Assembly: GCF_003611605.1 (NCBI RefSeq) | Contig: NZ_RAVX01000011.1 | Coordinates: forward strand, 196,811 to 255,096 | Reading direction: 5' to 3' | Length of the DNA: 58,286 nucleotides | DNA from: Corallococcus sp. AB011P | Lineage (GTDB): Bacteria; Myxococcota; Myxococcia; Myxococcales; Myxococcaceae | Shown: positions 1 through 58,286 of the stretch, piece after piece | Numbering within the stretch: position 1 is the first letter of the stretch | How the letters are laid out: every line of letters begins with the position of its first letter | The notes under the pieces: model-generated | What the model was told of the DNA's origin: nothing | The model's database searches: none | Seen by the model: only the letters and a program-made list of their open reading frames with translations | Position numbers and translations under genes: made by a program

Positions 1-3000
1 TTCTGCTTCAGCGAGCCCAGCTGCACCAGGTCCTCCACGCGAGGCACCGAGGCCAGCGTGGCCACGGCGGACGGCGCGGGCTTACCGAGGACCGCGCGGC
101 CGTCCGTGCTCGGCTTGGGCACCGGATCCGTGGCGAGGAAGGGCACGCGCGACAGCTTCGCCACCAGGCCCGGAGGCAGCGTGTCCGTGACGACGAGGAC
201 GCCCGCGCCTCCGCCCCCGCCGCCCGCGTGGCGCACGGTGTTGCCGCGCACCACCGTCTCGCCTCGCCAGTCGATGGCCACCTCGTGGAGCACCGCCTGC
301 GGCAGCGTGTTGCCGCTCTCCAGGAAGACGTTGCCCTTCACCACCAGCTCGCCGGAGCCCACGAAGGAGGCCACCGCCTGGCCCAGTCCGGGCTCGCCCG
401 CCGTGGGCAGGCCCGCGCAGGCGAAGAGGTGGTTGTCGGAGACCACCGTCACGGACAGGTCCGGCAAGAGCCGCAGGCCCGCCACCGCGCAGCCCTCCAG
501 CCGGTTGCCGTCCACGTCCAGCAGCGAGCCCGGATCCGTCGGTGCCTCCGTCAGCAGGTGGCCCGCCGCGCCCAGGGCGGTGATGCCGGTGGCGGTGTCG
601 CGCACGGTGTTGTCCGCCAGCCGCACGCGGCCCTGCACGCCGGACACGAAGAGGCCGTCCGCGGGCGACGGGAAGGTGTCGAAGACGGGGTCCACCAGGT
701 CTCCGGGGTCCGGCGCCTCGCCGCGCGCCAGCTGCTCCAGCGACTTGCGCAGCATGTCCAGGATGGCGTCCAGCGCCTGCATGCCGGTGACGACGGCGAC
801 GAGCGACGCGGAGACCTTGTCGGCGCGCTGGCGCAGGTACTCCTGGAGCCTCGCGACTCGCGACGCGTCGTCCTCGGCGGGGTCCAGGGCCTGCTCCACG
901 GCGCGCAGCAGGACCGCGGCGGCGTCCAGTTCGGCCGTCACCGCGCTGGATCTGGCGACGGCCTCCGCGGCGGTGGTGGCGGGCTCGTCCACCAGCAGGT
1001 GCAGGGCCTGACGCGCGGGCACGTCGCCGTTGCCGCTGGTGAGCGCGGTGATGGCGTCGTTCACGCGCTGGAGCGCCAGCGTGCGGAGCTTCCCCTGGAC
1101 GCCCGCGATGTCCAGCACGCGGTCGTACTGGGAGAGGTAGAGCTGCAACGAGCCGCTGAGCACCGGCCCCGGCGCCATGCCGCGCACCGCCAGCACCAAC
1201 GCGCCCAGGGCGGAGACCCAGCGCTCCAGCGGCTCCGCCTGCACCGGCACGGGCGGTAGGGGCGTGGGCACCGGGAGCACGTCCAGCGTCTGCACCCGGA
1301 TGCGGTCCAGCAGTCCCCGGGCGATGGACACCTGCTCCAACCGATTCTGCGGCTGGGCGATGGCGTTGATCACCGCCTGGTGCGCCTGCAACGAGAGCGC
1401 GGACAGCTCCGCGTCGCCGCTCACCAGCTCGCCCAGCTGTCCCACCGCGGTGCCGAAGGCGCGCAGCTGCTTCTCCACCGTGTCGTCGGACTCGGTGACG
1501 AGGCCCGCCGCCTGCCGGTCCAGATTCGTGGCGTACAGGCCGATGGTGGCGGTGAGCCCCTGCGCCGCGACGCGCGCGCCGTCCTCCGGCGTGACGTCCG
1601 ACGAGGGCAGGACGCCGGTGGTGAAGTCCAGCACCTGCTGGAGCGTGGCGCGCATGCGGTCCACCACCGGCTGCAGCTGGCCGCCCGTGCGCTCCACGTC
1701 GCGGTAGTCCGCCTCCACCTGCGAGGCCAGCGCGGGGTGGAGCTCCTGGAGTTGATCCGTCAGGGCGTCCTTGGACGTGCGCAGCTGCACGAGCACGTCC
1801 GTGTTGGCCGTCGCGCCCCGGGTGCCCGGCTGGAGCGGCAGCTGTTGCAACGCGGCCTGGGCGAAGGTGCCGATGATGGTCTTCTTGGGGCCCACCGCCT
1901 GGCCGATGACGGGCTGCCGCGCGCGCTGCGCCTGCGCCTCGCGCAGCAGAGCCACCTGGCTCAACGCCCCCGCCAGCATGACGATCGCGGCCAGGTCACC
2001 CGGCCCGCCCTGCACCCGGGCCAGGGCCTTGAGGAGGAAATCCTGCGTGTCGGAGGGCAGCCCCTGCACCAGCGAGTCGAAGGCGCCCTTGATGCGGTCC
2101 GCGGTGCTCGCCACGGCGTCCTTGCCGGACACGGTGGCCAGGTCGAACTGCGCCACCATGTCCCACGCCTCCTGGGACACAGGCTCCGGGGCGGTGAAGC
2201 TGGAGGCGCGCGCCAGCGACGAGCGCACCGCGTGCGAGGTCTGGGTGTGATCGTTGAAGCCCTGGGCGGTACGCAGATCCGCCACGTCCGTCACCAGCGC
2301 ATTGAGGACGGAGTCGGGCACGGTCCCCAGGTCCTCCAGCTCCACCACCAGGGTGTCGAGCGGGCCGTACAGGCCCCGGCCGATCTTCTGGCGCCCGTCC
2401 ACGTTCGCGCCCGTGTACTGCAAGAGGGTGCCGTACATGCCCACCACGGCGCCGTGCACGTCCGCGCGCTCCGGGCGGACGGTGGTGCTCGTGACACTGA
2501 GTTGCTGGAGCACCACGGTGATGGGCGGCAGCTTCACGGGCCCTGGCACCGGCGGCGGCTGCGTCGTCGTCACCGGCGCGTGCACGCCGTCCACCTCGTT
2601 GCCCTCCACGGTGATGCCGGAGCCGGACACCACCGCGATGCCCGCCGCGCGCACCTCCGCGTCCGGGAGCCCGGGCGCGCCGTAGGCCTCCGTCCGCCCC
2701 ACCTGGAGCAGCCGGTTGCCGCGCACCTGCGCCTCGTCCACGCCCGAGAGCACCACCGCGCCCCGGAGCGTCAGGCGCTCCAGCCAGCGCAGCGCCGCGT
2801 CCAGGGGGGCGCGCACGCGGGTCGTGGCGTTGGCGAGGAGCGCTTCCACGAGTGGGCGGGGACGGGCCTTCGCGTCCGCGCTCAGCACTGCCTCCAGGCC
2901 CGGGTCCAGGCGGGACAGCGCCAGCGTGTTGTCCTCCTGCGACGGCACGTCCGCGAGCGCCACCTGTTCGAAGCGGTTGTCCTCCACGCGCAGGCGCCCC

Positions 3001-6000
3001 ACCGCGCCGCCCGTGCCCCAGGTGCGCACGGCCGAGTCCCCCAGCGCGCGCACCACGTTGCCTCGGATGCGCACGTCGAACACCGGCTGCGGACCGCCCA
3101 GCAGGATGCCAAAGCCCGGTGTGGACTCGCCGTCTCCCTCGATGCGGTTGTCCACCACCTCCACGTCCGAGGCGGGGCGGCCGTTGGACGCGCCGTCATC
3201 CAGGCCGTCGCCCACGACGATGCCGGCCACCACGCCCAGCACGGACGCGGCGGGCACGGCCGGCAGGGAGATCCACGACTCGCGCACGCGCAGCGCCCGG
3301 CCCGCCAGCTGGATGCCCACCTGGAACAGGCTGTCCGACACGGCGTTGCGGATCTCGTTGCCCACGATGTCCACGCCGTCGCCCGCGACCTGGATGCCCA
3401 CGGCCGCGGAGCCGAGGATCTGATTCTCCGCCACCACCACGCGGTCCACCGGCCCCGCGAGCCCCCCTTCCGCCAGGTCCTGCACCAGGATGCCCACGAG
3501 GAAGCCCTGGATGCGGTTGCCGCGCACCTCCACGCCCGCGAGGAGCCCGTCCGCCACGTGGATGCCCGTGGTCGCGTCTCCCAGCGGCTCAAGCCGGTTG
3601 TTGGTGATGGCCAGCGCGTCCACGAACAGGCCCGCGCGCGGGAAGGACGCGAGGAAGCGCTCCGCGAGATACGGGGCATACGGCGCCACCGCGATGCCTG
3701 TCGCCGCGCCGACGCGGTTCTCGTCGATGACGATGCGCTCGCAGGTGCCCGTCACCAGCACGCCTGTCGCCTCCGAGCCGGCCTGGTTCGCCTGGATGTG
3801 GCAGCGGCGCAGCGTCACGCCGCTGGAGTCCGCCAGCGTCACCACGCCGTGCGGCAGCGCCGCCAGCGCGTCGAGCAGCGGCTTCGCCTCCGGCACGTCC
3901 TCCAGTGGCTGGCCTGGATGCTGGCGTTGAAGCTTGCGCAGTTGCACCAGCGTGGCCACCACGGAACCCGCCGCGCGGCCCTGGCCCGGGACGATGGCCT
4001 TGATGCGGTCGACGACCACGTCCACGAAGTCGGCTTCGGCGGACGGGTGCTTCACGTCGTCCTCCTCCAGCACCCGGTCGTCGTCCACCTCCGCCAGCGG
4101 CACGAAGCGCTGGCCGTTCGTCAAGGCCACGCTCGCCTTCACGGCCTTCACCACGGGCTGGAGGCCGCCGCCAATCACCACGTCCTCGAAGGGAGCCTCC
4201 ACCAGCTTGAAGTCCTCGATGCGCACGTCGCCGTCCAGGCCGCAGCGGTCCACGAAGAAGGCTCCGCCGGAGCCCTGGGTGCGCAGCTCGGTGGCCTCGC
4301 CGTCGCCCAGGAGGTGCACGGAGGACAGGTTGCGCAGCAGCACCGGGTGCTCCAACTTGTAGCGGCCGGCTCGCACGAAGATGGAGCCGCCCTGCCCGCC
4401 CATGCTGTCCACTGCGGCCTGGAGCGCCTCGTCGCCGGTGATGCCTTCGAGCAGGTCCTGGTCCACGTCGCCGAAGCTGCGCACGCCGTCGCCCACCACC
4501 ACCGTGAAGACACCCGGGCCGATGACACGCTCGGAGAGCTCCACCAATCTGTCTCGCACCTGGGCGAGCGGCAGGTAGCGCGGGCGCAGGTCCTCGAAGC
4601 TTCGCGTCGCGCCGCCTGTTACGCGCGCCAGTGGCACGCAGTGGTGCACCGGGCCGTGCACGGGCGCGTCCGTGAGCTGCTCGACTTCCCCCCGGGCCGC
4701 GCCGTCCGCCGCGCGCACTCGCACGGTGAAGGACCAGTATTCGGTCGCGCGCCCTTCCGTGTTGGCGAAGGCCAGGGTGATGCCGTCGTCGAAGCGGTAG
4801 CGCACGCCGGGCACCAGCAGGTCGCCGCCGTCCCACCGGCGCACCACCGCGCCCTGCTCCGGACTGAAGGCCCGGCCCAGCGTGCCTCCCACGGGGAGCG
4901 GCACGGGGTCGGTGGTGAGCACGGCGCTCGCGTCCGCCAGCTCCAGCGTGCCCGTGTCCGCCTGGACGCCTCGCAGCCTCCGCAGCACTGGCAGTGATGG
5001 GCCTTCCGGCTGGAGCCGGGTGACGCTGTCCTCGATGACGACGAGGTCACCCGCGCGCAGCTTCGCGGCGCTCGCGGGGGAGACCTGGAGCGTCATCGCG
5101 TCCGCCGCCGCGGCTGCGGTGAGCGGGAGCACCGTGGAGCCGTTGTCTCGCGACCACAGCACCACCGGCTGCGCGCCGCCCCGGAAGAACTCCACGCGGA
5201 AGTGGAGGTTGTCGGAGCCCGTGTAGCCTTCGCCCGTGGAGGCGTTCTCCGTGGACAGGCAGCGGTCGCGGCAGGGGTCCAGCGGCTCCGGTGGGAAGCG
5301 GTCCGGCAGCGCGCCCTTCGGGATGTTGGTTGTGAGGCGTGCGCCGCTGGTGGGCGTGGGCAGGTCTTCCGCGTCGGTTGCGGCCAGCCCCTGGAGCGCG
5401 CGCACCTGGGTGACGAGCCGCAGGCGCACGGTGGTGTCCTGGCCGTCCAGCGCGGGCTCCTCCAGGAACGCGTCGTCGTACTGGGTGGTGGTCTGCTCCC
5501 AGCAGTCGAGGAAGAAGAAGTGGTGCCGCGAGCCGTCCGTGGGCAGCGCCGCCAGCGGAGGCGCCTCTGGCAGGTCCGGCTGCGCGGAGTAGCGCAGGTC
5601 CTGCTCCAGGAAGACGCGCACGCCGTCGAGCAGCATGCGGCCCGCGCCCGGCAGCGTCCCGTCACCGCCTCTTATAATGATATCGGCGCCCAGCGCCGCG
5701 TCCTCCACGCGCAGCGCGGCCACCCACGTGCGGGCCACGGGCGGCAGGCCCAGCACTCCCCAGGAGCTCAGCTTCGCCGGGTCCACGCTCGCGAACGCGG
5801 CGACGGGGAAGCGCACGTCGTTCCAGCCCGTGGGTCGCTGGCCCAGACCGGCGGAGAGGACCGTCTCGTTCCCTTCCGTGTCCGCGACGACCACTTGCAG
5901 GTCGATGAACTCATCGTCGGTGGGCGGCCGTTCGAAGCGCAAGCTGATGACGAGCGCGGAGGCGGTGAAGGCGGTGCCGTCCGAGCGCGGCACGGCCGTG

Positions 6001-6380
6001 AGATCCAACGGCGCGGGCAGCGTGCGGCGCAGCGCGACGTGGCCCCGGCTGCGCACCACGAAGGGCAGCGTCTCCGTGTCGTAGCGGTCCAGGCGCAGCT
6101 CGCGCGGGATGGTGCGCTCGTCGTCCGCGGGCAGGCCCTGCCCCGTCCAGCCGAGCACGTTGCGGATGGGGTCCACGAGGTACGTGTCGACGATGCGGAA
6201 GCCATCATCGGGCGAGCCCTCGGCGACGTCGGCGGAGCGGCGGCGCGCGTCCACGGTGCGCAGCCGCACCTCCTCGTTCCAGTCGGCGTCGAGGCTCATG
6301 CGCCCCATCTGCTGATAGACGCCAGAGAATCGCCGGGCTTCGTCGAAGCGGGACCTGGAGGTGTACGCTTTCACGGTCAT
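1..6380 (-). CDS. Giant parallel beta-helix repeat protein; tail-fibre or host-recognition candidate and last visible gene of the tail-like operon. At least 2126 aa; the C-terminus lies beyond the window start.
   Basis: The minus-strand frame is open from the ATG at 6380..6378 (MTVKAYTSRSRFDEARRFSGVYQQMGRMSLDADWNEE...) to position 1. It is missing from the ORF track only because there is no stop codon in the window. Codon third positions are almost all G/C; for example the reverse complement of 1..41 reads RVEDLVQLGSLKQ. The long plus-strand ORFs over this region (1380..4997, 228..1259, 5202..6575) have G/C at codon position 1 and an R/H/Q/A-rich composition, so they are antisense shadows. 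The protein carries many V-x-x-N-x-I/L and G-x-x-V-x-G repeats (VDNRIEGDG, VEDNRFEQV, VEGNEVDGV) typical of right-handed beta-helix (PbH1) proteins. Its start overlaps the stop of the upstream gene (ATGA at 6377..6380). Confidence 0.6.
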   Translation of the reverse strand, partial: MTVKAYTSRSRFDEARRFSGVYQQMGRMSLDADWNEEVRLRTVDARRRSADVAEGSPDDGFRIVDTYLVDPIRNVLGWTGQGLPADDERTIPRELRLDRYDTETLPFVVRSRGHVALRRTLPAPLDLTAVPRSDGTAFTASALVISLRFERPPTDDEFIDLQVVVADTEGNETVLSAGLGQRPTGWNDVRFPVAAFASVDPAKLSSWGVLGLPPVARTWVAALRVEDAALGADIIIRGGDGTLPGAGRMLLDGVRVFLEQDLRYSAQPDLPEAPPLAALPTDGSRHHFFFLDCWEQTTTQYDDAFLEEPALDGQDTTVRLRLVTQVRALQGLAATDAEDLPTPTSGARLTTNIPKGALPDRFPPEPLDPCRDRCLSTENASTGEGYTGSDNLHFRVEFFRGGAQPVVLWSRDNGSTVLPLTAAAAADAMTLQVSPASAAKLRAGDLVVIEDSVTRLQPEGPSLPVLRRLRGVQADTGTLELADASAVLTTDPVPLPVGGTLGRAFSPEQGAVVRRWDGGDLLVPGVRYRFDDGITLAFANTEGRATEYWSFTVRVRAADGAARGEVEQLTDAPVHGPVHHCVPLARVTGGATRSFEDLRPRYLPLAQVRDRLVELSERVIGPGVFTVVVGDGVRSFGDVDQDLLEGITGDEALQAAVDSMGGQGGSIFVRAGRYKLEHPVLLRNLSSVHLLGDGEATELRTQGSGGAFFVDRCGLDGDVRIEDFKLVEAPFEDVVIGGGLQPVVKAVKASVALTNGQRFVPLAEVDDDRVLEEDDVKHPSAEADFVDVVVDRIKAIVPGQGRAAGSVVATLVQLRKLQRQHPGQPLEDVPEAKPLLDALAALPHGVVTLADSSGVTLRRCHIQANQAGSEATGVLVTGTCERIVIDENRVGAATGIAVAPYAPYLAERFLASFPRAGLFVDALAITNNRLEPLGDATTGIHVADGLLAGVEVRGNRIQGFLVGILVQDLAEGGLAGPVDRVVVAENQILGSAAVGIQVAGDGVDIVGNEIRNAVSDSLFQVGIQLAGRALRVRESWISLPAVPAASVLGVVAGIVVGDGLDDGASNGRPASDVEVVDNRIEGDGESTPGFGILLGGPQPVFDVRIRGNVVRALGDSAVRTWGTGGAVGRLRVEDNRFEQVALADVPSQEDNTLALSRLDPGLEAVLSADAKARPRPLVEALLANATTRVRAPLDAALRWLERLTLRGAVVLSGVDEAQVRGNRLLQVGRTEAYGAPGLPDAEVRAAGIAVVSGSGITVEGNEVDGVHAPVTTTQPPPVPGPVKLPPITVVLQQLSVTSTTVRPERADVHGAVVGMYGTLLQYTGANVDGRQKIGRGLYGPLDTLVVELEDLGTVPDSVLNALVTDVADLRTAQGFNDHTQTSHAVRSSLARASSFTAPEPVSQEAWDMVAQFDLATVSGKDAVASTADRIKGAFDSLVQGLPSDTQDFLLKALARVQGGPGDLAAIVMLAGALSQVALLREAQAQRARQPVIGQAVGPKKTIIGTFAQAALQQLPLQPGTRGATANTDVLVQLRTSKDALTDQLQELHPALASQVEADYRDVERTGGQLQPVVDRMRATLQQVLDFTTGVLPSSDVTPEDGARVAAQGLTATIGLYATNLDRQAAGLVTESDDTVEKQLRAFGTAVGQLGELVSGDAELSALSLQAHQAVINAIAQPQNRLEQVSIARGLLDRIRVQTLDVLPVPTPLPPVPVQAEPLERWVSALGALVLAVRGMAPGPVLSGSLQLYLSQYDRVLDIAGVQGKLRTLALQRVNDAITALTSGNGDVPARQALHLLVDEPATTAAEAVARSSAVTAELDAAAVLLRAVEQALDPAEDDASRVARLQEYLRQRADKVSASLVAVVTGMQALDAILDMLRKSLEQLARGEAPDPGDLVDPVFDTFPSPADGLFVSGVQGRVRLADNTVRDTATGITALGAAGHLLTEAPTDPGSLLDVDGNRLEGCAVAGLRLLPDLSVTVVSDNHLFACAGLPTAGEPGLGQAVASFVGSGELVVKGNVFLESGNTLPQAVLHEVAIDWRGETVVRGNTVRHAGGGGGGAGVLVVTDTLPPGLVAKLSRVPFLATDPVPKPSTDGRAVLGKPAPSAVATLASVPRVEDLVQLGSLKQ

Positions 6381-9300
6381 GGTCGGCTCATCCGGACGAG
6401 GTCGTCCTGGCTGCGGTCGGCGTGGAAGGGCGTGATGCCAATGGGCATGCTGTCGTCGGTGCGCGCCTGGAGTTCGCGCTCGTGGTTGGAGCGCTCGTCG
6501 TGGGCACCGGGGACTCCGCCGCGCTCGGAGGCGTGGAGCGCTTCGGGGCCGTTGTTGTCGCCCAGGACGAGGTAGCCCGGGTCCGTCTGGCGGTTCGACT
6601 GGAAGGACACGGTGTGCACCCGCGACTGGTGCGACACCGGAGGCTGTCCACCGCGCGCGAGGAGGCTGTAGCGCAGCCAGCCCAGGTCCGGCCGGTCCGT
6701 GCGCACCTCGCCCGCGAAGGCGCAGGAGGACGCCTCCAGCACGCCCGCCTCCGTGGCGCCCAGCACCGTGCAGTGCCGCAGCCGAACGCTCGCGCCCGCC
6801 GCGCGGATGGCGACGGCGTCACGGTCCCCCGCGTCGAAGGTGCAGCCCGCGGCGATGAGGTGCACCCAGGGCGGCAGCTCGATGGCGCCCACCATGCAGC
6901 CGTAGAGGCGCAGCTCCACATCAGCGGGAGGCAGGGAGCGCCGCGCGCTGATGTCCTGGTGCCCACCGCCGGGCATCCACAGTCCCACCTGTCCGGGCGC
7001 GCCCAGGCTGCACCAGCGCAGGTCCGCTTGCCCCCGAGCGAGCACCAGGTCCAGCCGTCCCGCGAGCCACAGGCCCGCGAGCCACACACGCGTGGCCGCG
7101 CTGCCTCCGAAGCCCGGGTAGAGCGCCAGCGAGAGGCCGTGCTCGTCCGCGCCGATGCAGGGCACCGCGCCCGTGTCCGCGGCGAAGAGGGACAGCCCGT
7201 AGTCCAGCCCCTGTGACAGGCGCTCCGGAGCCAGACGCGGCGAACCGATGAGGCCCAGAATCGGCGGCGATCCGGCTGGGCTCTCTTCTGCGAGGTTCGC
7301 GATATCCGGCGGCACCTGACCTTCAGTCGCGACCACCGAGGACGCGCCGGAGTCGAGACCTTGTGCGCCGACCGAGCCGATGGGTCGCGCCTGGCCTCCA
7401 GTCGCCAGCACCACGGACGCGCCGGAGTCGAGACCTTGCTCGATGGTCGCGACGATGGGCCGCTCCTGGCCTCCGGCCGCCAGCACTCCGCCCGCGCGCT
7501 CCGGGGAGATCCACGCGGTGACAGGGAGGCCGGTGCTGGAGCGGTCGCCAGGACGGTCCGGTGGGTCGATGAATGGGAAGTCCGGCTCCGCCCACGCCGC
7601 GGGCGGACGGCGGTCCGGCGGAAGCAGCCCCGCTCCCAATGAGGCGCCCCGCCCTACCCGCGCGGAGAGGGTGACGCGGCCCACGGGCGCGTCGTCCTGG
7701 AGCACGACGCGGCCCAGGCGCGGATCCACCGCGACGATGCCGGAGGCGATGCTCGGAGCGAGCGTCGTCCACGGGCCCAGGCTTCGCTGGCGCAACTGGA
7801 ACGGATGGCGCCGCAGCCGTCCGGGCACCGAGTAGCGCCGCGCGCCACCTGCGACGGAGGCATCCCGCGAGTGGTACGCGCCACCGGGCCGGGAATCGAG
7901 CGGGAGCGGCTGGCCCTCGCGAGGCTCGATGAACGCGGCGCCGTCGTTGGCGACGTTGAAGCGCAGGAGCTCATCCGGGAGCAGGGCCAGCTCTGGCAGG
8001 AACGCCAGGTAGCCGCGTCCGCCCAGTGAGAAGACGACCTCCGACGCGGGCAGCGGCGCCGGATCCACGAGGAGCACGCGACCATCGACGTACAGCGCTT
8101 CGCCCGGAACCGGCGGGTTCGAGCCCGAGGGCTCCAGCAGTCCCGCGACCCAGGCACCCTCGCCTGCCTTCAGCGTCATCCATTGAGGACGCGTCGTGTC
8201 CGCCCAGACAAGCGCCTCCACGCCGTCGGCGGTGGTGGTGGCCACGAGCGTGCCGGGCAGGTTCGCGGTGATGGGCAGCGGGGCCAGGGAACGCCAGACA
8301 GGGCTCGCGGAGGCCGGGTCGCAGGACATCACCGGCACGGCCAGTTCTCCCGTCACGGCCTCGCCGCCCAGGAGCATCAGTCCTTGCGCCGTGCTCAGCA
8401 GCGTCGCGGCCTTGCGCTCCTGGCGGTTGCGCACCGCATGGGGACGCCACGGTCCGCCCGTGACCGGCAGCGACCAGAGGTCTCCGGTGGGCGCGCCACC
8501 CAGGTCACCGCCAAAGACGAAGAGCCGGCCGCCGCGCACGCACAGGCTGGGGGCCAGTCGCGCCGCGGGCTGCCGGGGGCTCGTGGTGTCCAGCCGCGTC
8601 CCCGTCGGAGTCGCGGTGTCCAGGCCTGTCACCGACCACACACCCAGCTTCCCCGTACCGTCAGGTGCCACCAGCAACAGCGAGTCGCCAGCCGCGGCCA
8701 GGGACATACCGGGACCCTCCGGAGGCAACGCGCCGCTGAGCTCCGCCACCTGCCATGGCGCACCGTCGGCGCTCGCGTCGAAGCGGGCAAGGCGCAGGCT
8801 GCCGTCCGCGAGGTGTTGCTCGATGCGCGCGACCCATGCCGCACCGGCCAGGTCCACACGGACGGCGTTGCTGCGCGGAGGCCCCTGGCGCAGGCCCACG
8901 GCGAGGGTGCGCCACGTACCGTCCACGTCGCGCAGGCGCGGATCACCGCTCACGCGTTCGACGAGCAGCGCCGCCGTGGTGCCGCCCAGGAGCTGGTTCG
9001 CCTCCGGCGTGACGGTGACGGTGTTCAGGGCGTCCGACACCAGCTCGGTGGACAGGAGCACCGTGTCCGAGTTCTCACGCGCGGCGAGCAGCGTCAGTCG
9101 CCAGGTGTCTCCGGGCGAAGGCCTGCCCCGGTCCGCGAACCGCAGCGTGGGCGCGGGCCCCACGGGCGCGGTGGGCAGCGGTCCGCGCAGGAGCGGCAGG
9201 GCTTCCGGCCCCACCAGCGGAATGCCGTCGACGGAGACGGTGATGGCATCCGCGCGTTCGGCGGCGTCGGCGTCCTCGGCCAGCGCGGTGGGGGTGAGCA

Positions 9301-10168
9301 GCATCGCCGCCGTGCGTCCCGTGGCGAGCGACGGAGGCGCGGGCTCATGGCGCGCGGTGAGGCCTCCGGTGAGGTCCGCGCGCTCCAGGGGCTTGAGCCA
9401 CACCAGGGGACCATCGCGGTCCAGGGGATCCACGCGGAAACCCCGGTAGCCGTTGGGCAGCGCTTGCACGGTGGCTGGGGTGACGTCCTCCAACTCCACG
9501 GGCGTCAGGCGCGCGGTGCGGATGAGGGCGACGTCCGGACGTGCCCAGCCCAGCAGGTCCAGCGTGCGCGGCGTCGCGGCGACACGGCCCGCATCCGCGC
9601 TCCCCAACCGGCGCAAGGCCTGATCCAGCGTCTCTCCCGGCGCGATGCCAATGAAGGGGCCACGCTCCGGGACACCGTCGCGGGGACGCTCGATGCCAGG
9701 TGAGCGGCGGGTGAGCGGATCCGCGAGGCCGATGGGATCCCACATCACCGCGCTGCGACCGCGCCAGGGCAGCAGGTCATTGAGGTCCTGGGTCTCCAGC
9801 AGCGAACGGAAGGACTCGTCGACCTCCGCGTCCCAGAGGCTGGTGACGGAGAGCACCTCCTCCAGCGACGCGAGCGTGCCCTTCCGTCTGCGCCACGCCA
9901 CCGCGCGAGCCACCACGCCGCGCTGCACGCGAGGGTCGTCGGTGATCAGCCGTGCGCCCATCAACTCCGCGAGCAACGGCAGCGCCTGCGGGCCCGCGCG
10001 CTCCACGAAGTGATCATCCCAGAGCTGGTCCACCGCGCTCGCGAACGCGTCCAGTTCCATGCCCAGCACGGCGAGCAGCTTGAGGAGCGGCTGGTCCGCG
10101 AGCGTGGAGTCCCGCGCCGTGTAGAGGCCGGGGAGGAGCTGGAGCAGTCGCTGGGAGGGCCGGCTCAT
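6377..10168 (-). CDS. P2 gpI-like (Tail_P2_I family) baseplate or tail protein with Kelch-like repeats and a C-terminal beta-helix region (1263 aa).
   Basis: ORF 6377..10249. The start is chosen at the ATG at 10168 (MSRPSQRLLQLLPGLYTARDSTLADQPLLKLLAVLGMELDAFASAVDQLWDDHFVERAGPQALPLLAELMGA...RRKGTLASLEEVL). This N-terminus fits the LLP...LWD...LP.LA.l.G...kR...r.KGT pattern of phage P2 tail protein I. Further on come Kelch-like blades (GGRLFVFGGDLGG, LMLLGGEAV) and a C-terminus with IAAGCTFDAGDRDAVAIRAAGASVRL-type beta-helix motifs. Confidence 0.65.
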   Translation of the reverse strand: MSRPSQRLLQLLPGLYTARDSTLADQPLLKLLAVLGMELDAFASAVDQLWDDHFVERAGPQALPLLAELMGARLITDDPRVQRGVVARAVAWRRRKGTLASLEEVLSVTSLWDAEVDESFRSLLETQDLNDLLPWRGRSAVMWDPIGLADPLTRRSPGIERPRDGVPERGPFIGIAPGETLDQALRRLGSADAGRVAATPRTLDLLGWARPDVALIRTARLTPVELEDVTPATVQALPNGYRGFRVDPLDRDGPLVWLKPLERADLTGGLTARHEPAPPSLATGRTAAMLLTPTALAEDADAAERADAITVSVDGIPLVGPEALPLLRGPLPTAPVGPAPTLRFADRGRPSPGDTWRLTLLAARENSDTVLLSTELVSDALNTVTVTPEANQLLGGTTAALLVERVSGDPRLRDVDGTWRTLAVGLRQGPPRSNAVRVDLAGAAWVARIEQHLADGSLRLARFDASADGAPWQVAELSGALPPEGPGMSLAAAGDSLLLVAPDGTGKLGVWSVTGLDTATPTGTRLDTTSPRQPAARLAPSLCVRGGRLFVFGGDLGGAPTGDLWSLPVTGGPWRPHAVRNRQERKAATLLSTAQGLMLLGGEAVTGELAVPVMSCDPASASPVWRSLAPLPITANLPGTLVATTTADGVEALVWADTTRPQWMTLKAGEGAWVAGLLEPSGSNPPVPGEALYVDGRVLLVDPAPLPASEVVFSLGGRGYLAFLPELALLPDELLRFNVANDGAAFIEPREGQPLPLDSRPGGAYHSRDASVAGGARRYSVPGRLRRHPFQLRQRSLGPWTTLAPSIASGIVAVDPRLGRVVLQDDAPVGRVTLSARVGRGASLGAGLLPPDRRPPAAWAEPDFPFIDPPDRPGDRSSTGLPVTAWISPERAGGVLAAGGQERPIVATIEQGLDSGASVVLATGGQARPIGSVGAQGLDSGASSVVATEGQVPPDIANLAEESPAGSPPILGLIGSPRLAPERLSQGLDYGLSLFAADTGAVPCIGADEHGLSLALYPGFGGSAATRVWLAGLWLAGRLDLVLARGQADLRWCSLGAPGQVGLWMPGGGHQDISARRSLPPADVELRLYGCMVGAIELPPWVHLIAAGCTFDAGDRDAVAIRAAGASVRLRHCTVLGATEAGVLEASSCAFAGEVRTDRPDLGWLRYSLLARGGQPPVSHQSRVHTVSFQSNRQTDPGYLVLGDNNGPEALHASERGGVPGAHDERSNHERELQARTDDSMPIGITPFHADRSQDDLVRMSRP

Positions 10169-10373
10169 GGGGTCCGCACCTCCACGAGGAACAGCCTTGC
10201 GTCGCGGCCACGGGAGCCCGCCCTGACGCGGTGGCCGTCGGCCCTCCACGGCGAGGCATGGCTCAGAGGTCCCGAACTTCCTGTCGGACAGCTCAGCGCG
10301 TCATCCCCGCCATGGCGTCCCGCGCCAAGCCCCCGGACCTCAAGGCGGTCCCCCTCCCGCCCGGACCGCTCCC

Positions 10374-10398
10374 AACCTGTCCGACAGTCGGACAGGTT
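10374..10398. repeat. 25-bp near-perfect palindrome AACCTGTCCGACAGTCGGACAGGTT (arms of 11-12 bp).
   Basis: Read directly from the sequence. Its reverse complement is identical except for the central dinucleotide. Confidence 0.9.
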
Positions 10399-10513
10399 TC
10401 CGGGGCCCGGCGGGAGCGGGGGCGTCCCCCAGCCACACCGGCTGGCGCGGCAGGTCCGACAGGCAGCGTCCCGGGGAGCCCGACAGGCCCGGGAGGCCCC
10501 CTGCGGTCGTCCA

Positions 10514-10538
10514 AACCTGTCCGACAGTCCGACAGGTT
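10514..10538. repeat. Second copy of the 25-bp palindrome (AACCTGTCCGACAGTCCGACAGGTT), 140 bp from the first.
   Basis: Read directly from the sequence. It has one mismatch relative to the first copy. Confidence 0.9.
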
Positions 10539-10655
10539 CGTGCGGTGCGCCTCCATGGAGGGGCCCCAGTCGGGCTCCCACCTGTGCATCCACAGGGACG
10601 GAGTCCGTGTCCCGGGGCGTGAGGCAGCGCTTGTTCAGGCGCATCGAGGCGGGGC

Positions 10656-13157
10656 TCATAGGTCCTGGGCCTCCTCGTAGGTGAGCGCGACGCCATCGCT
10701 TTCTCCGGACGGCGGAGCCCATGCGAGCAGCTCGCCGGGCGCGGTGACGATGCGCTCGAAGAGGGCTGGCGGCGTGCCTTCGCGGTGCAGCCGCTGCACG
10801 ACCACTGAGCGCAGTCCCTCGATGCCCGCGAGCGCGCCGTACACGTCCGACAGTTGCAGGTCCTGTCCCAGCTCCACGCGGTCCGGATCCAGCAGGCCGG
10901 GCTCGCGCTCCGGGTCGCGGTCCACGCCCAACCGCAGGCGCGTCTCTTGAAGCACCGCGACCGGATCCGCGCCCTTCACCACGCGCAGCAGCACCCGCAG
11001 CCGCACCTCCACGCGCTGCCGGTTGGTCAGGTGCAGCTCCACCTTCGGCGCCACCCGTGCCGCCAGGTGCGCGTGGAGGGCTTCCAGGTCCGACGCGCCA
11101 AGGGCCGCTCCTTCTGGCCCGGAGACCACCACCTTCAACGAACGGCGGCGCACGCCGTCCCGGAACACGTTCGCGCGGTGCACTCCGTCGAACACCAACG
11201 TCAGCGCACGCACGTCCGAGAGAGACACGGCGCGGTCCATCGCGCCCACCGCCGCGGGCCCTCGCACGCGCGCCAGCGCCGGTGCCTCCGGATCTGTTCC
11301 TCCGGCCAGCGGCAACGGGTTGAACGTCTTCTCCACGCACGGATGCGGGCTCGCCATCGCCAGCAGCCGCAGCGCGGCCCGGTTGCCTCCCGTCCCTCTG
11401 CCCACGCGGTAGCGGACCCGCACCTCCGCGCCCAGGGGCAACGCCGAACCGTGCTCCCCTTCCCCGAAACGAAGCCTCGCGGCCCCGGCCGGTAGCGGCT
11501 CCACCGCGAAGGCCAGCTCATCCGGCGCGGCGTCCAACAACGAATCCACCGGATGCCACGCGCGTCCCCCCACCGTCAGGGACACTTCCGGGCGGCGGCC
11601 TCCCGCTCGGCTCGGGTCGCGCAGCCAGGTCACCGGTCCATGCAGCAGCGGCACCGTGCGCAGATCCAGCGCGGGCACGGCGACCTCCTCCACCGTGGAG
11701 CCCTCGCTGACGAGCGTGTTGTTGCCCAGCAGCACCACGCGATCCAACGCGTACGCGCGCGACAGCGGCGGCTGGAACGTCACCTGCGTCATCGGCGTGC
11801 GCTGACCGGGCGGGACCTCCGTGCGGACGCGCAGCACTCGCAGCGCTTCTCGGTAGAGCCGCTCCGTGCCCTTCGCTCCGCCGGGGCCCAGGCGCTCCAC
11901 GTCCTCGGCCAGCACGAACCAGTCTCCCGGGCGCACCGGTGGATCCTGCGAGGTGAGCCCGGAGGCATCCGTCAGCGGCGGCAGATAGAGGCTGTCCGTG
12001 CCAGATGCCGCCACGCCCAGCGGCCGGGCCACGCCCGCCTCCGCGCCAAAGGCCTGGTCCGCCCGGTTCAGCGCTTCACTGCCCTTGAGGATGACGAGTT
12101 GATCCCGCGCCTCCTGGATGAGGCTGTTCACGAAGGCATCCAGGAACGTGACCATCTTGTCCAACCGGACCGCGTGCACGGTCGGATCCTCGTCCGCGCA
12201 CGGGGCCAGCGCCTCCTCCAGCGCGGCCAGTGCGTCCGCCTGCCGCTTCTGCAAGTTCCGGAGCTGGCGGGCGAGGATCTCCTGCGACTCGGACAACGCG
12301 CCGACGGGACGGCCGGGCGGAGGCACGGCCTGCGCCACGACCTTCTGGGCCTCGCACAGTTGTTCGCAGAGCGCGTCCAGCGTGCTCTTGCACGCGGCAT
12401 CTCCACCCAGGTCCAGCGTCTTCATCAACGACGCCAGCTTGCGAGCATCCTGCTTCGCACGAGCCACCTGCCGTTCCTCCAGTGGACCGTGGCGCTGCAC
12501 CTCGATGCGCTCCTGGAGCCCCGCGACCACCGAGCCAGGCCCGAAGATTCCGCCCGTGGGCGCCGGAGCCCCGGGCTCACCCGGCTCGCCAGAAGGCGCG
12601 CCGGTCCCCCCACCCGTTCCACCCGTGCCCGTTCCCCCGCCCGTCCCGGCTCCAGCTCCGGTCCCTGCTCCAACCGGAGGAGGCAGGAACGCGCGAAGCT
12701 CGTTGAGCTCCGGCGACAGGCGCAGCGGCGCGAGCGTCTCGAACACGGCGGCGGTCTCTTCCCCTTCCGCCGCCGAATTCACCGCCGTTCCCGCGGACAG
12801 CGTGCCGCGCACGTTCGCCTTGCAGCGAAAGTGCTGGAGCCCCACCGCCGCGGTGCCCGGGCTCGGCCGATAACCGATGTGCCCGAGCAACTTGGAGACG
12901 GAGTCCTCCAGCCGCGCGGTGGCGAGGAAGCCCTCCTCCGCCCACGCCTGCTGATACGTCCACAGCACATGCAGCGCGAGCGCCACGCTGTCCAGCAGGC
13001 CCCGCCCCAGGTCCACCGAGGATGGCGCCGCGTACGCGAGAGGATTCCACGTGGGCGCCTCGTCCAGCCGGGCGTAGACGATGCGCGCCGACTCGCCCAG
13101 CCGGGTGCGGAGCTGATCATGCGTCAGCGCCTGGTGCGTGGAAGGAACGCGACTCAT
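10656..13157 (-). CDS. Second baseplate wedge protein of the gp6/gpJ type (a Baseplate_J-like paralogue), with an internal coiled-coil and a Gly-rich linker (833 aa).
   Basis: ORF 10656..13508. The real start is most likely the ATG at 13157 (MSRVPSTHQALTHDQL...), which overlaps the stop of the upstream gene as ATGA. The segment LLDSVALALHVLWTYQQAWAEEGFLATARLEDSVSKLLGHIGYRPSPGTAAV resembles the Baseplate_J core and parallels RDAQSLLAVMLERARTVMAPW...DSLAYQQERAVVEGFLEDARL in the neighbouring J protein. A G/T-rich low-complexity linker (GAGTGAGAGTGGGTGTGG) is followed by a heptad-like helix (ERQVARAKQDARKLASLMKTL). Confidence 0.45.
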   Translation of the reverse strand: MSRVPSTHQALTHDQLRTRLGESARIVYARLDEAPTWNPLAYAAPSSVDLGRGLLDSVALALHVLWTYQQAWAEEGFLATARLEDSVSKLLGHIGYRPSPGTAAVGLQHFRCKANVRGTLSAGTAVNSAAEGEETAAVFETLAPLRLSPELNELRAFLPPPVGAGTGAGAGTGGGTGTGGTGGGTGAPSGEPGEPGAPAPTGGIFGPGSVVAGLQERIEVQRHGPLEERQVARAKQDARKLASLMKTLDLGGDAACKSTLDALCEQLCEAQKVVAQAVPPPGRPVGALSESQEILARQLRNLQKRQADALAALEEALAPCADEDPTVHAVRLDKMVTFLDAFVNSLIQEARDQLVILKGSEALNRADQAFGAEAGVARPLGVAASGTDSLYLPPLTDASGLTSQDPPVRPGDWFVLAEDVERLGPGGAKGTERLYREALRVLRVRTEVPPGQRTPMTQVTFQPPLSRAYALDRVVLLGNNTLVSEGSTVEEVAVPALDLRTVPLLHGPVTWLRDPSRAGGRRPEVSLTVGGRAWHPVDSLLDAAPDELAFAVEPLPAGAARLRFGEGEHGSALPLGAEVRVRYRVGRGTGGNRAALRLLAMASPHPCVEKTFNPLPLAGGTDPEAPALARVRGPAAVGAMDRAVSLSDVRALTLVFDGVHRANVFRDGVRRRSLKVVVSGPEGAALGASDLEALHAHLAARVAPKVELHLTNRQRVEVRLRVLLRVVKGADPVAVLQETRLRLGVDRDPEREPGLLDPDRVELGQDLQLSDVYGALAGIEGLRSVVVQRLHREGTPPALFERIVTAPGELLAWAPPSGESDGVALTYEEAQDL

Positions 13158-16100
13158 CGCAGGCCTCCGCACACCTGCACGGTGAGGACGCCTTCCGAAC
13201 CCGGCCAATAACCACCCCGAGCGGTGGCCACCTCGTCCGGTCCAATGGGAATGACGCCCGCCTCCAGCCGCTCCTGCGCGTGGGGCTCCAGCCGGCGGAA
13301 GCGCTTCACCCGCACCGCCGTCACACCCGGTACACGCAGCACCGCCTGGTACAGGTCCGCGAGCTGCACGTCGCCGTTCAGGCCAGAGCGGTCCGGATCC
13401 AACAGGCCGCCGTCCCCAGCGATGGCGCCCACCACCGCGTCGCGCACCTGGTCGGCCTGCGCATGCGGCTCGGCATCCACCTCCAGGTCCAAGTCGAGCG
13501 GCACCCACTTGGGCGGCAGCGCCTCCACGTCCACGCCCAGCAGGCGGATTTCCTCCAGCCGGCTGCGCACTCCAGCCCAGCGGCGAAGCAGCTCGTCGCG
13601 GTCGAGTGTGTCCTCGTCGCGCAGCAACACCGTCACGCGGATGACCGTGCGCAGGTCCCGGTCCACGGCGCGCGCCGAAGCCCCCGCCACCTCCGGCATC
13701 TGCTGGAGCATCCGCACGTAGTCATCGACCGTGACGGCGGACAGCGGCTGCGACACGCCCGCCGGTGCGCGGTAACGAAGGGAGTCGAGCGACTCCGCGT
13801 CGCGTCCCCCCACCGCAGGCAGCGGGTTATCCACGCGCACCAACGCGCGCACGTCGTCCATCGACTGGGCCAGCAGCTCGCCCGCGGACGCGGAGCGCTG
13901 CGGATCCAACGGCACCTGGAGCAACCGCGTGAGCACGCCCTCCCCCACGTTGGCCACCGTCCCCAGCCCGACGCGCAGCGACAGTCCCAGCGTCGTCTCC
14001 CGAGGCGGCAGCGCGGCGCCGTTGACGCCATCGCCCCAGCGAAGGCTGGCGCCACCCGTGGGCGTCGCGCGCAGCACGAACACCTCATCCCCCGGCCCCT
14101 GGACGGACAGGTCGTCCACCAGCGTCCAGGGGTCGTCCTCCACGCTCACCTGGAGCTGGGGTGTCCCGCGCCGCGACGTCTCCTCCGGCAGTGGATACCC
14201 GGAGGCCTGGACGCTGACTGGATGGAACGGCAGGGCGAACTCGCGCTCCTCGCTGCCGTCCACCACCGGGGACAGCAACGCGCGCCACTGCGCGAGGCTG
14301 CGCGCGAAGGGCTCCGCCGAGTCCGCCTCGAAGCCCTCTGGAAGCGGCGTCACCGGCAGCCCGTGATGCGCGGGCACCACGTTGCCCAGCACCGTCGCGC
14401 GAGGCCCGGGCGCGGGGTCTCCCGGTGCCAGGAATACCTCCGGCGCGAACCTGCGCGGGTCCCACCCGACGAAGGTCGTATCGGTGGCGAGCGCCACGGA
14501 CGTCACTCGCACCACGTGTCCGCCCTCGCCGCGGCCCTGGTAGAGGATCAGCCACCGGCCGGGCTCCAGCTCCGGGTACAGGCCCGCGAGCGTGGCGCCC
14601 GTGTCCCCCAACTGCACGGACTCCGCGAGCGTCACGGCCTCCAGCCGGGGGAAGTACGACAGGGGCGACTCGGTGACGAACACCAGCGAGTGCTCGTCCG
14701 TGGAGCCATTCGCCACCAGCGTTTCGGCGGGAATCTCCAGCACGCCGCCACCGGTGAGGAACTCCAGCGCGGTGGTGCCGGGCGGCAGCACTGTCAGGTT
14801 CAGTTCCTCCAGCCGAGCCTTCACCAGCGCCGCGAGTGCCTCCGGATCCAACCTGAACCGCAGCATCACCGTGGCGGAGAGCCCCGGGTCCGGCACGCAA
14901 TCCAGCCCGCGTGCGTGGTCCTCCACGGAGCGCCGCAACCGGGCATCCTCCAGGAAGCCCTCCACCACCGCGCGCTCCTGCTGGTACGCCAGCGAGTCCA
15001 GCTGCGCGGCCACGGCCTCCAGCAACATGGTCGTGAAGTCCGCGGGCCCCCGGTCCTCCCACGGCGCCATCACCGTGCGGGCCCGCTCCAGCATCACCGC
15101 CAGCAGCGACTGCGCGTCGCGGGCCCGGTAGTCCACCAGCGCGCCAGGCGCCGGCCGCTCCGGGGCCGCGAGCCACGGGCGCGGCTGCGGATCCCGCACG
15201 TCACAGCCCGGCACCACGTCCGGAGCCCACGCGCCAATGAACGGCGCCGGGTCACGAGGACCATCGCCCGGAACCGGCACGGCCGCGCGCGAGATGGCCG
15301 CATCCGGCACCAGCCGCAGGTCCACGGTCTCCGGTGGCGGCAGGCCGCCGGTGAGCAACACGGGAGGGACCTCCGGAGTCCCCGGCGTCCGGTACGGCAG
15401 CGGCCCCACCTCCAGGAACGGCGGGGCCGCGCCCTGCGCGAACAGCGCGGGCGATGCGGACAGCTCCGCGTCTGGCTCCAGCACGAAGGGCGCGCCCACG
15501 ATGGCCGTGAAGAGCGAGTCGTACGCGCGAATCTCCCCGGGTCCCAACCGCAGCCCATGCGCATGCCGGTGCCAGGTGAGCTGCGCGAGCAGCAGCTGCT
15601 CCGCCTGGAGCCAGCCCGCGTGCACCGACGTCCAGGCCTCGGTGCGCCGCACCAGCGCCGTGCGCAACCCGCCCTCCAGCTGCAACGCGGTGCCGGTGAT
15701 GACGAAGAGGGAGCAGTCCTCGACGGCGATCTCCCCCGGCGTGCCCACGTCCAGCACCGGCTCCAGGCCGCCCAGCGGCGCGGCCACGTGCAGGCCCACG
15801 ACGTCCGCATCCATGGGAAACCCAGGCAGCGTCAGCGGCCCCACGACCGAAGCAGACAGTGCATCCAACGCGACGGAGAGCCAATCCGACCACGCCGCAG
15901 CGGGCTGCGCGGACACCGGCACGGGCGCCGCCGACACACGGCTCACCTCCACGTCGCGAACCACCACCGGCTCCAGCGAAGGTCCCCCCAGCACCCGCAT
16001 GCCCGTGGCGCGCGTTCCGGCGGCGATGTCCTCCACCTGGCCCATGGCCACTTCGATGCTCCGCCCACCCAGCGCGAGCACGCCCATCGGGAACCCGCCC

Positions 16101-16921
16101 TGCACCCGCTGCACGGTGAAGCCACGCACCTGGAGCGGGCCCACCGAAGCCGCCACGAGCCCGATGCTCCACTGCACCCCGAACGCGTTCACCTCGCTCA
16201 CGGACACGTCCACCATGGACAGGCCCTCGCCCTCCTCCCGAGCCACCAGCACCCGTGCGCCGGTCGCGTTCGGCCCGGAGACCTCCGACACCGTGAGCCC
16301 GGACAGGTCCGCGCGGGTGAAGCCCGCCAGCTCCAGGCCCACGCCCGTCTCCATGCCCATGACGTTGCTCACCGCCACGTCCGCCCACTGCGAGCGCTGG
16401 CAGACCGCCCGCACGCCAAAGGCGTCCCCCACCGTGGCCTTCACTCCGTCCACGGACAGGCCAGTGACGCGGGCCTCGGTCGCCAGGAGCCGGAGCCCCG
16501 TCGCCACCTCGCCCTTCGCCTGCGTCACCGTGAGCGAGTCGATGACCACCGTGCCATCCGGCGTCTCCACGCTCACCGCCGCGCAATCCCCCGACGCCGT
16601 GGCGTTCACCGTGACGTCCGACACCTCGACCCGTGCCCCCAGGAGGACCACCCCGGCGTCCACCGCCACCACCGTCACGCTAGACAGGCCGGTGACGAGC
16701 CCCGTGACTTCGAGCGTCCCGCCGTCGAGCCGCAGCGTCACGCCCGGCCCCCCCGTGAGCCGCAGCGCGTGCGCGGGCGTGCCGACGACGAAGTTCGTGG
16801 TGAGCACGCCTTCGCCCACGGGCAGCATCCACTCCACCTCGCCCGGCGGCGTGGTCTCCAACGTGGCCTGGGCCTCCGCGAGCGACGCCTCCAGTGGCAA
16901 TGTCAGGACCCGCGCGCTCAC
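13154..16921 (-). CDS. Baseplate J-like (gp6/gpJ/Afp11-type) wedge protein with an N-terminal extension of about 400 aa of beta-helix-like repeats (1255 aa).
   Basis: The ORF has strong GC3 bias. Its central region (PWEDRGPADFTTMLLEAVAAQLDSLAYQQERAVVEGFLEDARL ... DDYVRMLQQMPEVAGASARAV) fits the Baseplate_J family pattern. The N-terminus is rich in V-T/S-V and G-x-x-V repeats. The gene sits immediately downstream of the gp25-like gene, as in P2 (W-J) and eCIS (Afp9-Afp11). Confidence 0.6.
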   Translation of the reverse strand: MSARVLTLPLEASLAEAQATLETTPPGEVEWMLPVGEGVLTTNFVVGTPAHALRLTGGPGVTLRLDGGTLEVTGLVTGLSSVTVVAVDAGVVLLGARVEVSDVTVNATASGDCAAVSVETPDGTVVIDSLTVTQAKGEVATGLRLLATEARVTGLSVDGVKATVGDAFGVRAVCQRSQWADVAVSNVMGMETGVGLELAGFTRADLSGLTVSEVSGPNATGARVLVAREEGEGLSMVDVSVSEVNAFGVQWSIGLVAASVGPLQVRGFTVQRVQGGFPMGVLALGGRSIEVAMGQVEDIAAGTRATGMRVLGGPSLEPVVVRDVEVSRVSAAPVPVSAQPAAAWSDWLSVALDALSASVVGPLTLPGFPMDADVVGLHVAAPLGGLEPVLDVGTPGEIAVEDCSLFVITGTALQLEGGLRTALVRRTEAWTSVHAGWLQAEQLLLAQLTWHRHAHGLRLGPGEIRAYDSLFTAIVGAPFVLEPDAELSASPALFAQGAAPPFLEVGPLPYRTPGTPEVPPVLLTGGLPPPETVDLRLVPDAAISRAAVPVPGDGPRDPAPFIGAWAPDVVPGCDVRDPQPRPWLAAPERPAPGALVDYRARDAQSLLAVMLERARTVMAPWEDRGPADFTTMLLEAVAAQLDSLAYQQERAVVEGFLEDARLRRSVEDHARGLDCVPDPGLSATVMLRFRLDPEALAALVKARLEELNLTVLPPGTTALEFLTGGGVLEIPAETLVANGSTDEHSLVFVTESPLSYFPRLEAVTLAESVQLGDTGATLAGLYPELEPGRWLILYQGRGEGGHVVRVTSVALATDTTFVGWDPRRFAPEVFLAPGDPAPGPRATVLGNVVPAHHGLPVTPLPEGFEADSAEPFARSLAQWRALLSPVVDGSEEREFALPFHPVSVQASGYPLPEETSRRGTPQLQVSVEDDPWTLVDDLSVQGPGDEVFVLRATPTGGASLRWGDGVNGAALPPRETTLGLSLRVGLGTVANVGEGVLTRLLQVPLDPQRSASAGELLAQSMDDVRALVRVDNPLPAVGGRDAESLDSLRYRAPAGVSQPLSAVTVDDYVRMLQQMPEVAGASARAVDRDLRTVIRVTVLLRDEDTLDRDELLRRWAGVRSRLEEIRLLGVDVEALPPKWVPLDLDLEVDAEPHAQADQVRDAVVGAIAGDGGLLDPDRSGLNGDVQLADLYQAVLRVPGVTAVRVKRFRRLEPHAQERLEAGVIPIGPDEVATARGGYWPGSEGVLTVQVCGGLR

Positions 16922-17292
16922 GGCGGCGCCTCCAGGTCCCGGCGGAACAGCTCCGCGTGCTCCTCACCCGTCGCCAGCAGCGTGTAGAGGATGTCCACGT
17001 AGAGCGTCGCGTCCTCGGCGCTCACCTTCACCGCGTCCAGGCGCACCTGGTCGCGCATGAACTCCTGCACGTTGAGGCGGATGACGTACTCGGCCGTGGC
17101 GGCGGCCTCCGGGCTCGCGGCACCGAACACCATCCGCTGCACGCCGCACCCGAAGCGCGGCCGGTTCACCCGCTCCCCGGGCAGCGTGAAGAGCAGCTGC
17201 TCCAACTGCTGGCGGATGACCTGCGAGGGCCCCACCGTGCGCGGCGTGCCCAGGTCTCCCAGTTGGAAGGGGAAGTACAGGCCGCGTCCCAT
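16918..17292 (-). CDS. gp25/gpW-like baseplate wedge protein (GPW_gp25 lysozyme-like fold), 124 aa.
   Basis: Within ORF 16918..17763 the real start is at 17292 (MGRGLYFPFQLGD...), overlapping the stop of the upstream gpD-like gene (TGATG). The motifs LLFTLPGERVNRPRFGCGV and ATLYVDILYTL match the gp25/TssE consensus (T.pGER..rP.fG; EPR/Y...i.Y). Confidence 0.8.
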   Translation of the reverse strand: MGRGLYFPFQLGDLGTPRTVGPSQVIRQQLEQLLFTLPGERVNRPRFGCGVQRMVFGAASPEAAATAEYVIRLNVQEFMRDQVRLDAVKVSAEDATLYVDILYTLLATGEEHAELFRRDLEAPP

Positions 17293-18479
17293 CACGCCAC
17301 CCCGTTGAGCGCGTCGCGCGCCAGGTCCACGTCCACTTCGTAGCGAGCCAGCGCCTCCGCCCACACCCAACGGTGCCGGGCGCCGCGCACGTACCAGGTG
17401 CCATCCATCAGCTTGCCCGCCCCCACGAGCCCCACCGGACGCCGGGCGCGGAGGATGCGCTCGTAGCGCAGGCCCTGCACCGTGCCGTTCGCCTCCGCGA
17501 GCCAGTCCGCCTCGCGGTAGTCCGACCACGCCAGGTTCTCCACCTCCGGCACGTCGTGCGGCACGTCCACGTACTGCAGGCCCACCGCCTTCGTCTGGGG
17601 CCGCTTCGGCAGCACCGCCGCCATGCGCGCCTTCAGGATGTCCGCGCGGCCGGTGGGCCCCATGCGAGGAAAGCGAGGCGCCGTCACCGTGGCGGAGCGG
17701 ATCCGCCGGGTGCGCTCGTCGATGTGCTCCCCGTGCAGCTCCGTGGGGCGGTGGCTCTCCCAACGCGCCTTGAGCTCGATGACGGACGGCGTGGAGCGAG
17801 GGATGAGCGACAGGTCCGGCTGCTTCGGGCCGTCCGGCCGGGGCAGGTGGAAGTGGCCCACGCTCTCCGGCGCCGCGTTGGCGCCCGCGCCCACCGGCCC
17901 CGGCTTGCGCTCCACGAAGGCCTCATAACCGTTGCGCCGCGCGAGCCACCGGAGGAGCGACGCGTCCGTGCCACGCTGGAGCACCACCGCCCGCGCCGGG
18001 TCGCGCACGGGCGCCGTCTCCTGCACGTCCAGCGCGAAGCCATATTCCCCATACACCTGCCGCACGATGCCCGCGTCGGACAGGCCGCTGAACGAGCGCG
18101 TGCGCTCCTCCAGGTGCATCAGGCACGACGCGTCCAGCCCGTACACCTCCAGCGACGAGTCCGGCACGCGCGAAGGGCCGAAGTACGGCTCCACCGCGGT
18201 GATGTAGCCGTCGAACACCACGTCCTGCACGTCCGGCGCCTCGCTGTCCGGAGCGCCCAGCCCGAAGCTGATGGTGACGCGCTTGAGCAGCGCGAAGCGC
18301 CCGTCCGCCAGCGCGTCCCAGTCCCCCGAGTCCGTGGGCGCCATGTCCAGGGACAGGTGGAAGGACGACGCGTCGTCGGTGCGCTCATCCACCTCCAGGC
18401 GCGACACCCGGCCACGGGCGTCCGTCATGGGCAGCCCGTCGATCCACAGCTGGAGGAACGCCGCGCGCTGCTCCGCCAT
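17292..18479 (-). CDS. P2 gpD-like (Phage_GPD late control D family) tail hub or spike-base protein, 395 aa. No gp5-like needle or beta-helix domain is present.
   Basis: Within ORF 17292..18566 the start is at 18479 (MAEQRAAFLQLWIDGLPMTDARGRVSRLEVDERTDDASSFHLSL...), overlapping the gpX-like stop (TGATG). Its length and position (after the LysM-like gpX, before the gp25-like gene) match gpD of P2 and R-type pyocins. GC3 is high. Confidence 0.65.
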   Translation of the reverse strand: MAEQRAAFLQLWIDGLPMTDARGRVSRLEVDERTDDASSFHLSLDMAPTDSGDWDALADGRFALLKRVTISFGLGAPDSEAPDVQDVVFDGYITAVEPYFGPSRVPDSSLEVYGLDASCLMHLEERTRSFSGLSDAGIVRQVYGEYGFALDVQETAPVRDPARAVVLQRGTDASLLRWLARRNGYEAFVERKPGPVGAGANAAPESVGHFHLPRPDGPKQPDLSLIPRSTPSVIELKARWESHRPTELHGEHIDERTRRIRSATVTAPRFPRMGPTGRADILKARMAAVLPKRPQTKAVGLQYVDVPHDVPEVENLAWSDYREADWLAEANGTVQGLRYERILRARRPVGLVGAGKLMDGTWYVRGARHRWVWAEALARYEVDVDLARDALNGVA

Positions 18480-18757
18480 CAGGGCTTCTCCGGGATGAAC
18501 AGCACCGTGCCCGGCTCCAGGAGCGCCTCGGGCTCGAAGGTGGGGTTGGCGTCCACGATGCGCCACGCCTGGAACGGGTCGCTGAAGTAGCGCTGCGCGA
18601 GCAGGTCCAACCGGTCCCCCGCCACCACCTTGTGCAACAGCGACGTGGGCACGCGCGGCGCCACGCGGGGCACGTACAGCGACACCGTGGAGCCCTCCGG
18701 GCCCAGCGGCACCGCGTACGTCGGCAGGTCCTTGTGTCGCGAGGAGGGGTCGCTCAT
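18479..18757 (-). CDS. Phage tail protein X-like small LysM-fold protein (92 aa).
   Basis: HKVVAGDRLDLLAQRYFSDPFQAWRIVDANP matches the LysM-like core of P2 gpX (Phage_tail_X). Its position immediately upstream of the gpD-like gene matches pyocin and P2-like tail modules. Confidence 0.65.
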   Translation of the reverse strand: MSDPSSRHKDLPTYAVPLGPEGSTVSLYVPRVAPRVPTSLLHKVVAGDRLDLLAQRYFSDPFQAWRIVDANPTFEPEALLEPGTVLFIPEKP

Positions 18758-18767
18758 GGCCGTCTCT

Positions 18768-19496
18768 TCAGCTCGCCCCGTCGAGCTTCACCTGCGGCGC
18801 CAGGGCCTGCGCGATGAGGGTGCTCGCGTCCGCGCCCTTCACCGCCGCCAGGTCCTCCATCCGCAGGCGCTGGTCGCGCAGGTTCGCGAACGCCTGGGCC
18901 ACCTTGTTGTTCGCCGCGTTCTCCCCCACCTCCAGGATGCGCATGCGCAGGTCCACCTCCGCGCGCAGCGGGAATAACGCCGGGTCGAATCGCTGCTCCA
19001 CGATGGTCATCCCGGTGATGACCACCGGGAAGGTGCGCGGCCCCAGCATCAAGAGCAGCTCCGTGGGGTTGAGCGAGACGAGCTTCGTCGCGGGCTTCTT
19101 CTCCTCGTCCCCTGTCTGGTCCTTGCCCAGCGCCATGCCCTCCAGCACGGCCAGCTCCGGCAGCACGCCCTGGACGCCCTCCCCCACGGTGTCCCGCAGC
19201 AGCGCCTCCGTCACGTCGAAGACGAGCTTGAGGGCAATCGTCTCGCTCTTGGCGTGCAGGCCGCCGCCGCGCTGGCCGTCGGTGAGGATCTTGGTCTGCT
19301 CGGGCGTCTTGCCGGGCTTCGTCTCCCACTGGCCCGCGCGCGTGCGCGTCACCGTCTCCGGGTTGTACTGGAAGCGCAGCGCGATCACTCCCGGCTCGGC
19401 CTTCGGGTCGGCGGACGACGGCGGCAGCGTCACCAGCATGCCCTTCTGGAGCTGCTGGTCGAACGCGATGAGCGTCGGGTCCAGGTTGCGCGTCAT
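18768..19496 (-). CDS. Conserved contractile-tail protein, possibly the tube-initiator (Afp7 N-terminal or gpU-position) protein, 242 aa.
   Basis: IALRFQYNPETVTRTRAGQWE resembles the FxFNPE signature recalled for eCIS tube-initiator proteins. In Afp7 the equivalent domain is fused to LysM; here a separate LysM-like gene follows directly. The start overlaps the stop of the 70-aa ORF (ATGA). Confidence 0.35.
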   Translation of the reverse strand: MTRNLDPTLIAFDQQLQKGMLVTLPPSSADPKAEPGVIALRFQYNPETVTRTRAGQWETKPGKTPEQTKILTDGQRGGGLHAKSETIALKLVFDVTEALLRDTVGEGVQGVLPELAVLEGMALGKDQTGDEEKKPATKLVSLNPTELLLMLGPRTFPVVITGMTIVEQRFDPALFPLRAEVDLRMRILEVGENAANNKVAQAFANLRDQRLRMEDLAAVKGADASTLIAQALAPQVKLDGAS

Positions 19497-19705
19497 CCGT
19501 TGCCCCGGGCGCCGGCCGGCTCGCGCTGGGCGAGGCTCCGGGCAATGGCTTCGTTGTTCTTGTCCATCAGCGCCACCATCGTCTGGGTGAACAGCTTCAC
19601 GAACTCCTTGGGGTCATCCGGCACGCTGCGCAGCATCCACGCGAGCTCACGCTCCATCTCGCGACGGGTGAGTCCGACCTGTCCTTGCACCGGGGGTGGG
19701 GCCAT
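19493..19705 (-). CDS. Small helical hypothetical protein (70 aa) in the tail operon.
   Basis: High GC3. It is translationally coupled to the downstream gene. A GAGAGGA Shine-Dalgarno sequence lies 9 nt upstream. It is in the same frame as the upstream 291-aa ORF, separated by a TGA-C stop plus 6 codons. Confidence 0.45.
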   Translation of the reverse strand: MAPPPVQGQVGLTRREMERELAWMLRSVPDDPKEFVKLFTQTMVALMDKNNEAIARSLAQREPAGARGNG

Positions 19706-19723
19706 GGCGTGTGCGTCCTCTCG

Positions 19724-20599
19724 TCAGCTCCAGCCATCCACCAGCGGACGGCCTTCCAGCTCGTTGCGAAGCAGCTCCAGGTAGCGCCACCGCCGGGCCC
19801 TCGGCAGGGACAGGATGTCCGCCTCAGACCAGTGGTAGTGGAAGGCCAGCACGTGCACCTCTGTCTCCAGCCGCGCCGCCCCGCCCCGCAGCTCGCGAGC
19901 CAGCAGCGCGAACGGATCCAGCTCCAGCTCCAACCACGCGGAGCACCTCGGACAGCGCGCCAGCAGCCCCAGGTCCGGCGCGGACGTGCCGTCCGCCAAC
20001 GCCAGCGCCACCGCGTGCCGTGAGCGCGCGGGCAGCGCCAGCCACGCGGAAGGGCTCAGCGCCTGCCCGTCCACCACCACCAGCCGCGACCACATGAGCG
20101 CGGACCGCTCCGCCCGCGTGCCATGCGCCTCCGCGAGCAGCGCGTCGTCCTCGCCCGTGGGCTCACGCACCTCCGCCCGTCCCTCCGGCAACGCCACGGT
20201 GAGCACCTCCGGCGCCGCGTCCACCCGCTCCGGTGAGAGCGCGGAGAGCCGCACGTCCACGTCCGCCATCGCCTCGCATCCGGGCGCCGGGCAGCGCGCC
20301 ACCAGCGCGACGCGGTCCCCGTACATCCGGGCCCGCAGGTGCAGCGCCAGGTGGTGCCGGTCTCCGCGCGTGAGGCAGGCCGCCAGCTCCGCGTCCACGC
20401 GCGGGTAGTCCCCCAGCCGTCCCAGACACGCCGCCAGCCACCCGCTCACCGCGCGCGGGCCGGGACGCTCGCCGGCCTGGGCCAGCGCCCACTCCTCGCG
20501 GCCGGTGAGCGGGCGCAGCTCGCCCAGGCGGTGACAGCGGCCGTCCTCGTCGAAGAGGCCGTGCGGCAGCAGCACCGGGATGGGAGGTTCCAGGAGCAC
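19724..20599 (-). CDS. Hypothetical Cys-motif protein (291 aa) downstream of the tube genes; possibly an assembly factor.
   Basis: High GC3. Cys pairs at CPAPGCEAM and CPRCSAW suggest a zinc-ribbon-like site. No family was recognised. Confidence 0.5.
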   Translation of the reverse strand: MLLEPPIPVLLPHGLFDEDGRCHRLGELRPLTGREEWALAQAGERPGPRAVSGWLAACLGRLGDYPRVDAELAACLTRGDRHHLALHLRARMYGDRVALVARCPAPGCEAMADVDVRLSALSPERVDAAPEVLTVALPEGRAEVREPTGEDDALLAEAHGTRAERSALMWSRLVVVDGQALSPSAWLALPARSRHAVALALADGTSAPDLGLLARCPRCSAWLELELDPFALLARELRGGAARLETEVHVLAFHYHWSEADILSLPRARRWRYLELLRNELEGRPLVDGWS

Positions 20600-20600
20600 G

Positions 20601-21092
20601 TCAGACCACCGGCTCCAGCGTGAAGCCCTCGTGCTGGACCTCCAGTTGCTCGATGATGATCTCGTTCGCCTCCGCGGCCAGCTCCGACATGGCGGTGAAC
20701 TTCGAGACCCACGCGTTGCGCAGCACGAACTTCTTCACCGCGCGGTTGAAGTCCAGGTCGAAGACCAGGATCTCCACGGTGCGCCGGAAGTCCGGCTCCG
20801 CCGCGCGGAAGCCGGGCGTGGCCTCATGGCGGATGAGCTGGGTGGCCCAGTCCCGGAACGTCGTGTCCTGGGTGAGGCCCGCCTCCAGCGTGAGGGGCTC
20901 GTAGTGCACGCGGCCCGGGGACAGCTCGTCCACGGAGGACGGGCTGTTGCCGGAGCGGAACTTCACCACCTCCACGGTGCCGGTGAGGCCGGAGATCTTC
21001 CGGCACGCGGCCACCTCGATGTTGTTGAAGAGCACGCGGAAGTTGAAGTTGCGGTACGGGTCGCGCTTCGTGGATTCGACGAATCGGGGCAT
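20601..21092 (-). CDS. Tail tube protein (T4 gp19 or Afp5-like), 163 aa.
   Basis: DPYRNFNFRVLFNN...RNAWVSKFTA matches the gp19 / eCIS tube signature (NFrv..., NAWvsk). Confidence 0.8.
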   Translation of the reverse strand: MPRFVESTKRDPYRNFNFRVLFNNIEVAACRKISGLTGTVEVVKFRSGNSPSSVDELSPGRVHYEPLTLEAGLTQDTTFRDWATQLIRHEATPGFRAAEPDFRRTVEILVFDLDFNRAVKKFVLRNAWVSKFTAMSELAAEANEIIIEQLEVQHEGFTLEPVV

Positions 21093-21116
21093 GGCTTCAC
21101 TCCTCGAATGGAGACG

Positions 21117-21680
21117 TCAGGGCGCCGGGAGGCTCGTCGTGGGCGTGGACAACACGGGCCGGGGCACCGGCTCCCAGCCCTCGTGGGTGAGCTCCAACGT
21201 CAGGAGCGCCACCTCGCCCGCCATGGCGTCCAGCTTGGGCAGGGCGTGGAGCTTGCTCACCCACGCGTTGTGCACGTGGAAGCTGCGGATGCGCGCCGCC
21301 ATGCCTCCGGGCGGGGGCACGTCCGTGGGGTGCGCCCAGGCGTCCCACACGTCGAGGAAGAGGTCGCGCTTCACCGGCTCGCCGGGCGCCTTGCCGGTGC
21401 GCGCGAACTCCAGCACCGCGCGCGCCCAGCGCTCCAGCGTGTCGTCCAGCGCCAGCCCCTGCTCCAGCACGAGCGGCTCCCAGTTCACCTTGTGGGGCTG
21501 GGCGTAGCGGTGCAGGTTGTTGCCGCCCTCCCAGGTTTCGTACGCGCCCACGCTGACGGACAGGCCGGACACGGTGCGCACTCCCGCCACGTAGTCGCCG
21601 GCCGCGGACGTGCTCATCCGGAGCCGGAACTGGAAGGTCCGCAGCGGGTTGCGGGCGTTGGCGGGGACGGGCGTGGGCAT
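21117..21680 (-). CDS. Tail tube protein (T4 gp19 or Afp1-like), 187 aa.
   Basis: NPLRTFQFRLRM...HNAWVSKLHA. It is a paralogue of the gene at 20601..21092. Its start overlaps the sheath stop (ATGA). Confidence 0.8.
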   Translation of the reverse strand: MPTPVPANARNPLRTFQFRLRMSTSAAGDYVAGVRTVSGLSVSVGAYETWEGGNNLHRYAQPHKVNWEPLVLEQGLALDDTLERWARAVLEFARTGKAPGEPVKRDLFLDVWDAWAHPTDVPPPGGMAARIRSFHVHNAWVSKLHALPKLDAMAGEVALLTLELTHEGWEPVPRPVLSTPTTSLPAP

Positions 21681-24007
21681 CAGGCCGCCAGCAGGCTCTT
21701 CTGGCTGATTTCGATGACCACGAACTCCGCGGGCTTCAGCGGCGCGAACGCCACCTGCGCGGTGACGATGCCCGCGTCCACGTTCTCCTGCGGGTTGGTG
21801 CTCCGGTCGCAGACGACGCTGAAGGCCTCCTCGGGCGTGCTGCCCTGGAACGCGCCCTGCCGGAAGAGCCCCAGCATGAAGGACTCGATGGCGACGCGGA
21901 TGCGGCCCCAGAGCTCTTCGTCATTGGGCTCGAACACCGCCCACATCAGGCCGCGCCGCAGGGACTCCTTGAGGAAGAGCGCGGTGCGGCGCACCGGGAT
22001 GTAGCGCCACTCGGGTTCCGGCCCCAGCGTGCGCGAGCCCCACGACACCAGCCCCACGCCGGGGAACTGGCGCAGGCAGTTGAGGCTCACCGGGTTGAGC
22101 AGGTCCTGCTCCGCGTCGATGACGGGGTACTGGAGGCCCAGCGCGTTGGCGAGGGACGCCTCGATGCCGGCGGGCGCCTTCCACACGCCGCGAGTGGTGT
22201 CCGTGCGCGCGAAGAGGCCCGCCACGTGGCCGGACGGCGGCACCAGTCGCGTGGGGTTGCGGCCCACGCCCACGGGGTCCGCCACGCGGATCCACGGGTA
22301 GAACATGGCCGAGTTCTTCGAGCGTGAAGGCAGTCCCTCCACGAACTGCTTCGCGTCGTCCGGCACCACCGCGAAGTCCTTGTCCACGCCGCCGGGTCCG
22401 TCCGCGAGGAAGAAGCAGTCGCCCCGGTTGTCGCAGTACGCGACGCCCACGGCGATGAACGACACCTCGTTCTTGCCGGGCAGCGCCACGATGTTGACGT
22501 CCTCCGTGTCCAGCGCGTGCAGGCCCGTGCGCAGCTTCGCGTCGCCCGCGAAGTCGGACGTGTCCAGGAGGCCCGCGCCGTCGTCACCGCCCAGAAGCCG
22601 CAGGTTCGTCACCGCCGCCGGACGCACGACGGGGTTCGCGGGCGAGTCGTCCGAGTAGCCCCGGGCGCGCGGCGCGAAGCCCAGCTGCCGGAGCATGGTG
22701 GGCACCGTGGGCTGGAGCGTTTCGCTGATGGAGAGCTGGAGCCCGTCGAAGGACTCCGCGCCCATGCCCGCCGTTCCAGCGGCGGCGGTGCCAGTGAAGC
22801 CGGTGGCGGAGAGCGACAGCGTGGAGGTGCCCGCCGCCGTGGCCAGGCCCGTGATGACGGTGTTGCCCTGCGCGTCCGTCACCACCGACGCGACCCTGCC
22901 GGCCAGCGCCACGCTCAGCGAGTGGTTCAGCTCCGCGGGAGTCACCGCACCAGCGTTGGCCGCCAGGATGGGGATGGGCACCACCGTGGTGGCGCCCGGC
23001 GGTCCCACGGTGACCTTGGCGTCCTCCGGGTCCAGGTCATACGTCGCACCCGCGGGCTTGGGGATGGTGAGCGTGGGCCCGGTGGCCACCTTCAGCGAAA
23101 TCTCCGGCGAGTCCGTGCCGCTGATGACGAAGGTGTTGGTGAGGCCCGCCGCGGTGACGGCCTGGGAGAGGAAGGCCTTGAGCTCCGTGGCGGTCAGCTG
23201 CACGCGGCCGTTGACGAACGCGGCGCCCGGCACGGCGGCCACCACCAGGGCCTGGGTGATGGGGACGTCCAGCACCGTGCGGGGCAGGTCCGGCTGGGCC
23301 TCGTCCCAGGTGGAGACCTGGAGCTTGCCGCCGTCATAGAGGCTGTACTTCGTGCTGGCCAGCACGGCGGCCTTGAGCCGGGGAGGCACGCCCGGGACGA
23401 GCACCGCGCCGGGCGCCCGAGCGGCCAGCGCCACCTGGAACTCGTCGCGCACGCGAATGTAGCGGGAGATGTCGTTGATGCGGTCGCCGACGTAGTCCTC
23501 GCTGGACGGGTCCATGCGCACGTCCTCGAACGCCTCCAGGCGTCGCGTGGCCCCGGCCTCCGTCCACGTCACCTCCACGCGGAACGCCTCGCTGGGGAAG
23601 TTGATGGAGTCGCTCACGTTGACGCGGAGGTAGTCGGACCACTCGCCCGCGCCTCGCGCCAGGAACGTGAGGGCGCTGAGGCTGCCGCCCGCGCGTGAGG
23701 CCAGGGGCGCGGACACGCCGCCCACCGCGTCGGAGGGCAGCACGCGCACGACGTAGGCGCGCCGTCCTCCCGAATCGAAGAAGGCCTCCACCGCCTGCGC
23801 GACGAGGCCCGCCTCTCCGGGCTCGTGGCCACCAAAGGCCCGCTCGTAATCGGCGAAGCCGGTGACGAACTGAGCCAGGGCCGGGATGCCTCGCGCCGTG
23901 CGGCCGACGAACGCCGCCGTGGACGTGCCCACCCCTTCGATGGGGCGCGCACCGGCACTGATCTCCTCGACATAGACGCCTGGATGCAGTCGCTCAGCCA
24001 CGTTCAT
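21680..24007 (-). CDS. Contractile tail sheath protein (gp18 / FI / Afp2-4 family), 775 aa.
   Basis: The N-terminus HPGVYVEEISAGARPIEGVGTSTAAFVGRTARG...FVTGFADYERAFGG is the canonical Phage_sheath_1 signature (PGVY.EE...gvsTstaafvG...f.sw.eF...FG). Confidence 0.9.
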   Translation of the reverse strand: MNVAERLHPGVYVEEISAGARPIEGVGTSTAAFVGRTARGIPALAQFVTGFADYERAFGGHEPGEAGLVAQAVEAFFDSGGRRAYVVRVLPSDAVGGVSAPLASRAGGSLSALTFLARGAGEWSDYLRVNVSDSINFPSEAFRVEVTWTEAGATRRLEAFEDVRMDPSSEDYVGDRINDISRYIRVRDEFQVALAARAPGAVLVPGVPPRLKAAVLASTKYSLYDGGKLQVSTWDEAQPDLPRTVLDVPITQALVVAAVPGAAFVNGRVQLTATELKAFLSQAVTAAGLTNTFVISGTDSPEISLKVATGPTLTIPKPAGATYDLDPEDAKVTVGPPGATTVVPIPILAANAGAVTPAELNHSLSVALAGRVASVVTDAQGNTVITGLATAAGTSTLSLSATGFTGTAAAGTAGMGAESFDGLQLSISETLQPTVPTMLRQLGFAPRARGYSDDSPANPVVRPAAVTNLRLLGGDDGAGLLDTSDFAGDAKLRTGLHALDTEDVNIVALPGKNEVSFIAVGVAYCDNRGDCFFLADGPGGVDKDFAVVPDDAKQFVEGLPSRSKNSAMFYPWIRVADPVGVGRNPTRLVPPSGHVAGLFARTDTTRGVWKAPAGIEASLANALGLQYPVIDAEQDLLNPVSLNCLRQFPGVGLVSWGSRTLGPEPEWRYIPVRRTALFLKESLRRGLMWAVFEPNDEELWGRIRVAIESFMLGLFRQGAFQGSTPEEAFSVVCDRSTNPQENVDAGIVTAQVAFAPLKPAEFVVIEISQKSLLAA

Positions 24008-24017
24008 CCTCCTGGTT

Positions 24018-25976
24018 TCAGATGGTCCCGCGCCTGGCGGTATCGACTTCGGTGACGGATGTTCCCGGGTGGCCGCTGGCGCCTCGCGCTGCGCCCCGCG
24101 CGATGAGGTCCAGCTGGGGCGTCTCGACGAGGCGGGCGGTGGTGCGCGCGTTCGGCTCGTCCATCAGCGCGGAGACCCGGTAGTCCACGCAGCAGCGGTA
24201 CAGGTGGTTCAAGAGGTCGTCGCGGCGGCGCAGCTGCGTCTGGAAGAAGAAGCACTCCTCCTGGAACACGAGCGTGCGGCCCCGGGCCCAGGCGCCCTCC
24301 ACGGGGCGGCTGAGCGTCACGGTGTCGCCGTCCAGCCCCAGCACCAGCGCCTGGAAGCGCTGCTTGCCCACGCGGTAGCCGTCCTCGCTCGACCCCAGCA
24401 CCACCACGTCGCCGGGCTTGAGGCGCGAGGCCGCGGTGACAGAGCGGCGCAGCGCGGGGTCCAGCGGCCCCACGGGCTCCGCCACCAGGTGCACGTGGTC
24501 CACCGTGAAGTCCAACGGCGTGCCCGCCTGCGCCCCCAGCGTGAGCACCATGTCGCTCGCGGCGACGGTGACGCCCGGCGCGGCGACGGGCGGCGCGGGA
24601 GTGGCGTCCACGTCCTGGAGCGGCTGCGGCGCCCCATCCGCCGACAGCCACACCACGCCCTCCCCCGCCTCCAGCCGCGCGTGCAGCACCACGCCGGCCT
24701 CCAGCCGCTCCGCCGGAAGCCGCCAGCGCGTCTCCGCGACCTGCGTCCCGGGGGCCTGCGCCAGCGTCGCGGTGGCCACCACCTCGCCCATGAGCCGGGT
24801 GTCCACCTGCACGTAGCGGACGATGAGCCGCAGCACGGGCTGCCCCTGCGCCATCAGCACGGCCACCGGCAGCGTCTGCGCATCCACTGCGCCAGCGGCG
24901 ACGCTCAGCCCCAGCGACAACGCCAGCCCGTCCGGGGCCGGATTGTCGGCGTGGAAGGGGTCGGGCACGGCCGGCATGGGGTAGACGAGGACGGAGGCGG
25001 TGCCGGTGCCGGACAGGCGCAGGCCGTCGGTGCCGGGCAGGAAGGACGCGCCGGGCGTCAGGTCCACACGTCCGCCGCGCGCGCGCTCCAGGTTCTGGTC
25101 GCTGGCCTCCAGGTGCACCAGGGACAGGACCGTGGTGGGCTCACCGCGCGTCAGCAGGCGCACCGTCGTGGCGCCTTCGGGCACGTCCTCGGCCAGCAGC
25201 GACGGGCGCAGCACCATCTGCCCACGCGTGGGGATGGAGAGCGCCAGTGTGTCCATGATGGACGCCAGGTCCACCTGCGAGCCCGCCCACAGGTCCACCT
25301 GCACGTCGATGGCCATGGCCTTGGGCGCGCGGATCTTGCTGAGGAACACCCGGCCCTCTTGAGAACGCTCCGGAGGCTCCAGGCCCAGTGCTCCTTCGAT
25401 GCCGCCGGTGACGGGCAGCACCTCCACGCTGGAGCGGAACTCCATGGAAGGGATGCCCGCGTCGGAGCTGAGCGCGAGCCGGCTCCCCTCCACGTCCCAG
25501 CGCGCGATGACGGCGGCGAGCGCCTCCAGCAGCAGGGGGTCCGTGAGCGGCGCGCCCGTGGGCTCCTGGAAGAGTCCACCGGTGAGCGCGTCCGCCAGCC
25601 GCGCGTTGATGGCGGCGGCGAGCGCGGGGCCGGTCGCGGCGGAGGCAAACGAGCCACCCGGCAGGCCCGTGAGGGTGACGGTGGCGCGGCCATCCAGGCG
25701 CAACTGGAGCGAGCCATTGGGGGGCACGCTGTCCCCGGAAGCGCGAGGCCTGCCGACGAGGTAGCCCGGCACGCGGAAGGTGGCGACGCCCGTGCGGCCG
25801 TTCTCGCGCTCGGGTTCGGGGAACAGGCCCAGCGGACCGACGACGGAGAGGAACGGCACGCGCGAAGGCCGGTAGCCCTCATCCACGTAGCCATGCGCGG
25901 CGAAGACCCGCACGTCGCCGCTGCGCAAGGCCATACGGCCCTGCCATAACAAGCCGCTGAGGATCTCGCGAATCAC
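24018..25976 (-). CDS. Hypothetical beta-rich protein (652 aa) and first gene of the tail-like operon. Function unknown; not recognisably a tape measure, ATPase or cap protein.
   Basis: High GC3. It lies 10 bp upstream of the sheath gene. Its composition is G/V/T/L-rich and non-helical. No family was recognised. Confidence 0.55.
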   Translation of the reverse strand: MIREILSGLLWQGRMALRSGDVRVFAAHGYVDEGYRPSRVPFLSVVGPLGLFPEPERENGRTGVATFRVPGYLVGRPRASGDSVPPNGSLQLRLDGRATVTLTGLPGGSFASAATGPALAAAINARLADALTGGLFQEPTGAPLTDPLLLEALAAVIARWDVEGSRLALSSDAGIPSMEFRSSVEVLPVTGGIEGALGLEPPERSQEGRVFLSKIRAPKAMAIDVQVDLWAGSQVDLASIMDTLALSIPTRGQMVLRPSLLAEDVPEGATTVRLLTRGEPTTVLSLVHLEASDQNLERARGGRVDLTPGASFLPGTDGLRLSGTGTASVLVYPMPAVPDPFHADNPAPDGLALSLGLSVAAGAVDAQTLPVAVLMAQGQPVLRLIVRYVQVDTRLMGEVVATATLAQAPGTQVAETRWRLPAERLEAGVVLHARLEAGEGVVWLSADGAPQPLQDVDATPAPPVAAPGVTVAASDMVLTLGAQAGTPLDFTVDHVHLVAEPVGPLDPALRRSVTAASRLKPGDVVVLGSSEDGYRVGKQRFQALVLGLDGDTVTLSRPVEGAWARGRTLVFQEECFFFQTQLRRRDDLLNHLYRCCVDYRVSALMDEPNARTTARLVETPQLDLIARGAARGASGHPGTSVTEVDTARRGTI

Positions 25977-25999
25977 GCGAAACGACCCTCCAGGGCAAC

Positions 26000-26248
26000 G
26001 CCATGTCTGGTTTCAAGCTGCTGCGTCACGGCACCCCCCGGCACCCCGCAGAAACGCCCATTTCCCGCTGTGACACGCGAAGGGCGGCGACAATGAATCA
26101 GGAGCCCGGCCGGCGTCAACACTGCACGCATGTATTGATTTGATATTTTGTGTGTCTATTCTGACGAGTTTCCCATACCGACGGGAGGGTGGATCGTGGT
26201 GGTTGTCCGCTGCGTCGCAAACCACCTTTGCCGGAGGAGGAACGGTGG
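26000..26248. promoter_or_regulatory. Divergent promoter region between the tail-like operon (minus strand) and the DUF1622 gene (plus strand). It contains an AT-rich island that stands out in the high-GC context.
   Basis: 26130..26180 reads gcatgtattgatttgatattttgtgtgtctattctgacgag. GGAGGAGG lies 8 nt before the ATG at 26249. Confidence 0.5.
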
Positions 26249-26623
26249 ATGCGATTCGAGGAGCTGGTGGCCCTGGCCGCCCAATTGTTCGATGCCTCGG
26301 GCGTGGGCGTGATGGTGGTGGGAACGGTGGTGTCCGTGGCGCTCGTCCTCCGGGACGCACGGGGGTCACGGCGGGCGGAGGCGTACCGCCAGCTTCGCCA
26401 CTACCTGGGCCGCGCCATCCTGCTGGGACTGGAGCTGCTCGTGGCGGCGGACATCATCCGCACGGTCGCGGGGGCGCCCACGCTGCGGCAGGTGATCATC
26501 CTGGGCCTCATCGTCCTCATCCGGACCTTCCTCAGCTTCACACTGGAGGTGGAGATCGACAGGCGCTGGCCCTGGCAATCCAAGCCAGCTGACGGGGATG
26601 GGCCTGGCCCTCCGCGTGCTTGA
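26249..26623 (+). CDS. DUF1622 family small membrane protein (124 aa).
   Basis: Within ORF 26189..26623 the start is at 26249 (MRFEELVALAAQLF...), preceded by a strong SD. GRAILLGLELLVAADIIRTVAGAPTLRQVIILGLIVLIRTFLSFTLEVE matches the DUF1622 consensus (lLGLEfLvAADIirTv...ilai.lIRT.Lsf.Le.E). Confidence 0.7.
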   Translation: MRFEELVALAAQLFDASGVGVMVVGTVVSVALVLRDARGSRRAEAYRQLRHYLGRAILLGLELLVAADIIRTVAGAPTLRQVIILGLIVLIRTFLSFTLEVEIDRRWPWQSKPADGDGPGPPRA

Positions 26624-26842
26624 CCCAACGGGAGGGCATGCGCGGGACGGTAGGGCCCGGCCCTCTGGCTGTCTGTCATTGGTGCCGGCCAGGCGGCAGC
26701 CGCGCCTCCGGGCCGGTGTGGATTGCCCGTGGGCGTTGGGGATGCACACCCTCCAGATCAGGCCACTCCCATGGTGGGAAGCGGCGTCACGGGGCCCTGC
26801 CTCCAAGCTCGCCGGGAAGGGTCGGGGTCAAAGGAGGCGCGC

Positions 26843-36133: not shown

Positions 36134-37078
36134 CTAACGTCCGGCTGCCTTCGGCGTGCCCATGCTCATGCCCTGCCGGTCACCTTCGGCCCGAGGAGGC
36201 GCGGCCACCGGCACGGCCGTGTCGCCCAGGAAGATGAGCTGCCGCAGCGGCTTGCCCTCCGCGCCCGGCAGCCGCTCGTAGCCCAGCTGTCCCCGAGGCC
36301 CCAGCTTCACGGTCCGCCCGTGCGCGAGCACCGTCAGCACCACCTCCAGCTGCATCCGCGCGGGGACGAGCAGCGGCAGGATGTGCCGGTGGAAGCGGTG
36401 GCGCACCCGCGCGGGCCAGTCACGTCCGCGCATGTCCGCCTCCTCGTCCGCGAACACCTCCACCTGGAAGCCCCCGATGTCCGCCGCGTACGTCTGGCCC
36501 AGGAAGCCCGTGCCATCCAGCGGCGTGGGCCCGAAGGTGGGCCGCATGCCGGAGAAGCGCGTGCGGAAAGAGCGGCGGACACACGTCACGCGCAGCTCCG
36601 GGAACACCTGCTGGAACAGCCACTGGAGCGTGGCCTGTGAATCCACGCCCACCATGCGCTGGTAGAAGCCCTTCGTGCGCTCCCAGTCCCCCACCAGGCT
36701 CGCGTCCCGTTCGGGGTGCAGCGCGTCCACCAGCGCCAGCAGCAGCCGGTGGTCGAAGAAGCGGATGAAGTCGAGGAACGGCTCCGGCTCCGGCAGCTGT
36801 TCGGCCACCTGGAGGAAGTAGCTGGGCAACAGGCCCGGCGTGCCCAGGAGGCCCAGGTTGAGCGTTACCACCACCCGGCGCACCGGGGAGAGATGGAACG
36901 TCACCGCCTCCACCAGCGACACGGACGCCACCGGCTCCGGGTTGCTTTCGAAGAGCACCCGGTCCCGGCCATAGCCCTGCGTCTCCAGGAGCCGCAGCAG
37001 CGGCCCCAGGTCGAAGTCCTTCGCGCGGGCGCGGATGCGCCGCTCCAGCGGGGACAGCAGCGGCGAGGCGCCGTTCAT
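36134..37078 (-). CDS. tssG: Type VI secretion baseplate subunit TssG (ImpH/VasB), 314 aa.
   Basis: The N-terminus KDFDLGPLLRLLETQGYG matches the TssG signature (fdFfQavRLLE). Confidence 0.75.
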   Translation of the reverse strand: MNGASPLLSPLERRIRARAKDFDLGPLLRLLETQGYGRDRVLFESNPEPVASVSLVEAVTFHLSPVRRVVVTLNLGLLGTPGLLPSYFLQVAEQLPEPEPFLDFIRFFDHRLLLALVDALHPERDASLVGDWERTKGFYQRMVGVDSQATLQWLFQQVFPELRVTCVRRSFRTRFSGMRPTFGPTPLDGTGFLGQTYAADIGGFQVEVFADEEADMRGRDWPARVRHRFHRHILPLLVPARMQLEVVLTVLAHGRTVKLGPRGQLGYERLPGAEGKPLRQLIFLGDTAVPVAAPPRAEGDRQGMSMGTPKAAGR

Positions 37079-37091
37079 GAGCAGGGCCGCC

Positions 37092-38075
37092 TCACTCGCC
37101 CGGCCCCACGAAGGCGCCCAGGTCCACCTGGTAGAACTGCGACAGCGTGCGCCACTCCATGGAGTCCTTGCGCTCCCAGTGCTCCTGGATCTCCCCCACG
37201 TGGCGGTTGAGCAGCGCGCCGAACGACGAGAACAGCTCCGGCAGGTAGCGCCGCGGGTCGAAGTCCTCCAGCGTCCGGAGCACGTCGTCGCTCACCAGCG
37301 CGGCCTTCTGGAAGTCCCCGCGCTCCACCAGCACCTCGAAGGCCTTGAGCTTGTCGCACAGCTCCAGCAGGTGCGCCGACCCGCGCAGCTGCAGCGGCCC
37401 CGTCGTGCGGGGGAACGACGGAGGTGGCGCGGCGGCCTTCGCGCTCCGTCCCTTCGCGGGAGCGGCCGGCTTCGCGGGCTCCGGGGCCGGTGCGGGAGCG
37501 GCCGCGCGCTCCAGCGTCTCCTTCAGCCACTGTCCCAGCCCCGCCAGGCCCTGGGCTCCGTTGCGGAACGCGGAGCCCTCCAGCGCGCCCTGCAGGGTCT
37601 GGATGCCGCGCAGGGCGTCCTTGCGCTTGCCGTCCGTGAAGCCCTTCGTCCACGCCTCCCAGCCCGCGTCCTTCTTGCCGTGGTGATACTTCAGCGCGCT
37701 CAGCAGCGTCTGGAACAGCCACGTCAGCGCCTTGTTGAGCAGCACCGCGGGCTTGGACTTGTCCTTCCCTTCGCCCTGGGCGGCCTCCTCCGCCGCCGCG
37801 CGCGCGAGCGCGACCAGCACCTCCAGCACCTCCGGCAGGCGCACGAGCCCGTCTTCGCGCAGCGCCGCGAAGAGGTAGTAGGCCGACAGCCGGACCTCGT
37901 AGACCCCTTCACCGTCCAGGGCCTCGATGGCGTCCGCGGCCTCCGCGTAGGACTCCCGCTGCACCAGGTCCGCCACCGTGAGGAAGCGCTGATCATGCGA
38001 CTCCAGGCGCTCCAGCGTTCCGCCCTCCACGGGGCGCAGGCACAGGCTCAGGTCTCTCATGGTCTGTCTTTCCAC
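37092..38075 (-). CDS. Hypothetical T6SS-associated protein (327 aa); possibly TssA or ImpA_N-like.
   Basis: The call rests on its position between tssG and tssBC. The N-terminal LSLCLRPVEGGTLERLESHDQRFLTVADLV only loosely resembles ImpA_N. There is an Ala/Pro/Lys-rich linker (APAPAPEPAKPAAPAKG). Confidence 0.3.
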   Translation of the reverse strand: MERQTMRDLSLCLRPVEGGTLERLESHDQRFLTVADLVQRESYAEAADAIEALDGEGVYEVRLSAYYLFAALREDGLVRLPEVLEVLVALARAAAEEAAQGEGKDKSKPAVLLNKALTWLFQTLLSALKYHHGKKDAGWEAWTKGFTDGKRKDALRGIQTLQGALEGSAFRNGAQGLAGLGQWLKETLERAAAPAPAPEPAKPAAPAKGRSAKAAAPPPSFPRTTGPLQLRGSAHLLELCDKLKAFEVLVERGDFQKAALVSDDVLRTLEDFDPRRYLPELFSSFGALLNRHVGEIQEHWERKDSMEWRTLSQFYQVDLGAFVGPGE

Positions 38076-38114
38076 TTCATGTTACATGTCTTTCATTCAC
38101 AAGGACAGACGCCC

Positions 38115-38714
38115 ATGGCCATCGCGAAACCCGACTTGCTCGAACTCGAATGCAATTGGCAGACCGGGTTTCAATACCGGCCCGGCTTCCGTGGCGCGCT
38201 GGGGTATCTGCTCGAATGGAATGGCTGCGGGGGGCTGAACCTGACGAAGGAGCTCAGCCTGTCCTCCCCCACGGTGGGTGACTTCGGGCCCACGGCGCAA
38301 TGCATTGGCCTGATTGGACGGCTGTCCATGAATGGCGCTTCCGGTCCCCTGGATTTCAGCGTGTACGTGGGGCGCGCCACCGCGGCCAACGTGCTCAACC
38401 ACTTCGCCAAGCCCTTGGACAACCTGCGGCTGAAGCTGGCGTGGGCCATCATCGACTTCGATGAAGCGGGTGATACCTGGTTCGAAGCCGCCAAGCTGAA
38501 GAGCCCCGCCACCGCCGAGGCGCTGATGGACACCGAGAAGGGCCGCCCCAAGGTCTTCCTGGACAACCAGCCCACCACGCTGGCCACGGACCTGGACATC
38601 CGCTTCCACCGCTTCGACTTCCGGGTGGTGCCCGCACCCAAGAAGAGCACCACCCTGGAGTTCGCCACCAACTCCCAGGAGCGCCGTGTCACCAAGTGGG
38701 GCAGTGACAAGTGA
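38115..38714 (+). CDS. Hypothetical protein (199 aa) lying opposite in orientation inside the T6SS block.
   Basis: It is the real part of ORF 37035..38714; the upstream section of that ORF is an antisense shadow of the TssA-like gene. High GC3 starts at the ATG at 38115 (MAIAKPDLLELECNWQTGFQYRPGF...). An AT-rich divergent promoter lies at 38076..38114. Confidence 0.5.
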   Translation: MAIAKPDLLELECNWQTGFQYRPGFRGALGYLLEWNGCGGLNLTKELSLSSPTVGDFGPTAQCIGLIGRLSMNGASGPLDFSVYVGRATAANVLNHFAKPLDNLRLKLAWAIIDFDEAGDTWFEAAKLKSPATAEALMDTEKGRPKVFLDNQPTTLATDLDIRFHRFDFRVVPAPKKSTTLEFATNSQERRVTKWGSDK

Positions 38715-38771
38715 GCTGAAAATGCGGAACGGGGAGCGGCTTGACGCCCTCCCCGTCCCTCCACCCGGCTG

Positions 38772-39419
38772 CTACTGGCCGCCTTCCTTGTAGCCCCAGC
38801 TGTACACATCCTTGGCTTCGGAGTTGTGGCTGTAGTGGATGTTGCAGAGGTTCAGCTTGTCCGGGATGACCTGGAAGGTCATCTGGCAGAACTTCACGTC
38901 CGTGACGCCCACGTTCTCCGGCTCACCGACGTGGAGCATCACCTCGTTGCCCTTCTGGTTGATGCGGCCCTTGAGCATGTTGGCTTCGCCGCCAGACTCG
39001 TCGCCCAGGGGGTAGCACTTCTCGAACCACTTGCCCGCGGCGCTGTCCCACTCGCACACCCAGAACACCAGCTTCTTGAGTTCGGTGTTGGTGATGCCCG
39101 TGAAGTCCGGCTTGTTCTCCGGGCTGATGAGCACGGTGAAGTCCATGGGGTCGAGCTTGCCGCCCTCCCACTGGAGCTGGGTAATCAGGCCCACACAGCG
39201 CACGGCGTTCTTCGCGCCGACCTTCTCGATCTTCACCTCGCTGAAGGTCGCCTCACCGTCGAACGGCGTGTAGAAGAGGCCGTTGCTCTTGGGAAAGGAG
39301 CCGTCGTCCTTGCCCAGCCCCTTGATGTCCAGCAGGTAGCCCACCGGGACGTTCTTCTGGGGGCGCTGCTGGATGGTCTGCTGCCAGTCACACGAAATGC
39401 CAAGCGGTCCATCACCCAT
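38772..39419 (-). CDS. Hypothetical protein in the position where hcp is usually found (directly downstream of tssBC); possibly a divergent Hcp/TssD tube protein (215 aa).
   Basis: A GGAGG sequence lies 9 nt before the ATG at 39419. YLLDIKGLGKDDG loosely resembles the Hcp N-terminal f.KidGikGes motif. The length and N-terminal extension are not typical of Hcp. Confidence 0.3.
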   Translation of the reverse strand: MGDGPLGISCDWQQTIQQRPQKNVPVGYLLDIKGLGKDDGSFPKSNGLFYTPFDGEATFSEVKIEKVGAKNAVRCVGLITQLQWEGGKLDPMDFTVLISPENKPDFTGITNTELKKLVFWVCEWDSAAGKWFEKCYPLGDESGGEANMLKGRINQKGNEVMLHVGEPENVGVTDVKFCQMTFQVIPDKLNLCNIHYSHNSEAKDVYSWGYKEGGQ

Positions 39420-39451
39420 GGTTTCGGTCCTCCATTTTGCTGCGGGGTTTG

Positions 39452-40969
39452 TCAGCCGAGCCGCGCATCCACGCGGAGGTCCACGTTCATGCCTTCGAAC
39501 TGGATGTGCGGGAGGACGGAGAGGTTGCAGTGGTACCAGCCCACCTTGCCGGGCACTTCCGCCACGGTGAGGTTGTAGGCCTTGAAGGGGTAGTAGCGCA
39601 GCGTCAGGTCATCCGGGTTCACCAGCGTGGTGACGTACCGGGAGATCCACCTGTCCAGCTGCTGCTGCATGTACGGCGCGTTCGCCGTGCTGCCGATGTT
39701 CTCGCGCATGATGGCCTTCACGTAGTGCGCGATGCGGCTGATGGAGTACGTGTAGGCCAGGTTCGTCACCAGCTGCGAGTTCTCCGAGTCCTTCGTGTCC
39801 TCGAACACCTTGGCCTTCTTGAGGGACTGGACGCTGAAGAAGACGGCCTCCGCGCTCCCCTTCTTGTGGATGAGCGGGATGAAGCCGCCGTTGGCCAGCT
39901 CCAGCTCGCGGAAGTCCGGGATGGACATCTCCACGGGCAGCTTCATCTCCTCCTCGCCGCGCAGGTGCGTCAGGTGCACGGGCAGGCCCGCCACCAGGCC
40001 GCCGCCCTTGGGGCCGCGGATGTGCTGGCACCAGCCAGAGGTCGCGAACGAGCGCACCAGGTTGCGCGCGAACAGCATGGCCGCGTTGCCCCAGAGGTAT
40101 TCCTCCTCCTTGTCGCCCTTCACCGCCTCCGCGAAGTTCATGCCGGGGGCCGGGTAGGTCTCCGGGTTGTAGGGCGGCCGGACGATGTAGCGCGGCAGCG
40201 TGAGGCCCACGTAGGCGGCCTCGTCCGTCTCACGCAGCGCGTTCCAGGCGGAGTACTTGGGCGAGTCCAGCAGGCTCGCCACGTCGCGCAGCTGGGACAC
40301 CTCCTTCATGGTGTCGCAGCCGAAGAAGCGCGGGGACACGGACGCCACGAACGGCGCGTGGCTGGCCGCGGCGATCTTCCCCATCGTCTTGAGCCACAGC
40401 ATGTCCTGCGGCGTGTTGGCGAACTCGAACAGGCCCACCAGCGCGCCGTAGGGGGCGCCGCCGTATTGGTCGTACTCAGCCACGTACAGCTTCTTGAAGA
40501 ACTCCGAACCGGCGACGTCCGCCGCGTTCGTCTCCAGGTCGCTGTAGGCCTCCTCCTTGGAGACGTCCAGCAGGCTCAGCTCGATGTTGGCCTTGAAGTT
40601 GGTGTTGCGCACCAGGTCGTTGAGCGCGGTCCACTGCGCCTCCACCTCCTGGAACTCCGGCGCGTGCAGCACGGCGTTGAGCTGATCCGACACCAGCGCG
40701 TCAATGGTGCCCACCAGCTCCTGCACCGTCTGCTTGTCGAAGCGGCCCTCGTCCATGTCCATGTTGTGGACCATGGCCGCCAGGCTGGAGACGAAGCGCT
40801 CCTCGGGGGTGGCGTCGTCGGGGATGACCAGCAGGTCCGTCTGGGTGGAGGGGTCGCGCGCGGCGGGCACGGAGCCCAGCCGCACGCTGTTCAGGAACAG
40901 CGGAAGGTCCAGGGGCACATCGGCCACGGCGGTCGTCGCGGTGGTGGAAGACGCAGGAGGGGTAGGCAT
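39452..40969 (-). CDS. tssC: Type VI secretion contractile sheath large subunit TssC (VipB), 505 aa.
   Basis: The length and conserved VipB-type sequence are throughout (LSLLDVSKEEAYSDLE..., GLPVHLT..., FIPL). The gene is adjacent to tssB. Confidence 0.85.
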   Translation of the reverse strand: MPTPPASSTTATTAVADVPLDLPLFLNSVRLGSVPAARDPSTQTDLLVIPDDATPEERFVSSLAAMVHNMDMDEGRFDKQTVQELVGTIDALVSDQLNAVLHAPEFQEVEAQWTALNDLVRNTNFKANIELSLLDVSKEEAYSDLETNAADVAGSEFFKKLYVAEYDQYGGAPYGALVGLFEFANTPQDMLWLKTMGKIAAASHAPFVASVSPRFFGCDTMKEVSQLRDVASLLDSPKYSAWNALRETDEAAYVGLTLPRYIVRPPYNPETYPAPGMNFAEAVKGDKEEEYLWGNAAMLFARNLVRSFATSGWCQHIRGPKGGGLVAGLPVHLTHLRGEEEMKLPVEMSIPDFRELELANGGFIPLIHKKGSAEAVFFSVQSLKKAKVFEDTKDSENSQLVTNLAYTYSISRIAHYVKAIMRENIGSTANAPYMQQQLDRWISRYVTTLVNPDDLTLRYYPFKAYNLTVAEVPGKVGWYHCNLSVLPHIQFEGMNVDLRVDARLG

Positions 40970-41019
40970 GGAGAAAGGCCTCGTTCAGGAAGGTCGTGGG
41001 GAAGGGCTTGCGCCCGGCA

Positions 41020-41580
41020 TCACGTCGTCGGCGGCTGCGGGTTCGTCGCGGCCAGCTTCGGCAGGCTCATCGACTTGAACGCGGCCAGCTCCGTCTTCAG
41101 CTTCTGGACGGCCTCCGGGTTCTGCGCCAGCTGACGCACCAGCTGGCGGAACTCCTTGCGGTTGTCCAGGTTGCCCTGCAGCTCCAGCAGCAGCTTGCGC
41201 AGCGTGAGCAGCGCGTTGATCTTCGGCACCTGGCGGGCCACGTCCACCGGGCTGAAGGACTTCATCGAGTCCAGCTTGAGGCTCACCTGCAGCGGCGCCG
41301 GCGCCGAACCATCCACCGGGTCCTTCTTGTCCACGCGGTTGGGCACGCTGAAGTTCAGCGTCATGCCCATGTTCTGGATGACCTGGTTCAGGTTCTTGCC
41401 ATCCAGGTTGCGGATCTCCCGCTGATCCAGGTCCTTCTTGCGGTCGTTGGAAGTCCCCCGGGAGAAGTCCCCCATCACCAGCAGCCGGAACGGAAGCGCC
41501 TTGTCCGCCCGGGTGCCATTCACCTGGGTGCGGTAGGTCAGCGTGATGCGTGATCTGGGAATTTCGTCGGTGATGGCCAT
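41020..41580 (-). CDS. tssB: Type VI secretion contractile sheath small subunit TssB (VipA), 186 aa.
   Basis: Within ORF 41020..41703 the start is at 41580 (MAITDEIPRSRITLTYRTQVNGTRADKALPFRLLVMGDFS...). This matches the TssB signature lPF.i.VlgDfsg. Confidence 0.85.
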   Translation of the reverse strand: MAITDEIPRSRITLTYRTQVNGTRADKALPFRLLVMGDFSRGTSNDRKKDLDQREIRNLDGKNLNQVIQNMGMTLNFSVPNRVDKKDPVDGSAPAPLQVSLKLDSMKSFSPVDVARQVPKINALLTLRKLLLELQGNLDNRKEFRQLVRQLAQNPEAVQKLKTELAAFKSMSLPKLAATNPQPPTT

Positions 41581-41889
41581 GAGTACCCCCAAGAACTGAA
41601 CCGCCGTTTTGTGAAGGAATTGATAAACCATGGCAATACACAAAAGCAATACACCCCCAACACATGACCTGCCACGATGGGGCATCGCAACCCGGGGAGC
41701 CAATTAAGACCCAACCCGTGGCATTCCTCGCCCTCCAGGGCAGGAAACCAGACACGGTGGATCATCCAGGCTCACTTGACGTCGCAGGCTCCAGGCCGGT
41801 AGCTTTTTCTAAACACTGTCACCCAGCCCAAGCAAGCTTTTGCCCCGGGCGGTCCCCGTGACAGGAAACCCGCTCCCGTCGCCCCTGCC
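41581..41889. promoter_or_regulatory. Divergent T6SS promoter region between the tssBC arm (minus strand) and the tssK...tssJ arm (plus strand).
   Basis: A 309-bp AT-richer spacer. It contains the direct repeat GCAATACAC twice (ggcaatacacaaaagcaatacacc). Confidence 0.5.
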
Positions 41890-43143
41890 ATGAACCCAGA
41901 CACACTCGCGCGAGTCCTGTGGCAGGAAGGGCAGACCCTGCTGCCCGAACACTTCCGGGCCCAGGAGGAATCCCTCTCCACGGAGGCCCGGCGCTACGCG
42001 GGCTTCGCGGGCCTGCCGGTGGTGGGCGTGAGCGCGCTGCGTTTCAACGATGTATTGCTCGCCAAGGGCTCGGTGGCGCTGGAGGAATTGACCGCGGTGT
42101 TACCGGGCGGCCACCTGGTGGAGGTGCCGGGCAACGCGGAGGTGACACCGCTGTCGCTCGAGGAGACGGGCCGCATGCGGGTGACGGTGTATCTGCACCT
42201 GCTGGCGGTGCTGGAGCCCCGCGAGGACCTGGCGCCCGCGGGCGGTGAAGCCCCCAGCGTGGTGCGCGCGGGACGGAGGCTGTGCCTGTCGTTGGAGCCG
42301 GTGGTGGACGACACGGTGAGCAGCCTGTCGCTGGCCGTCTTCACCCGGAACGCGGACGGGCCCTGGCAGCTGTCCGCCACGCACCTGCCGCCGCTCTTGA
42401 GCGTGGGGCCCCACCCGTTCCTGGAGCCCCTGTTCGAGCAGCTGGACGGCCTGCTCCAGCAGGCGCAGGGGCAGTTGCGCACGTCGCTGCGCGAAGGCCT
42501 GGTGCGAGGCGACCGGCTGGCCAGCGCGCGGCGGGCGCTGTGCGAGGTGCGAAGCCTCCAGGTGCTGCGCCAGGACATGCGCCACGGCCTGCAGCCGCCG
42601 CCGTACCCGCTGGTGCAGGCGCTGCGGCGGCTGTACTTCGAGACGTGCTGCTACCTGGAGGCGGAGCCGGACGACGACCTGCCCGCGTACGAGCACGAAG
42701 CGCCGGGTCCGGGGATCGCGCGGTGGATGGAGCTGCTCACGCGCGGGTTCCGCCCGCAGGCCAGCCCCCTGTCCTACCGGGTCTTCGACTTCCAGGACGG
42801 CCACTTCAAGCTCACGCCGCTGCCCAGGGAGACGCCGCCGCCGGATGACTTCTACCTGCTGGTGCGCCGGCAGGAGCGGGACCGGCCGCGCTCCATGGAG
42901 GGCGTGAAGCTGGCCAGTCCCCTGCGGCTGCCGGCGGTGCGGCGCCAGGCCTTGAAGGGCGTGCCGTACCGGCACGTGGCCTTCCCGTCGTTCCCCCACG
43001 CCTTCGACGCGGACATCGACTGGTACCAGCTGACGCCCCAGAGCGAGGAATGGCAGTCCGCGACGCGCGAGGACGGGCTCACGTTCTTCGCCACGCCCGC
43101 GCTCGAAGGGGCGCAGGTGCTCCTCTACTGGCGCAGGGCCTGA
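41890..43143 (+). CDS. tssK: Type VI secretion baseplate subunit TssK, 417 aa.
   Basis: ARVLWQEGQTLLPEHFRAQEESL matches the TssK N-terminal signature (kilW.EGmfL.PQHFQqqdry). Confidence 0.8.
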   Translation: MNPDTLARVLWQEGQTLLPEHFRAQEESLSTEARRYAGFAGLPVVGVSALRFNDVLLAKGSVALEELTAVLPGGHLVEVPGNAEVTPLSLEETGRMRVTVYLHLLAVLEPREDLAPAGGEAPSVVRAGRRLCLSLEPVVDDTVSSLSLAVFTRNADGPWQLSATHLPPLLSVGPHPFLEPLFEQLDGLLQQAQGQLRTSLREGLVRGDRLASARRALCEVRSLQVLRQDMRHGLQPPPYPLVQALRRLYFETCCYLEAEPDDDLPAYEHEAPGPGIARWMELLTRGFRPQASPLSYRVFDFQDGHFKLTPLPRETPPPDDFYLLVRRQERDRPRSMEGVKLASPLRLPAVRRQALKGVPYRHVAFPSFPHAFDADIDWYQLTPQSEEWQSATREDGLTFFATPALEGAQVLLYWRRA

Positions 43144-43170
43144 CGGCGGACCGACGGGGGAACGGCGCGC

Positions 43171-43749
43171 ATGCCCAAGCTCATCTGCATCATCGACATG
43201 GACAAGGAGAAGGGCCTCATCCTCACCACGGAGGACAAGGACGGGAAGATCCTCCAGACGGTGAAGATGGACGGCGAGGCCATCACCCTGGAGGTGAAGG
43301 GCGACAGCGCCACCAGCACCATCGTGCAGAAGCAGGACAGCGTCACGGTGACCTGCAAGTCCTTCGTGCTGAAGGCGGAGACCATCGAGGTGACGTCCAC
43401 GAAGGCGTCGTCGTGGAAGAGCGACGACACGTTCGCTCTGGAGAGCGCCAAGGCCTTCACGGTCACCACGAAGGACGCGCTGACGCAGACAGCGGCGAAG
43501 GACGCGACCCTCTCCTCGGACGAGGCCGTGACGCTGAAGGCGGCGAAGAAGTTCACCGTGGAGGGTGACGACATCCAGGTGGAGGCCAAGAGCGGCGCGG
43601 TGGCGTTGAAGGCCCCGTCCGTCAAGGCGGAGGGACAGAAGGACATCGCCATGGAGGGAGCGCAGGTGAAGGTGACCGCGAAAGCGAAGCTGGCGCTCAA
43701 TGCGGACGGCGTGGCGGAACTCAAGGGCAGCATGGTGAACGTGGGCTGA
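43171..43749 (+). CDS. Hypothetical K/T/A-rich protein with a repetitive beta-strand motif (192 aa) between tssK and tssL.
   Basis: High GC3. It has periodic segments (VTLKAAKKFTVEGDDIQVEAKSGAVALKAPSVKAEGQKDIAMEGAQVKVTAKAKLALNADG). It has no transmembrane segment and no signal peptide. Confidence 0.5.
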   Translation: MPKLICIIDMDKEKGLILTTEDKDGKILQTVKMDGEAITLEVKGDSATSTIVQKQDSVTVTCKSFVLKAETIEVTSTKASSWKSDDTFALESAKAFTVTTKDALTQTAAKDATLSSDEAVTLKAAKKFTVEGDDIQVEAKSGAVALKAPSVKAEGQKDIAMEGAQVKVTAKAKLALNADGVAELKGSMVNVG

Positions 43750-43761
43750 CGGGGGGGCGCG

Positions 43762-44400
43762 ATGAAGCTCGAGCACTGGCAGGTCGTCTTCACGCAGTAC
43801 CGGCAGGCCCAGTCCGTGCTGGACGGATGGCTGCCGCAGGCCGCGCCCGGGTCGGCCGCGGCGGCGGGGCTTTTGGGCCGCGAGGGCCTGCGCAGGCTCC
43901 ACGACGAGCTCCTGGAGGTGATTGAGCGGCTGCGCGCGGGCCTGGGCGCCCACGCCCGCGACGAGGAGGTGCAGGACGCGCTGCGGCCCTTCACGTACCT
44001 GGTGGACGAGCGCGTCCTCCTGCGGCTCGCGGACGCGGAGCAGCCGCTGTGGCCGCTGTTGCAGTACCGCCTCTTCGGAGAAGACGGCGGCGGCGAGGCC
44101 TTCTACACGCTGGCGGATCAACGGCTGGATCAGCCGGGCTCCCCCGCGCTGCTCTTCGAGATGCTCCACTTCTGCATCACTGCGGGCTTCGGAGGCCGCT
44201 ACCTGGGCCACACGGCGAAGCTGCGCGAGTACCAGGAGCGGCTGTCCGCGCGCATCGTCACGCCCCCGCCGCCGCCCGCCCCCGCCGCGTCCGGCGAGTC
44301 CATCGGGCCGCTGCTCTACGCCTTTCCCGCCCGCTACTACGCCGTCAGCGCCGCGAGCGTGCTGGGGCTGCAGGGCCTGCTCTGGTGGGTGACCCGGTGA
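43762..44400 (+). CDS. tssL: Type VI secretion membrane subunit TssL (DotU family), 212 aa.
   Basis: LLFEMLHFCITAGFGGRY matches the DotU motif (lLElyylCLsLGFeGrY). A C-terminal transmembrane helix reads YYAVSAASVLGLQGLLWWV. Confidence 0.8.
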   Translation: MKLEHWQVVFTQYRQAQSVLDGWLPQAAPGSAAAAGLLGREGLRRLHDELLEVIERLRAGLGAHARDEEVQDALRPFTYLVDERVLLRLADAEQPLWPLLQYRLFGEDGGGEAFYTLADQRLDQPGSPALLFEMLHFCITAGFGGRYLGHTAKLREYQERLSARIVTPPPPPAPAASGESIGPLLYAFPARYYAVSAASVLGLQGLLWWVTR

Positions 44401-44714
44401 AGCCACAAGCCGCCGCACCCCAGGCTCCGGCCGCGGCCACGATCGACGCGGCGCCCGCGCTGCTCCAGGAGGTGCGCAAGACCGTCGCCGCGCGCCTGGG
44501 GGTCGGGCGCCATGGCCTGGAGCCGATGCTGGACGAGCTGGGCCAGACGCTGGCCCGCCTGATGCCGGGGCCGGGTGACGCGCGGTTGTCGCCGGAGGAG
44601 CAGGAGAAGGCGAGAGCGTCGTTCGCGGGCACGGTGGACACGCTGGAGGACGTCCTGGAGGCCCTGCATCGCGCGGGTCGGGCTGGGAACGTCCTGGGCT
44701 GGGGGGAGCGCTGA
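44397..44714 (+). CDS. Small hypothetical protein (about 105 aa; GTG start overlapping the tssL stop) between tssL and tssM.
   Basis: The frame VKPQAAAPQAPAAATIDAAPALLQEVRKTVAARLGV... has a clear GC3 bias. It is the real part of ORF 44049..44714. Confidence 0.4.
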   Translation: MKPQAAAPQAPAAATIDAAPALLQEVRKTVAARLGVGRHGLEPMLDELGQTLARLMPGPGDARLSPEEQEKARASFAGTVDTLEDVLEALHRAGRAGNVLGWGER

Positions 44715-44717
44715 GCC

Positions 44718-47700
44718 ATGGATGTCATCAAGAAACTGATCGCGTTCATCCCACCGAAGTGGAAGCCCTACGCGCTGCTCCTCGTGGCGCTGCTGGCCAT
44801 TGGCATTCCGCTGTTCCTCGTGTGGCGCGCGAAGCGCAAGAGCGCGCCGGCCGGAGGGACCGCCGCGCCGGAGCCCCTGGCGAAGAACCGGCTGCGCAAG
44901 GTGCGCGAGAAGTTCCTGGCCGGGCTGCCCCTGCGCCACCGGGTGGCGGTACGGGACCTGCCGGGTGTGGTGGTGATGGGGCCGGCGGGCGCGGGCAAGT
45001 CGCGGCTCATCGAGCTGGACCTGGACTGGAAGCGGCAGGCGCGGCAGTTCCTGCCCAGCCTCCTCACGGACTCGCTGCTCCAGGTGTACCTGGGCGCGGA
45101 CGTCGTCGCCCAGGAGGTGTCCCCGCAGCTGTTGGAGGACGAGTCGCCCCAGGCGCGCGAGGCCCTGCGCCGGCTGTGGAGGGACAGCTTCGGCGGCGGT
45201 CAGCAGGCGCTGGCGGTGCTGGTGCTGGACGCGCGCTGGCTGCAGGACACGCCCCCGGACGAGGTGCGCCGGGCCGCGCAGCTGTTGCGAGGCAAGCTCA
45301 ACCTGCTGGCGGAGGTCCGCGGGGGCGCGTTCGAGACGCGCGTGTGCCTCACCCACCTGGATGAGCGCGAGGGCTACGCGGACTTCGCGAAGCTGCTGCG
45401 CGCGCACCACGTGCCGCTGCGCTTCCCCCTGCCCCCGCCCGGCCAGGAGGGCAAGCTGGGCTCGCTGCTCAAGGCGCAGGAGCAGTACCTGGCGCTGGGC
45501 CTGACGGCGCTGCCGGTGGAATCCTTCGAGCGGCTGGAGCGCTTCTATTCGGAAGGCCACGCGCCCTTCGAGGCGCTGTCGCGCTTCGTGACGGCGCTGA
45601 TGGAGGGCCAGACGCTGGCGTACGCGCCCCGGCTGGCCACGGTGTCGCTGTCCTCCGCGGACAAGGACGCGAGGGATCCGGACGTCCTCTCGGTGTCCGC
45701 CGAGGCCAGCACGGCGCGAGCGGTCCACGACCGCTACCTGCACACGCACCTGCGCCGGGCGGTGCTGCTGGGCCTGGCGTTCGCGCTGCCGCTGCTGGCC
45801 GCGTACGGGCACTTCGCCTGGAGGCTGGGCCAGGCGAGCACGCGCGTGCAGCGCTTCGAGGACATGGTCCAGCGCATGCGCGACCAGGGGCAGGCGGTGT
45901 CCGGGGCCGCGGTGCAGGAGCCGGTGCTCGCGGCAGGCCACTCCCTGGACTCGCTGTGGAGCGCCATGAACACGTGGCCGCTCTTGCGCTACAGCTTCAC
46001 CGGCGCGCGAGAGGACCTGCGCCAGCGTCTGGCCCGGGGCATCCGCGAGGCGCACATCCGGCCCGCGCTGGAGAAGTGCCACCGCCAGCCGGACACGTGC
46101 CGTCCGGAGCAGGTCGTCTACCTGCTGGCCACGTTGCACGGCTCGCGCGAGGAGCCGCTGGGGCAGCTGGTGCTGTCCAGCCTGAAGACGCGCCCGAACT
46201 GGAGCTTCGTGTCGGAGGGAGGCACGGCCGAGCCCGCGGGCGACGTGGCGGCGCTGGAGGCAGGACGCTCGTGGGTGACGGCGGTGGGGCTGAACGAGTC
46301 CCTGGTGGCCGACTACGTCACCATGAGCAACCCGCCGTGGTCCGCGCCGGACACGCCCGAGGCCAGCTGGGCGCGCTGGCCCTTCCCGGAGCCGCTCACG
46401 CTGGAGGCGCAGCTGATGCCGTGGCAGGCGCACCTGCGGCGGTTGCAGGACCTGCTGGCGAACCGGGCCGTGGAGCCGCGCGAGCTGGAGCGGCTGGACG
46501 CGGACCTGGAGGCCATGCAGGACGAGCGCCGCAGGCTCCAGGCGCTGCTGGACGACAGCGCGCGCTTCAGCAGCCTGCCGCGAGCGTTGGAGCTCCTGGC
46601 CGCCTCCGAGGCGCGCGTGGACACCAGCCGCTTCCGGGGCATCCCCTCCACGCTCAAGACGGTGGCGTGGATCAACGACCACCGGGACGCGCTGACGAAC
46701 GTGCTGCGCATGGAGGAAGAGGCGTACCTGGGTGTGAAGGCGGTGCAGAAGATGACCGTGGCGGAGCTGCTGGTGCGCGACGGCCTGTGGCTGCCGGGCA
46801 ACGGCCCCGCGGTGCTCCAGGTGCCGGTGCTCCAGAGCACCTTCGAATTCCGGCCCAAGGACGGCTCGCGGCTGCTGCACCAGGCACTGCTGCGCTACCA
46901 CGAGAAGACGGGGCGCCTGCCCTTCGGCGTGATGGAGGGCGAGGAGGCGGTGGCGTCGCGCAGCGGCGCGACCCTGGCGGCGGACCGGCTGGAGTTCGAC
47001 ACGCGGCTGCGCCCGCTGGTGGACGAGTTCACCACGCGAATCAAAGGCGCGGGGCTGCCGGTGGAGGAGGTGTCGCAGCGCCAGGAGCACGTGCGCCGCA
47101 AGGTGAACCAGTTCGCGTACCAGTACCGCAACCGCCTCTTCCAGCGCGTGTCCACCTACCGCTTCCAGGCGGTGATTCCGGCGCTCCTGGCGGAGGAGCT
47201 GTCGCGTCTCACGCAGCCGTCCTCGGAGCTGGTGGACATGCTGCGCGACGTGGCGCAGGGCGTGGCGCTGGAGCCGTTGGACGGGCCCTTCTACGAATCG
47301 CTGCGCAACGCGGTGGCGCCGTTCAAGCCCATCGCCACGGTGATGAAGCCGGACGAGACGGGCAACTACACCGCGCTCAACCCCTACCGCGCGCTGGTGG
47401 CCCAGATGTCGGACGAGCTGAACGCGGTGCCCCGTCCGGGCGTGGTGCCCGCGGAGGCGACGGCGTCGCTCAACGGAGGCCTGGCCACCGGCAGCGCGCA
47501 GCCAGCGAGCGGGGCCGCGAAGCTTCCGGAGCTGCTGACGCCGCTGGGGCGCCTGGCCTTCGCGATGATGCTGGAGGACGACACGTCCTACCTGCGCAAG
47601 GTGGACGCGTGGCTGGACCAGCAGGGGCTCATCGGAGAGCTGCGGCAGCCCTTCCGTCAGCCGTTCCTCGCGGTGCGCGAGCTGGGGCAGCGCGAGATTG

Positions 47701-48419
47701 AGAGGACCCTGGAGCGGCAATGGGACGACGCCTCGGGTCGGTTCCTGCGTCCGCTCTTGGGGCGCTATCCGTTCACGCCGGACGCGTCGCAGGAGGTGGA
47801 TCCGGGAGACCTGGAGGTCCTGCGCAAGCAGGACGGAGCGTTCTGGGAGTTCGTGACGCGGGTGCTGGCGCCGGTGTGCGAGGAGCGAGGCTCGGAGTGG
47901 GTGGCGCGAGGCGCGCTCCAGTCCCGGCTGTCGTTGCCGCAGGGGATGTTGCCCACGCTGGGGAGGCTGTCGCGGCTGGCCCGCATGTTGTGGGACACGG
48001 AGGGGAGGCCGCGGCCACTGATGCTGCAGGTGATGCCGTTGCCACTGCCGAAGGCACCCACGCAGGGCAGCTTCGTGACGCTGGGTTCGCTGAAGTGCGG
48101 CAAGACGACGTTCCTCGCGTACAACCAGAGTCCGTCGTGGCAGGAGTTCCCGCTGGCGTGGTGGGACCAGCAGACGGCGTCGCTGATGCTGGAGGTGCGA
48201 GCGCCCGCGGACCAGTCGGTGCAGTACGCGTCGCTGGAGAAGTCGCGTTCGGCGTGGAGCTGCTTCCGGCTGCTGGAGTCGTCCCAGTCCACGGAAGACC
48301 CGCAGCACCGCCGTTGGTCGTTGAGAGCGCGAGGCGCCACCTCCACGGACGGGGTGATGGACCTGCGCTTCGGGCTCAAGGGTGAGCCCTGGATCCCGTT
48401 CCGCGAGGTGCCGCGATGA
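44718..48419 (+). CDS. tssM: Type VI secretion membrane subunit TssM (IcmF), 1233 aa.
   Basis: N-terminal transmembrane helices (YALLLVALLAIGIPLFLVW). Walker A is GPAGAGKS. The size matches IcmF. The gene overlaps tssJ by ATGA. Confidence 0.85.
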   Translation: MDVIKKLIAFIPPKWKPYALLLVALLAIGIPLFLVWRAKRKSAPAGGTAAPEPLAKNRLRKVREKFLAGLPLRHRVAVRDLPGVVVMGPAGAGKSRLIELDLDWKRQARQFLPSLLTDSLLQVYLGADVVAQEVSPQLLEDESPQAREALRRLWRDSFGGGQQALAVLVLDARWLQDTPPDEVRRAAQLLRGKLNLLAEVRGGAFETRVCLTHLDEREGYADFAKLLRAHHVPLRFPLPPPGQEGKLGSLLKAQEQYLALGLTALPVESFERLERFYSEGHAPFEALSRFVTALMEGQTLAYAPRLATVSLSSADKDARDPDVLSVSAEASTARAVHDRYLHTHLRRAVLLGLAFALPLLAAYGHFAWRLGQASTRVQRFEDMVQRMRDQGQAVSGAAVQEPVLAAGHSLDSLWSAMNTWPLLRYSFTGAREDLRQRLARGIREAHIRPALEKCHRQPDTCRPEQVVYLLATLHGSREEPLGQLVLSSLKTRPNWSFVSEGGTAEPAGDVAALEAGRSWVTAVGLNESLVADYVTMSNPPWSAPDTPEASWARWPFPEPLTLEAQLMPWQAHLRRLQDLLANRAVEPRELERLDADLEAMQDERRRLQALLDDSARFSSLPRALELLAASEARVDTSRFRGIPSTLKTVAWINDHRDALTNVLRMEEEAYLGVKAVQKMTVAELLVRDGLWLPGNGPAVLQVPVLQSTFEFRPKDGSRLLHQALLRYHEKTGRLPFGVMEGEEAVASRSGATLAADRLEFDTRLRPLVDEFTTRIKGAGLPVEEVSQRQEHVRRKVNQFAYQYRNRLFQRVSTYRFQAVIPALLAEELSRLTQPSSELVDMLRDVAQGVALEPLDGPFYESLRNAVAPFKPIATVMKPDETGNYTALNPYRALVAQMSDELNAVPRPGVVPAEATASLNGGLATGSAQPASGAAKLPELLTPLGRLAFAMMLEDDTSYLRKVDAWLDQQGLIGELRQPFRQPFLAVRELGQREIERTLERQWDDASGRFLRPLLGRYPFTPDASQEVDPGDLEVLRKQDGAFWEFVTRVLAPVCEERGSEWVARGALQSRLSLPQGMLPTLGRLSRLARMLWDTEGRPRPLMLQVMPLPLPKAPTQGSFVTLGSLKCGKTTFLAYNQSPSWQEFPLAWWDQQTASLMLEVRAPADQSVQYASLEKSRSAWSCFRLLESSQSTEDPQHRRWSLRARGATSTDGVMDLRFGLKGEPWIPFREVPR

Positions 48420-48928
48420 AACCGTGGGCAAGCTGCATCCCCTTGGCGCTGTGTTTCCTGGCCGCGTGCCAGCCGAGCACGCTGCATCTCAGTGTGAAGG
48501 CCCCGTCAGGGACGAACCAGGGCCGGCCGCTGTACATGCTGGTGCGCAAGGTGGATCCAAAGCAGTTCGCCGTGGAGTCCTACGGCGAGGTCTCCGCGCG
48601 CATCTTCCAGCCGGACGCGGACGTGCTGCTGTCGGCGCTGATCTATCCGGGCACGCTGCAGCGCCTGAAGGTGCCATTGCCGGAGAACGCGCCGGTGGCG
48701 GTGTCGTTCCTCTTCACCGCGCCGGACGGCACCTGGCAGCAGTTCGTCAACACGCCCACGCCAGGCTCGCTGGACATAGAGCTACTCGAAGGGCGCATCC
48801 GCACGGGCACCCAGCCCGCGGCGCCCAAGGAAGGCGACGACGCGGCGAAGCCGCCCGAGCCGCCCGCCGCCCCGAAGCCCCCACCCTCCTCTTCCGCCAA
48901 GGCCCCGGCCCTCCACGCCGAGAACTGA
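48416..48928 (+). CDS. tssJ: Type VI secretion lipoprotein TssJ, 170 aa.
   Basis: A lipoprotein signal with a LAAC lipobox (MKPWASCIPLALCFLAAC). PLYMLVRKVDPKQF resembles the TssJ vRvYQLk motif. The gene follows tssM. Confidence 0.7.
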   Translation: MKPWASCIPLALCFLAACQPSTLHLSVKAPSGTNQGRPLYMLVRKVDPKQFAVESYGEVSARIFQPDADVLLSALIYPGTLQRLKVPLPENAPVAVSFLFTAPDGTWQQFVNTPTPGSLDIELLEGRIRTGTQPAAPKEGDDAAKPPEPPAAPKPPPSSSAKAPALHAEN

Positions 48929-48937
48929 GGTCGCCTC

Positions 48938-51900
48938 ATGCAACGCATCCTGTACATCCTGACGGCTGCACTGTGCGTCCTGACCGCCTGTGGTCCCGAG
49001 GCTGAGAAACCACCCACGGTGGCGGACAGCAGGGACACGCGTGTCCAGGTCCGTGCCGCGGCGCTGCGACCCGACGATCCAGTTCCCTCGCTCGAGTTGA
49101 ACGATTACTCCATCGGCTTCGATCCGCAGGCGGCGTGCATGCCGCAGGAGAACTCGCTCACACTGACCAATGCCGGCACCACGGATCGCAAGATCTACCG
49201 TGCGAGCATCACCGGGGGATTCACCTTCAACGGCGTGTACGGCGCGACAGGCCCCCGCTGCGACACCAACTGCAACGTGCCGCCCACGCCCGTCAACGGC
49301 ACGGGCGCAATGACCGTGAGGGTTGGCTTCGCTCCGGTGCAGCCCGGAAACTTCAACGGGACACTGACGCTCTACACGGATGATCCGGTCGCCCCGGTCA
49401 TCACGGTCACGCTGACCGGCACGGCCACGGGCCCGTTGATCGTCGTTGGACAGACATCCGTGGCGTTCGGCGCCCATGAACTGGGCTCGTCACCGCCGCC
49501 GCGCAACGTCACGGTGATGAACCTGGGCAATGAGCCCTTCGCCCTGGCGCCGTCCGTCACCGCCCCCTTCAGCGTGTCCGCCGCCATTGCGAACCTCGCG
49601 CCTGCGACCTCGACGACGCTCGCGGTGACCTTCGCCCCCTTGACCCATGATGACCTGGGCTCCATCACGCGTACGCTCTTCCTGACGAGCGCTTCCACCG
49701 CGTGCGCCACCCCGCCCTCCGTCACTCTCACCGGCATGGGGTTGGCCCCCGCGGAACTCGGCTTGAGCCACACCGCGCTGGTCTTCAACGAGACGCAGCC
49801 GAACGCCACCAGCGCCGCGAAGGAGGTCACGGTCTGGAACAAAGGGGACAGCGTGCTCAACGTGACCCAGTTGAAGCTGCCCGCCAACTCGCCGTTTCAC
49901 GTCACGCCATCGGGAGCCTTCAGCCTCGTGAAGGGAGAGACCCAACGCCTGACACTGACGTTCCGCCCAACGACGGTGGGGAGCTGGGACCACCACCCCC
50001 TCACCTTCGTCATCGATAACACCGACGGGCCAACCATCTCCCTGACATGCAGCACGCCAGTCGTGTCCCCCCCGACGCTCGTGCTCAGCCCCGCGGTGAT
50101 GGCCTTCCCGCAGACGCCGCTGAACACCGACAGCGCCCCCCAGGAGGTCACCCTCCGGAACGAGGGTGGCAGTCCGCTCAACGTGACCGAACTGAAGCTG
50201 ACTTCGGGGGCCGCCTTCCGGGTCGATACCCTGACCGCTTTCAGCGTTGCGCCCGGGGAGACCCGGCGAGTGAAGGTGACCTTCCGTCCAGTTGCGCCCG
50301 GGGGGGCATCCGACACGCTCGTCGTCAAGAGCAACATCCCCGATCAGTCCTTGACTCTGTCGGGCTCCGCGCCATCAAGCCCGAAACTTGTCTTGATTCC
50401 CGATGAGCTGGCTTTCGAGGAGACGCCGTTCGACACCGACAGCGCTCCCAAGGAGGTCACCGTCACGAACGGCGGAGACAGTCTGCTCCAGGTGACCAAG
50501 CTGACATTGCCCGCCAACTCACCATTCCGCGTCAATGTCTCGGGCACATTCAACCTCGCGCCCGGAGGCACCCAGCGCCTTCAGCTGACGTTCCACCCGA
50601 CGGAGACGAGCGCCACGACCGGCAAGCTCACCTTCACCAGCAACGACCCTGCCCCACCTGAACTCAAACTGTCCGGAACGAAGGCACCGGGCAATGCCCA
50701 CCTGACCCTTTCCCCCGCTTCGTTCGAATTCGCCGAACAGGAGGCAGGAGACGTGGGCAGTGAGCAGAAGAAGGTGACGGTGACCAACACGGGAACGGTC
50801 TCTCTGACGGTGACGCCCGTGGTGACCACGGGCAGCAGTGCCTATTCCGTGAGCCCCACCACGGCGTTCCCCCTGGCACCGGGAGGGACACGCGAGCTCT
50901 TCATCACGTTCAACCCCGGCGCCAGTGAGAACGGAGCCGTGAATGGCGTGCTCACCTTCGGTACGTCGCCCACGACGTCCGCCGTGTTCAACGCGCCCCT
51001 CCATGGCACCGCGCGCAAGACTTCGCTGGAAATCAGCACGTCCCGACTGGACTTCAGGGAGTGGACTGTCGGCGACGCGTACCTGACCGAGCAGGTCATC
51101 CTCACGAACAACACCAACTGGCCCATCAAGGTGTTCCCCGTGTCCCCCGGGGTCCTGGCCCCCTTCACGATCTCCGGCATTCCGGCGGAGGGCCGGACCA
51201 TCGAGAGGAACGGTGGCACCGGCCTGGTGACGGTGACCTTCGCCGCGACCACCCCAGGCACATACTCGAAGACGCTCCAGCTCCAAACAGATGCCTCGCA
51301 GTCCCTGCCCCCCGTGGCAATCACCGGACAGGCGCTCGCCCCCAACCTGGAACTGGAAGAAGGAACACTGGAGTTGCCGACCGTGGCCCCCGGAGGAGAG
51401 TCCATGGCCACGGCGAAATTGTTCAACACCGGCAACCAGGCCCTGTTCCTGTCGCGGATCACGCCTGAAAGCGCCGCTCATTTCCAGGTCGTCGACTTCC
51501 TGCCGCAAACAATCCAGCCGGGAGGGGACACCACGGTGAAGGTGCGCCTCCGTCCGATGACCAGCACGGGCAACCTGGAGACGCGGCTGCACTTCTTCAC
51601 CACGAATGACCGGCAGCTTCCGCCCGTGCTCGTCGTCAAGGGTAAATCCAGTGGCCCCAACGCCATCTTTGGCGTGGACTCCCTCGACTTCGAGTCCTGC
51701 CAGGTGAACGCGACCTGTATCAACGACAAGAGCCTGAGTCTCACGAATGCAGTGGGCGCCTCCGAGCCGCTCCGGGTGACGTCGATCGCCATCTCGCCGT
51801 CGGTCTCGGCGTTCTCCGTGGATCCGATTCCCGCCACCGAGCCCAAGCTCGATCCTGGCTCTACGCGTCAGTCGGCCTTCAAGGTGAGCTTCCGCCCGAC

Positions 51901-54808
51901 CGAGGTGGGGAGGCGGTACCAGGACAACCTGGTGATTACCTACAAGGGCGTCGACTCGGGGGTAACCACCACGCGCACCTTTCCCTTGAGTGGCTTGGGT
52001 GCGGATGCGGAGCTGTCCGCGGCTGAAGACGCCATCAATTTCCCCGCCACACTCAAGGACTCGATCAGCGTCATTGACATTGTCATCAAGAATTCAGGCA
52101 AGGTCGAAGCCACGCTTGAAAGCGTGACGGTGTCCCCGTCCAATGGCTTCCTCGCGAATGTGGAGGGCTGGCCGCTCAGAACCATCCCCAAAGGGGGGGA
52201 ACGCAAGATCCGGCTGACCTTCAATCCCACGACGAGCACGGGTTCATACTCCGCGCAGCTCCAGATCAAGCTCACGACCACGCCCACTGGCTCCTTTGCG
52301 CTTGTCCGTGACATGACCGGAGAGGCTTCCATCGCGAAGCTGGAGTTGAGCAGCAGCCAGGTCGTCTTCGGAGAGGTCCCGCGACGGACCACCAAGTCCC
52401 AGATCATCACGCTTCGCAACATCGGGTCCGCGAGACTCAAGGTCAGCAACGTGGAGGCCAACGAGCCCTTCAGCGTGACACCAGTCACCACCGACAAGAC
52501 CTTCCCCCTGTACCTTGACAAGAACGGCGAGCAGAAGATCGAGGTCAGCTTCCGGCCGGAGACGACGCAGCCCACGGACGCGGTCCTGACCGTCCACAGC
52601 GACTCCGACGAGTCCACGGAGCTTCCCATCTACGTTTCCGGCCGGGGAACCGTGCCAGTGCTGGCATTGCCTGGCGGGAGGAATCCCAAGTTCCCGCCTC
52701 AAACCAAGGACGTCGAAGGGACCGGACTGCTCCAGGTGGTGAGGAATGACGGCAAGGCGGACCTGGTCGTTTCCTCCGTGAGCGTTGCCGGGGAGTTCTG
52801 CCTGCGGCCTGAGCCCGAGCCCAATCCCAAGCCCAGCGACTGCCCGCTGACATTTCCTGGATTTACCGTCAAACCAGGAGAGACCTATTCATTCAACGTC
52901 GCAGCCAAGCCCATCGACAAAGGCACGCGCAAAAGCCTGCTCACCATCGTAAGCAACGCGGAGACGACCCCCGACACGGTGAATCTGGAAGTGGAAAGCG
53001 TGGGCAGCGTGTCCATGCCGTCGACGGTGGTCGACTTCGGGCAGGTGAACTTCGGTTCGTCCGTGGACAAACTCGTGACGGTCGACAACTCAGGCATCAC
53101 GGCAGCGAATGTTTCGGTGCAATTCGACTCGGGCAGCTCTGAGTTCTCCATGGTGGACTCGTCACTGCAGGTGCCCGCGGGGCAAACCGCTCAACTCAAG
53201 CTGCGGTTCCGTCCTCTGGGAACGACAGGAGGGCGAAGGACCGCGACGGGAAGGTTGAACGTGCAGGGGGCATCACAGGTCCCCTTCACCGTGTCTGGCA
53301 CGGCCACCTCCGTGCGCTTGGAGGTGTCGCGCCAGGACGGCGAGACCTTTGACGGCGCACTGGACTTCGGGGCCACCCGGGTGAACACGAAGTCGGACTT
53401 CATCCGCCTGCGACTGACCCATGTGGGGCCGGGCGGAAGTGCGGATGCGGGAACGGACGGCGGAGCTGGCAGCAACGAGGGCCTGCTCACCATCAAGAGC
53501 ATCAGTCTGGAGGGGGAAGACGCGAGGTCCTTCATCCTCGGGGGTGTCGCCTCATCCATTGAATTGGCGAAGGGAGGGTTCCTGGACGTCCCTCTCCAGT
53601 TCAATCCCGACAGCCAGAGACGCTTCAACGCGGTCTTGCGCATCACCTCCGACGACAGCCAGTCAAGCACCACCCTGGTGACGCTGGGAGGCCGTGGCCG
53701 GACGAACCAGCTCAGCCTGTCCACGCCCACGTTGGAGTTTGGTGCGCGGGTGGCCGAGTCCTCCGCCTCGGCGATCCGTTCCGTGCGGATCACCAATGAA
53801 TCACTCCAGCCGCTGAAGGTGAAGGGCATGGAGATCATCGGCGTGGCGGAGAACTCCGAGCCGTCGCACTACAGCGTGGAGTCCGCCACTACGCTCACAC
53901 TGGCGGCACAGGAGTCGAAGGACATCATCGTCAAGTTCGTCCCTCGCCCGGACGTGACGTCCAGGGCCGCCCTCCTGATTGTGACGGACGACATTGAGTC
54001 TCCGGAAGCGCAGGTGTCGTTGTCGGGCCGAGGGCTCTCCACGGTGTTCCGGGCGCTCAATCGCGCGCTGGACTTCGGCACCGTGCGCCAGGCGGAGCCG
54101 GCGACGGCGAAGGTGGTGCTCACCAACGACAGCACCCAGGAGCTGGTGCTGATGCAGCCCAAGGTGGAGGGGCCCCAGGCCACGAGCTTCGTGGTGGTGT
54201 CGCCCATCCTGGGAGCGGAGGGCCGCACGCTGCCGCAGGGTGACTCGCTGACGCTGGACCTGAAGTACGACACGTCGGTGATTGGCGCGGCGAAGGCGAC
54301 GCTGGTCCTGGGCACGAAGGACCAGGAGCGCGCGGCGCTGGTGGCCCTGTCGGGTGTGTCCGTGGCCAGCTTCCTGACCATCGAGCCGTTCGAGTTGGAT
54401 CTGGGCTGGGTGGACATTGGCGCCACCAGCGCGCCGCGCACGGTGACGCTCACGAACCAGTCCGCGTCGCCGGCGCGCTTGAGCGTGGTGGAGAACACCA
54501 ACGCGGCGTTCGTGATCGACGCGAGCGCGCTGGACGCGGAGCTGGCGCCGGGAGCGCAGACGACGGTGGGCGTCACCTTCCGCGGCGAGGTGGGAGGCCC
54601 GGCGGAGGGAACGTTGAAGCTGCGCCTGCGCGGAGAGACGACGGCGGAGGCCACGCTCACGCTGAAGGGCCAGGCCCGGACCCTGGGCGGCACGGGCGGC
54701 GGCTGCGCCTGTGGCACCAGCGGGGATGGGGGCGCGGCGTTGGCGCTCCTGCTTCTGCTGGGGTTGGGACTGGCGCGTCAGGGGCGGCGGGCGCAGGAAC
54801 GAGGCTGA
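48938..54808 (+). CDS. Giant cell-surface lipoprotein (1956 aa) with about 17 tandem Ig-like repeats of the ASH / choice-of-anchor-D type and a C-terminal MYXO-CTERM sorting signal.
   Basis: The lipobox is LTACG. A recurring module of about 95 aa carries (V/L)T(V/L)xNxGxxxLxV ... F (for example VTVWNKGDSVLNVTQLKLPANSPFHV, VTLRNEGGSPLNVTELKL, VTVTNGGDSLLQVTKLTLPANSPFRV). The C-terminus GGTGGGCACGTSGDGGAALALLLLLGLGLARQGRRAQERG has a Gly/Cys box, a hydrophobic stretch and an Arg-rich tail, which is the MYXO-CTERM pattern. The gene starts 9 bp after tssJ with a GAGG SD. Confidence 0.8.
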   Translation: MQRILYILTAALCVLTACGPEAEKPPTVADSRDTRVQVRAAALRPDDPVPSLELNDYSIGFDPQAACMPQENSLTLTNAGTTDRKIYRASITGGFTFNGVYGATGPRCDTNCNVPPTPVNGTGAMTVRVGFAPVQPGNFNGTLTLYTDDPVAPVITVTLTGTATGPLIVVGQTSVAFGAHELGSSPPPRNVTVMNLGNEPFALAPSVTAPFSVSAAIANLAPATSTTLAVTFAPLTHDDLGSITRTLFLTSASTACATPPSVTLTGMGLAPAELGLSHTALVFNETQPNATSAAKEVTVWNKGDSVLNVTQLKLPANSPFHVTPSGAFSLVKGETQRLTLTFRPTTVGSWDHHPLTFVIDNTDGPTISLTCSTPVVSPPTLVLSPAVMAFPQTPLNTDSAPQEVTLRNEGGSPLNVTELKLTSGAAFRVDTLTAFSVAPGETRRVKVTFRPVAPGGASDTLVVKSNIPDQSLTLSGSAPSSPKLVLIPDELAFEETPFDTDSAPKEVTVTNGGDSLLQVTKLTLPANSPFRVNVSGTFNLAPGGTQRLQLTFHPTETSATTGKLTFTSNDPAPPELKLSGTKAPGNAHLTLSPASFEFAEQEAGDVGSEQKKVTVTNTGTVSLTVTPVVTTGSSAYSVSPTTAFPLAPGGTRELFITFNPGASENGAVNGVLTFGTSPTTSAVFNAPLHGTARKTSLEISTSRLDFREWTVGDAYLTEQVILTNNTNWPIKVFPVSPGVLAPFTISGIPAEGRTIERNGGTGLVTVTFAATTPGTYSKTLQLQTDASQSLPPVAITGQALAPNLELEEGTLELPTVAPGGESMATAKLFNTGNQALFLSRITPESAAHFQVVDFLPQTIQPGGDTTVKVRLRPMTSTGNLETRLHFFTTNDRQLPPVLVVKGKSSGPNAIFGVDSLDFESCQVNATCINDKSLSLTNAVGASEPLRVTSIAISPSVSAFSVDPIPATEPKLDPGSTRQSAFKVSFRPTEVGRRYQDNLVITYKGVDSGVTTTRTFPLSGLGADAELSAAEDAINFPATLKDSISVIDIVIKNSGKVEATLESVTVSPSNGFLANVEGWPLRTIPKGGERKIRLTFNPTTSTGSYSAQLQIKLTTTPTGSFALVRDMTGEASIAKLELSSSQVVFGEVPRRTTKSQIITLRNIGSARLKVSNVEANEPFSVTPVTTDKTFPLYLDKNGEQKIEVSFRPETTQPTDAVLTVHSDSDESTELPIYVSGRGTVPVLALPGGRNPKFPPQTKDVEGTGLLQVVRNDGKADLVVSSVSVAGEFCLRPEPEPNPKPSDCPLTFPGFTVKPGETYSFNVAAKPIDKGTRKSLLTIVSNAETTPDTVNLEVESVGSVSMPSTVVDFGQVNFGSSVDKLVTVDNSGITAANVSVQFDSGSSEFSMVDSSLQVPAGQTAQLKLRFRPLGTTGGRRTATGRLNVQGASQVPFTVSGTATSVRLEVSRQDGETFDGALDFGATRVNTKSDFIRLRLTHVGPGGSADAGTDGGAGSNEGLLTIKSISLEGEDARSFILGGVASSIELAKGGFLDVPLQFNPDSQRRFNAVLRITSDDSQSSTTLVTLGGRGRTNQLSLSTPTLEFGARVAESSASAIRSVRITNESLQPLKVKGMEIIGVAENSEPSHYSVESATTLTLAAQESKDIIVKFVPRPDVTSRAALLIVTDDIESPEAQVSLSGRGLSTVFRALNRALDFGTVRQAEPATAKVVLTNDSTQELVLMQPKVEGPQATSFVVVSPILGAEGRTLPQGDSLTLDLKYDTSVIGAAKATLVLGTKDQERAALVALSGVSVASFLTIEPFELDLGWVDIGATSAPRTVTLTNQSASPARLSVVENTNAAFVIDASALDAELAPGAQTTVGVTFRGEVGGPAEGTLKLRLRGETTAEATLTLKGQARTLGGTGGGCACGTSGDGGAALALLLLLGLGLARQGRRAQERG

Positions 54809-58286: not shown

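Follow-up and report, generated by a model that had tools for sequence, protein, structure and literature searches.

AAA+ ATPase genes, whose products act in payload loading or recycling, and cap genes are the usual hallmarks of contractile injection systems (CIS) such as the one analysed here. Among the closest described systems are the T6SS-like CIS of Halogeometricum borinquense (Hbor; clade IIa; PMC11566945; PDB 9EZM) and the Streptomyces CIS-Sc (clade IId; PMC10066040; PDB 8BKY/8BL4/9GTP), whose genes are named cis1-16 and which acts within its producer, in the cytoplasm. Two Cis11/J paralogues, together with the lack of a typical tape measure, are known from haloarchaeal and Streptomyces CIS (PMC11566945, PMC10066040). 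Baseplates combining Tail_P2_I with a DUF6519 fibre were catalogued in 2026 as a "previously missed" eCIS subtype (Nat Commun 2026, PMC12923769). That paper also defines eBAP5 and describes DUF6519 fibres, held by Tail_P2_I adaptors, as target-binding fibres of eCIS. It covers fibres only: the ATPase has 0 occurrences in the main text, and the first gene of our locus is not described.

Gene Content of the Locus

We analysed a window of 58,286 nucleotides from Corallococcus sp. AB011P. GC3 frame analysis and ORF listing place 14 consecutive genes on its minus strand, from position 25976 to 1:

24018..25976, minus: g1, 652 aa (638 aa by the NCBI start), no known family, ConA-like beta-sandwich inside
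21680..24007, minus: g2, contractile sheath, 775 aa, large inserted surface region; Phage_sheath_1 2.5e-11, Phage_sheath_1C 6.8e-10
21117..21680, minus: g3, tube paralogue 1, 187 aa; Phage_T4_gp19 1.7e-19
20601..21092, minus: g4, tube paralogue 2, 163 aa; Phage_T4_gp19 1.7e-29
19724..20599, minus: g5, 291 aa, T4 gp26-family "baseplate hub assembly" protein carrying a fused DUF6760-like helical tail
19493..19705, minus: g6, 70-aa helical protein, Afp6/Cis6-like by size and position only
18768..19496, minus: g7, tube-initiator-like (Afp7 N-terminal-domain type); CIS_tube 3.4e-6, right at the curated cut-off
18479..18757, minus: g8, LysM/gpX-like small baseplate protein, 92 aa; Phage_tail_X 9e-4 and LysM 3.6e-3, both sub-threshold
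17292..18479, minus: g9, baseplate hub (gpD/gp27-like half of VgrG), 395 aa, without spike domain; Phage_GPD 2.9e-4, sub-threshold
16918..17292, minus: g10, gp25-type wedge or sheath-initiator protein; GPW_gp25 5.4e-14
13154..16921, minus: g11, Baseplate-J/gp6-like, Cis11a-like, 1255 aa, long repetitive N-terminal extension; Baseplate_J 2.6e-7, TIGR02243 2.3e-37
10656..13157, minus: g12, second Baseplate-J/gp6-like protein, Cis11b-like, 833 aa; TIGR02243 7e-43
10169..10655, no strand: non-coding gap, 487 bp, array of 25-nt palindromes AACCTGTCCGAC-N-GTCGGACAGGTT
6377..10168, minus: g13, Tail_P2_I (gpI-like) fibre adaptor with Kelch beta-propeller, 1263 aa; Tail_P2_I 4e-7, TIGR02242 1e-4
1..6380, minus: g14, giant fibre, N-terminal DUF6519 (eBAP5) baseplate anchor (4e-9) and right-handed Beta_helix (7.7e-11), cut by the window start

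The full operon measures 35-38 kb with at least 22 genes, and this region makes up its 5' two-thirds. The visible part of g14 has 2126 aa, against 2534-2584 aa in orthologues, leaving about 408 aa of fibre beyond the window start, and orthologous loci continue with at least 8 further genes. The tight packing remarked on in an earlier, sequence-only reading is evident at seven of the 13 junctions, which overlap by 1-4 nt (ATGA, TGATG or GTGA); five others are spaced by 1-24 nt and one is the 487-bp gap. The genes are all intact and translationally coupled, and the GC and GC3 of the locus are host-like.

The same reading had called a contractile particle operon, and Pfam and NCBIfam matches to sheath, tubes, gp25, J, Tail_P2_I and DUF6519 agree with it. 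Of its core calls, profile searches supported sheath, tube, gp25 and J directly, while the gpD call is sub-threshold in g9 itself and is backed by a strong Phage_GPD match of the orthologue in locus L010 and by a phrog_52 tail protein match (2e-5). In the S. clavuligerus CIS, the "late control D" protein occupies the position of g9. Orthologues of g7 are likewise assigned to CIS_tube, and those of g8 match Phage_tail_X. The proposed pair of Baseplate_J paralogues is confirmed by TIGR02243 on both g11 and g12; orthologues of g11 have 1181-1502 aa and the Hbor counterpart 1064 aa, and g12 matches the J-like baseplate protein of PDB 9GTP at 4e-6. The Kelch match of g13, at 28.5 bits, is far under the gathering score of 50 bits set by Pfam.

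The 291-aa product of g5 had been listed as an unknown, but its membership of the T4 gp26 family corrects this; it probably serves as a G/GT-type chaperone in tail or hub assembly. No family match was obtained for g6 in the profile searches made, and the gene is kept in all syntenic loci with 41-62% identity. The first gene, as had been noted, falls in no recognisable family. It is a candidate lineage-specific structural protein, and from its position alone we would guess at a neck, terminator or decoration role.

The palindrome array (0 matches expected by chance) occupies the g12/g13 gap, which has no Rfam match. Its motif recurs at the equivalent junction in L002 and L003 only, and the gap is missing in Minicystis and Micromonospora. 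The array, which precedes the fibre module, may be an operator or an internal promoter.

Genes Past the Window Start and Missing Components

The reported lack of a gp5-like needle is a window-edge artefact: in orthologous loci a spike with Phage_base_V and gp5_C is encoded about 2 kb beyond the edge at position 1. The gene adjoining the spike encodes d3, a conserved helical protein of about 540 aa with homologues almost all of 484-609 aa. A weak tape-measure PHROG match makes d3 a weak tape-measure candidate. It has no similarity to PDB or BCD7 tape-measure proteins, and its N-terminal helices are strongly hydrophobic, so that a membrane adaptor would fit too. The statement that no tape measure is recognisable holds for a typical one and is weakened by d3. 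The downstream d4-d6 are conserved unknowns, of which d5 is variable and Pro/Arg-rich.

Neither an AAA+ ATPase nor a DUF4255 cap occurs in six syntenic loci (Myxococcota, Actinomycetota, metagenomes), genes past the window start included, and no locus protein contains Walker A, AAA or DUF4255. The absence of both, claimed earlier from the window, looks real at the level of the locus; the two genes could lie elsewhere in the genome. The Corallococcus locus also lacks PAAR, as had been stated and in contrast to Hbor. Capsid, terminase, integrase and lysis genes are absent from the window and from about 9 kb past it in orthologues, in line with the remark that no holin or endolysin is nearby. Given this absence of head and lysis genes and of terminase and integrase, the earlier view of a stand-alone locus and not a prophage tail stands.

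Comparison with Described Systems

The best PDB matches of the g2 sheath are Halogeometricum Cis2 (9EZM, 8e-89) and Streptomyces Cis2 (8BKY/8BL4, 1e-81). With Hbor the locus has in common a split hub (VgrG/Pvc8 family) and gpV spike, gp25, two Cis11/J proteins (one above 1000 aa), a gpI-like "phage tail protein", a gp26-like protein and DUF6760 following the tube, and the lack of a typical tape measure. However, the AAA ATPase, DUF4255 cap, PAAR, DUF4157 proteins and 6-TM anchor gene of Hbor are all five missing from the Corallococcus locus, which has in addition g1, d3-d6 and the DUF6519 giant fibre, absent from Hbor, and in which the spike gene has moved 3' of the fibre. The Streptomyces CIS shares the two tube paralogues, the J match and the lack of a typical Afp14 tape measure, but has no tail fibre, and the related plasmid CIS of S. 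clavuligerus carries DUF4255, unlike our locus. The baseplate periphery is of the Tail_P2_I and DUF6519 (eBAP5) fibre type: as in the catalogued subtype, a DUF6519-led fibre lies directly 3' of the Tail_P2_I gene and has a beta-helix shaft.

Canonical clade I eCIS (Afp/PVC) likewise have a sheath, T4-gp19 tubes, an Afp7-like initiator and LysM, gp25 and J, and a small Afp6-sized gene at the place of g6. In contrast to them, the locus encodes a single sheath where they have three, its VgrG is split and its fibre anchor different, and it is without Afp15 ATPase, Afp16 cap, Afp12, PAAR and an Afp14-type tape measure (CIS_TMP). R-type pyocins and phage P2 tails resemble it in their separate gpD hub and gpV spike, gpX/LysM, gpW/gp25, gpJ and fibre-bearing gpI, as well as in having no ATPase and no DUF4255. 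The locus differs in its T4-gp19 tubes (P2 has FII), in the lack of a gpE/E'-tape-measure block between tube and baseplate and of a lysis cassette or regulator module, and in that gpU/R/S-type completion proteins were not detected.

Proposed Assembly and Action

We favour, at a probability of about one half, a stand-alone, single-shot, tailocin-like extracellular contractile particle as the product of this operon. Since AAA+ ATPase and DUF4255 cap are both missing, it would be an R-type-tailocin-like puncturing particle released by the producer, rather than a toxin-loaded one of the Afp/PVC kind. What the analysis shows is gene content, synteny and family assignments; each step of assembly, the extracellular release and the target we infer. 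The hub would comprise g9 (gpD/gp27-like) and the separately encoded gp5/gpV spike from downstream, outside the window, with g8 (LysM) and the g7 tube initiator added to it. Wedges would form from gp25 (g10), the gp6/J paralogues g11 and g12 and the gpI adaptor g13, which would bear g14 as trimeric giant fibres. From the hub the g3/g4 tube would extend, aided by the gp26-like chaperone g5, with the helical d3 possibly acting as a ruler inside the growing tube, and the g2 sheath would polymerise round it. The lineage-specific g1, d4 and d6 may provide termination or neck functions. The Kelch and beta-helix fibres are predicted to bind glycans on the target cell surface; binding would trip the baseplate, and sheath contraction would drive spike and tube through the target envelope in one shot.

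Against the tailocin-like reading count the lack of a lysis or release module in the locus, the failure to identify a terminator or cap gene there, and the nature of the nearest experimentally characterised sheaths, which belong to membrane-anchored archaeal and cytoplasmic Streptomyces systems and not to released particles. The weakness of the d3 tape-measure assignment and the chance that ATPase and cap genes are located outside the locus count against it too. A cytoplasmic or membrane-anchored CIS, with T6SS-like contact-dependent action or a role in regulated cell death, would accommodate these sheath relatives, the baseplate make-up seen in Hbor too, and the lack of lysis genes, and the hydrophobic N-terminal stretch of d3 could anchor it to a membrane. 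Nevertheless, the fibre and adaptor together exceed 3,700 aa, and their Kelch, beta-helix and eBAP5 domains, read as target-binding, have no counterpart in the cytoplasmic Streptomyces system; the locus encodes neither a homologue of the 6-TM Hbor anchor nor any other transmembrane protein; and the ATPase for recycling is missing. We consider this alternative possible but unlikely.

It is doubtful that the locus is part of a canonical toxin-delivering eCIS (Afp/PVC-like) whose Cis15 ATPase, Cis16 cap and effectors are encoded elsewhere, possibly shared with a second eCIS. Split loci are known (PMC6899500), eBAP3-type loci of Corallococcus genomes are listed in the eCIS catalogue, so that a second system could supply parts, and the conserved d4-d6, with the variable d5, could be cargo. 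However, none of the six syntenic loci, in three phylum-level contexts, contains an ATPase or cap gene, dependence in trans would have to survive horizontal transfer, and the locus has no DUF4157 and no known toxin domains.

A decaying prophage tail module is very improbable. In its sheath, tubes, gp26-like protein, LysM, J and spike the locus comes about as close to the tail of Bacillus phage BCD7 (sheath 40% identity, 5e-72; gp26-like 2e-19; same order of sheath, tube, tube and gp26-like protein) as to known CIS, but BCD7 has a 1736-aa tape measure directly after its gp26-like gene and head and packaging genes, where Corallococcus has a 70-aa gene and no head genes. The Corallococcus genes are intact and coupled, with host-like GC and GC3, and an order of 20+ genes persists across phyla with no head, terminase, portal or integrase gene in it.

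Lineage and Neighbourhood

The full gene order recurs in Minicystis and Micromonospora and on two metagenome contigs, with different flanks. The locus represents a lineage that is compact and has spread horizontally (Myxococcota, Actinomycetota, soil metagenomes) within the clade II CIS/T4-gp19-tube radiation, conserved, unstudied and without the usual ATPase and cap genes. The suggestion of an undescribed system goes too far, given that the J pair and tape-measure lack are known (PMC11566945, PMC10066040) and the fibre subtype is catalogued (PMC12923769); what we have is an uncharacterised variant, not an undescribed kind of system. Corallococcus is a soil predator. As for the T6SS said to lie about 6 kb away, its genes do start at that distance, at 31944; this neighbourhood is strain-specific and is not conserved with the particle locus.

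Operon Structure and Gene Assignments

The window holds a real contractile injection system (CIS) locus, as the sequence-only reading had rightly recognised. The GC content of its first 26 kb is 72-74%, and the raw ORF lists are consequently full of spurious frames. Third-position GC, on the other hand, delineates a single unbroken series of minus-strand genes running from 25976 to position 1, comprising 14 genes (g1-g14) once the starts are adjusted. Seven of the 13 gene junctions overlap by 1-4 nt (ATGA, TGATG, GTGA), five are gaps of 1-24 nt, and one, between g12 and g13, is far longer.

The gene list proposed in the sequence-only reading (sheath, tubes, initiator, LysM/gpX, hub, gp25, two J proteins, gpI, and fibre) is backed by Pfam and NCBIfam. 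The sheath protein g2 contains Pfam sheath domains and matches Pvc2, Afp2, and Afp3 in the PDB at 1e-38 to 1e-42. In Pfam, the tube proteins g3 and g4 match Phage_T4_gp19 (1.7e-19 and 1.7e-29), the tube initiator g7 matches CIS_tube (3.4e-6), and g10 matches GPW_gp25 (5.4e-14). The J paralogues g11 and g12, of 1255 and 833 aa, match TIGR02243 (e-37 and e-43), and g11 matches Pfam Baseplate_J (2.6e-7). The LysM/gpX match of g8 is below the Pfam threshold, and the Phage_GPD match of the hub g9 is under the cut-off in the window gene and stronger in orthologues. The gpI-like g13 matches Tail_P2_I (4e-7), with a weak match to a Kelch propeller, and overlaps the giant fibre gene g14 by 4 nt. The N-terminus of g14 matches DUF6519 at 4e-9, above the curated cut-off and aligned over profile positions 5-51 of 593 only; its orthologues match the same family. 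The g14 protein also contains a right-handed beta-helix. No Afp12-type gene was found.

The g12-g13 junction contains the following features:

10169-10655, 487 bp separating g12 (the second J) from g13 (gpI), the sole large non-coding gap in the operon
10374-10398 and 10514-10538, 25-nt palindromes

The two palindromes are near-perfect copies of AACCTGTCCGAC-N-GTCGGACAGGTT, spaced 140 bp, and are accompanied by half-sites. Three copies of the motif lie at this junction in Corallococcus interemptor (L002) and C. exercitus (L003), and the 21 fetched loci have it at no other place; in Minicystis and Micromonospora the gap is missing. A known RNA was rejected, as Rfam gives no match. The gap may be an operator array or an internal promoter for the fibre module.

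Genes beyond the Window Start

Species-representative genomes were scanned with the last 400 aa of g14 in view as the query. Orthologous loci were found in seven other myxobacterial records, of which six are Corallococcus species and one is a Myxococcaceae MAG, and Micromonospora gave a syntenic locus. In the orthologous loci the fibre extends for ~408 further residues and is followed on the same strand by genes for proteins of 113 aa, 69 aa, 395 aa (the spike, d2), 64 aa, ~540 aa (d3), and ~720 aa (d4), and then by further small or low-complexity proteins. The spike combines a Phage_base_V OB domain (6e-24) with a gp5 C-terminal beta-helix and is seen only in these loci beyond the window; the initial impression that a gp5-like needle is lacking was thus due to where the window is cut. 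The hub g9 and the spike d2 divide the VgrG function between them, the same split that is seen in P2, Mu, and T4.

Homologues of d3 are nearly all 484-609 aa long, with one outlier of 432 aa. The protein is rich in Ala and Leu, with a strongly hydrophobic stretch at residues 66-99 and amphipathic C-terminal helices. It is perhaps a candidate ruler, the one direct support being a weak match to a tape-measure PHROG (phrog_305, 4e-4); a membrane adaptor is a conceivable alternative role. Homology to the tape measure of Bacillus phage BCD7 was rejected (hhalign probability 0.1%), as was homology to any solved tape measure, all PDB profile matches being compositional (apolipoprotein and synuclein helices).

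The stretch on the 3' side of the conserved d4 (C. caeni locus L014, 13785-17155; C. exercitus locus L003, 18156-20331) encodes a Pro/Arg-rich, low-complexity protein of 407 aa, followed by a conserved protein of 243 aa. The 407-aa protein has diverged much faster than its neighbours, with 42-76% identity among Corallococcus species versus 80-95%. C. caeni alone additionally encodes a protein of 354 aa that has a GHSQG motif of the lipase type and matches alpha/beta-hydrolases weakly. These proteins could be cargo or effector candidates.

Missing ATPase and Cap, and the Proteins g1 and g5

Afp15 and Afp16 are two of the eight core eCIS components and occur in >85% of loci (Chen et al., PMC6899500). 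Geller et al. include AAA and DUF4255 in their core domains; Afp16 is one of the eCIS-specific cores (Afp12, 13, 14 or 16) by which they exclude R-type pyocins. In the lineage studied here, no AAA match to Pfam (Afp15) was obtained for the window genes or for the upstream and downstream genes of six syntenic loci; no Walker A motif is conserved in the locus, and none is present in the extra downstream genes. No Pvc16_N match (Afp16) was detected at E<=10, and a four-sequence DUF4255 alignment gave hhalign probabilities <4% against g1, the 70-aa g6, and d1-d6, the genes past the window start. The early observation that no AAA+ ATPase and no cap are in view extends to all the syntenic loci examined, by Pfam, motif, and profile-profile tests. 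Distinguishing marks of the lineage are the lack of both throughout, g1, a relocated spike, and several conserved genes for unknown proteins.

The g1 family is closed: when 1.84 billion representatives were searched with a profile, only 67 clusters emerged, all of one architecture. The protein is a lineage-specific, lectin-domain first gene product and, by position, a candidate for the terminator. The idea that g1 is a DUF4255 cap with a large insertion arose from inspection of its termini by eye and from where DUF4255 lies in the Streptomyces clavuligerus locus. It was rejected on the available evidence: 31 family members and 10 chimeras joining the N- and C-terminal parts gave no Pfam match, and the hhalign probability was 1-4%. 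A divergent sheath paralogue was also rejected: three members have weak DUF3383 matches, and hhalign against the sheaths of the lineage gave 0.2%.

Residues 19-234 of the gp26-like g5 align in frame with BCD7 gp090, and residues 234-289 align with a -1-frame extension whose end lies immediately ahead of the BCD7 tape-measure gene. Because this arrangement is that of G/GT-type tail assembly chaperones, we infer that g5 is probably a fused chaperone-like protein. In BCD7 itself (L015), gp090 (20683-21608, gp26-like, annotated as hypothetical) seemingly has an unannotated -1-frame C-terminal extension at 21432-21608. This extension and the DUF6760-like tail of g5 are homologous, and the layout matches that of a G/GT tail assembly chaperone made by programmed frameshifting.

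Relation to Known Systems

Compared with the eight-component core of dbeCIS (PMC6899500), the Corallococcus locus has the tube, sheath, Afp9 gp25, and Afp11 J proteins. Afp7 is represented by two genes, g7 (CIS_tube) and g8 (LysM/gpX, below threshold), and the Afp15 ATPase and Afp16 cap are absent. As to Afp8 VgrG, which is split, the Phage_GPD match of the hub g9 is under the cut-off and the spike half is seen in orthologous loci only. A 2026 paper (PMC12923769) presents the attachment of fibres through Tail_P2_I and DUF6519 (eBAP5) as an eCIS subtype overlooked until then, and the locus shares with this subtype a DUF6519 N-terminal fibre directly 3' of the Tail_P2_I gene and the lack of Afp12. 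In contrast to R-type tailocins of P2 descent, it has neither a P2 FII tube nor a gpE/E' chaperone and tape measure between tube and baseplate; its tubes are of the Phage_T4_gp19 family and that interval holds the gp26-like protein and the 70-aa gene. It also differs from them in having no holin/endolysin lysis cassette in the window or within ~9 kb downstream in orthologues, in agreement with what had been noted for the window.

In the annotated cluster of Halogeometricum borinquense (Hbor), as here, hub and spike are separate genes, J occurs in a large and a small version, gp25 and a gpI-like protein are encoded, and the tube is followed by a small protein and DUF6760. The Hbor and Streptomyces CIS have no typical tape measure, and Hbor has two cis11 genes (PMC11566945, PMC10066040). 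The two J paralogues and the missing tape measure, first taken as non-canonical, are thus lineage traits already on record. Nor is the locus an undescribed kind of system; it belongs within clade II CIS as an uncharacterised variant of the recently catalogued Tail_P2_I/eBAP5 subtype.

Phage tails are about equally close. The gene order of BCD7 is sheath, tube, tube, gp26-like, and tape measure, then gp25, J, and fibre, and its sheath is 40% identical to g2. A crude NJ tree of sheath C-termini, with too few taxa to separate phage from CIS ancestry, groups the lineage tightly, next to a Mycobacterium plasmid CIS and BCD7. An unannotated megaplasmid CIS of Rhizobium leguminosarum (pRL23b7, L024, 12001-25700) is 48% identical in the sheath C-terminus and 45% in gp25. 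There the spike adjoins the hub, an interval of ~7 kb occupies the tape-measure position, and no g1 homologue is present. Because this locus retains both arrangements, the relocation of the spike and the empty tape-measure slot are derived in the Corallococcus lineage, for whose rearrangements it is a useful outgroup.

A Conserved, Probably Mobile Module

The contigs located through homologues of g1, g5, and d3 belong to Minicystis rosea, Micromonospora pattaloongensis, and two metagenome assemblies. All four keep one gene order from the g1-like first gene to the second J paralogue, and in Minicystis and Micromonospora this order runs on through the gpI/Kelch adaptor, the DUF6519 giant, the spike, d3, d4, and d6. 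The flanking genes differ in every syntenic case. The regulators adjoining g1 vary as well (sigma-54 activator, LuxR response regulator, or PAS kinase) and seem to have been recruited independently; the one in the window is:

26723-29164, plus strand, multi-PAS histidine kinase, divergent from g1 and also a neighbour in C. coralloides DSM 2259

The differing flanks and regulators point to an autonomous module that moves horizontally.

Proposed Mode of Action

The reading we favour, at a probability of roughly 0.5, is tailocin-like puncturing by released, single-use particles assembled in the manner of phage tails. The hub, spike, LysM protein, and initiator would nucleate the tube, and gp25, the J paralogues, and gpI would form the wedges, with gpI bearing the eBAP5-anchored giant fibres. 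Tube growth would be guided by the chaperone-like g5 and perhaps also by d3, the sheath g2 would envelop the tube, and a terminator, for which g1 is the positional candidate, would close it. Domains of the Kelch, beta-helix, and lectin types speak for external-surface recognition, and the missing ATPase speaks against both Afp/PVC-like payload loading and T6SS-like recycling; taken together they favour puncturing.

The main rival, which we regard as unlikely, is a cytoplasmic or membrane-anchored mode like that of the nearest characterised relatives. The best solved sheath relatives of g2 are Hbor Cis2 (9EZM, 8e-89), part of a clade IIa system that is archaeal, T6SS-like, and membrane-anchored, and Streptomyces Cis2 (8BKY/8BL4), from a cytoplasmic system of clade IId. 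A hydropathy scan found hydrophobic stretches only in g11, g14, and d3, of which only residues 66-99 of d3 are transmembrane-like. The same scan found no multi-TM anchor in the locus, either like the 6-TM Hbor_38620 or like CisA/Sco4242, and the Corallococcus locus differs from these clade II CIS in this respect and in its giant fibres.

Improbable in our judgment is a canonical eCIS with a split locus. The ATPase and cap could possibly be supplied in trans from elsewhere in the Corallococcus genome, and related plasmid clade II loci (S. clavuligerus, Hbor, Mycobacterium JS623, and Kitasatospora) do carry DUF4255, two of the four (Hbor and Mycobacterium JS623) with an ATPase or ATP-binding gene as a neighbour within the examined stretch; both components are missing from every syntenic locus of the lineage that was examined. 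A decaying prophage is very unlikely: capsid, portal, terminase, and integrase genes are absent from the flanks, as are lysis genes, both in the window and, on the side away from the kinase and T6SS, in orthologues, where conserved unknowns and then unrelated genes follow, so that the original view of a stand-alone locus stands.

Beyond released, puncturing particles, we tentatively suggest, as a possible but doubtful extension, that the lineage represents a separate, ATPase-independent way to build a free contractile particle, derived from clade II CIS or from BCD7-like phage tails. The DUF4255 cap would have been replaced by the lectin-domain g1, the spike and ruler genes shifted behind the fibre, and the product would be a glycan-targeted killing device of predatory myxobacteria and actinomycetes. 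Were this so, neither Cis15 nor Cis16 would be needed for a working CIS, and particles, if made, would show how tube termination and assembly can proceed without ATPase and cap. Large-scale catalogues of eCIS hold both as core, the cap being among the markers that distinguish eCIS from tailocins and phages, and a conserved cross-phylum lineage without either would be missed or misfiled. The locus would be a concrete candidate weapon for research on myxobacterial predation, beside the T6SS, and its very large lectin/beta-helix fibres could serve as binding modules for retargeting.

The Neighbouring T6SS

31944-48928, T6SS cluster (Pfam), ~6 kb from the CIS operon

The cluster encodes a DUF4280 PAAR-like protein, a short TssF, TssG, TssE, TssB/C, TssK, DotU/TssL, an IcmF-like TssM, and a lipoprotein with an IglE_N domain, which was first described in the Francisella system. 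Its position ~6 kb from the operon, beginning at 31944, is as first described; Pfam recognised no Hcp, VgrG, or ClpV among the ORFs scanned in this stretch. A functional link with the CIS operon was rejected, the adjacency being missing in C. coralloides DSM 2259. Directly after the lipoprotein gene, at 48938-54808, lies a gene for a 1956-aa protein with many Ig-like repeats of the HYDIN/ASH/DUF1573/Cep192 type. The GC content falls to ~0.63-0.65 over 50-58 kb and at 38-42 kb, compared with ~0.72 elsewhere.

Follow-up and report, generated by a model that had tools for sequence, protein, structure and literature searches.

A Kelch-bearing gpI-type gene and a giant DUF6519/beta-helix gene form a conserved pair in a contractile injection system operon of Corallococcus sp. 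AB011P

The 58,286-nucleotide stretch of the Corallococcus sp. AB011P genome analyzed here (the window) opens with two very long reading frames, which raise the question of whether they are real genes and what part they would play in a contractile injection system (CIS). The initial annotation took them for an exceptionally large distal host-recognition apparatus, probably directed at a polysaccharide-coated cell surface. We refer to them as genes A and B; both of them, with their domains, and the two J-like genes described below lie on the reverse strand.

Gene A (6377–10168; stop codon at 6377–6379) encodes a gpI-type baseplate wedge/adaptor protein of 1263 aa. It starts with ATG, with a GGAGG motif 10 nt upstream, and contains no internal stop. 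Its product was 100% identical to a protein of Corallococcus sp. AB011P, its N-terminus agreed with the family consensus, and homologues of 1180–1304 aa were found in several phyla. The ATG of gene B is located at 6380 and overlaps the TGA of gene A (CCATGACC, an ATGA junction). From there the frame remains open for 2126 codons, to position 3, and runs past the start of the window (3–6380). Gene B was missing from the list of open reading frames because its frame passes the window end with no stop inside; both the gpI-homologous protein and the ATGA-coupled, unlisted gene of more than 6.3 kb were found as the initial annotation had described them. The missing 3' end that it sought was supplied by a contig of Corallococcus sp. 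AB045, whose product differed at 3 of the 2126 residues encoded in the window; the full-length product of gene B, a giant DUF6519/beta-helix appendage protein, is 2537 aa long.

Long spurious frames are numerous in high-GC DNA and are present on every strand of the window, so that the long frame might be an artefact of 73% GC, a series of several shorter genes or a pseudogene. Against this, the G+C content at third codon positions (GC3) of gene B was 0.92, and in all 300-nt segments of both genes GC3 exceeded the values for the other two codon positions (never below 0.91 in B or 0.79 in A), so that nothing pointed to a frameshift. Homologues of gene B, of which there were more than 90, had a similar length (about 2385–2836 aa across phyla) with 36–98% identity, it was called as one gene in three phyla, and the AlphaFold2 models were confident. 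These data refute the artefact, split-gene and pseudogene readings, whose probability we regard as negligible. A and B are each one intact gene of very large size rather than several short ones; neither the frameshift nor the in-frame stop for which a check had been proposed was detected.

The operon encodes a sheath, two gp19-type tubes, CIS_tube, a LysM/tail X protein, a gpD hub, gp25/W, two J-like proteins, gpI (gene A) and the gene B product, with the gpV/gp5 spike gene downstream of gene B. Genes for the sheath, tube, spike, gp25, and J-type baseplate proteins all lie within this one operon, as in the core of Afp/PVC-type extracellular CIS (eCIS). The Baseplate_J gene (13154–16921, 1255 aa; PF04865) scored 128.9 bits with TIGR02243, under the cut-off of 155.8, and the second J-like gene (10656–13157, 833 aa; phrog baseplate wedge subunit) scored 147 bits, slightly under the same cut-off. 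A non-coding gap of 487 nt with palindromic repeat elements (10169–10655) lies 5' of gene A. Gene A comes directly after the two TIGR02243-like genes; this order was repeated in three related loci, among them those of Micromonospora and of a Rhodospirillaceae MAG. In all 30 loci with upstream sequence (Myxococcota, Actinomycetota, and Alphaproteobacteria), the gene A homologue adjoined gene B. The A–B pair is real and has stayed intact in three bacterial phyla. Pfam scanning of locus proteins, from the window and about 10 kb downstream, matched neither an Afp15-type AAA+ ATPase nor an Afp16/DUF4255 cap; release as an extracellular particle is thus presumptive. Several of the scanned proteins matched no family at all.

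The product of gene A begins with a Tail_P2_I (phage P2 gpI) domain at aa 26–118 (9815–10093; PF09684, E 4e-7, 30.4 bits, above the gathering score of 20.6). TIGR02242 of NCBIfam scored 22.3 bits here, under its cut-off of 51.85, and phrog_48 tail protein matched the region weakly. A six-bladed Kelch-type beta-propeller is located at aa ~430–750 (7919–8881), with pLDDT mostly above 90 in the AlphaFold2 model. Foldseek aligned it with the whole Kelch domains of KLHDC2, Keap1, KLHL12, and LZTR1 in the PDB (E 1e-10, ~320 columns), and the family profile retrieved the LZTR1 Kelch domain among PDB sequences (E 9.6e-13). With the single sequence, Pfam Kelch scored 28.5, under the gathering score of 50; precomputed Kelch matches were present in many homologues. 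The Kelch-like blades of the initial annotation are confirmed by these results. At aa ~895–954 (7308–7486), Tandem Repeats Finder identified 2.4 copies of a 75-nt (25-aa) repeat, a low-confidence linker (pLDDT below 50), the copy number of which varies among Corallococcus strains to give proteins of 1213, 1238, 1256, 1263, and 1282 aa. It is followed by a conserved Cys/Gly-rich all-beta C-terminal domain at aa ~968–1183 (6620–7267), in which C, G, and W columns are invariant. Its AlphaFold2 model (pLDDT above 90) has groups of short strands ~20 residues apart, possibly a short beta-solenoid. No Pfam family matched this domain, and hhalign against the gene B beta-helix gave 1.7%, so the beta-helix repeats ascribed to gene A were an overstatement at the sequence level, their support coming from the confident all-beta model and its rung spacing.

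The product of gene B starts with the N-terminal segment of a DUF6519 (eBAP5) anchor at aa 1–55 (6216–6380; PF20129, 36 bits, cut-off 22.4, protein residues 7–53 to profile positions 5–51). The domain is interrupted: hhalign resumes at aa 256–746, aligned with DUF6519 positions 75–523. The insertion, at aa ~60–245 (5646–6203), is a jelly-roll beta-sandwich with AlphaFold2 strands at aa 67–227. Foldseek aligned the gene B model with CBM4-2, CBM11, and CBM22 over ~190 columns (TM about 0.55); judging by the length of the match, this similarity probably comes from the jelly roll. The main body of DUF6519 (aa ~246–620; 4521–5645) is the best-conserved part of the protein, and the giant family aligned with canonical DUF6519 proteins over 414 columns (hhalign probability 100%, E 1.6e-62).

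A right-handed parallel beta-helix follows at aa ~625–1140 (2961–4508), with eight PbH1-like motifs and a disordered/helical insertion at aa 734–843. It was detected by Pfam Beta_helix (PF13229, 42–45 bits, cut-off 25.9), by AlphaFold2 and by Foldseek, and phrog_2234 tail spike also matched gene B. The weakly conserved Ala/Leu/Gln-rich region at aa ~1150–1900 (681–2933; ~750 aa) is probably alpha-helical: AlphaFold2 placed helices at aa 1152–1199, where the model ends, and matches with helical-bundle proteins were weak. One beta-helix-like rung lies near aa 1256, and the region gave no sustained heptad signal. Four further PbH1-like motifs mark a predicted second beta-helix at aa ~1905–2070 (171–668), which hhalign aligned with the first one (probability 95.7%, E 1e-8, 92 columns). 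Motifs of the V-x-V-x-G-N-x-I type cluster at aa 883–1135, 1256, 1919–2017, and from 2192 onwards, and the extreme C-terminus is conserved. The beta-helix proposed for gene B is therefore borne out by these matches, but the protein is not full of PbH1 repeats; they cover roughly a third of it, the rest being anchor, jelly roll, and Ala/Leu/Gln-rich region.

DUF6519 has been described as the fibre anchor eBAP5, whose genes lie downstream of Tail_P2_I genes; its attachment to the Tail_P2_I protein is an AlphaFold-multimer prediction, and beta-helix pectin-lyase folds are frequent in the fibres (PMC12923769, Nat Commun 2026). Gene B shares the N-terminal DUF6519, the site directly after a Tail_P2_I gene, and the pectin-lyase fold behind the anchor. 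The class is known in Actinomycetota and Pseudomonadota (PMC12923769). Gene B, of about 2537 aa, differs in size from the catalogued examples inspected, which have 620–1504 aa (the largest among them 1079 and 1504 aa). A jelly roll of ~190 aa interrupts its anchor at another position, and the Pfam model covers residues 7–53 only. Unlike the catalogued fibres, it carries the ~750-aa section, probably helical, and extra predicted beta-helices, and its gpI partner bears a Kelch propeller. The C-termini of eCIS fibres are described as plastic and horizontally exchanged (PMC12923769), whereas that of gene B is conserved.

The genes can also be compared with phage and pyocin systems. P2 and R-type pyocins have the gene order W-J-I-fibre. 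Like P2 gpI-gpH and pyocin PA0619-PA0620 (wedge and fibre), the locus has this order and the Tail_P2_I N-terminal domain; it differs in the size of gpI (about 176 aa in P2 against 1263 aa), in its two J paralogues instead of one, in the lack of sequence similarity between gene B and gpH, and in the spike gene located downstream of the fibre. The functional counterpart of gpI in T4 is gp7, a protein of about 1032 aa in which a small core-bundle segment precedes roughly 1000 aa of peripheral domains carrying the fibre-attachment proteins. As a wedge subunit with a large periphery, gene A resembles gp7 by analogy rather than by sequence or fold comparison; to our knowledge, a Kelch propeller is not a feature of gp7. 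The size comparison made initially was incomplete, as it left out both T4 gp7 and the eBAP5 fibres of 1079 and 1504 aa.

We consider it probable, with some reservation, that, in a Corallococcus CIS, A and B make up the outer module of the baseplate, in which the appendage formed by B would most likely be a polysaccharide-contacting trigger. The operon content, the W-J-I-fibre order shared with P2 and R-pyocin, Tail_P2_I and Kelch domains in A, DUF6519 in B, the tailspike-like fold, and the pairing in 30 of 30 loci support this proposal. Gene A would be a wedge subunit of the gpI/T4 gp7/TssG type: within the wedge core, its N-terminal ~120 residues would associate with the products of the two J-like genes that precede it, and the other ~1100 (beta-sandwich domains, Kelch propeller, 25-aa repeat linker, and Cys-rich all-beta domain) would form the baseplate periphery. 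The DUF6519 anchor would dock gene B onto this platform. The gene B product would then extend outward as a long appendage, probably trimeric, running from the anchor with its jelly roll through the tailspike-like beta-helix and a helical section of ~750 aa to two more beta-helix segments and a conserved C-terminal cap. Most likely it would touch surface polysaccharide and relay the contact to the baseplate, setting off contraction of the sheath in the manner of phage fibres and tailspikes.

The conservation of gene B counts against the trigger proposal. Cross-phylum identity was 41% for gene B and 41–46% for gpI and the second J protein (J2); gene B thus diverges at the rate of the baseplate core. 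Among Corallococcus strains the variation was even, with no hypervariable cassette, and aa 1201–2126 were found only in the protein's own family (43 of 1.84 billion representatives). The plastic, horizontally shared C-terminal modules of receptor-binding proteins were not seen in gene B. Judged from these comparisons, its pattern is atypical for a receptor-binding protein, and a structurally constrained appendage fits better than a fast-evolving receptor binder. The distal apparatus of oversized proteins proposed initially is supported by the two giant genes in a CIS operon, the placement of B behind gpI, where a fibre would be encoded, its DUF6519 anchor, and its tailspike-like fold, but not by its conservation, which is unlike that of plastic fibres. 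The same pattern, together with the length kept within about 2385–2836 aa across phyla, the conserved extreme C-terminus, and the lack of a recognised ATPase or cap gene among the scanned proteins, would suit a structural or anchoring scaffold rather than a target-recognition fibre, namely a giant skirt- or cage-like part of the baseplate, or else a tether to the envelope or matrix polysaccharide of the producer, comparable to other CIS classes that are fixed within the producer cell or on its surface. We find this rather unlikely: neither A nor B has a transmembrane segment, the anchor and the site after gpI are fibre features, beta-helix and CBM-like folds are characteristic of tail proteins that bind glycans, and a conserved target could equally account for the conservation.

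The trigger proposal is also weakened by the Pfam search of gene B, in which lectin, catalytic, and intramolecular-chaperone domains were all absent. For gene B, host recognition as well as glycan binding or depolymerase activity are suggested by analogy, from its position and generic pectin-lyase fold. Tailspikes and depolymerases of HK620, Sf6, CBA120 (TSP3), and Klebsiella K64-1 (S2-4), as well as PfbA, have a right-handed parallel beta-helix of like length (Foldseek probability 1.0), but identity with gene B is about 10% and there is no common catalytic motif. Unlike in tailspikes, the beta-helix makes up about one fifth of gene B, which has neither a head-binding domain nor a C-terminal chaperone. 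Modelled on phage depolymerase tailspikes, gene B might instead act chiefly as an enzyme mounted on the baseplate, a polysaccharide lyase, hydrolase, or epimerase that clears capsule, EPS, or cell-wall glycan and so opens the way to the target for the tube. The closest folds of beta-helix 1 in PDB and BFVD do include, besides the HK620, Sf6, and CBA120 tailspikes, GH87 alpha-1,3-glucanase, inulin fructotransferase, Klebsiella phage depolymerases, RbmB lyase, and AlgE4 epimerase (identity to pectin-lyase-fold proteins about 10%), and several D/R columns of this helix are invariant (D851, D1072, and R1031). However, identity to every enzyme was about 7–16% (E 1e-6 to 1e-3), the top PDB match was the non-enzymatic adhesin PfbA, neither a Pfam enzyme family nor a catalytic motif specific to any family was matched, and the invariant residues are mostly G and N, as turns and Asn ladders predict. 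We hold such a predominantly enzymatic role to be improbable.

More broadly, we entertain tentatively, as a minority view, that a CIS lineage of its own, spanning phyla and with a T4-sized baseplate, is defined by the Kelch-bearing gpI together with the 2.5-kaa DUF6519 protein and both J paralogues; its giant appendage would be a co-evolving structural or enzymatic organ and not an exchangeable receptor-binding fibre. If so, the appendage could be, for example, a polysaccharide-processing or anchoring scaffold, and a CIS would be coupled to a surface in a different way. The A–B pair is not a new kind of machine: it belongs to a fibre class catalogued recently, within which it represents an oversized branch that had not been described before. 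The giant subfamily appears to be missing from the 2026 catalogue, in the tables of which the contig of the giant gene, RAWM01000107, is absent (PMC12923769). The same tables list another eBAP5 gene, RAWM01000031.1_1 of GCA_003668875.1; the common accession prefix suggests that the two contigs belong to one assembly.

The G+C content of the first 25 kb of the window was 72–74%, which produced spurious long open reading frames on every strand; real genes were distinguished from them by codon-position GC. By this measure, two minus-strand frames were coding, 3..6818 (GC3 of 0.92) and 6380..10300 (GC3 of 0.87). Gene A, encoding a gpI-type baseplate adaptor of 1263 aa, extended on the minus strand from an ATG at 10168 to a stop codon at 6377–6379, with a GGAGG motif 10 nt upstream of its start. 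An exact-sequence look-up of gene A returned no record; its product had 100% identity to a protein from Corallococcus sp. AB011P. Gene B, encoding a giant beta-helix appendage, started on the same strand at an ATG at 6380 overlapping the TGA of gene A (CCATGACC), and its 2126 codons were open up to the window edge. The coordinates, lengths, and ATGA coupling given for both genes in the initial annotation were all correct; as it stated, gene B was missed by the ORF track because it has no stop codon in the window. A near-identical homologue from Corallococcus sp. AB045 (contig L002), a 2537-aa protein differing from the gene B fragment in 3 of 2126 residues, supplied the 411 missing codons together with the downstream genes and completed gene B to 2537 aa. 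Position 3 was the GC-richest codon position in all 300-nt windows of both genes, and therefore the possibility of a frameshift, raised in the initial annotation, found no sign in either of them. The reading of the pair as an artefact or as split genes was refuted.

The operon containing the pair was encoded on the minus strand. It began with a 652-aa protein (24021–25976), followed by a 775-aa sheath, two gp19-type tubes, a 291-aa protein (19727–20599), CIS_tube, a LysM/tail-X protein, a gpD-like hub, gp25/W, a 1255-aa Baseplate_J protein (13154–16921), a second J-like protein of 833 aa (J2, 10656–13157), gene A, and gene B. The 652-aa and 291-aa proteins had no significant family match, and the TIGR02243 scores of both J-type proteins were just below the cut-off. 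On L002, gene B was followed by 113-aa and 69-aa genes and a gpV/gp5-type spike (395 aa); 3′ of the spike were encoded a 64-aa product, a 536-aa protein weakly similar to tape-measure proteins, and a protein of 720 aa without a known family (L002 11622–17293 for this downstream region). Neither capsid nor terminase genes were found at the locus, which is a stand-alone contractile injection system and not a prophage. Pfam scans of locus proteins (window 18771–25976 and L002 11622–19447) recognised neither an Afp15-type AAA+ ATPase nor a DUF4255 cap.

The Tail_P2_I domain was identified by Pfam at aa 26–118 of gene A, above the gathering score. The AlphaFold2 model of aa 64–1263, built from 60 homologues, had a pLDDT of 84 and a pTM of 0.83, and the best 50 Foldseek matches to it in the PDB were Kelch domains only (including KLHDC2, Keap1, KLHL12, and LZTR1; E 1e-10 over ~320 columns). 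The family profile of gene A also matched the LZTR1 Kelch domain among PDB sequences (E 9.6e-13); the Kelch score of the single sequence was under the Pfam threshold. The structural and profile matches together indicate that the Kelch propeller is real, which bears out the Kelch-like blades described previously. A tandem repeat of 75 nt (25 aa, 2.4 copies; 7308–7486, minus strand) was located in a low-confidence linker of the model that joins the propeller region to the C-terminal domain; its copy number varies among Corallococcus strains, giving proteins of 1213, 1238, 1256, 1263, and 1282 aa. The C-terminal domain was strongly conserved, Cys/Gly-rich, and all-beta; its short strands came in groups spaced by ~20 residues, a predicted pattern compatible with a short beta-solenoid. 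A PbH1-type helix in this part was supported by neither of the sequence methods (Pfam, hhalign), and isolated segments aa 120–470, 760–1000, and 960–1263 had no Pfam matches. The hhalign comparison of the gene A and gene B families gave 1.7%, i.e., no relationship, so a common beta-helix origin of the two proteins is unsupported.

Pfam matches of gene B were limited to DUF6519 at aa 7–53 and Beta_helix. Profile–profile alignment with hhalign, however, matched aa 256–746 to positions 75–523 of canonical DUF6519 proteins (1.2–1.8 kaa) with 100% probability and an E value of 1.6e-62; taken together, the two matches indicate that DUF6519 is complete in gene B and split by an insertion of ~190 aa. 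In the AlphaFold2 model of aa 1–1200 (pLDDT of 83; input alignment of 31 sequences), this insertion was a beta-sandwich. CBM4, CBM11, and CBM22 modules were matched by Foldseek over ~190 columns, a length suggesting that these matches probably correspond to the insertion. The model further contained a right-handed beta-helix at aa ~625–1140 (minus strand), interrupted by a disordered/helical insertion at aa 734–843, with helices beginning at ~aa 1150. Foldseek matches of this beta-helix, at ~10% identity, included PfbA, GH87 glucanase, inulin fructotransferase, RbmB, and AlgE4, as well as Klebsiella phage depolymerases and the tailspikes of HK620, Sf6, and CBA120; in BFVD, phage pectate-lyase-type tail proteins were matched, also at ~10% identity. 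Beyond aa 1200, the sequence was Ala/Leu/Gln-rich and poorly conserved, and aa ~1300–1900 had weak matches only, to helical-bundle proteins. Residues 1900–2075 were homologous to the first beta-helix (hhalign, 95.7%), PbH1-like motifs reappeared at aa 1919–2017 and from 2192 onwards, and the last 35 residues were strongly conserved. The description of gene B as full of PbH1-type repeats was overstated: they cover roughly one third of the protein and not all of it. Gene B, queried both as a single sequence and as a profile, had no significant match among PDB sequences, the isolated segments aa 55–250, 1150–1920, and 1900–2537 had no Pfam matches, and self-BLAST detected no internal duplication. 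Hydropathy and heptad scans revealed neither a transmembrane segment nor a sustained heptad/coiled-coil periodicity; neither a membrane anchor nor a simple coiled-coil shaft is therefore supported.

More than 90 full-length homologues of gene B, nearly all of ~2385–2836 aa, and more than 70 homologues of gene A (~1180–1304 aa) were found. Among ~185,000 species genomes (one genome per species), 37 loci of this branch were found. These belonged to Myxococcota (many Corallococcus species, other Myxococcaceae, Archangium, Kofleriaceae, Haliangiales, Polyangiaceae, and Minicystis), Actinomycetota (Micromonospora, Cellulomonas, and Acidimicrobiales), and Alphaproteobacteria (Mesorhizobium and Rhodospirillaceae). 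The pairing was strict: in all 30 loci including upstream sequence, the gene A homologue ended a few bases from the start of gene B. Micromonospora and a Rhodospirillaceae MAG shared the gene order J, J2, A, B, two small genes, spike, small gene, and genes for proteins of ~540 and ~800 aa, keeping the tandem J-type paralogues; further downstream, each encoded a protein of 1682–1702 aa, that of Rhodospirillaceae with an eCIS_core (PF13699) match. Identities between Corallococcus and these two loci were 41% over ~2400 aa for gene B, 41–44% for gene A, 45–46% for J2, and 58–64% for the spike. Within Corallococcus strains, variation in gene B was evenly spread and no swapped cassette was detected. 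Residues 1201–2126 had 43 matches among 1.84 billion representative proteins; the full-length ones placed this region as in gene B and the remainder were short pieces, so it is not common to phage fibres or other families. Such extreme size, together with conservation across phyla and a C-terminal half confined to the family, is unusual for a fibre of a contractile injection system.

In a 2026 catalogue of fibres of extracellular contractile injection systems (eCIS), DUF6519 received the name eBAP5 as one of five eCIS "baseplate anchor protein" domains (PMC12923769). According to this work, eBAP5 fibres are encoded downstream of Tail_P2_I genes, the products of which are predicted adaptors resembling TssG and R-pyocin attachment, and beta-helix pectin-lyase folds are frequent at eBAP5 C-termini (PMC12923769). 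The gpI plus beta-helix fibre of the initial annotation thus belongs to a baseplate type that has already been published: its observation was confirmed, its interpretation was partly supported, and no new principle is demonstrated by the pair. The "mega pectin lyase" of the catalogue, only 1079 aa long, was rejected as a member of the giant family (PMC12923769). In the portion of the catalogue available as text, the Corallococcus eBAP5 genes differed from gene B: one of 620 aa, one of 1504 aa, and an IMG gene with DUF6519 at 1–156 and 59 bits (PMC12923769). The Corallococcus coralloides entry, with this same DUF6519 match and no Beta_helix, fitted a different 620-aa type and was rejected as an orthologue. 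Contigs with the giant gene were not found in the part of the supplementary tables provided in text form (PMC12923769). One such contig, RAWM01000107, has the same accession prefix as the catalogued contig RAWM01000031, from which we infer that it belongs to an assembly analysed there. Judging from these portions of the source, the giant subfamily is probably missing from the catalogue, and genes A and B represent an oversized and conserved branch, apparently not yet catalogued, within the Tail_P2_I/eBAP5 baseplate type.

The best-supported reading is that gene A is a wedge subunit of the gpI/gp7/TssG type, the short N-terminal domain of which would enter the wedge core alongside the J-type proteins, while its large remainder would form the baseplate periphery. 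The (gp6)2-gp7 and (TssF)2-TssG "triplex" is the established wedge architecture. In T4, R-pyocin, and T6SS, a homodimer occupies both J positions, whereas two paralogues of 833 and 1255 aa are encoded here; by analogy with the triplex, they may fill its two non-equivalent J positions. For gene B, we infer docking on the gene A platform via DUF6519 and projection as a long appendage, probably trimeric. Binding of surface polysaccharide would occur through its jelly-roll and beta-helix surfaces and would trigger contraction.

The slow, core-like evolution of gene B keeps alive the reading of this protein as a structural or anchoring scaffold, which we nevertheless regard as unlikely. A depolymerase role, suggested by the likeness of the modelled beta-helix to polysaccharide-degrading enzymes, appears improbable; its basis is a generic fold. 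Devices for protein delivery are being engineered from contractile injection systems, the targeting of which depends on fibres and baseplate adaptors. The recently defined Tail_P2_I/eBAP5 type includes a rare branch with a 1263-aa adaptor and a ~2537-aa appendage, both evolving at the slow rate of the core machine. If gene B recognises a conserved glycan, it would offer broad-specificity targeting as a ready-made module; should it instead be a scaffold, it would represent a baseplate architecture that has gone unrecognised. That the giant family was seemingly missed, as far as the accessible parts of the catalogue indicate, suggests that divergent anchors are still overlooked.

A non-coding gap of 487 nt (10169–10655) separated J2 from gene A. 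It contained two palindromic elements of 26–29 nt (AACCTGTCCGACAGTCGGACAGGTT) at 10370–10398 and 10510–10538, 140 nt apart, with half-sites near 10280 and 10454. A scan of the gap found no sigma-70 promoter or terminator; it appears to be an intergenic repeat array of variable copy number or an array of regulator-binding sites. In C. coralloides DSM 2259, the gap was longer, with more copies of the element spaced by about 140 nt; in Micromonospora and the Rhodospirillaceae MAG, J2 and gene A abutted with no gap, and the AB045 contig ended within it, ~190 nt upstream of gene A. On the opposite flank, a T6SS cluster (TssF, gp25/TssE-like, VipB/TssC, and others) was located at 32437–40984, ~6 kb from the operon start, with a PAS histidine kinase among the genes in between. 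A plus-strand open frame of 1959 codons with a GC3 of 0.84 was present at 48929–54805, amid lower G+C content (~63%).

Follow-up and report, generated by a model that had tools for sequence, protein, structure and literature searches.

The window, a 58-kb stretch of Corallococcus DNA with about 72% GC and one protein fully identical (100%) to its counterpart in Corallococcus sp. AB011P, encodes two contractile systems, and the reading favored here, at a probability of roughly 0.7, is that each is self-sufficient, that they are neighbors through Corallococcus genome history rather than through shared parts, and that the T6SS is related to T6SSii. Gene content, homologies, synteny and presence/absence breakpoints all enter into this reading, and from them we infer that functional coupling is lacking. 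The adjacency itself is less unusual than the presence, in a Corallococcus genome, of a T6SS of the rare Francisella-like kind. An earlier note on this DNA had described two different contractile machines encoded back to back; genes called from GC3 bias, Pfam and NCBIfam bear this out, with the tail-like locus ending at 25976 (minus strand) and tssF of the T6SS at 32434. The 6-kb linker drawn between them was misplaced: the DUF1622 gene, the kinase gene and a trio of further genes are all present, but the trio (29327-32432) has to be counted with the T6SS, leaving a true spacer of about 3.3 kb (25977-29326) that holds the DUF1622 and kinase genes only, and a distance of about 3 kb from the tail-like operon to the T6SS cluster.

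The tail-like operon lies entirely on the minus strand, running from 25976 to 1 and continuing past the left end of the window. Its first gene (24018-25976) is lineage-specific and stands directly upstream of the sheath gene in every locus, even at 45-50% identity; the 652-aa product has no family match in Pfam or NCBIfam, and its AF2 model (pLDDT 73.5), which gives only weak jelly-roll matches in Foldseek, appears to contain a lectin-like beta-sandwich. The 775-aa contractile sheath protein (21680-24007; Pfam Phage_sheath_1 and Phage_sheath_1C) has as its best solved relatives 9ezm and the Streptomyces cytoplasmic CIS 8BKY/8BL4 (268-302 bits), well above Afp/PVC; since the closest relative is a cytoplasmic CIS, the particle may or may not be released. 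Next come two gp19-type tube proteins (20601-21092 and 21117-21680; Pfam Phage_T4_gp19, 1.7e-29 and 1.7e-19), a 291-aa protein (19724-20599) with weak Pfam matches only and a small 70-aa ORF (19493-19705), both conserved in position in loci L082-L085, where the latter is represented by genes of 66-72 aa. A 242-aa tube initiator-like protein (18768-19496; Pfam CIS_tube, 3.4e-06) is followed by a 92-aa LysM/tail protein X-like protein (18479-18757; weak Pfam Phage_tail_X and LysM matches, position conserved in the same four loci), a 395-aa spike or hub of Phage_GPD type (17292-18479, start refined; its own Pfam match is weak, and orthologues score PF05954) and a 124-aa gp25-like baseplate wedge protein (16918-17292), recognized from its translation and an L082/L083 orthologue with PF04965.

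The remaining genes of the operon are very long. They encode a 1255-aa Baseplate J-like protein (13154-16921; Pfam Baseplate_J), with an annotated orthologue of the same length in C. coralloides DSM 2259; a putative baseplate assembly protein of TIGR02243 type (10656-13157, start refined; NCBIfam 1.3e-42); a 1290-aa P2 gpI-like baseplate protein with a Kelch beta-propeller (6377-10249; Pfam Tail_P2_I 4e-07, Kelch); and a giant DUF6519/right-handed beta-helix protein (1-6380; Pfam DUF6519, Beta_helix) of more than 2126 aa, with its C-terminus beyond the window, its start ATG at 6380 abutting the upstream stop, and a GC3 of 0.92. This last is probably a fiber or receptor-binding component. The first machine is phage-tail-like, built of sheath, tube, spike and a baseplate whose fiber-like beta-helix and Kelch proteins are very large, and no membrane anchor is found among the genes of the operon in the window.

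The second machine (29327-48928, with core genes from 32434) appears to be a relative of T6SSii, the type encoded by the Francisella pathogenicity island, to judge from its IglI and IglE proteins, IglG-type tip, split spike and IglA/IglB-like sheath. TssC, the large sheath subunit (39452-40969, minus strand; Pfam VipB), has Francisella IglB as its best solved match, at about 420 bits vs. at most 363 for T6SSi sheaths (43% identity to IglB, 41% to VipB); for the small subunit TssB (41020-41580, minus, with a possible alternative start at 41703; Pfam T6SS_VipA) the best match is IglA, at 96 bits vs. at most 59 for others. Directly after tssC is a gene for a 215-aa protein (38772-39419, minus) at the IglC/Hcp position, which is conserved in 45 of 80 loci; since the protein has no sequence match to any solved structure, it is from its position that it is read as a putative inner tube. 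A 199-aa paralogue (38115-38714, plus; GC3 0.86; 26% identity, E 1e-12) is conserved in relatives. Baseplate proteins include a TssF-like IglH equivalent (32434-34101, minus; Pfam T6SS_TssF 1e-21, NCBIfam TssF equivalog below cut-off), gp25-like TssE (35733-36119, minus; Pfam GPW_gp25, TIGR03357 at 38 bits, below cut-off), a TssG-like protein at the IglJ position (36134-37078, minus; weak Pfam and TIGRFAM TssG matches, synteny) and TssK (41890-43143, plus; TIGR03353, 320 bits vs. a cut-off of 100), for which the matches in the PDB are T6SSi TssK. The IglI-family protein (37092-38075, minus) matches NCBIfam NF041244 over its full length at 240 bits (cut-off 100), and the order TssF-DotU-TssG-IglI is conserved in T6SS relatives.

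The spike seems to be split between a 543-aa PdpA-like hub (34105-35736, minus; family profile A2, synteny) and a small VgrG of 192 aa (43171-43749, plus; weak NF041249 match) that comprises only the beta-helical needle. The A2 profile has a single PDB match, Francisella PdpA (6u9e, E 3.4e-04); the VgrG family profile, A7, matches VgrG 8gra in its C-terminal part (E 5e-06) and Francisella VgrG 6u9e_B over almost its whole length (E 9e-04). In most relatives the hub gene directly precedes the small VgrG gene. The envelope genes, all on the plus strand, are those for DotU/TssL (43762-44400; Pfam DotU 1.6e-16), a 1233-aa TssM/PdpB-like membrane-complex protein (44718-48419; Pfam IcmF_helical and IcmF_C, TIGR03348 at 56 bits, far below cut-off) and an IglE-like outer-membrane lipoprotein, the TssJ equivalent (48416-48928; Pfam IglE_N, 108 bits vs. 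a cut-off of 26; NCBIfam IglE equivalog, 37 bits, cut-off 75).

The three genes adjoining the T6SS core, all on the plus strand, are linked by short overlaps. The first (29327-30367) encodes a 346-aa secreted protein with a signal peptide, a beta-barrel-like pattern and a weak NCBIfam TraB N-terminal match. The second (30364-32046, a 4-nt overlap) encodes a 560-aa protein whose AF2 model (pLDDT 88.9) matches acetyl-CoA synthetases over its full length in Foldseek (TM about 0.7); as the P-loop and the A10 lysine are missing in all homologues examined, this ANL-type protein appears to have an adenylate-forming enzyme fold without the catalytic motifs, and to be catalytically dead. By island position, rather than by sequence, it would be the equivalent of IglF. 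The third (32046-32432, a 1-nt overlap) encodes a 128-aa PAAR-like spike-tip protein of IglG type (Pfam DUF4280, 3e-35), which lacks the IglG N-terminal extension and matches the NCBIfam IglG model at 60 bits (cut-off 200) over profile positions 57-170 only; its stop codon ends one base short of the convergent tssF stop (32432 and 32434), a detail the earlier note had right.

In a tblastn synteny survey of the related T6SS in 80 GTDB species loci, the 560-aa gene is present in 49 and the DUF4280 gene in 34. In Syntrophales, Desulfobacterales and Methylococcaceae, as well as in other Myxococcota, both genes go with the T6SS family and no tail-like locus is nearby, and because they follow it across phyla the trio is read as a T6SS tip and accessory module. 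Co-occurrence of the 346-aa gene with the T6SS is confined to the clade of Corallococcus, Archangium and Vitiosangium; the gene adjoins the 560-aa gene in loci L002-L010, including loci without a tail locus; its place beside the T6SS in Archangium and Vitiosangium, both without a tail locus there, is a further reason for assigning the trio to the T6SS.

Assembly of the second machine can be proposed from its genes: the IglE-like lipoprotein, DotU and the TssM/PdpB-like protein would form the envelope complex; TssE, TssF, TssG and TssK, with IglI, the baseplate; and the PdpA-like hub and small VgrG needle, tipped by the DUF4280 protein, the spike. The dead ANL-fold protein would take the IglF position, the sheath would be IglA/IglB-like, and the two paralogues would be putative tube proteins. 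As there is no ClpV gene in the T6SS cluster, ClpB would carry out the disassembly, the arrangement known from Francisella.

How separable are the two machines in relatives? They lie side by side in at least 14 genomes of Corallococcus, and in at least nine strains tssF and the 652-aa gene are six to seven locus tags apart; since divergence from C. macrosporus is the same on both flanks (92.1% and 92.3%), the machines appear to have been co-inherited vertically within the genus. A divergent species with a different spacer is among these genomes, and the adjacency kept in them could reflect selection for linkage and not inertia. Outside Corallococcus each machine occurs alone: tail-locus genes lie beside the T6SS in only five of the 80 loci, all Corallococcus-like; distant T6SS copies have no tail locus beside them; and the distant tail loci L084 and L085, with the 652-aa gene first, have unrelated flanking genes and no T6SS. 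Two C. coralloides strains have only one of the two at this site, with breakpoints located by blastn. DSM 2259 has the order RHS - rhomboid - kinase - DUF1622 - tail locus; its 95% match to the window reaches precisely to the kinase stop codon (29164) and no farther, and there is no T6SS at the site. KYC2213 has the T6SS, trio, kinase and DUF1622 gene without the tail locus; its 94% match runs from 44099 to 26149 and is followed by unrelated genes (a 435-aa protein, an LRR protein), a breakpoint inside the intergenic region between the DUF1622 gene and the tail operon. The earlier note held that functional coupling would become unlikely were the loci unlinked in close relatives and the linker genes conserved elsewhere, and this is largely what these strains, the two distant tail loci and the distant T6SS copies display.

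What stays in place is the spacer: a 124-aa DUF1622 membrane protein gene (26249-26623, plus; translation and GC3, with PF07784 in the DSM 2259 orthologue), retained in both single-system strains, and an orphan cytoplasmic histidine kinase gene (26723-29164, plus; three PAS regions, HisKA and HATPase_c by Pfam), retained beside the tail locus alone in DSM 2259 and beside the T6SS alone in KYC2213. The kinase is absent in Archangium, Vitiosangium and Corallococcus strain CA053C, which has both machines and a different spacer. The DUF1622-kinase pair is a stable piece of chromosome whose flanks are present or absent independently, and because either machine is kept without the other, there is no support for a tip or cargo in common or for acquisition as one island.

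A first alternative is co-regulation: a common transcription factor, possibly downstream of the PAS kinase, would bind an operator shared by both leaders, so that the weapons are deployed together. There is one weak hint of this, in two short motifs common to both operon leaders. In the tail-like operon leader (25977-26248), where alignment A8 also has a conserved TTGACG-N17-TCATTGTC, the 12-mer TGCCCTGGAGGG lies at 25986-25997 and the 11-mer GAAACCAGACA at 26004-26014; second copies lie side by side in the divergent tssB/tssK intergenic region (41581-41889), at 41731-41742 and 41744-41754, and each exact word occurs only twice in 58 kb. The core GAANCCAGAC has three copies vs. 0.38 expected, all at operon heads, the third (41892-41901) overlapping the tssK start. 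For that one pair of regions, the simulated chance of at least two separate shared 11-mers is about 8.5e-04, but the pair was found post hoc among 21, and the relative orientation and spacing of the two words differ between the sites. All eight Corallococcus loci keep the leader block that contains the tail-operon copy, although at about 90% identity among close relatives such conservation says little; at the T6SS site the 12-mer is poorly conserved, and the motif copy is missing in CA053C. The kinase gene is read in the same direction as the T6SS trio, which starts 163 bp downstream, and diverges from the tail operon, but it has no response regulator nearby, it is kept when either machine is absent, and it is itself absent from a genome with both. 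Searches for promoter-like, terminator-like and Rfam features tying the units together found none. Given the adjacency in most Corallococcus genomes and the shared motif pair, co-regulation keeps some probability, but it is unlikely.

Another possibility, raised in the earlier note and in our view very improbable, is that both machines arrived together on a single mobile island comprising all 49 kb of the region. The loci are contiguous, GC falls to 0.63-0.65 near tssBC and, on the right flank, to 0.59-0.66, and the T6SS side of DSM 2259 gives way cleanly to other sequence at the kinase stop. The tail locus, however, has the GC of its surroundings (0.72-0.74), and the window contains no tRNA gene and, in the Pfam scans, neither integrase nor transposase. 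Tail loci orthologous to this one are found elsewhere with no T6SS, the Archangium and Vitiosangium T6SS is flanked by housekeeping-type genes (LysR regulator, acyltransferase, methyltransferase), and the breakpoints split the two halves either side of the kinase pair instead of removing the region as a unit.

That DUF4280, perhaps together with the 560-aa protein, serves both machines as a tip or cargo module and caps both spikes, as its place between the loci and the lack of a PAAR-type gene (Pfam) in the visible part of the tail operon might suggest, is hardly credible: the intact DSM 2259 tail locus has no DUF4280 gene in 10 kb upstream, L084 and L085 likewise have none, the gene is coupled by its overlap to the 560-aa gene and goes with the T6SS family from phylum to phylum, and its Francisella homologue IglG is a T6SS component (PMC5014421, PMC5349215).

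Among known systems, the tail-like machine is nearest to class II CIS (dbeCIS subclade IId and Streptomyces CIS; more distantly Afp, PVC, AlgoCIS and further extracellular systems). It shares with them a sheath, two gp19-type tubes, tube initiator, LysM protein, spike, gp25, gpJ- and gpI-like baseplate proteins and fibers, and the lack of membrane-complex and capsid genes. It differs in the 652-aa gene that always comes first, in the size of its baseplate and fiber proteins (950 to more than 2100 aa; Kelch, beta-helix) and in having no AAA+ ATPase or DUF4255 cap gene in the 26 kb at hand, from which the operon continues beyond the window; in its mode of action it could be released, cytoplasmic or membrane-bound.

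With canonical T6SSi (the M. xanthus sheath, PDB 5urw; Vibrio cholerae VipA/VipB) the second machine shares a TssBC sheath, TssEFGK baseplate and TssJLM-like envelope complex. In contrast to T6SSi, its TssF, TssG, TssE, TssL and TssM fall far below canonical model cut-offs, full-length VgrG, Hcp, TssA and ClpV are not detectable in the window, and M. xanthus TssB/TssC score 59/343 bits against the window proteins vs. 96/about 420 for IglA/IglB.

Francisella T6SSii appears to be the closer relative, judged from best matches, from two profile matches that are weak and from a tree in which one T6SSi sequence serves as outgroup. Shared features are sheath subunits whose best solved matches are IglA and IglB, an IglE-type lipoprotein gene after the TssM/PdpB gene, an IglI-family protein, a DUF4280 tip, a split spike of PdpA-like hub and VgrG of about 190 aa, and the lack of ClpV in the cluster. 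The Francisella island (IglA-J, PdpA/B, DotU, VgrG) has the order pdpB-iglE-vgrG-iglF-iglG-iglH-dotU-iglI-iglJ, which the orders TssM-IglE-(560-aa gene) and TssF-DotU-TssG-IglI of the relatives parallel. Differences are nonetheless considerable: TssE, TssF, TssG and TssK are still recognizable by canonical models, and TssB, TssC and TssK pass T6SSi equivalog cut-offs; the N-terminal helix by which IglG binds IglF is missing from the DUF4280 protein, and the protein at the IglF position, which has an ANL fold, shares no detectable sequence similarity with IglF; PdpC, PdpD, PdpE and AnmK are not present in the cluster, which has two tube-like paralogues. Francisella is an intracellular pathogen, whereas the hosts here are free-living, high-GC Myxococcota, and the literature places T6SSii almost only in Francisella, whereas the family described here is also found in Syntrophales, Desulfobacterales, Methylococcaceae and Planctomycetota.

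The main value of this stretch lies in the identity of its T6SS, which appears to belong to a widespread, Francisella-related family with a putative ANL-fold pseudoenzyme; the result on the juxtaposition of the two contractile machines is deflationary. A bolder reading, with a probability of about one half, is that this T6SS represents a large, undescribed family, related to T6SSii and bridging to T6SSi, that could explain proteins of the Francisella island, with an operator in Corallococcus that is possibly shared with the tail system.

The window has a GC content of about 72%. One of its proteins shows 100% identity to a protein of Corallococcus sp. AB011P, and tssC has exact copies on a Corallococcus draft contig. 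Genes were called by third-position GC bias and annotated with Pfam and NCBIfam, the gp25 and DUF1622 genes being placed via annotated orthologues. The tail-like operon (minus strand) begins at 25976 and continues through the left end of the window; its order is a 652-aa gene without family assignment, sheath, two gp19-type tubes, 291-aa gene, 70-aa gene, CIS_tube, LysM/tail-X, GPD-type spike, gp25, a 1255-aa baseplate-J protein, a TIGR02243 baseplate protein, a 1290-aa gpI + Kelch protein and a DUF6519/beta-helix protein of more than 2126 aa. The plus strand then carries the DUF1622 gene (26249-26623) and a histidine kinase gene with the architecture PAS-PAS-PAS-HisKA-HATPase (26723-29164); a minus-strand ORF at 26013-26369 was dropped as candidate for the DUF1622 gene, its GC3 being only 0.51. 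Downstream of the kinase lie three overlap-coupled plus-strand genes for proteins of 346, 560 and 128 aa (29327-30367, 30364-32046 and 32046-32432), the last a DUF4280 protein. It converges on tssF (32434-34101, -), the two genes ending at 32432 and 32434, so that the coordinates first reported and the 1-bp spacing of the stops are correct.

The rest of the T6SS is arranged around a divergent promoter region at about 41.6-41.9 kb: leftward TssB, TssC, a 215-aa protein, its 199-aa paralogue (on the opposite strand), an IglI-family protein, a TssG-like protein, TssE, a 543-aa protein and TssF, and rightward TssK, a 192-aa VgrG, DotU, a TssM-like protein and an IglE_N lipoprotein. The right flank (48938-58286) has a lower GC content, 0.59-0.66. 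It holds a 1956-aa protein with HYDIN/ASH/DUF1573 Ig-like repeats that begins 10 nt past iglE, a 659-aa protein with a faint alpha/beta-hydrolase match, a pentapeptide-repeat protein and a DUF3304 protein, all of them possible cargo or accessories of the T6SS.

The tail locus carries a contractile sheath (Pfam Phage_sheath_1 and Phage_sheath_1C), two Phage_T4_gp19 tube genes and CIS_tube, and the same operon encodes baseplate and central spike (matches to Baseplate_J, Tail_P2_I, TIGR02243 and Phage_GPD) as well as gp25 (16918-17292), whose orthologues carry PF04965. No capsid, portal, terminase or TssJLM membrane complex genes were found by Pfam in 1-25976, an interval in which the operon is truncated at the left edge of the window, and among the genes of that interval, again in an operon continuing past the window, Pfam and NCBIfam gave no Afp15-like AAA+ ATPase and no DUF4255 cap. 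By its gene content, then, the operon would be placed within the eCIS/CIS superfamily, with the standard CIS core and with neither a membrane complex nor capsid genes within 1-25976. Among solved sheaths, the window sheath (21680-24007, -) scores 302 bits against 9ezm, 278 against 8BKY and 268 against 8BL4; the latter two are sheaths of the cytoplasmic Streptomyces CIS (PMC10066040) and are much nearer to it than the Afp/PVC sheaths (Pvc2, 147 bits; Afp3, 141 bits). Since the closest identified solved sheaths are cytoplasmic, release as a free particle cannot be assumed, and the label "extracellular" for the tail locus would be an unproven assumption. The 652-aa gene was considered as a sheath paralogue and ruled out, BLASTP giving no similarity; the predicted model of its product has lectin-like matches only, with low TM.

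The distribution of the T6SS was followed with a TssF-alignment scan of one genome per GTDB species, which gave 174 confirmed stretches, of which the best 80 loci were used with 10-kb flanks each. These best 80 of 174 come from Myxococcota, Syntrophales, Desulfobacterales, Methylococcaceae, Planctomycetota and Psychromonas. When every window protein was searched against them by tblastn, with counts bounded by the flank size, the small VgrG was found in 76 of the 80 loci, the 543-aa PdpA-like protein in 65, IglI and the 560-aa protein in 49 each, and DUF4280 in 34. The 346-aa gene, whose product combines a signal peptide with a beta-barrel-like pattern, is found only in Corallococcus, Archangium and Vitiosangium, always adjoining the 560-aa gene, including in loci without a tail-like system. 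The three genes ending in DUF4280, which the earlier note had counted as linker, thus belong to the T6SS by synteny over the best 80 of 174 loci. A linker between the machines is present, with the DUF1622 and kinase genes, and the 6 kb allotted to it was too large.

That two contractile machines lie side by side here was confirmed. Tail-locus genes are found within 10 kb of the T6SS in only 5 of the 80 loci, all five Corallococcus-like. Corallococcus macrosporus has the same arrangement as the window, its divergence being equal on both flanks (92.1% and 92.3%), and at least 9 further strains place tssF and the 652-aa gene 6-7 genes apart by their locus tags. In C. coralloides DSM 2259 the site holds an RHS gene, a rhomboid gene, the kinase, DUF1622 and the tail locus, and no T6SS: its blastn match to the window, at 95%, spans 14020-29164, closing on the final base of the kinase stop codon. 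In C. coralloides KYC2213 a 94% match covers 44099 to 26149, ending within the DUF1622/652-aa intergenic region, and past this breakpoint come a 435-aa gene and an LRR gene. The two breakpoints indicate that DUF1622 and the kinase form a stable core from which either flank may be missing. In the more divergent species Corallococcus sp. CA053C both machines are adjacent, and the spacer (L007:14877-20229, in that strain's locus) holds HEAT-repeat, subtilase S8 and other genes, without DUF1622 or the kinase. The T6SS-less site of DSM 2259 also carries a 200-bp duplicate of the kinase gene's 3' end (L082:4288-4478 in that strain's locus; 79.5% identity to window 28829-29028), between the RHS and rhomboid genes and about 2.3 kb past the kinase stop, which may be the scar of a rearrangement.

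Outside Corallococcus, the T6SS and its three-gene extension are flanked in Archangium and Vitiosangium by LysR, acyltransferase and methyltransferase genes. In the reverse check, for which the neighbourhoods of homologues of the 652-aa gene were inspected, that gene heads the same operon in two distant tail loci (L084 and L085; 45-50% identity), neither of which has a T6SS beside it; a sigma-54 activator gene adjoins one of them and a peptidase gene the other. No tRNA gene was found in the window, and Pfam scans of it gave no integrase. The locus-tag spacing and the equal divergence of both flanks agree with a single arrangement ancestral to the genus, passed on vertically and followed by independent losses. 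Comparative genomics argues against the shared tip or cargo modules, and against the acquisition as a single island, that the earlier note had suggested; the same note had held that functional coupling would become unlikely if the loci proved unlinked in close relatives with the linker genes conserved elsewhere, and at this site they are unlinked in DSM 2259 and KYC2213. The side-by-side arrangement is a feature of a single genus, formed by two separable modules, and should not be taken for a composite machine.

An alternative that keeps the two machines coupled is co-regulation of their operons through a shared operator. Seven intergenic regions, forming 21 region pairs, were compared for shared words, and two exact words are common to the tail-operon leader and the tssB/tssK intergenic region: the 12-mer TGCCCTGGAGGG (25986-25997 and 41731-41742) and the 11-mer GAAACCAGACA (26004-26014 and 41744-41754), each present exactly twice in 58 kb and the two adjoining at both sites. 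The core GAANCCAGAC has three matches in the window against 0.38 expected, the third (41892-41901) overlapping the tssK start codon. Two separate 11-mers shared between these two regions have a simulated P of about 8.5e-04, before allowing for the 21 pairs; a single local alignment of the leaders falls short of significance, its score being attained in 20 of 300 shuffles, and only the co-occurrence of both motifs is unusual. The tail-operon copy sits in a leader block conserved in 8/8 Corallococcus loci. In the alignment of these leaders (25977-26130 in the window, -) a conserved TTGACG-N17-TCATTGTC, resembling a sigma-70 promoter, precedes a 5' block (TGCCGTGACGCAGCAGCTTGAAnCCAGAC, about 60 nt) that is kept in all eight, including the most divergent. 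The T6SS copy is conserved in closer relatives only, CA053C lacking it; the two sites differ in how the motifs are oriented and spaced, and the pair was found post hoc. Scanning 25800-32600 for promoters and terminators yielded no signal above shuffled controls, the tail-operon leader has no sigma-54 consensus, and no Rfam family matches in the window. The motifs may form a shared operator, but co-regulation of the two operons by this route is unlikely.

We return to the bolder reading, that of an undescribed Francisella-related T6SS family. The 560-aa protein (30364-32046, +) is named "AMP-binding protein / long-chain fatty acid-CoA ligase" in public records. Its predicted model (pLDDT 88.9) has the full-length fold of the adenylate-forming enzymes, with a TM of about 0.7 to acetyl-CoA synthetases; an LLFSPLANPSD-like sequence stands at the P-loop position, and none of the homologues examined has the catalytic lysine of motif A10. 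We infer that the protein is a pseudoenzyme, acting at the tip as a structural part, an adaptor or cargo; a dead adenylate-forming-enzyme fold at the spike tip would then be an unexpected conserved T6SS component. The gene adjoins DUF4280 in Methylobacter and Myxococcota, and Syntrophus and Desulfobacterales have it in the order TssM-IglE-(560-aa gene)-TssB-TssC-tube-TssK-TssE-PdpA-like-VgrG-TssF-DotU-TssG-IglI. Both contexts are those that we take to be iglF's in the Francisella island, after iglE/vgrG and before iglG. The family could cast IglF as an ANL-fold pseudoenzyme partnering the tip protein, and could assign roles to the unexplained Francisella proteins PdpA, IglH, IglI and IglJ.

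T6SSii was found by TXSScan only in Francisella (PMC4793230), one Dongshaea genome was added by a 2026 survey (PMC13098142), and a 2026 paper describes T6SSii as uniquely possessed by Francisella (PMC12955703). Literature searches returned no description of a Francisella-like T6SS in Myxococcota, nor of the adjacency of tail locus and T6SS in Corallococcus. A comparison of Corallococcus genomes scored T6SS as absent in most species (PMC8466578); strains of C. exiguus, C. coralloides and C. macrosporus carry the present cluster, and since strains of species scored as T6SS-absent have it, standard, pathway-based annotation probably misses this T6SS family. A window protein passes the NCBI "IglI family" model, so the Francisella link has implicitly been noticed at the level of annotation. 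If the system is a true relative of T6SSii, it would offer culturable, non-pathogenic hosts for the study of Francisella-type components, and an evolutionary route from the canonical T6SS to the Francisella system.

Several components point towards Francisella. Searched against solved structures, TssB scores highest with IglA (96 bits, followed by M. xanthus TssB with 59) and TssC with IglB (421 bits; others at most 363); TssC proteins of the family are 41-45% identical to IglB and 36-42% to VipB, IglB and VipB being 35% identical to each other. The IglI-family protein scores 240 bits against NF041244 IglI_fam (cut-off 100), over profile positions 2-289 of 290. The IglE_N lipoprotein, whose gene overlaps the tssM stop, reaches 108 bits against a Pfam cut-off of 26, and only 37 against the NCBIfam IglE equivalog, whose cut-off is 75. 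For the spike, the single match of the 543-aa family profile in the whole PDB is Francisella PdpA (6u9e; E 3.4e-04, a weak match), and the profile of the 192-aa small VgrG family matches the beta-helical end of VgrGs, aligning with almost the whole of Francisella VgrG (6u9e_B; E 9e-04, also weak). Weak as both profile matches are, they suggest that the T6SSii trait of a spike split into a PdpA-like protein and a small VgrG is present here.

Directly past tssC, the 215-aa (38772-39419, -) and 199-aa (38115-38714, +) proteins, divergent paralogues with 26% identity encoded on opposite strands, are probably IglC/Hcp-like tube proteins; neither matches a solved structure by sequence, and the family profile of the 215-aa protein likewise gave no PDB hit. 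No sequence similarity to IglF or IglC was detected in the window, and any equivalence to these two would be one of gene position and size only. Corallococcus, Myxococcus and Pyxidicoccus also have a second, paralogous Francisella-like T6SS cluster (L074-L081; for example L076 in Corallococcus carmarthensis, L080 in Pyxidicoccus and L074 in Myxococcus dinghuensis), with TssF about 36% identical to the window TssF and its own IglI, IglE, DUF4280 and 560-aa-type genes, so that some genomes hold two Francisella-like T6SSs.

Set against known systems, the window T6SS stands apart from both. The canonical T6SSi is defined by 13 core genes that include TssA, ClpV, Hcp and full-length VgrG, for none of which there is a match within the window, an absence that likewise points to the Francisella type; TssB, TssC and TssK pass canonical T6SSi equivalog models (including TIGR03358 and TIGR03355 for TssB/TssC), and TssF, TssG, TssE, TssL and TssM score far below theirs, TssE, TssF and TssG being recognisable nonetheless. 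T6SSii of Francisella, in contrast to the window, has PdpC, PdpD, PdpE and AnmK genes, none of which Pfam or NCBIfam found among the window genes. The tip protein has a DUF4280 domain (122 bits, Pfam) and scores 60 against the IglG model (cut-off 200) in an alignment beginning only at profile position 57; the N-terminal extension, which in IglG of T6SSii provides the IglF-binding helix, is therefore absent from it. Because of the missing IglG extension, the absence of PdpC, PdpD and PdpE and a phylogeny limited to a neighbour-joining tree with one T6SSi outgroup, in which IglB joins the stem of the window's T6SS family, we do not call this a T6SSii in the strict sense: judged from its sequences, it would be a relative of the Francisella system with more canonical features. 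By keeping recognisable TssE, TssF, TssG and TssK, the family would bridge the canonical T6SSi and the "orphan" Francisella system.

Follow-up and report, generated by a model that had tools for sequence, protein, structure and literature searches.

The tail operon found in a 58,286-nt window of the Corallococcus sp. AB011P genome raises the question of why two of its genes are set apart by 487 bp (10169-10655). The preliminary description of this DNA had reported tight junctions everywhere else in the operon, which was verified at the next junction upstream alone, a 4-nt overlap (13154-13157). The product of the gene upstream of the gap is 100% identical over its 833 aa to a protein of Corallococcus sp. 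AB011P (P0001), and some of its homologues carry the name baseplate J/gp47. The product of the gene downstream of the gap matches the Pfam family Tail_P2_I (E 4e-7); orthologues of this gene begin at the identical ATGAGCC, and its start is preceded by a Shine-Dalgarno sequence, GGAGG, at 10183..10179. The gap had been called non-coding and this call is borne out: GC3 periodicity is absent in all three codon phases over approximately 10170-10650, both flanking genes having a GC3 of at least 0.9, no candidate ORF inside the gap has a coding composition, and the check for a GC3-biased gene in the spacer was negative.

The 487-bp spacer is very probably a recent, lineage-specific insertion of a dispersed repeat. 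Four relatives, two of which are Corallococcus species, possess an empty junction, where the genes share an ATGA overlap and nothing separates them (loci L123/L124, L125, L129 from C. soli, and L130 from C. llansteffanensis). The junction is filled in three close strains, by 487 bp in the window, 568 nt in L121 and 382 nt in L122. Three filled sites versus four empty ones thus make up an insertion polymorphism. C. llansteffanensis has the repeat family at other places of its genome (L018, L102).

The two ends of the gap keep traces of the junction that was interrupted. These were revealed by in-register comparison at the ATGA anchor with the empty-site relatives L123 and L129 as reference (alignment A1). 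At 10627-10655, GCCCCGCCTCGATGCGCCTGAACAAGC, read in register after ATGA, agrees with the gpI 5' end of L123 and L129 at 18-19 of 27 bases (manual count). At 10169-10208, GCTGTTCCTCGTGGAGGTGCGGACCCC preceding ATG matches the ancestral GCTGTTCTACGAGGAGGCGCAGGACCC preceding ATGA at 20 of 27 positions, and the successive 10-nt bins of this leader from -40 to -1 hold 5, 7, 7 and 5-6 matches. Past about 30 nt on either side, the similarity is decayed, and local alignment of the gap ends with the gene ends, when not anchored, does not reach significance alone. These comparisons show that the two baseplate genes of the ancestor overlapped by ATGA, and that about 60-75 nt of the junction was duplicated in the AB011P/CA049B/AB038B lineage, the element now lying between the copies. 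The left copy retains the stop codon of the upstream gene, and the right copy preserves the downstream gene's ribosome-binding site and start codon. The duplication illustrates how an insertion between overlapping genes can be tolerated, each copy keeping the signal that one gene needs. The duplication of about 60-75 nt is particular to the window locus: no significant direct repeat was detected between the flanks of 21 of 22 other elements, in a test that duplications of a few bases would escape, and a long target duplication was consequently rejected as a general signature of the element.

Table 1. Features of the gap and of its two flanking genes, in window coordinates.
Feature	Position	Strand	Remarks
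Downstream gene, Tail_P2_I family, Kelch-like repeats	6377..10168	-	Start ATG 10168..10166
Second copy of the upstream gene's final ~30-40 nt	10169..10208	-	Now 5' leader of the downstream gene; holds GGAGG
Spacer with 11-bp palindrome CTGTCGGACAG (10281-10291)	10209..10320	.	Alignment A1
Left terminal module (..GCCCCCGGACCTCAAGGCGGTCCCCCTCCCGCCCGGACCGCTCC)	10321..10372	+	R2 match
25-mer core copy 1, AACCTGTCCGACAGTCGGACAGGTT	10374..10398	+	Equals the family consensus; perfect 12+1+12 palindrome
Presumed middle core copy, decayed	10441..10465	+	Right arm GTCCGACAGG (10454-10463) alone survives
25-mer core copy 2, AACCTGTCCGACAGTCCGACAGGTT	10514..10538	+	One arm mismatch, at a family-variable position
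Right terminal module	10539..10626	+	Motif CTCCCACCTGTGCATCC; family consensus TTCTCACCTTCTCATCC
Decayed second copy of the downstream gene's initial ~30 nt	10627..10655	-	Post-ATGA sequence of the ancestral junction
Upstream gene, baseplate-J-like paralogue	10656..13157	-	833 aa; stop TGA 10658..10656

Between these duplicates lies a modular element, which in the family as a whole consists of a left module of about 50 nt, 1-13 units and a right module of 88 nt. Each internal unit is made of a 25-bp palindromic core and a spacer of about 45 nt, giving a period of about 70 nt. The spacing between copies peaks at 69-73 nt, and the copies of an array often have the same orientation. Information content reaches about 2 bits per position across the 27-nt core and is weak in the flanks, and the internal spacers have a family consensus in common. 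As blastn-short comparison of gap segments with the loci proved too insensitive, two models that leave out the 25-mer were used instead. R1, built from 20 copies from other genomes, matches the right terminal module of the window over its full length (54.7 bits, E 4.9e-9), and R2, a sequence-only model of 17 copies from other genomes, recovers the left one (28.5 bits, E 2.3e-7). Strain CA049B has the spacer between the left module and the leader, and AB038B lacks it. This spacer contains no significant R1 or R2 match and no family match by blastn-short, and may be a decayed second element. Finally, the idea that the orphan right module is a remnant of the leader of a GntR gene was rejected, since the global alignment score (3.66) is no better than that of shuffled sequences (3.87 +/- 0.20). 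The orphan right module and the GntR leader both have an ATG 65 nt past the core.

The palindromes that first drew attention to the gap fit into this architecture. Two 25-bp inverted repeats with perfect arms had been announced. Both are present, but only the first copy has truly perfect arms, the second having one mismatch. The distances of the presumed middle copy to copy 1 (67 nt) and to copy 2 (73 nt) agree with the family period, and the intervening spacers (10399-10440 and 10466-10513) align with internal spacers of the repeat family. The shorter motifs CTGTCGGACAG, GTCCGACAGG and CCCGACAGG (10479-10487) were found again in the gap where they had been placed. The count of at least five half-sites needs rewording, since the exact CCGACAGG occurs four times in the gap, not five, and six distinct GTCSGAC heptamers can be counted. 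The longer pattern GTCSGACAG has 12 matches in the window, nine of which fall in the gap, compared to 2.1 expected for the whole window and to 100 shuffles, none of which reaches 12. No further 25-mer, at up to 3 mismatches, exists elsewhere in the 58-kb window.

Outside the window, the 25-mer is abundant. Its dispersed form has the consensus AACCTGTCCGAC[A/T]GTCGGACAGGTT, and the core consensus over the family is AAACCTGTCCGAC[A/T]GTCGGACAGGTTT. A collection scan with the 21-mer core pattern returned at least 120 matching loci, which hold 273 copies when up to 4 mismatches are allowed and about 300 when up to 6 are; among the loci listed, 147 copies are exact save for the central A/T. The preliminary description had accepted that dozens of identical copies genome-wide would speak against a dedicated operator, and this number is exceeded many times over. 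Nine named species or strains of Corallococcus account for nearly all loci listed, the remaining ones coming from one unclassified MAG, Hyalangium, Archangium and one Myxococcaceae MAG. This is a palindromic repeat family with more than 100 copies per Corallococcus genome: C. exercitus SDU142 has at least 106 copies, counted over 36 loci, and C. coralloides KYC2213 at least 60, counted over 15. A lone 21-mer match in Dactylosporangium (L090) was discarded because it does not extend to the 25-mer and, by our own estimate, is compatible with chance in 596 Gb. The core is identical across genera and the flanks differ; in one MAG, the exact core occurs in 16 loci, within palindromes of about 75 nt, with no GntR gene nearby.

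Among 127 arrays, 77 lie between called genes and 13 within crude ORF calls, which are probably over-extended there, the rest being at locus edges. Intervals between convergent genes account for 30 of the 77, versus a background of 22%, and the left module tends to come after the 3' end of a gene (10 versus 3 cases), directly adjoining a stop codon in several loci. The window element sits in the rarer orientation relative to transcription. No description of this repeat family was found in the searchable literature; Fujitani, Komano and Inouye reportedly described a repetitive sequence in M. xanthus in J. Bacteriol. in 1991. The repeat family is moderately new, and the tail locus itself is ordinary.

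What the core is recognised by can be approached from its pattern of conservation, which tracks GTC.GAC.GTC.GAC. Core positions 5, 9, 13, 17 and 21 diverge by 39, 21, 41, 21 and 20%, and the GTC and GA(C) triplets by only 1-8%; in terms of dinucleotides, divergence is 4-5% at GT 6-7, 4-8% at GT 14-15, 8-15% at AC 11-12 and 1-4% at AC 19-20. Since the 120 loci were chosen by an exact core, apparent conservation is inflated, which is partly controlled by drawing these figures from 142 copies that the search pattern did not constrain. The operator consensus of the FadR subfamily of GntR regulators is TNGTNNNACNA (PMC11472048, PMC4494728). The variable positions of the core coincide with the N positions of this consensus, while GT and AC are kept, and the core can be read as two overlapping FadR/GntR-type operators (nGTCnGACn twice). 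It shares with known operators of this kind, such as the LldR site TGGTCTGACCA, the palindromic GT-N3-AC arrangement and the variability at N positions. It differs from them in having C and G where the FadR consensus has its outer T and A, and in that two putative sites overlap in one 25-mer. Their 11-mers overlap with centres merely 8 bp apart, an unusual layout for two dimers. The motif of the M. xanthus nucleoid protein CdbA was also considered and rejected, being a direct repeat unlike the present palindrome (PMC7156744).

The gene context points in the same direction. One protein family is encoded in 23 of the 120 loci listed, with a Pfam GntR match (E 2e-13) and FadR/NanR-like matches, and in all 23 the core is centred 77-79 nt before the ATG, or about 50 nt in a subclass. 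Two further loci, L127 and L128, which were not obtained through the repeat search, have the core at a like position, so that all 25 FadR/GntR-family genes examined carry the 25-mer about 78 nt upstream (about 50 nt in the subclass). This fixed distance is what an autoregulatory operator would display. The family counts 363 homologues at E<=1e-10, of which the 120 listed are almost all from named Corallococcus; it forms at least 17 distinct clusters on one chromosome, and AB011P has members of it. The conservation pattern of the 25-mer, together with its fixed place upstream of GntR-family genes, indicates a putative site for a dimeric DNA-binding protein, the core being most likely recognised as double-stranded DNA. 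That the GntR paralogues themselves bind it is a plausible but tentative proposal, to which we give slightly less than even weight. Beyond a classical operator, the putative site is common to at least 17 paralogues and mostly located away from regulator genes, at over 100 places. Since about 100 of the 127 arrays do not adjoin a GntR gene, regulation does not explain the spread of the repeat.

A more speculative arrangement can be drawn by analogy with the REP-RAYT systems, in which the core and the expanded FadR/GntR family would be partners, with the regulator in place of the transposase. We consider this partnership rather unlikely as a whole. In this arrangement each regulator gene is bracketed, with one core at -78 and another in a non-coding-like 3' tail, read through as ..NLSDCRTG... 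If the partnership were real, the gene would have dispersed together with its sites, forming a single-gene cassette that now occupies at least 17 places per genome, and the orphan cores in the modular arrays would add over 100 further binding sites, also inside operons such as the present tail cluster. The genus would thereby possess a network of a regulator and its distributed sites, possibly selfish or nucleoid-organising. No regulator and distributed-site system of such kind was found described in the literature.

Taken together, these data make it likely that a modular repeat confined to Corallococcus and a small number of its myxobacterial relatives was inserted in the junction, and that its core is DNA recognised by a protein. 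The gap is very probably a REP/BOX-like repeat insertion with the core as a candidate GntR binding site. Corallococcus genomes carry an abundant, structured repeat family whose core behaves like a transcription-factor site and is linked to an expansion of GntR regulators particular to this lineage. Since the repeat is dispersed and its core is tied to GntR genes, its presence in the tail operon would be an accident of repeat spread rather than a purpose-built switch. As a recent passenger in this tail-like injection-system locus, the spacer should not be read as a conserved regulatory architecture of baseplate and fibre genes. The copy may nevertheless have measurable local consequences, because in some strains it breaks the ancestral ATGA coupling and adds an untranslated, putatively protein-bindable stretch; the expected side effects in the tail operon are a lost translational coupling, an untranslated segment of the message and possible regulator binding. 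The arrays will probably also interrupt draft assemblies and lead operator and small-RNA scans of myxobacterial genomes astray.

Among the alternatives, the one that survives best places the function in the mRNA of the operon, where hairpins would protect the message of the upstream gene against 3' exonucleases or act as processing sites and thereby set unequal amounts of baseplate and fibre products, a role played by REPs in some E. coli operons. The 25-mers do form strong hairpins (-11.6 and -7.9 kcal/mol with DNA parameters; z -5.6 and -4.7), the RNA fold of the whole gap is modestly better than that of shuffles (z -2.8, 1 in 100), and both the enrichment of arrays between convergent genes and the tendency of the left module to follow a gene 3' end would suit such a role. 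The evidence on the other side weighs more. Core changes are concentrated at would-be paired positions (5/21 and 9/17), one-armed changes numbering 320 versus 16 complementary double changes, and complementarity between the two flanks of one unit does not exceed that between flanks of different units; an extended hairpin kept by covariation was rejected on these grounds. Besides, as the core is the same across genera while its flanks differ, it seems to be kept for its sequence rather than its shape. No terminator-like site was detected on either strand between 9800 and 11000, where the cores are followed by G/C-rich sequence with no U-tract, and no Rfam family matches the whole window at the gathering threshold, hits in 10000-10800 being at chance level (E >=1.8). 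The window copy also has the less common orientation relative to transcription. The preliminary description was therefore right on the lack of a U-tract, as the terminator scan confirmed, but the core variation, missing flank covariation, Rfam result and modest fold score leave nothing in favour of its processing or stability hairpins. A role in the operon mRNA is accordingly unlikely, and recognition of the core as double-stranded DNA is preferred.

Less probable still is a classical REP/REPIN family moved by a single-copy REP-associated tyrosine transposase (RAYT, of the Y1 HUH type), the GntR association being incidental. The likeness is real: the Corallococcus repeat is, as are the REP/BIME elements of enterobacteria and pseudomonads (REPINs with RAYT), a short GC-rich palindrome in hundreds of copies, mostly intergenic, frequently located at gene 3' ends, clustered with short conserved spacers and inherited across a genus. 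E. coli REP clusters are bound by proteins, IHF and gyrase. REP classes are defined by a GTAG or CGTC tetranucleotide in a paper that names no myxobacterium (PMC3733652), whereas the Corallococcus core has neither at either end. In addition, its arrays are same-strand tandem units at a 69-73-nt spacing instead of inverted or alternating pairs, its core pattern fits a double-stranded operator and not a hairpin, and the sole gene family recurrently flanked by cores encodes a multi-copy GntR regulator rather than a single-copy transposase. A phmmer search with the E. coli RayT found no match at E<=10 among 8063 ORFs from 0.94 Mb of repeat-bearing loci plus the window. Since these loci cover about 0.94 Mb of several genomes of about 10 Mb, a single-copy RAYT could be missed, but with the other differences the RAYT-driven reading appears quite improbable.

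The modular repeat proposed here finds structural counterparts in the BOX elements of Streptococcus pneumoniae and in a MITE of P. gingivalis that contains a minisatellite (PMC4596501), with which it shares a fixed left module, variable internal units and a fixed right module, as well as a non-coding, dispersed nature and a copy number varying between strains. In contrast to them, its internal unit holds a near-invariant 25-bp palindrome, and no sequence relationship is expected or found in Rfam. As for the MITE-like insertion that had been put forward, it comes closest of the three earlier readings, because the gap does contain an inserted, dispersed, non-coding modular element, and MITEs likewise measure 0.1-1 kb, are non-coding and multi-copy, and are polymorphic between filled and empty sites in close relatives. 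The remaining MITE hallmarks are weak or were not found: terminal inverted repeats are not clear, the opposite-strand match of R1 to the left module being weak (17 bits, E 0.3), short target-site duplications are not consistently present, and no parent insertion sequence was found.

The first reading that had been proposed, a dedicated operator array with an internal regulated promoter for the gpI/fibre genes, is very improbable. The resemblance of the core to the site of a dimeric regulator speaks for it, and this part of the claim stands. The Tail_P2_I gene also follows immediately downstream of the gap, which could thus have been co-opted once the element was inserted. The dedicated promoter, on the other hand, is opposed by the hundreds of copies elsewhere, by the ATGA overlap without gap in four relatives and by gap lengths of 382, 487 and 568 nt in close strains. 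Moreover, a consensus scan limited to sigma-70-type sites found no promoter-like sequence in the gap. Promoters of the sigma-54 and ECF types are common in myxobacteria.

Lastly, a small protein gene or a CRISPR-like array concealed in the gap can be set aside as extremely improbable: ORFs of 98-224 codons can be drawn across it and a palindromic repeat with a period of about 70 nt has a superficial CRISPR resemblance, but these ORFs have a GC3 of 0.59-0.81 versus at least 0.86 in real genes, with neither periodicity nor coding-like composition, and the would-be CRISPR spacers are conserved within and between arrays and share a family-wide consensus, in arrays that occupy more than 100 loci per genome and whose sole recurrent gene family in the fetched loci is the GntR regulator.

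The spacer at 10169-10655 separates two genes, both on the minus strand, in a phage-tail-like contractile injection cluster. With high confidence, it arose recently, when a modular palindromic repeat found across the genus inserted at a junction where the two genes used to overlap. That it is non-coding, as stated in the preliminary description, is borne out: the GC3 periodicity of the neighbouring genes is absent from it, and its ORFs all lack coding composition. Of the two 25-bp repeats described as having perfect arms, both are present, but the arms match perfectly (12+1+12) only in AACCTGTCCGACAGTCGGACAGGTT at 10374-10398, the second (10514-10538) carrying one arm mismatch; likewise, half-sites are present, but exact CCGACAGG occurs in four copies and not in the proposed five or more. 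Smaller pieces lie at 10281-10291, 10454-10463 and 10479-10487, and 9 of the 12 GTCSGACAG matches in the window fall in the gap, 2.1 being expected for the whole window. No Rfam family match, sigma-70-like promoter or intrinsic terminator was found in the gap. The sole heptamer-plus match near the insertion, a lone GTCCGACAG at 10845-10853, falls 190 nt away from the gap, inside the upstream gene's coding sequence, and is probably due to chance.

Genes of the contractile systems in the window and the kinase gene between them
Feature	Coordinates	Remark
Beta-helix/DUF6519 gene		downstream of Tail_P2_I gene, same cluster
Tail_P2_I gene	6377-10168	minus strand; downstream of gap
Second baseplate-J-like gene	10656-13157	minus strand; upstream of gap
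Baseplate_J gene	13154-16921	phage-tail-like contractile injection cluster
GPD-like hub	17292-18566	phage-tail-like contractile injection cluster
Sheath gene	21680-24007	phage-tail-like contractile injection cluster
PAS histidine kinase	26723-29164	between both contractile systems
TssF	32434-34101	
TssC/VipB	39452-40969	
TssK/VasE	41890-43143	
TssM/IcmF-like gene	44718-48419	

The palindrome belongs to a dispersed family, whose 25-bp core was searched with the pattern CCTGTCCGACAGTCSGACAGG in one genome per species, at least 120 stretches being matched. Among the matches listed are nine named Corallococcus species or strains, an unclassified MAG (16 loci), Archangium MAG contigs (three), and one each of Hyalangium, a Myxococcaceae MAG and Dactylosporangium, the single match in the last being consistent with chance. 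The 120 8-kb loci listed contain 273 core copies at ≤4 mismatches; the exact family consensus is the window's first 25-mer, and information content is ~2 bits per position across 27 nt and low beyond. For C. exercitus SDU142, 36 loci contain at least 106 copies, and for C. coralloides KYC2213, 15 loci contain at least 60. By the preliminary description's own criterion, so many core copies speak against its reading of the spacer as a dedicated operator array that could drive an internal promoter for the fibre genes.

Core copies often form same-strand arrays, with a spacing peak at 69-73 nt and lesser peaks near 92 and 139 nt, the 140-nt spacing in the window corresponding to two units between which the middle core has decayed. 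A CRISPR array is ruled out, since the internal spacers share a loose family-wide consensus. Arrays start with a left module of ~50 nt (..GCCCCCGGAC.TCCATGCGG..CACCTCCCGCCCGACGCGGTCC), directly preceded by a stop codon in several loci, and bear at one end a right module of 88 nt (CGTGCGGTGCGCCGCCGACGGGGAG..GGGTTCTCACCTTCTCATCCAGGGGGACAGGCTTCATGTCCGAGGGCC). One model per module was built from the copies of other genomes, the 25-mer being left out. In the window, the right-module model matches full-length at 10539-10626 (54.7 bits, E 4.9e-9) and the left-module model at 10321-10372 (28.5 bits, E 2.3e-7); the window's element therefore spans ~10321-10626 on the plus strand, the less common orientation relative to local transcription. 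Both models also match the gaps of two sister strains, and neither matches the empty junctions, in which the two genes overlap. After the 25-mer, the best-conserved piece of the element is TTCTCACCTTCTCATCC (window 10575-10591; right module, e.g. L016:5682-5805(-)), made of two TTCTCA repeats 8 nt apart, with a small GGACA..TGTCC hairpin after it; the opposite strand of this piece, GGATGAGAAGGTGAGAA, has TGA in two frames.

Comparison of the junction among relatives indicates its former state. The upstream protein has a 100% identical match in Corallococcus sp. AB011P, and the same junction holds a gap of 568 nt in CA049B (97% identical protein) and of 382 nt in AB038B (96%), while an ATGA overlap with zero gap is found in C. 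soli and C. llansteffanensis (87% each), a Myxococcaceae MAG (85%) and an SRA assembly (74%). C. llansteffanensis, despite its empty junction, carries the repeat elsewhere (L018, L102), so that the family is older than this insertion and the genus is polymorphic at this site. In the alignment, the ancestral junction sequence is present twice in the filled strains: the first copy lies at the upstream gene's real stop and continues into ~30 nt resembling the downstream gene's start (18-19 of 27 bases matching in register), and the second, immediately before the downstream gene's real start, matches the ancestral upstream gene end at 20 of 27 bases, GGAGG included. The length of the duplication (~60-75 nt) is approximate, since unanchored alignments of such short decayed pieces are not significant alone. 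As no such flanking duplication exists at 21 of 22 other elements, it is read as a particular solution letting an insertion between overlapping genes survive, and not as an element signature. Segment 10209-10320, which holds the 11-bp palindrome and falls outside both modules, is present in CA049B and absent from AB038B. At 13154-13157, the two baseplate-J-like genes show a 4-nt ATGA-type overlap, the same arrangement as that destroyed by the insertion. As a feature of this locus, the spacer is ordinary, and whatever it does to the tail operon would be a side effect, through lost translational coupling, possible polarity or regulator binding.

Regarding the nature of the core, 142 copies not fixed by the search pattern diverge by 39, 21, 41, 21 and 20% at positions 5, 9, 13, 17 and 21, and by 1-8% in the intervening GTC and GA(C) triplets, giving the pattern GTC.GAC.GTC.GAC. 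Departures from the consensus are one-armed in 320 cases against 16 complementary on both arms, pairing therefore not being what core variation preserves, and complementarity between the two flanks of one unit does not exceed that with the flanks of unrelated units. Together, these three observations point to sequence-specific recognition of the core as double-stranded DNA, rather than as a hairpin. In this context, TNGTNNNACNA has been proposed as consensus for FadR-subfamily GntR regulators (PMC11472048), GT-N3-AC being the typical spacing (PMC4494728). The variable positions of the core coincide exactly with the N positions of TNGTNNNACNA, and the 25-mer can be read as a pair of such 11-mers that share three bases.

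An all-against-all comparison of the ORFs of the 120 loci yielded only one recurrent gene family, present in 23 of them: a GntR/FadR-type regulator (Pfam GntR, E 2e-13), NanR/FadR-like over ~190 residues and weakly matching FadR and PdhR structures (e.g. L015:6552-7867, L046, L054, L043, L088, L092). In 23/23 loci, the distance from a core centre to the GntR ATG downstream of it is 77-79 nt, or about 50 nt in one subclass, and the -77 to -79 placement recurs in two paralogue loci that were retrieved without use of the repeat (L127:2356-3499, L128:2044-3718). About ten loci have a further core 940-1360 nt downstream of the ATG (e.g. L046:~5060-5090, L054, L092, L102), translated as ..NLSDCRTG.. 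beyond ~residue 255, within a C-terminal tail devoid of coding GC3 bias (0.70-0.78 vs 0.85 over codons 1-255); the reading frames apparently run on into DNA derived from the repeat, up to a chance stop codon, the functional gene thus being bracketed by cores. The family counts 363 members at E<=1e-10, the best 120 of them almost all being named Corallococcus and a few having no name; AB011P has members, and the SDU142 chromosome at least 17 distinct clusters, this expansion being lineage-specific. Paralogous units share 81-89% DNA identity from ~-255 to ~+870 and no other gene, so that the gene appears to have spread together with its site, as a unit of one gene. We infer from sequence that the 25-mer is a putative cognate site of these regulators and, with at most moderate confidence, read the core as a likely double site for FadR/GntR-type binding, common to the expanded family. 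Against this reading, most arrays do not adjoin a GntR gene, the two 11-mers are unusually close, and MAG MFD05674.bin.2.184 has the exact core in 16 loci with no GntR gene nearby. In this uncultured myxobacterial MAG (L007, L009, L011, L013, L014, L020, L022, L027, L029 and others), the 25-mer is single-copy and centred in ~75-nt near-perfect palindromes (CCTCCCGGGCGCG..TTTTCAAAA-core-TTTTGAAAA..CGCGCCCGGGAGG), a distinct subfamily that calls for caution about the GntR-site reading. Besides, the apparently orthologous loci L046 and L057 (C. exercitus and C. coralloides) have 89% identical flanks around a 74% identical GntR gene, and upstream arrays that differ in core number between the two species, one against seven, which suggests fast evolution or replacement of the GntR cassette.

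Among known systems, the closest to the modular A-(B)n-C build are the pneumococcal BOX elements and a minisatellite-bearing P. gingivalis MITE (PMC4596501). Despite a similar lifestyle, the repeat departs from REP/RAYT systems in defining features that were tested, lacking the GTAG or CGTC head; a search of the 0.94 Mb of repeat-bearing DNA yielded no RAYT. Neither this repeat nor the GntR expansion was found described in the searchable literature.

Elsewhere in the window, a type VI secretion gene set (32434-48419) adjoins the phage-tail-like cluster, the window therefore holding two different contractile systems. The GC content drops from ~0.72 to 0.58-0.65 over 49000-58286, where most of a 1956-aa protein of HYDIN/ASH/DUF1573-type Ig-like repeats is encoded (48938-54808), and a further low-GC stretch covers 38000-42000.

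Follow-up and report, generated by a model that had tools for sequence, protein, structure and literature searches.

The locus described here raises the question of where a contractile injection system (CIS) has its needle if the central hub of its baseplate carries none. In the window, i.e. the whole stretch of 58,286 nucleotides from Corallococcus sp. AB011P that was analysed, a tube initiator, a LysM-like protein and a hub are encoded by consecutive genes of a well-conserved, uncharacterised myxobacterial CIS, whose central baseplate consists of stand-alone parts resembling those of P2 and R2 pyocin. We consider it about 85% probable that these genes form the central baseplate module of a lineage II-type CIS and that the needle is the product of a separate gp5-type gene at the distal end of the same operon. 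The features of the locus are summarized in Table 1.

Table 1. Genes of the CIS operon and of the neighbouring type VI secretion system (T6SS) discussed in the text, in window coordinates.
Feature	Length (aa)	Position	Strand	Basis
Giant beta-helix/DUF6519 protein, probably fibre-like, 3' end cut by window edge		3..6818	-	Beta_helix, DUF6519
gpI-like wedge/fibre-adaptor with Kelch repeats	1290	6377..10249	-	Tail_P2_I 4.2e-7; TIGR02242 1.1e-4
Second J/gp6-like wedge	about 824	10656..13130	-	TIGR02243 6.9e-43; phrog_219 and phrog_6 baseplate wedge
First J/gp6-like wedge, long N-terminal extension	1255	13154..16921	-	Baseplate_J 2.6e-7; TIGR02243 2.3e-37
gp25/gpW sheath initiator	124	16918..17292	-	GPW_gp25 3.8e-13; TGATG with hub stop, GTGA with J-like start
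gp27/gpD-type central hub, without OB fold or beta-helix needle	395	17292..18479	-	AF2, Foldseek, profiles
Stand-alone LysM/gpX-like 'glue' protein	92	18479..18757	-	Sub-threshold Pfam, PHROG
Tube initiator (CIS_tube), C-terminal helical extension replacing LysM domain	242	18768..19496	-	Pfam, AF2, Foldseek
Conserved helical protein, ATGA overlap with tube-initiator start	70	19493..19705	-	Position conserved
Conserved protein, two Cys pairs, at usual phage site of tail-assembly genes	291	19724..20599	-	Faint matches
Tube	163	20601-21092	-	Phage_T4_gp19 (pair of tube genes: 1.7e-29, 1.7e-19)
Tube	187	21117-21680	-	Phage_T4_gp19 (pair of tube genes: 1.7e-29, 1.7e-19)
Sheath	775	21680..24007	-	Phage_sheath_1, Phage_sheath_1C
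First gene of the operon, conserved	652	24018..25976	-	Same-position orthologues of 652, 659 and 679 aa
DUF4280 PAAR-like protein, adjoins TssF		31944-32432		DUF4280 3e-35
VgrG-like protein, needle-only, small, Francisella-like	201	43144-43749		Weak match

The three module genes lie on the minus strand where the first-pass annotation had placed them and have a GC3 of 0.86-0.98, which is of the coding type in this window of 72% GC. From the 70-aa gene to the J-like gene the successive junctions are ATGA, a gap of 10 nt, TGATG, TGATG and GTGA. Translational coupling links the hub gene to the gp25 gene, and this in turn to the J-like wedge gene; because these junctions overlap, there is no space for an additional gene between them, just as had been noted earlier with regard to gpV and PAAR. 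An alternative ORF of 146 aa (16964-17404) was rejected as the gp25 gene, being an out-of-frame artefact rich in Arg, Gly and Ala; gp25 is the 124-aa frame. The order 652-aa gene, sheath, tube, tube, ~290 aa, ~70 aa, CIS_tube, ~92 aa, hub, gp25, J, J', I is shared with loci from C. caeni, Mesorhizobium and metagenome contigs, the hubs being 41-95% identical. The 70-aa gene is kept at the same position in loci L001, L002 and L004, and in L003 it is fused to the upstream 291-aa gene. Four small gene calls in these loci were tried as PAAR or gpV and rejected: those of 70 and 144 aa in L003 are C-terminal fragments of the two J-like genes, the 96-aa protein of L004 is helical and belongs to no family, and the 78-aa call of L001 sits on palindromic intergenic repeats.

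The 242-aa protein contains the motif LRFQYNPETVTRTR, of which F42, Q43, N45 and P46 are invariant across 36 homologues, and scores 27.3 bits with Pfam CIS_tube, only at the cut-off of 27. Exact look-up of the protein returned no record, and since searching PDB sequences with the family, by sequence as well as by profile, yielded noise only, its fold was tested by AF2 modelling (pLDDT 75) and Foldseek. Every one of the best 15 PDB matches of the model is a baseplate tube initiator (E 2e-7 to 7e-4; TM-scores modest at 0.35-0.45), among them Alg7 (7aeb_M), Pvc7 (9qgl_7A and 6j0n_b), Afp7 (6rbk_A), pyocin R2 (6u5b_g) and the Anabaena and Streptomyces chains 7b5h_AK and 9gtp_M, which bears out the earlier call as a tube initiator. 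In the AF2 model the chain ends in helices (residues 190-232) that occupy the place of the LysM domain of Afp7. No LysM Pfam match was found in the 242-aa protein or among the 120 homologues listed, which measure 235-296 aa.

A LysM-like protein is encoded by the next gene. Its 92-aa product matches Phage_tail_X (E 9e-4, 19.2 bits, cut-off 22) and LysM (E 3.6e-3) below the Pfam thresholds and phrog_46 'baseplate hub' at 1.4e-6; by phmmer it aligns weakly (E 0.022) to residues 183-233 of 9gtp_P, a 240-aa chain of the Streptomyces CIS, where that chain has its C-terminal LysM. One orthologue, that of L004, is annotated with PF05489, and all relatives examined have a gene of 90-95 aa at the same site. 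The view that tube-initiator and LysM functions are divided between two genes is thus upheld, the 242-aa chain having no LysM and its neighbour being LysM-like.

For the hub gene the longest ORF would be 424 aa from a GTG; its start is placed at the ATG at 18479 because 89 homologues measure 393-405 aa. The protein reaches 20.5 bits with Pfam Phage_GPD, below the cut-off of 30.1, and PF05954 is precomputed on many orthologues. Its AF2 model (pLDDT 90.8) matches 7b5h_AJ with E 3e-25 and also 7aef_q, 9gtr_q and Pvc8. Against fused spikes of 580-641 aa the TM-score is 0.74 by query and about 0.5 by target, compared with 0.65-0.68 by target against the hub-only Mu gp44 and pyocin R2 hub. The whole 395-aa chain is consumed by the hub fold and covers only about half of the fused spikes of 527-641 aa. 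On Alg8 (581 aa) the hub profile aligns to residues 16-197 and weakly to 294-338, with nothing past 338. No Phage_base_V or Gp5 Pfam match was found in the hub. As modelled, the 395-aa protein is a gp27-only hub, gp27/gpD-like along its full length; the first-pass annotation had called it needle-less, and Pfam, AF2 and Foldseek agree in finding neither an OB fold nor a beta-helix within it.

The giant ORF at the left end of the operon is still open at base 3 of the window. Its 3' end is cut by the edge and the operon therefore goes on past the window, so that absence in cis is not callable from the window. Five related loci, including the closest relative with a giant protein 92.5% identical, are collinear with window positions 3-13130 at protein identities of 78-94% for Corallococcus and 37-41% for Micromonospora. 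In the relatives the giant gene extends about 1.2 kb further and is followed by a gene of 113-124 aa, which has no family match, and then by a gp5-type spike gene. The latter is present in all eight related loci that reach past the left edge (seven Myxococcaceae, six of them named Corallococcus, and one Micromonospora, hence two phyla); it belongs to the same operon, two genes past the giant gene, at a site about 1.8-3.0 kb beyond the edge. Exact look-up of Micromonospora P0203 returned no record.

The spike proteins of the relatives have 395-406 aa and combine a Phage_base_V OB fold (6e-24 to 8e-24) with Gp5 beta-helix repeats (Gp5_trimer_C, Gp5_C), followed by a conserved, hydrophobic C-terminus of about 130 aa that belongs to no family. 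In the relatives no gene of the distal segment is better conserved than the spike gene; its identities are 93-96% within the Myxococcaceae and 58% for Micromonospora. Hub and spike are complementary on Alg8, where the hub covers 16-338 and the relatives' spike 375-533, and likewise on NF033848, where the hub matches positions 65-173 of 547 and the spike 371-454. The 291-aa, 70-aa and 652-aa proteins had also been considered as hidden spikes and were rejected; the 291-aa protein has faint matches only (DUF6760 2.6e-3, phrog_150 baseplate hub 0.015, and T4_baseplate faintly in relatives), the 652-aa protein none in Pfam, NCBIfam or PHROGs, and with a true gp5-type gene found in the relatives the idea of a hidden spike is needless.

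The earlier statement that there is no PAAR or gpV in cis is therefore only half sustained. It holds for window positions 1-27000, where none of 115 ORFs (60-330 aa, any frame) matched the PAAR_motif, DUF4280, Phage_base_V or Gp5 families, but, as regards gpV, not for the operon, which includes a gp5-type spike gene in all eight relatives. The 'missing needle' very probably results from the position of the window's left edge, since in every close relative the operon continues past that point and includes a needle gene. Judged from those sequences, the genome of strain AB011P probably carries the spike gene too, its position lying outside the window.

By analogy with solved baseplates, the tube would start from six copies of the 242-aa tube initiator resting on a trimeric 395-aa hub, and six 92-aa LysM proteins may hold the hub to the gp25/J/J'/I wedges as 'glue', like gpX in P2 and R2 pyocin. 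A gp5-type protein of about 395 aa, with OB fold and beta-helix, would then plug into the underside of the hub trimer, in the way T4 gp5 does into gp27, P2 gpV into gpD and Mu gp45 into gp44. We infer both the stoichiometry and the contacts of this assembly from these counterparts.

The first-pass annotation had instead offered two ways out, a blunt hub or a tip recruited in trans, and neither fares well now that a spike gene lies just beyond the edge in all eight relatives. A blunt particle, in which the hub trimer would be the distal end of the tube and work without a needle, fits a hub that has no needle domain and a window whose first 27,000 positions hold no gpV, gp5 or PAAR ORF; it is barely credible, however, beside a highly conserved gp5-type gene in the same operon of eight out of eight readable relatives from two phyla, whose product covers, on Alg8, just the portion missing from the hub. 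Contractile systems devoid of a spike are, to our knowledge, undescribed. Very improbable, too, is a strain-specific loss of the distal spike gene that would make the cluster a decaying remnant. The window does stop short of the spike position, but all of its genes are intact, tightly coupled in translation and of coding-type GC3, and in the relatives the spike is the best-conserved gene of its segment.

The tip in trans would be supplied by the T6SS about 6 kb from the CIS operon, with the DUF4280 PAAR-like protein and/or the 201-aa VgrG-like protein completing hub or spike. Such a recruitment is favoured by the short distance and by the want of any PAAR family match, both within the CIS operon and over the 9 kb that follow the giant gene in C. 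exercitus; we nevertheless regard it as improbable. The T6SS includes IglI_fam (4e-71), IglE_N (4e-31), VipA/VipB, TssF, VasE, DotU and IcmF, and it fits the Francisella type, for which IglI, IglE, a small needle-only VgrG and a DUF4280 PAAR-like protein together with TssB/C/E/F/K, DotU and IcmF are characteristic; the match to the small VgrG is weak. The DUF4280 gene, earlier singled out as the nearest trans-tip candidate, adjoins TssF in this system, where the PAAR-like IglG is a native component (PMC5924787). The same CIS module is moreover kept in the Mesorhizobium and Micromonospora relatives (compared for the CIS only), the CIS has a spike gene of its own, as seen in relatives, and PAAR, which is not needed by spikes like P2 gpV and Mu gp45, is missing from R-tailocins (PMC10598620) and from eCIS of subtype IIb. 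A PAAR gene was not detected anywhere in the operon; capping of the gp5-like spike by the DUF4280 protein of the T6SS, or a hydrophobic C-terminus of ~130 aa acting as a self-contained membrane-active tip in place of PAAR, appears unlikely. Were the former true, one tip part would be common to two contractile machines. The position of the CIS cluster beside a Francisella-type T6SS is recorded here as such; eCIS and T6SS in one genome have been reported as rare.

A two-gene spike is already documented for lineage II eCIS, and the finding as it stands is of little weight. It is of modest value to specialists for a lineage apparently without PAAR, with an unusual hydrophobic spike C-terminus and with a Francisella-type T6SS next door.

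In lineage II eCIS of subtypes IIa-IIc, Afp8 is split into a gp27 and a gp5 ORF, two afp11 copies occur in IIa and IIc, and the Afp10 PAAR is present in IIa, IIc and IId and absent in IIb (Chen et al. 2019, PMC6899500). The system described here resembles lineage II in its sheath, two gp19-type tubes, LysM, gp27-type hub, gp25, two J/Afp11-like genes (TIGR02243 on the 1255-aa and 824-aa proteins), a Tail_P2_I-type gene and no recognisable tape measure, and probably in a spike function spread over a gp27 ORF (in the window) and a gp5 ORF (in relatives). It differs in that hub and gp5 gene are not neighbours in the relatives, where the latter comes four large genes downstream and behind the fibre-like genes. 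Placement in a named subtype is not secure because neither the window nor the Corallococcus flanks yielded the Afp10 PAAR, the Afp15 ATPase or the Afp16 (DUF4255) cap; for AAA and DUF4255/Pvc16_N the search covered window positions 1-27000 and 13.5-22.4 kb of L008. An ATPase with a faint Pvc16_N match adjoins the CIS in the Mesorhizobium relative only. Afp7/Pvc7/Alg7/Cis7 and Afp8/Pvc8/Alg8/Cis8 are the best structural matches of the 242-aa and 395-aa proteins, respectively, but what is fused in these solved eCIS is encoded by separate genes here.

In P2 the proteins gpU, gpX and gpD are separate, and in R2 pyocin the initiator gene is followed by the LysM glue gene and this by the hub gene (bioRxiv 10.64898/2026.09.14.750843). 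The module has the same order of initiator, LysM glue and hub as separate genes as R2 pyocin, the same three separate proteins as P2, and in common with both a hub with the gp27 fold alone and a spike in its own gene (here seen in the relatives). The wedge proteins are far larger here and the sequence similarity to gpD is sub-threshold. In P2 and R2 pyocin the spike gene V lies directly upstream of W, whereas here D overlaps the following W by 1 nt and the relatives have their spike gene at the distal end. With its beta-helix repeats the relatives' spike belongs to the gp5/VgrG type, and its 395 aa compare with 211 aa for P2 gpV. Phage Mu retains a LysM module within the helix-rich domain of its initiator gp43, unlike the system described here, which shares with Mu the hub-only protein (gp44, TM-score by target 0.65) and, judged from the relatives, the separate spike (gp45).

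The genes of the contractile injection system (CIS) form a single long minus-strand run that begins at about position 25976 and is truncated at base 3 by the end of the window (ORF selection based on GC3, together with Pfam; GC content of the window about 72%). The three genes at 17292-19496 are real and located as the first-pass annotation had them. Along the run the junctions read, in order, ATGA, a 10-nt gap, TGATG, TGATG and GTGA, and the gene chain is translationally coupled. As had been stated, the overlapping junctions leave no space for a gpV or PAAR gene, either between hub and gp25 or between gp25 and the J-like gene that follows it. Of the 115 ORFs measuring 60-330 aa in any frame of window positions 1-27000, none matched the PAAR_motif, DUF4280, Phage_base_V or Gp5 families in a Pfam scan. 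A 146-aa ORF (16964-17404) considered as gp25 is an out-of-frame artefact.

Features of the CIS operon, in transcription order, and of the neighboring type VI secretion system (T6SS)
Feature	Position in window	Strand	Description
Gene 1	24018-25976	-	652 aa, function unknown
Gene 2		-	sheath, 775 aa
Genes 3-4		-	two gp19-type tubes, 187 then 163 aa
Genes 5-6	19493-20599	-	291-aa then 70-aa protein
Gene 7	18768-19496	-	CIS_tube, tube initiator, 242 aa
Gene 8	18479-18757	-	LysM-like, 92 aa
Gene 9	17292-18479	-	gpD-like hub, 395 aa
Gene 10	16918-17292	-	gp25, 124 aa
Genes 11-12		-	two J/TIGR02243-like proteins (J, J'), 1255 and ~824 aa
Gene 13		-	Tail_P2_I/Kelch protein (gpI-like), 1290 aa
Gene 14 (giant gene)	3-6818	-	>2272 aa, beta-helix and DUF6519 domains, cut at base 3
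T6SS	~32-49 kb		CIS operon on other side of histidine-kinase gene
DUF4280/IglG-like gene	31944-32432		Pfam 3e-35; directly adjoins TssF
IglI-family protein	37092-38081		E 4e-71
VgrG-like protein	43144-43749		201 aa, needle-only, weak resemblance to Francisella VgrG
IglE_N lipoprotein	48386-48928		4e-31

The 242-aa protein reaches the Pfam CIS_tube family barely at threshold (27.3 bits, cut-off 27) and has no match among PDB sequences in sequence and profile searches. Its FQYNPE motif belongs to an F-Q-x-N-P signature that is invariant in 36 homologues. An AlphaFold2 model built with these 36 homologues has a mean pLDDT of 75 with a well predicted beta core, and in Foldseek its 15 top-ranking PDB matches are without exception tube initiators of baseplates (Alg7, Pvc7, Anabaena and Streptomyces Cis7, Afp7, cyanophage A-1(L), P1, a pyocin R2 baseplate chain, phiCD508 and phi812), with modest TM scores of 0.35-0.45. 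The model contains disordered insertions, and C-terminal helices (190-232) take the place of the LysM domain of Afp7-type proteins. Judged by this predicted fold the protein is a tube initiator, and the proposed split of the Afp7 functions is borne out, with LysM encoded in a separate gene. None of the 120 homologues listed (235-296 aa) has a LysM match; the split is therefore characteristic of the lineage rather than a chance event at this locus.

The 92-aa protein matches LysM and Phage_tail_X below threshold, a PHROG baseplate family at 1.4e-6 and, weakly (phmmer, E 0.022), the LysM domain at the C-terminus of 9gtp_P, a Streptomyces CIS chain of 240 aa. The orthologue in the related locus L004 bears PF05489, and every relative examined has a gene of 90-95 aa in this slot. 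P2 gpX is a LysM 'glue' protein present in six copies between hub and wedges, and its fold is usually found at the C-terminus of eCIS initiators (bioRxiv 10.64898/2026.09.14.750843).

The hub is 95% identical to a Corallococcus caeni protein, which places the source among Corallococcus-like myxobacteria. Its 89 homologues are mostly 393-405 aa long, the exceptions being a few fragments and a small number of longer proteins (415-454 aa). Its AlphaFold2 model is confident (pLDDT 90.8, pTM 0.88). In Foldseek the whole chain matches the hub half of fused eCIS/T6SS spikes (TMq 0.74, TMt ~0.5, targets of 527-641 aa) and the hub-only proteins of Mu (gp44), MuSo2 and pyocin R2 (TMt 0.62-0.74). Since the 395-aa protein contains neither an OB fold nor a beta-helix, its description as a needle-less hub is right. 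For initiator, LysM protein and hub alike, identity and fold are thus shown.

Because the window truncates the operon, the final 800 aa encoded by the truncated giant ORF were used as a query against genomes. This yielded 13 loci, 11 of them from named Corallococcus strains, one from a Myxococcaceae MAG and one from Micromonospora. Five (L005, L006, L008, L012 and L017) show the gene order of window 3-13130 (J', gpI-like and giant genes); their proteins are 78-94% identical in the Corallococcus loci and 37-41% identical in Micromonospora. In all five the end of the giant gene lies about 1.2 kb beyond the point matching base 3. Next in the Corallococcus loci comes a helical gene of 113-124 aa, which has no detected counterpart in Micromonospora L017; a 395-aa gene (406 aa in Micromonospora) follows, with Phage_base_V (8e-24), Gp5_trimer_C and Gp5_C repeats. 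By tblastn this gp5-type gene has no copy in the window and is present, in the same operon, in 8/8 loci reaching that far (93-96% identity among Myxococcaceae, 58% in Micromonospora). In L006, the closest relative, where 12400 is the counterpart of window base 3, the spike gene occupies 14190-15374; there it starts about 1.8 kb and ends about 3.0 kb past the window edge. The hub family profile aligns to residues 16-197 and weakly 294-338 of Alg8 (581 aa), the gp5-type spike to 375-533; on NF033848 ('VgrG-related') the respective positions are 65-173 and 371-454. As they align to different parts, hub and gp5-type protein each represent one half of a spike of the Afp8/Alg8 type.

The further claim, of a needle-less particle with a blunt hub or a tip recruited in trans, finds no support in these relatives, and the missing needle is very probably an edge-of-window artefact. 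The DUF4280 gene, named as candidate trans tip, adjoins TssF in a Francisella-type T6SS (31944-48928; further members VipA, VipB, TssE, TssK, DotU and IcmF), with no positive evidence for a role in the CIS. The Francisella spike complex consists of PdpA, VgrG and the PAAR-like IglG (PMC5924787), so the DUF4280 protein has a native partner. There is a slight possibility that it serves the CIS, since no PAAR was found in cis, neither in the window nor in the 9 kb past the giant gene of C. exercitus. The two systems are about 6 kb apart; eCIS and T6SS reportedly seldom share a genome (Chen et al. 2019, PMC6899500). Between histidine kinase and T6SS, a 346-aa protein (29327-30367) weakly matches the myxobacterial outer-membrane-exchange protein TraB (NF033763, 2.9e-5, far under cut-off).

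In the spike of the relatives, as in C. exercitus (L008:14199-15386), the beta-helix repeats are followed by a very hydrophobic C-terminal region of ~130 aa (…SPMVLGDGLAIHFTMLAQILKAVNPMTVAAYGPLLDVWAAMTPMLDWSYFGFVKRMPVG), which has no family match and is also conserved in Micromonospora. 3' of the spike gene the relatives encode a 544-556-aa protein that looks hydrophobic and coiled-coil-rich, and beyond it a 723-739-aa protein, neither with a family assignment. Together, the spike C-terminus and these two proteins might make up a tip and cargo module that works without PAAR.

The 652-aa protein has no match in Pfam, NCBIfam or PHROGs; its leading position and size are kept (652 aa in Corallococcus, 679 aa in Mesorhizobium, 659 aa in a metagenome relative). 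The 291-aa protein (two Cys pairs, faint T4_baseplate/DUF6760 matches) and the helical 70-aa protein, joined as a single 354-aa ORF in metagenome locus L003 (5677-6741), occupy the slot of phage tail-assembly chaperones and tape measure; no tape-measure gene is recognizable in the operon. The first J-like protein (13154-16921) carries an N-terminal extension, several hundred residues long with many short V/T/G-containing repeats, before its Baseplate_J/TIGR02243 region, and its Mesorhizobium orthologue is longer still (1545 aa). A 400-bp gap between the J' and gpI-like genes (10250-10655), whose counterpart in C. caeni was wrongly annotated as a 78-aa gene, contains the 25-nt palindrome AACCTGTCCGAC-A-GTCGGACAGGTT twice (10374-10398, 10514-10538) plus GTCCGACAG half-sites, and is a candidate internal operator, terminator or REP-like element. 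The window yielded neither an Afp16-type cap nor an ATPase of the Afp15 kind, and ATPase and cap genes were not found in the Corallococcus locus either. The module is kept from Myxococcota to Mesorhizobium and probably extends to Micromonospora (CIS_tube homologue P0203).

By analogy with the baseplates solved for P2, pyocin, Mu and eCIS, the hub trimer would carry an initiator hexamer on top, six LysM glue proteins would be placed between hub and gp25/J/J'/I wedges, and a gp5-like trimer would dock beneath the hub through its OB folds. The system itself is uncharacterized; its underlying arrangement is a known variant. Afp8 is divided into gp27 and gp5 ORFs in eCIS subtypes IIa, IIb and IIc, afp11 is present in two copies in IIa and IIc, and afp10 (PAAR) is missing from IIb (Chen et al. 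2019, PMC6899500). The R2 pyocin has its glue gene between those for initiator and hub (bioRxiv 10.64898/2026.09.14.750843), an order of initiator, LysM and hub identical to the one seen here.
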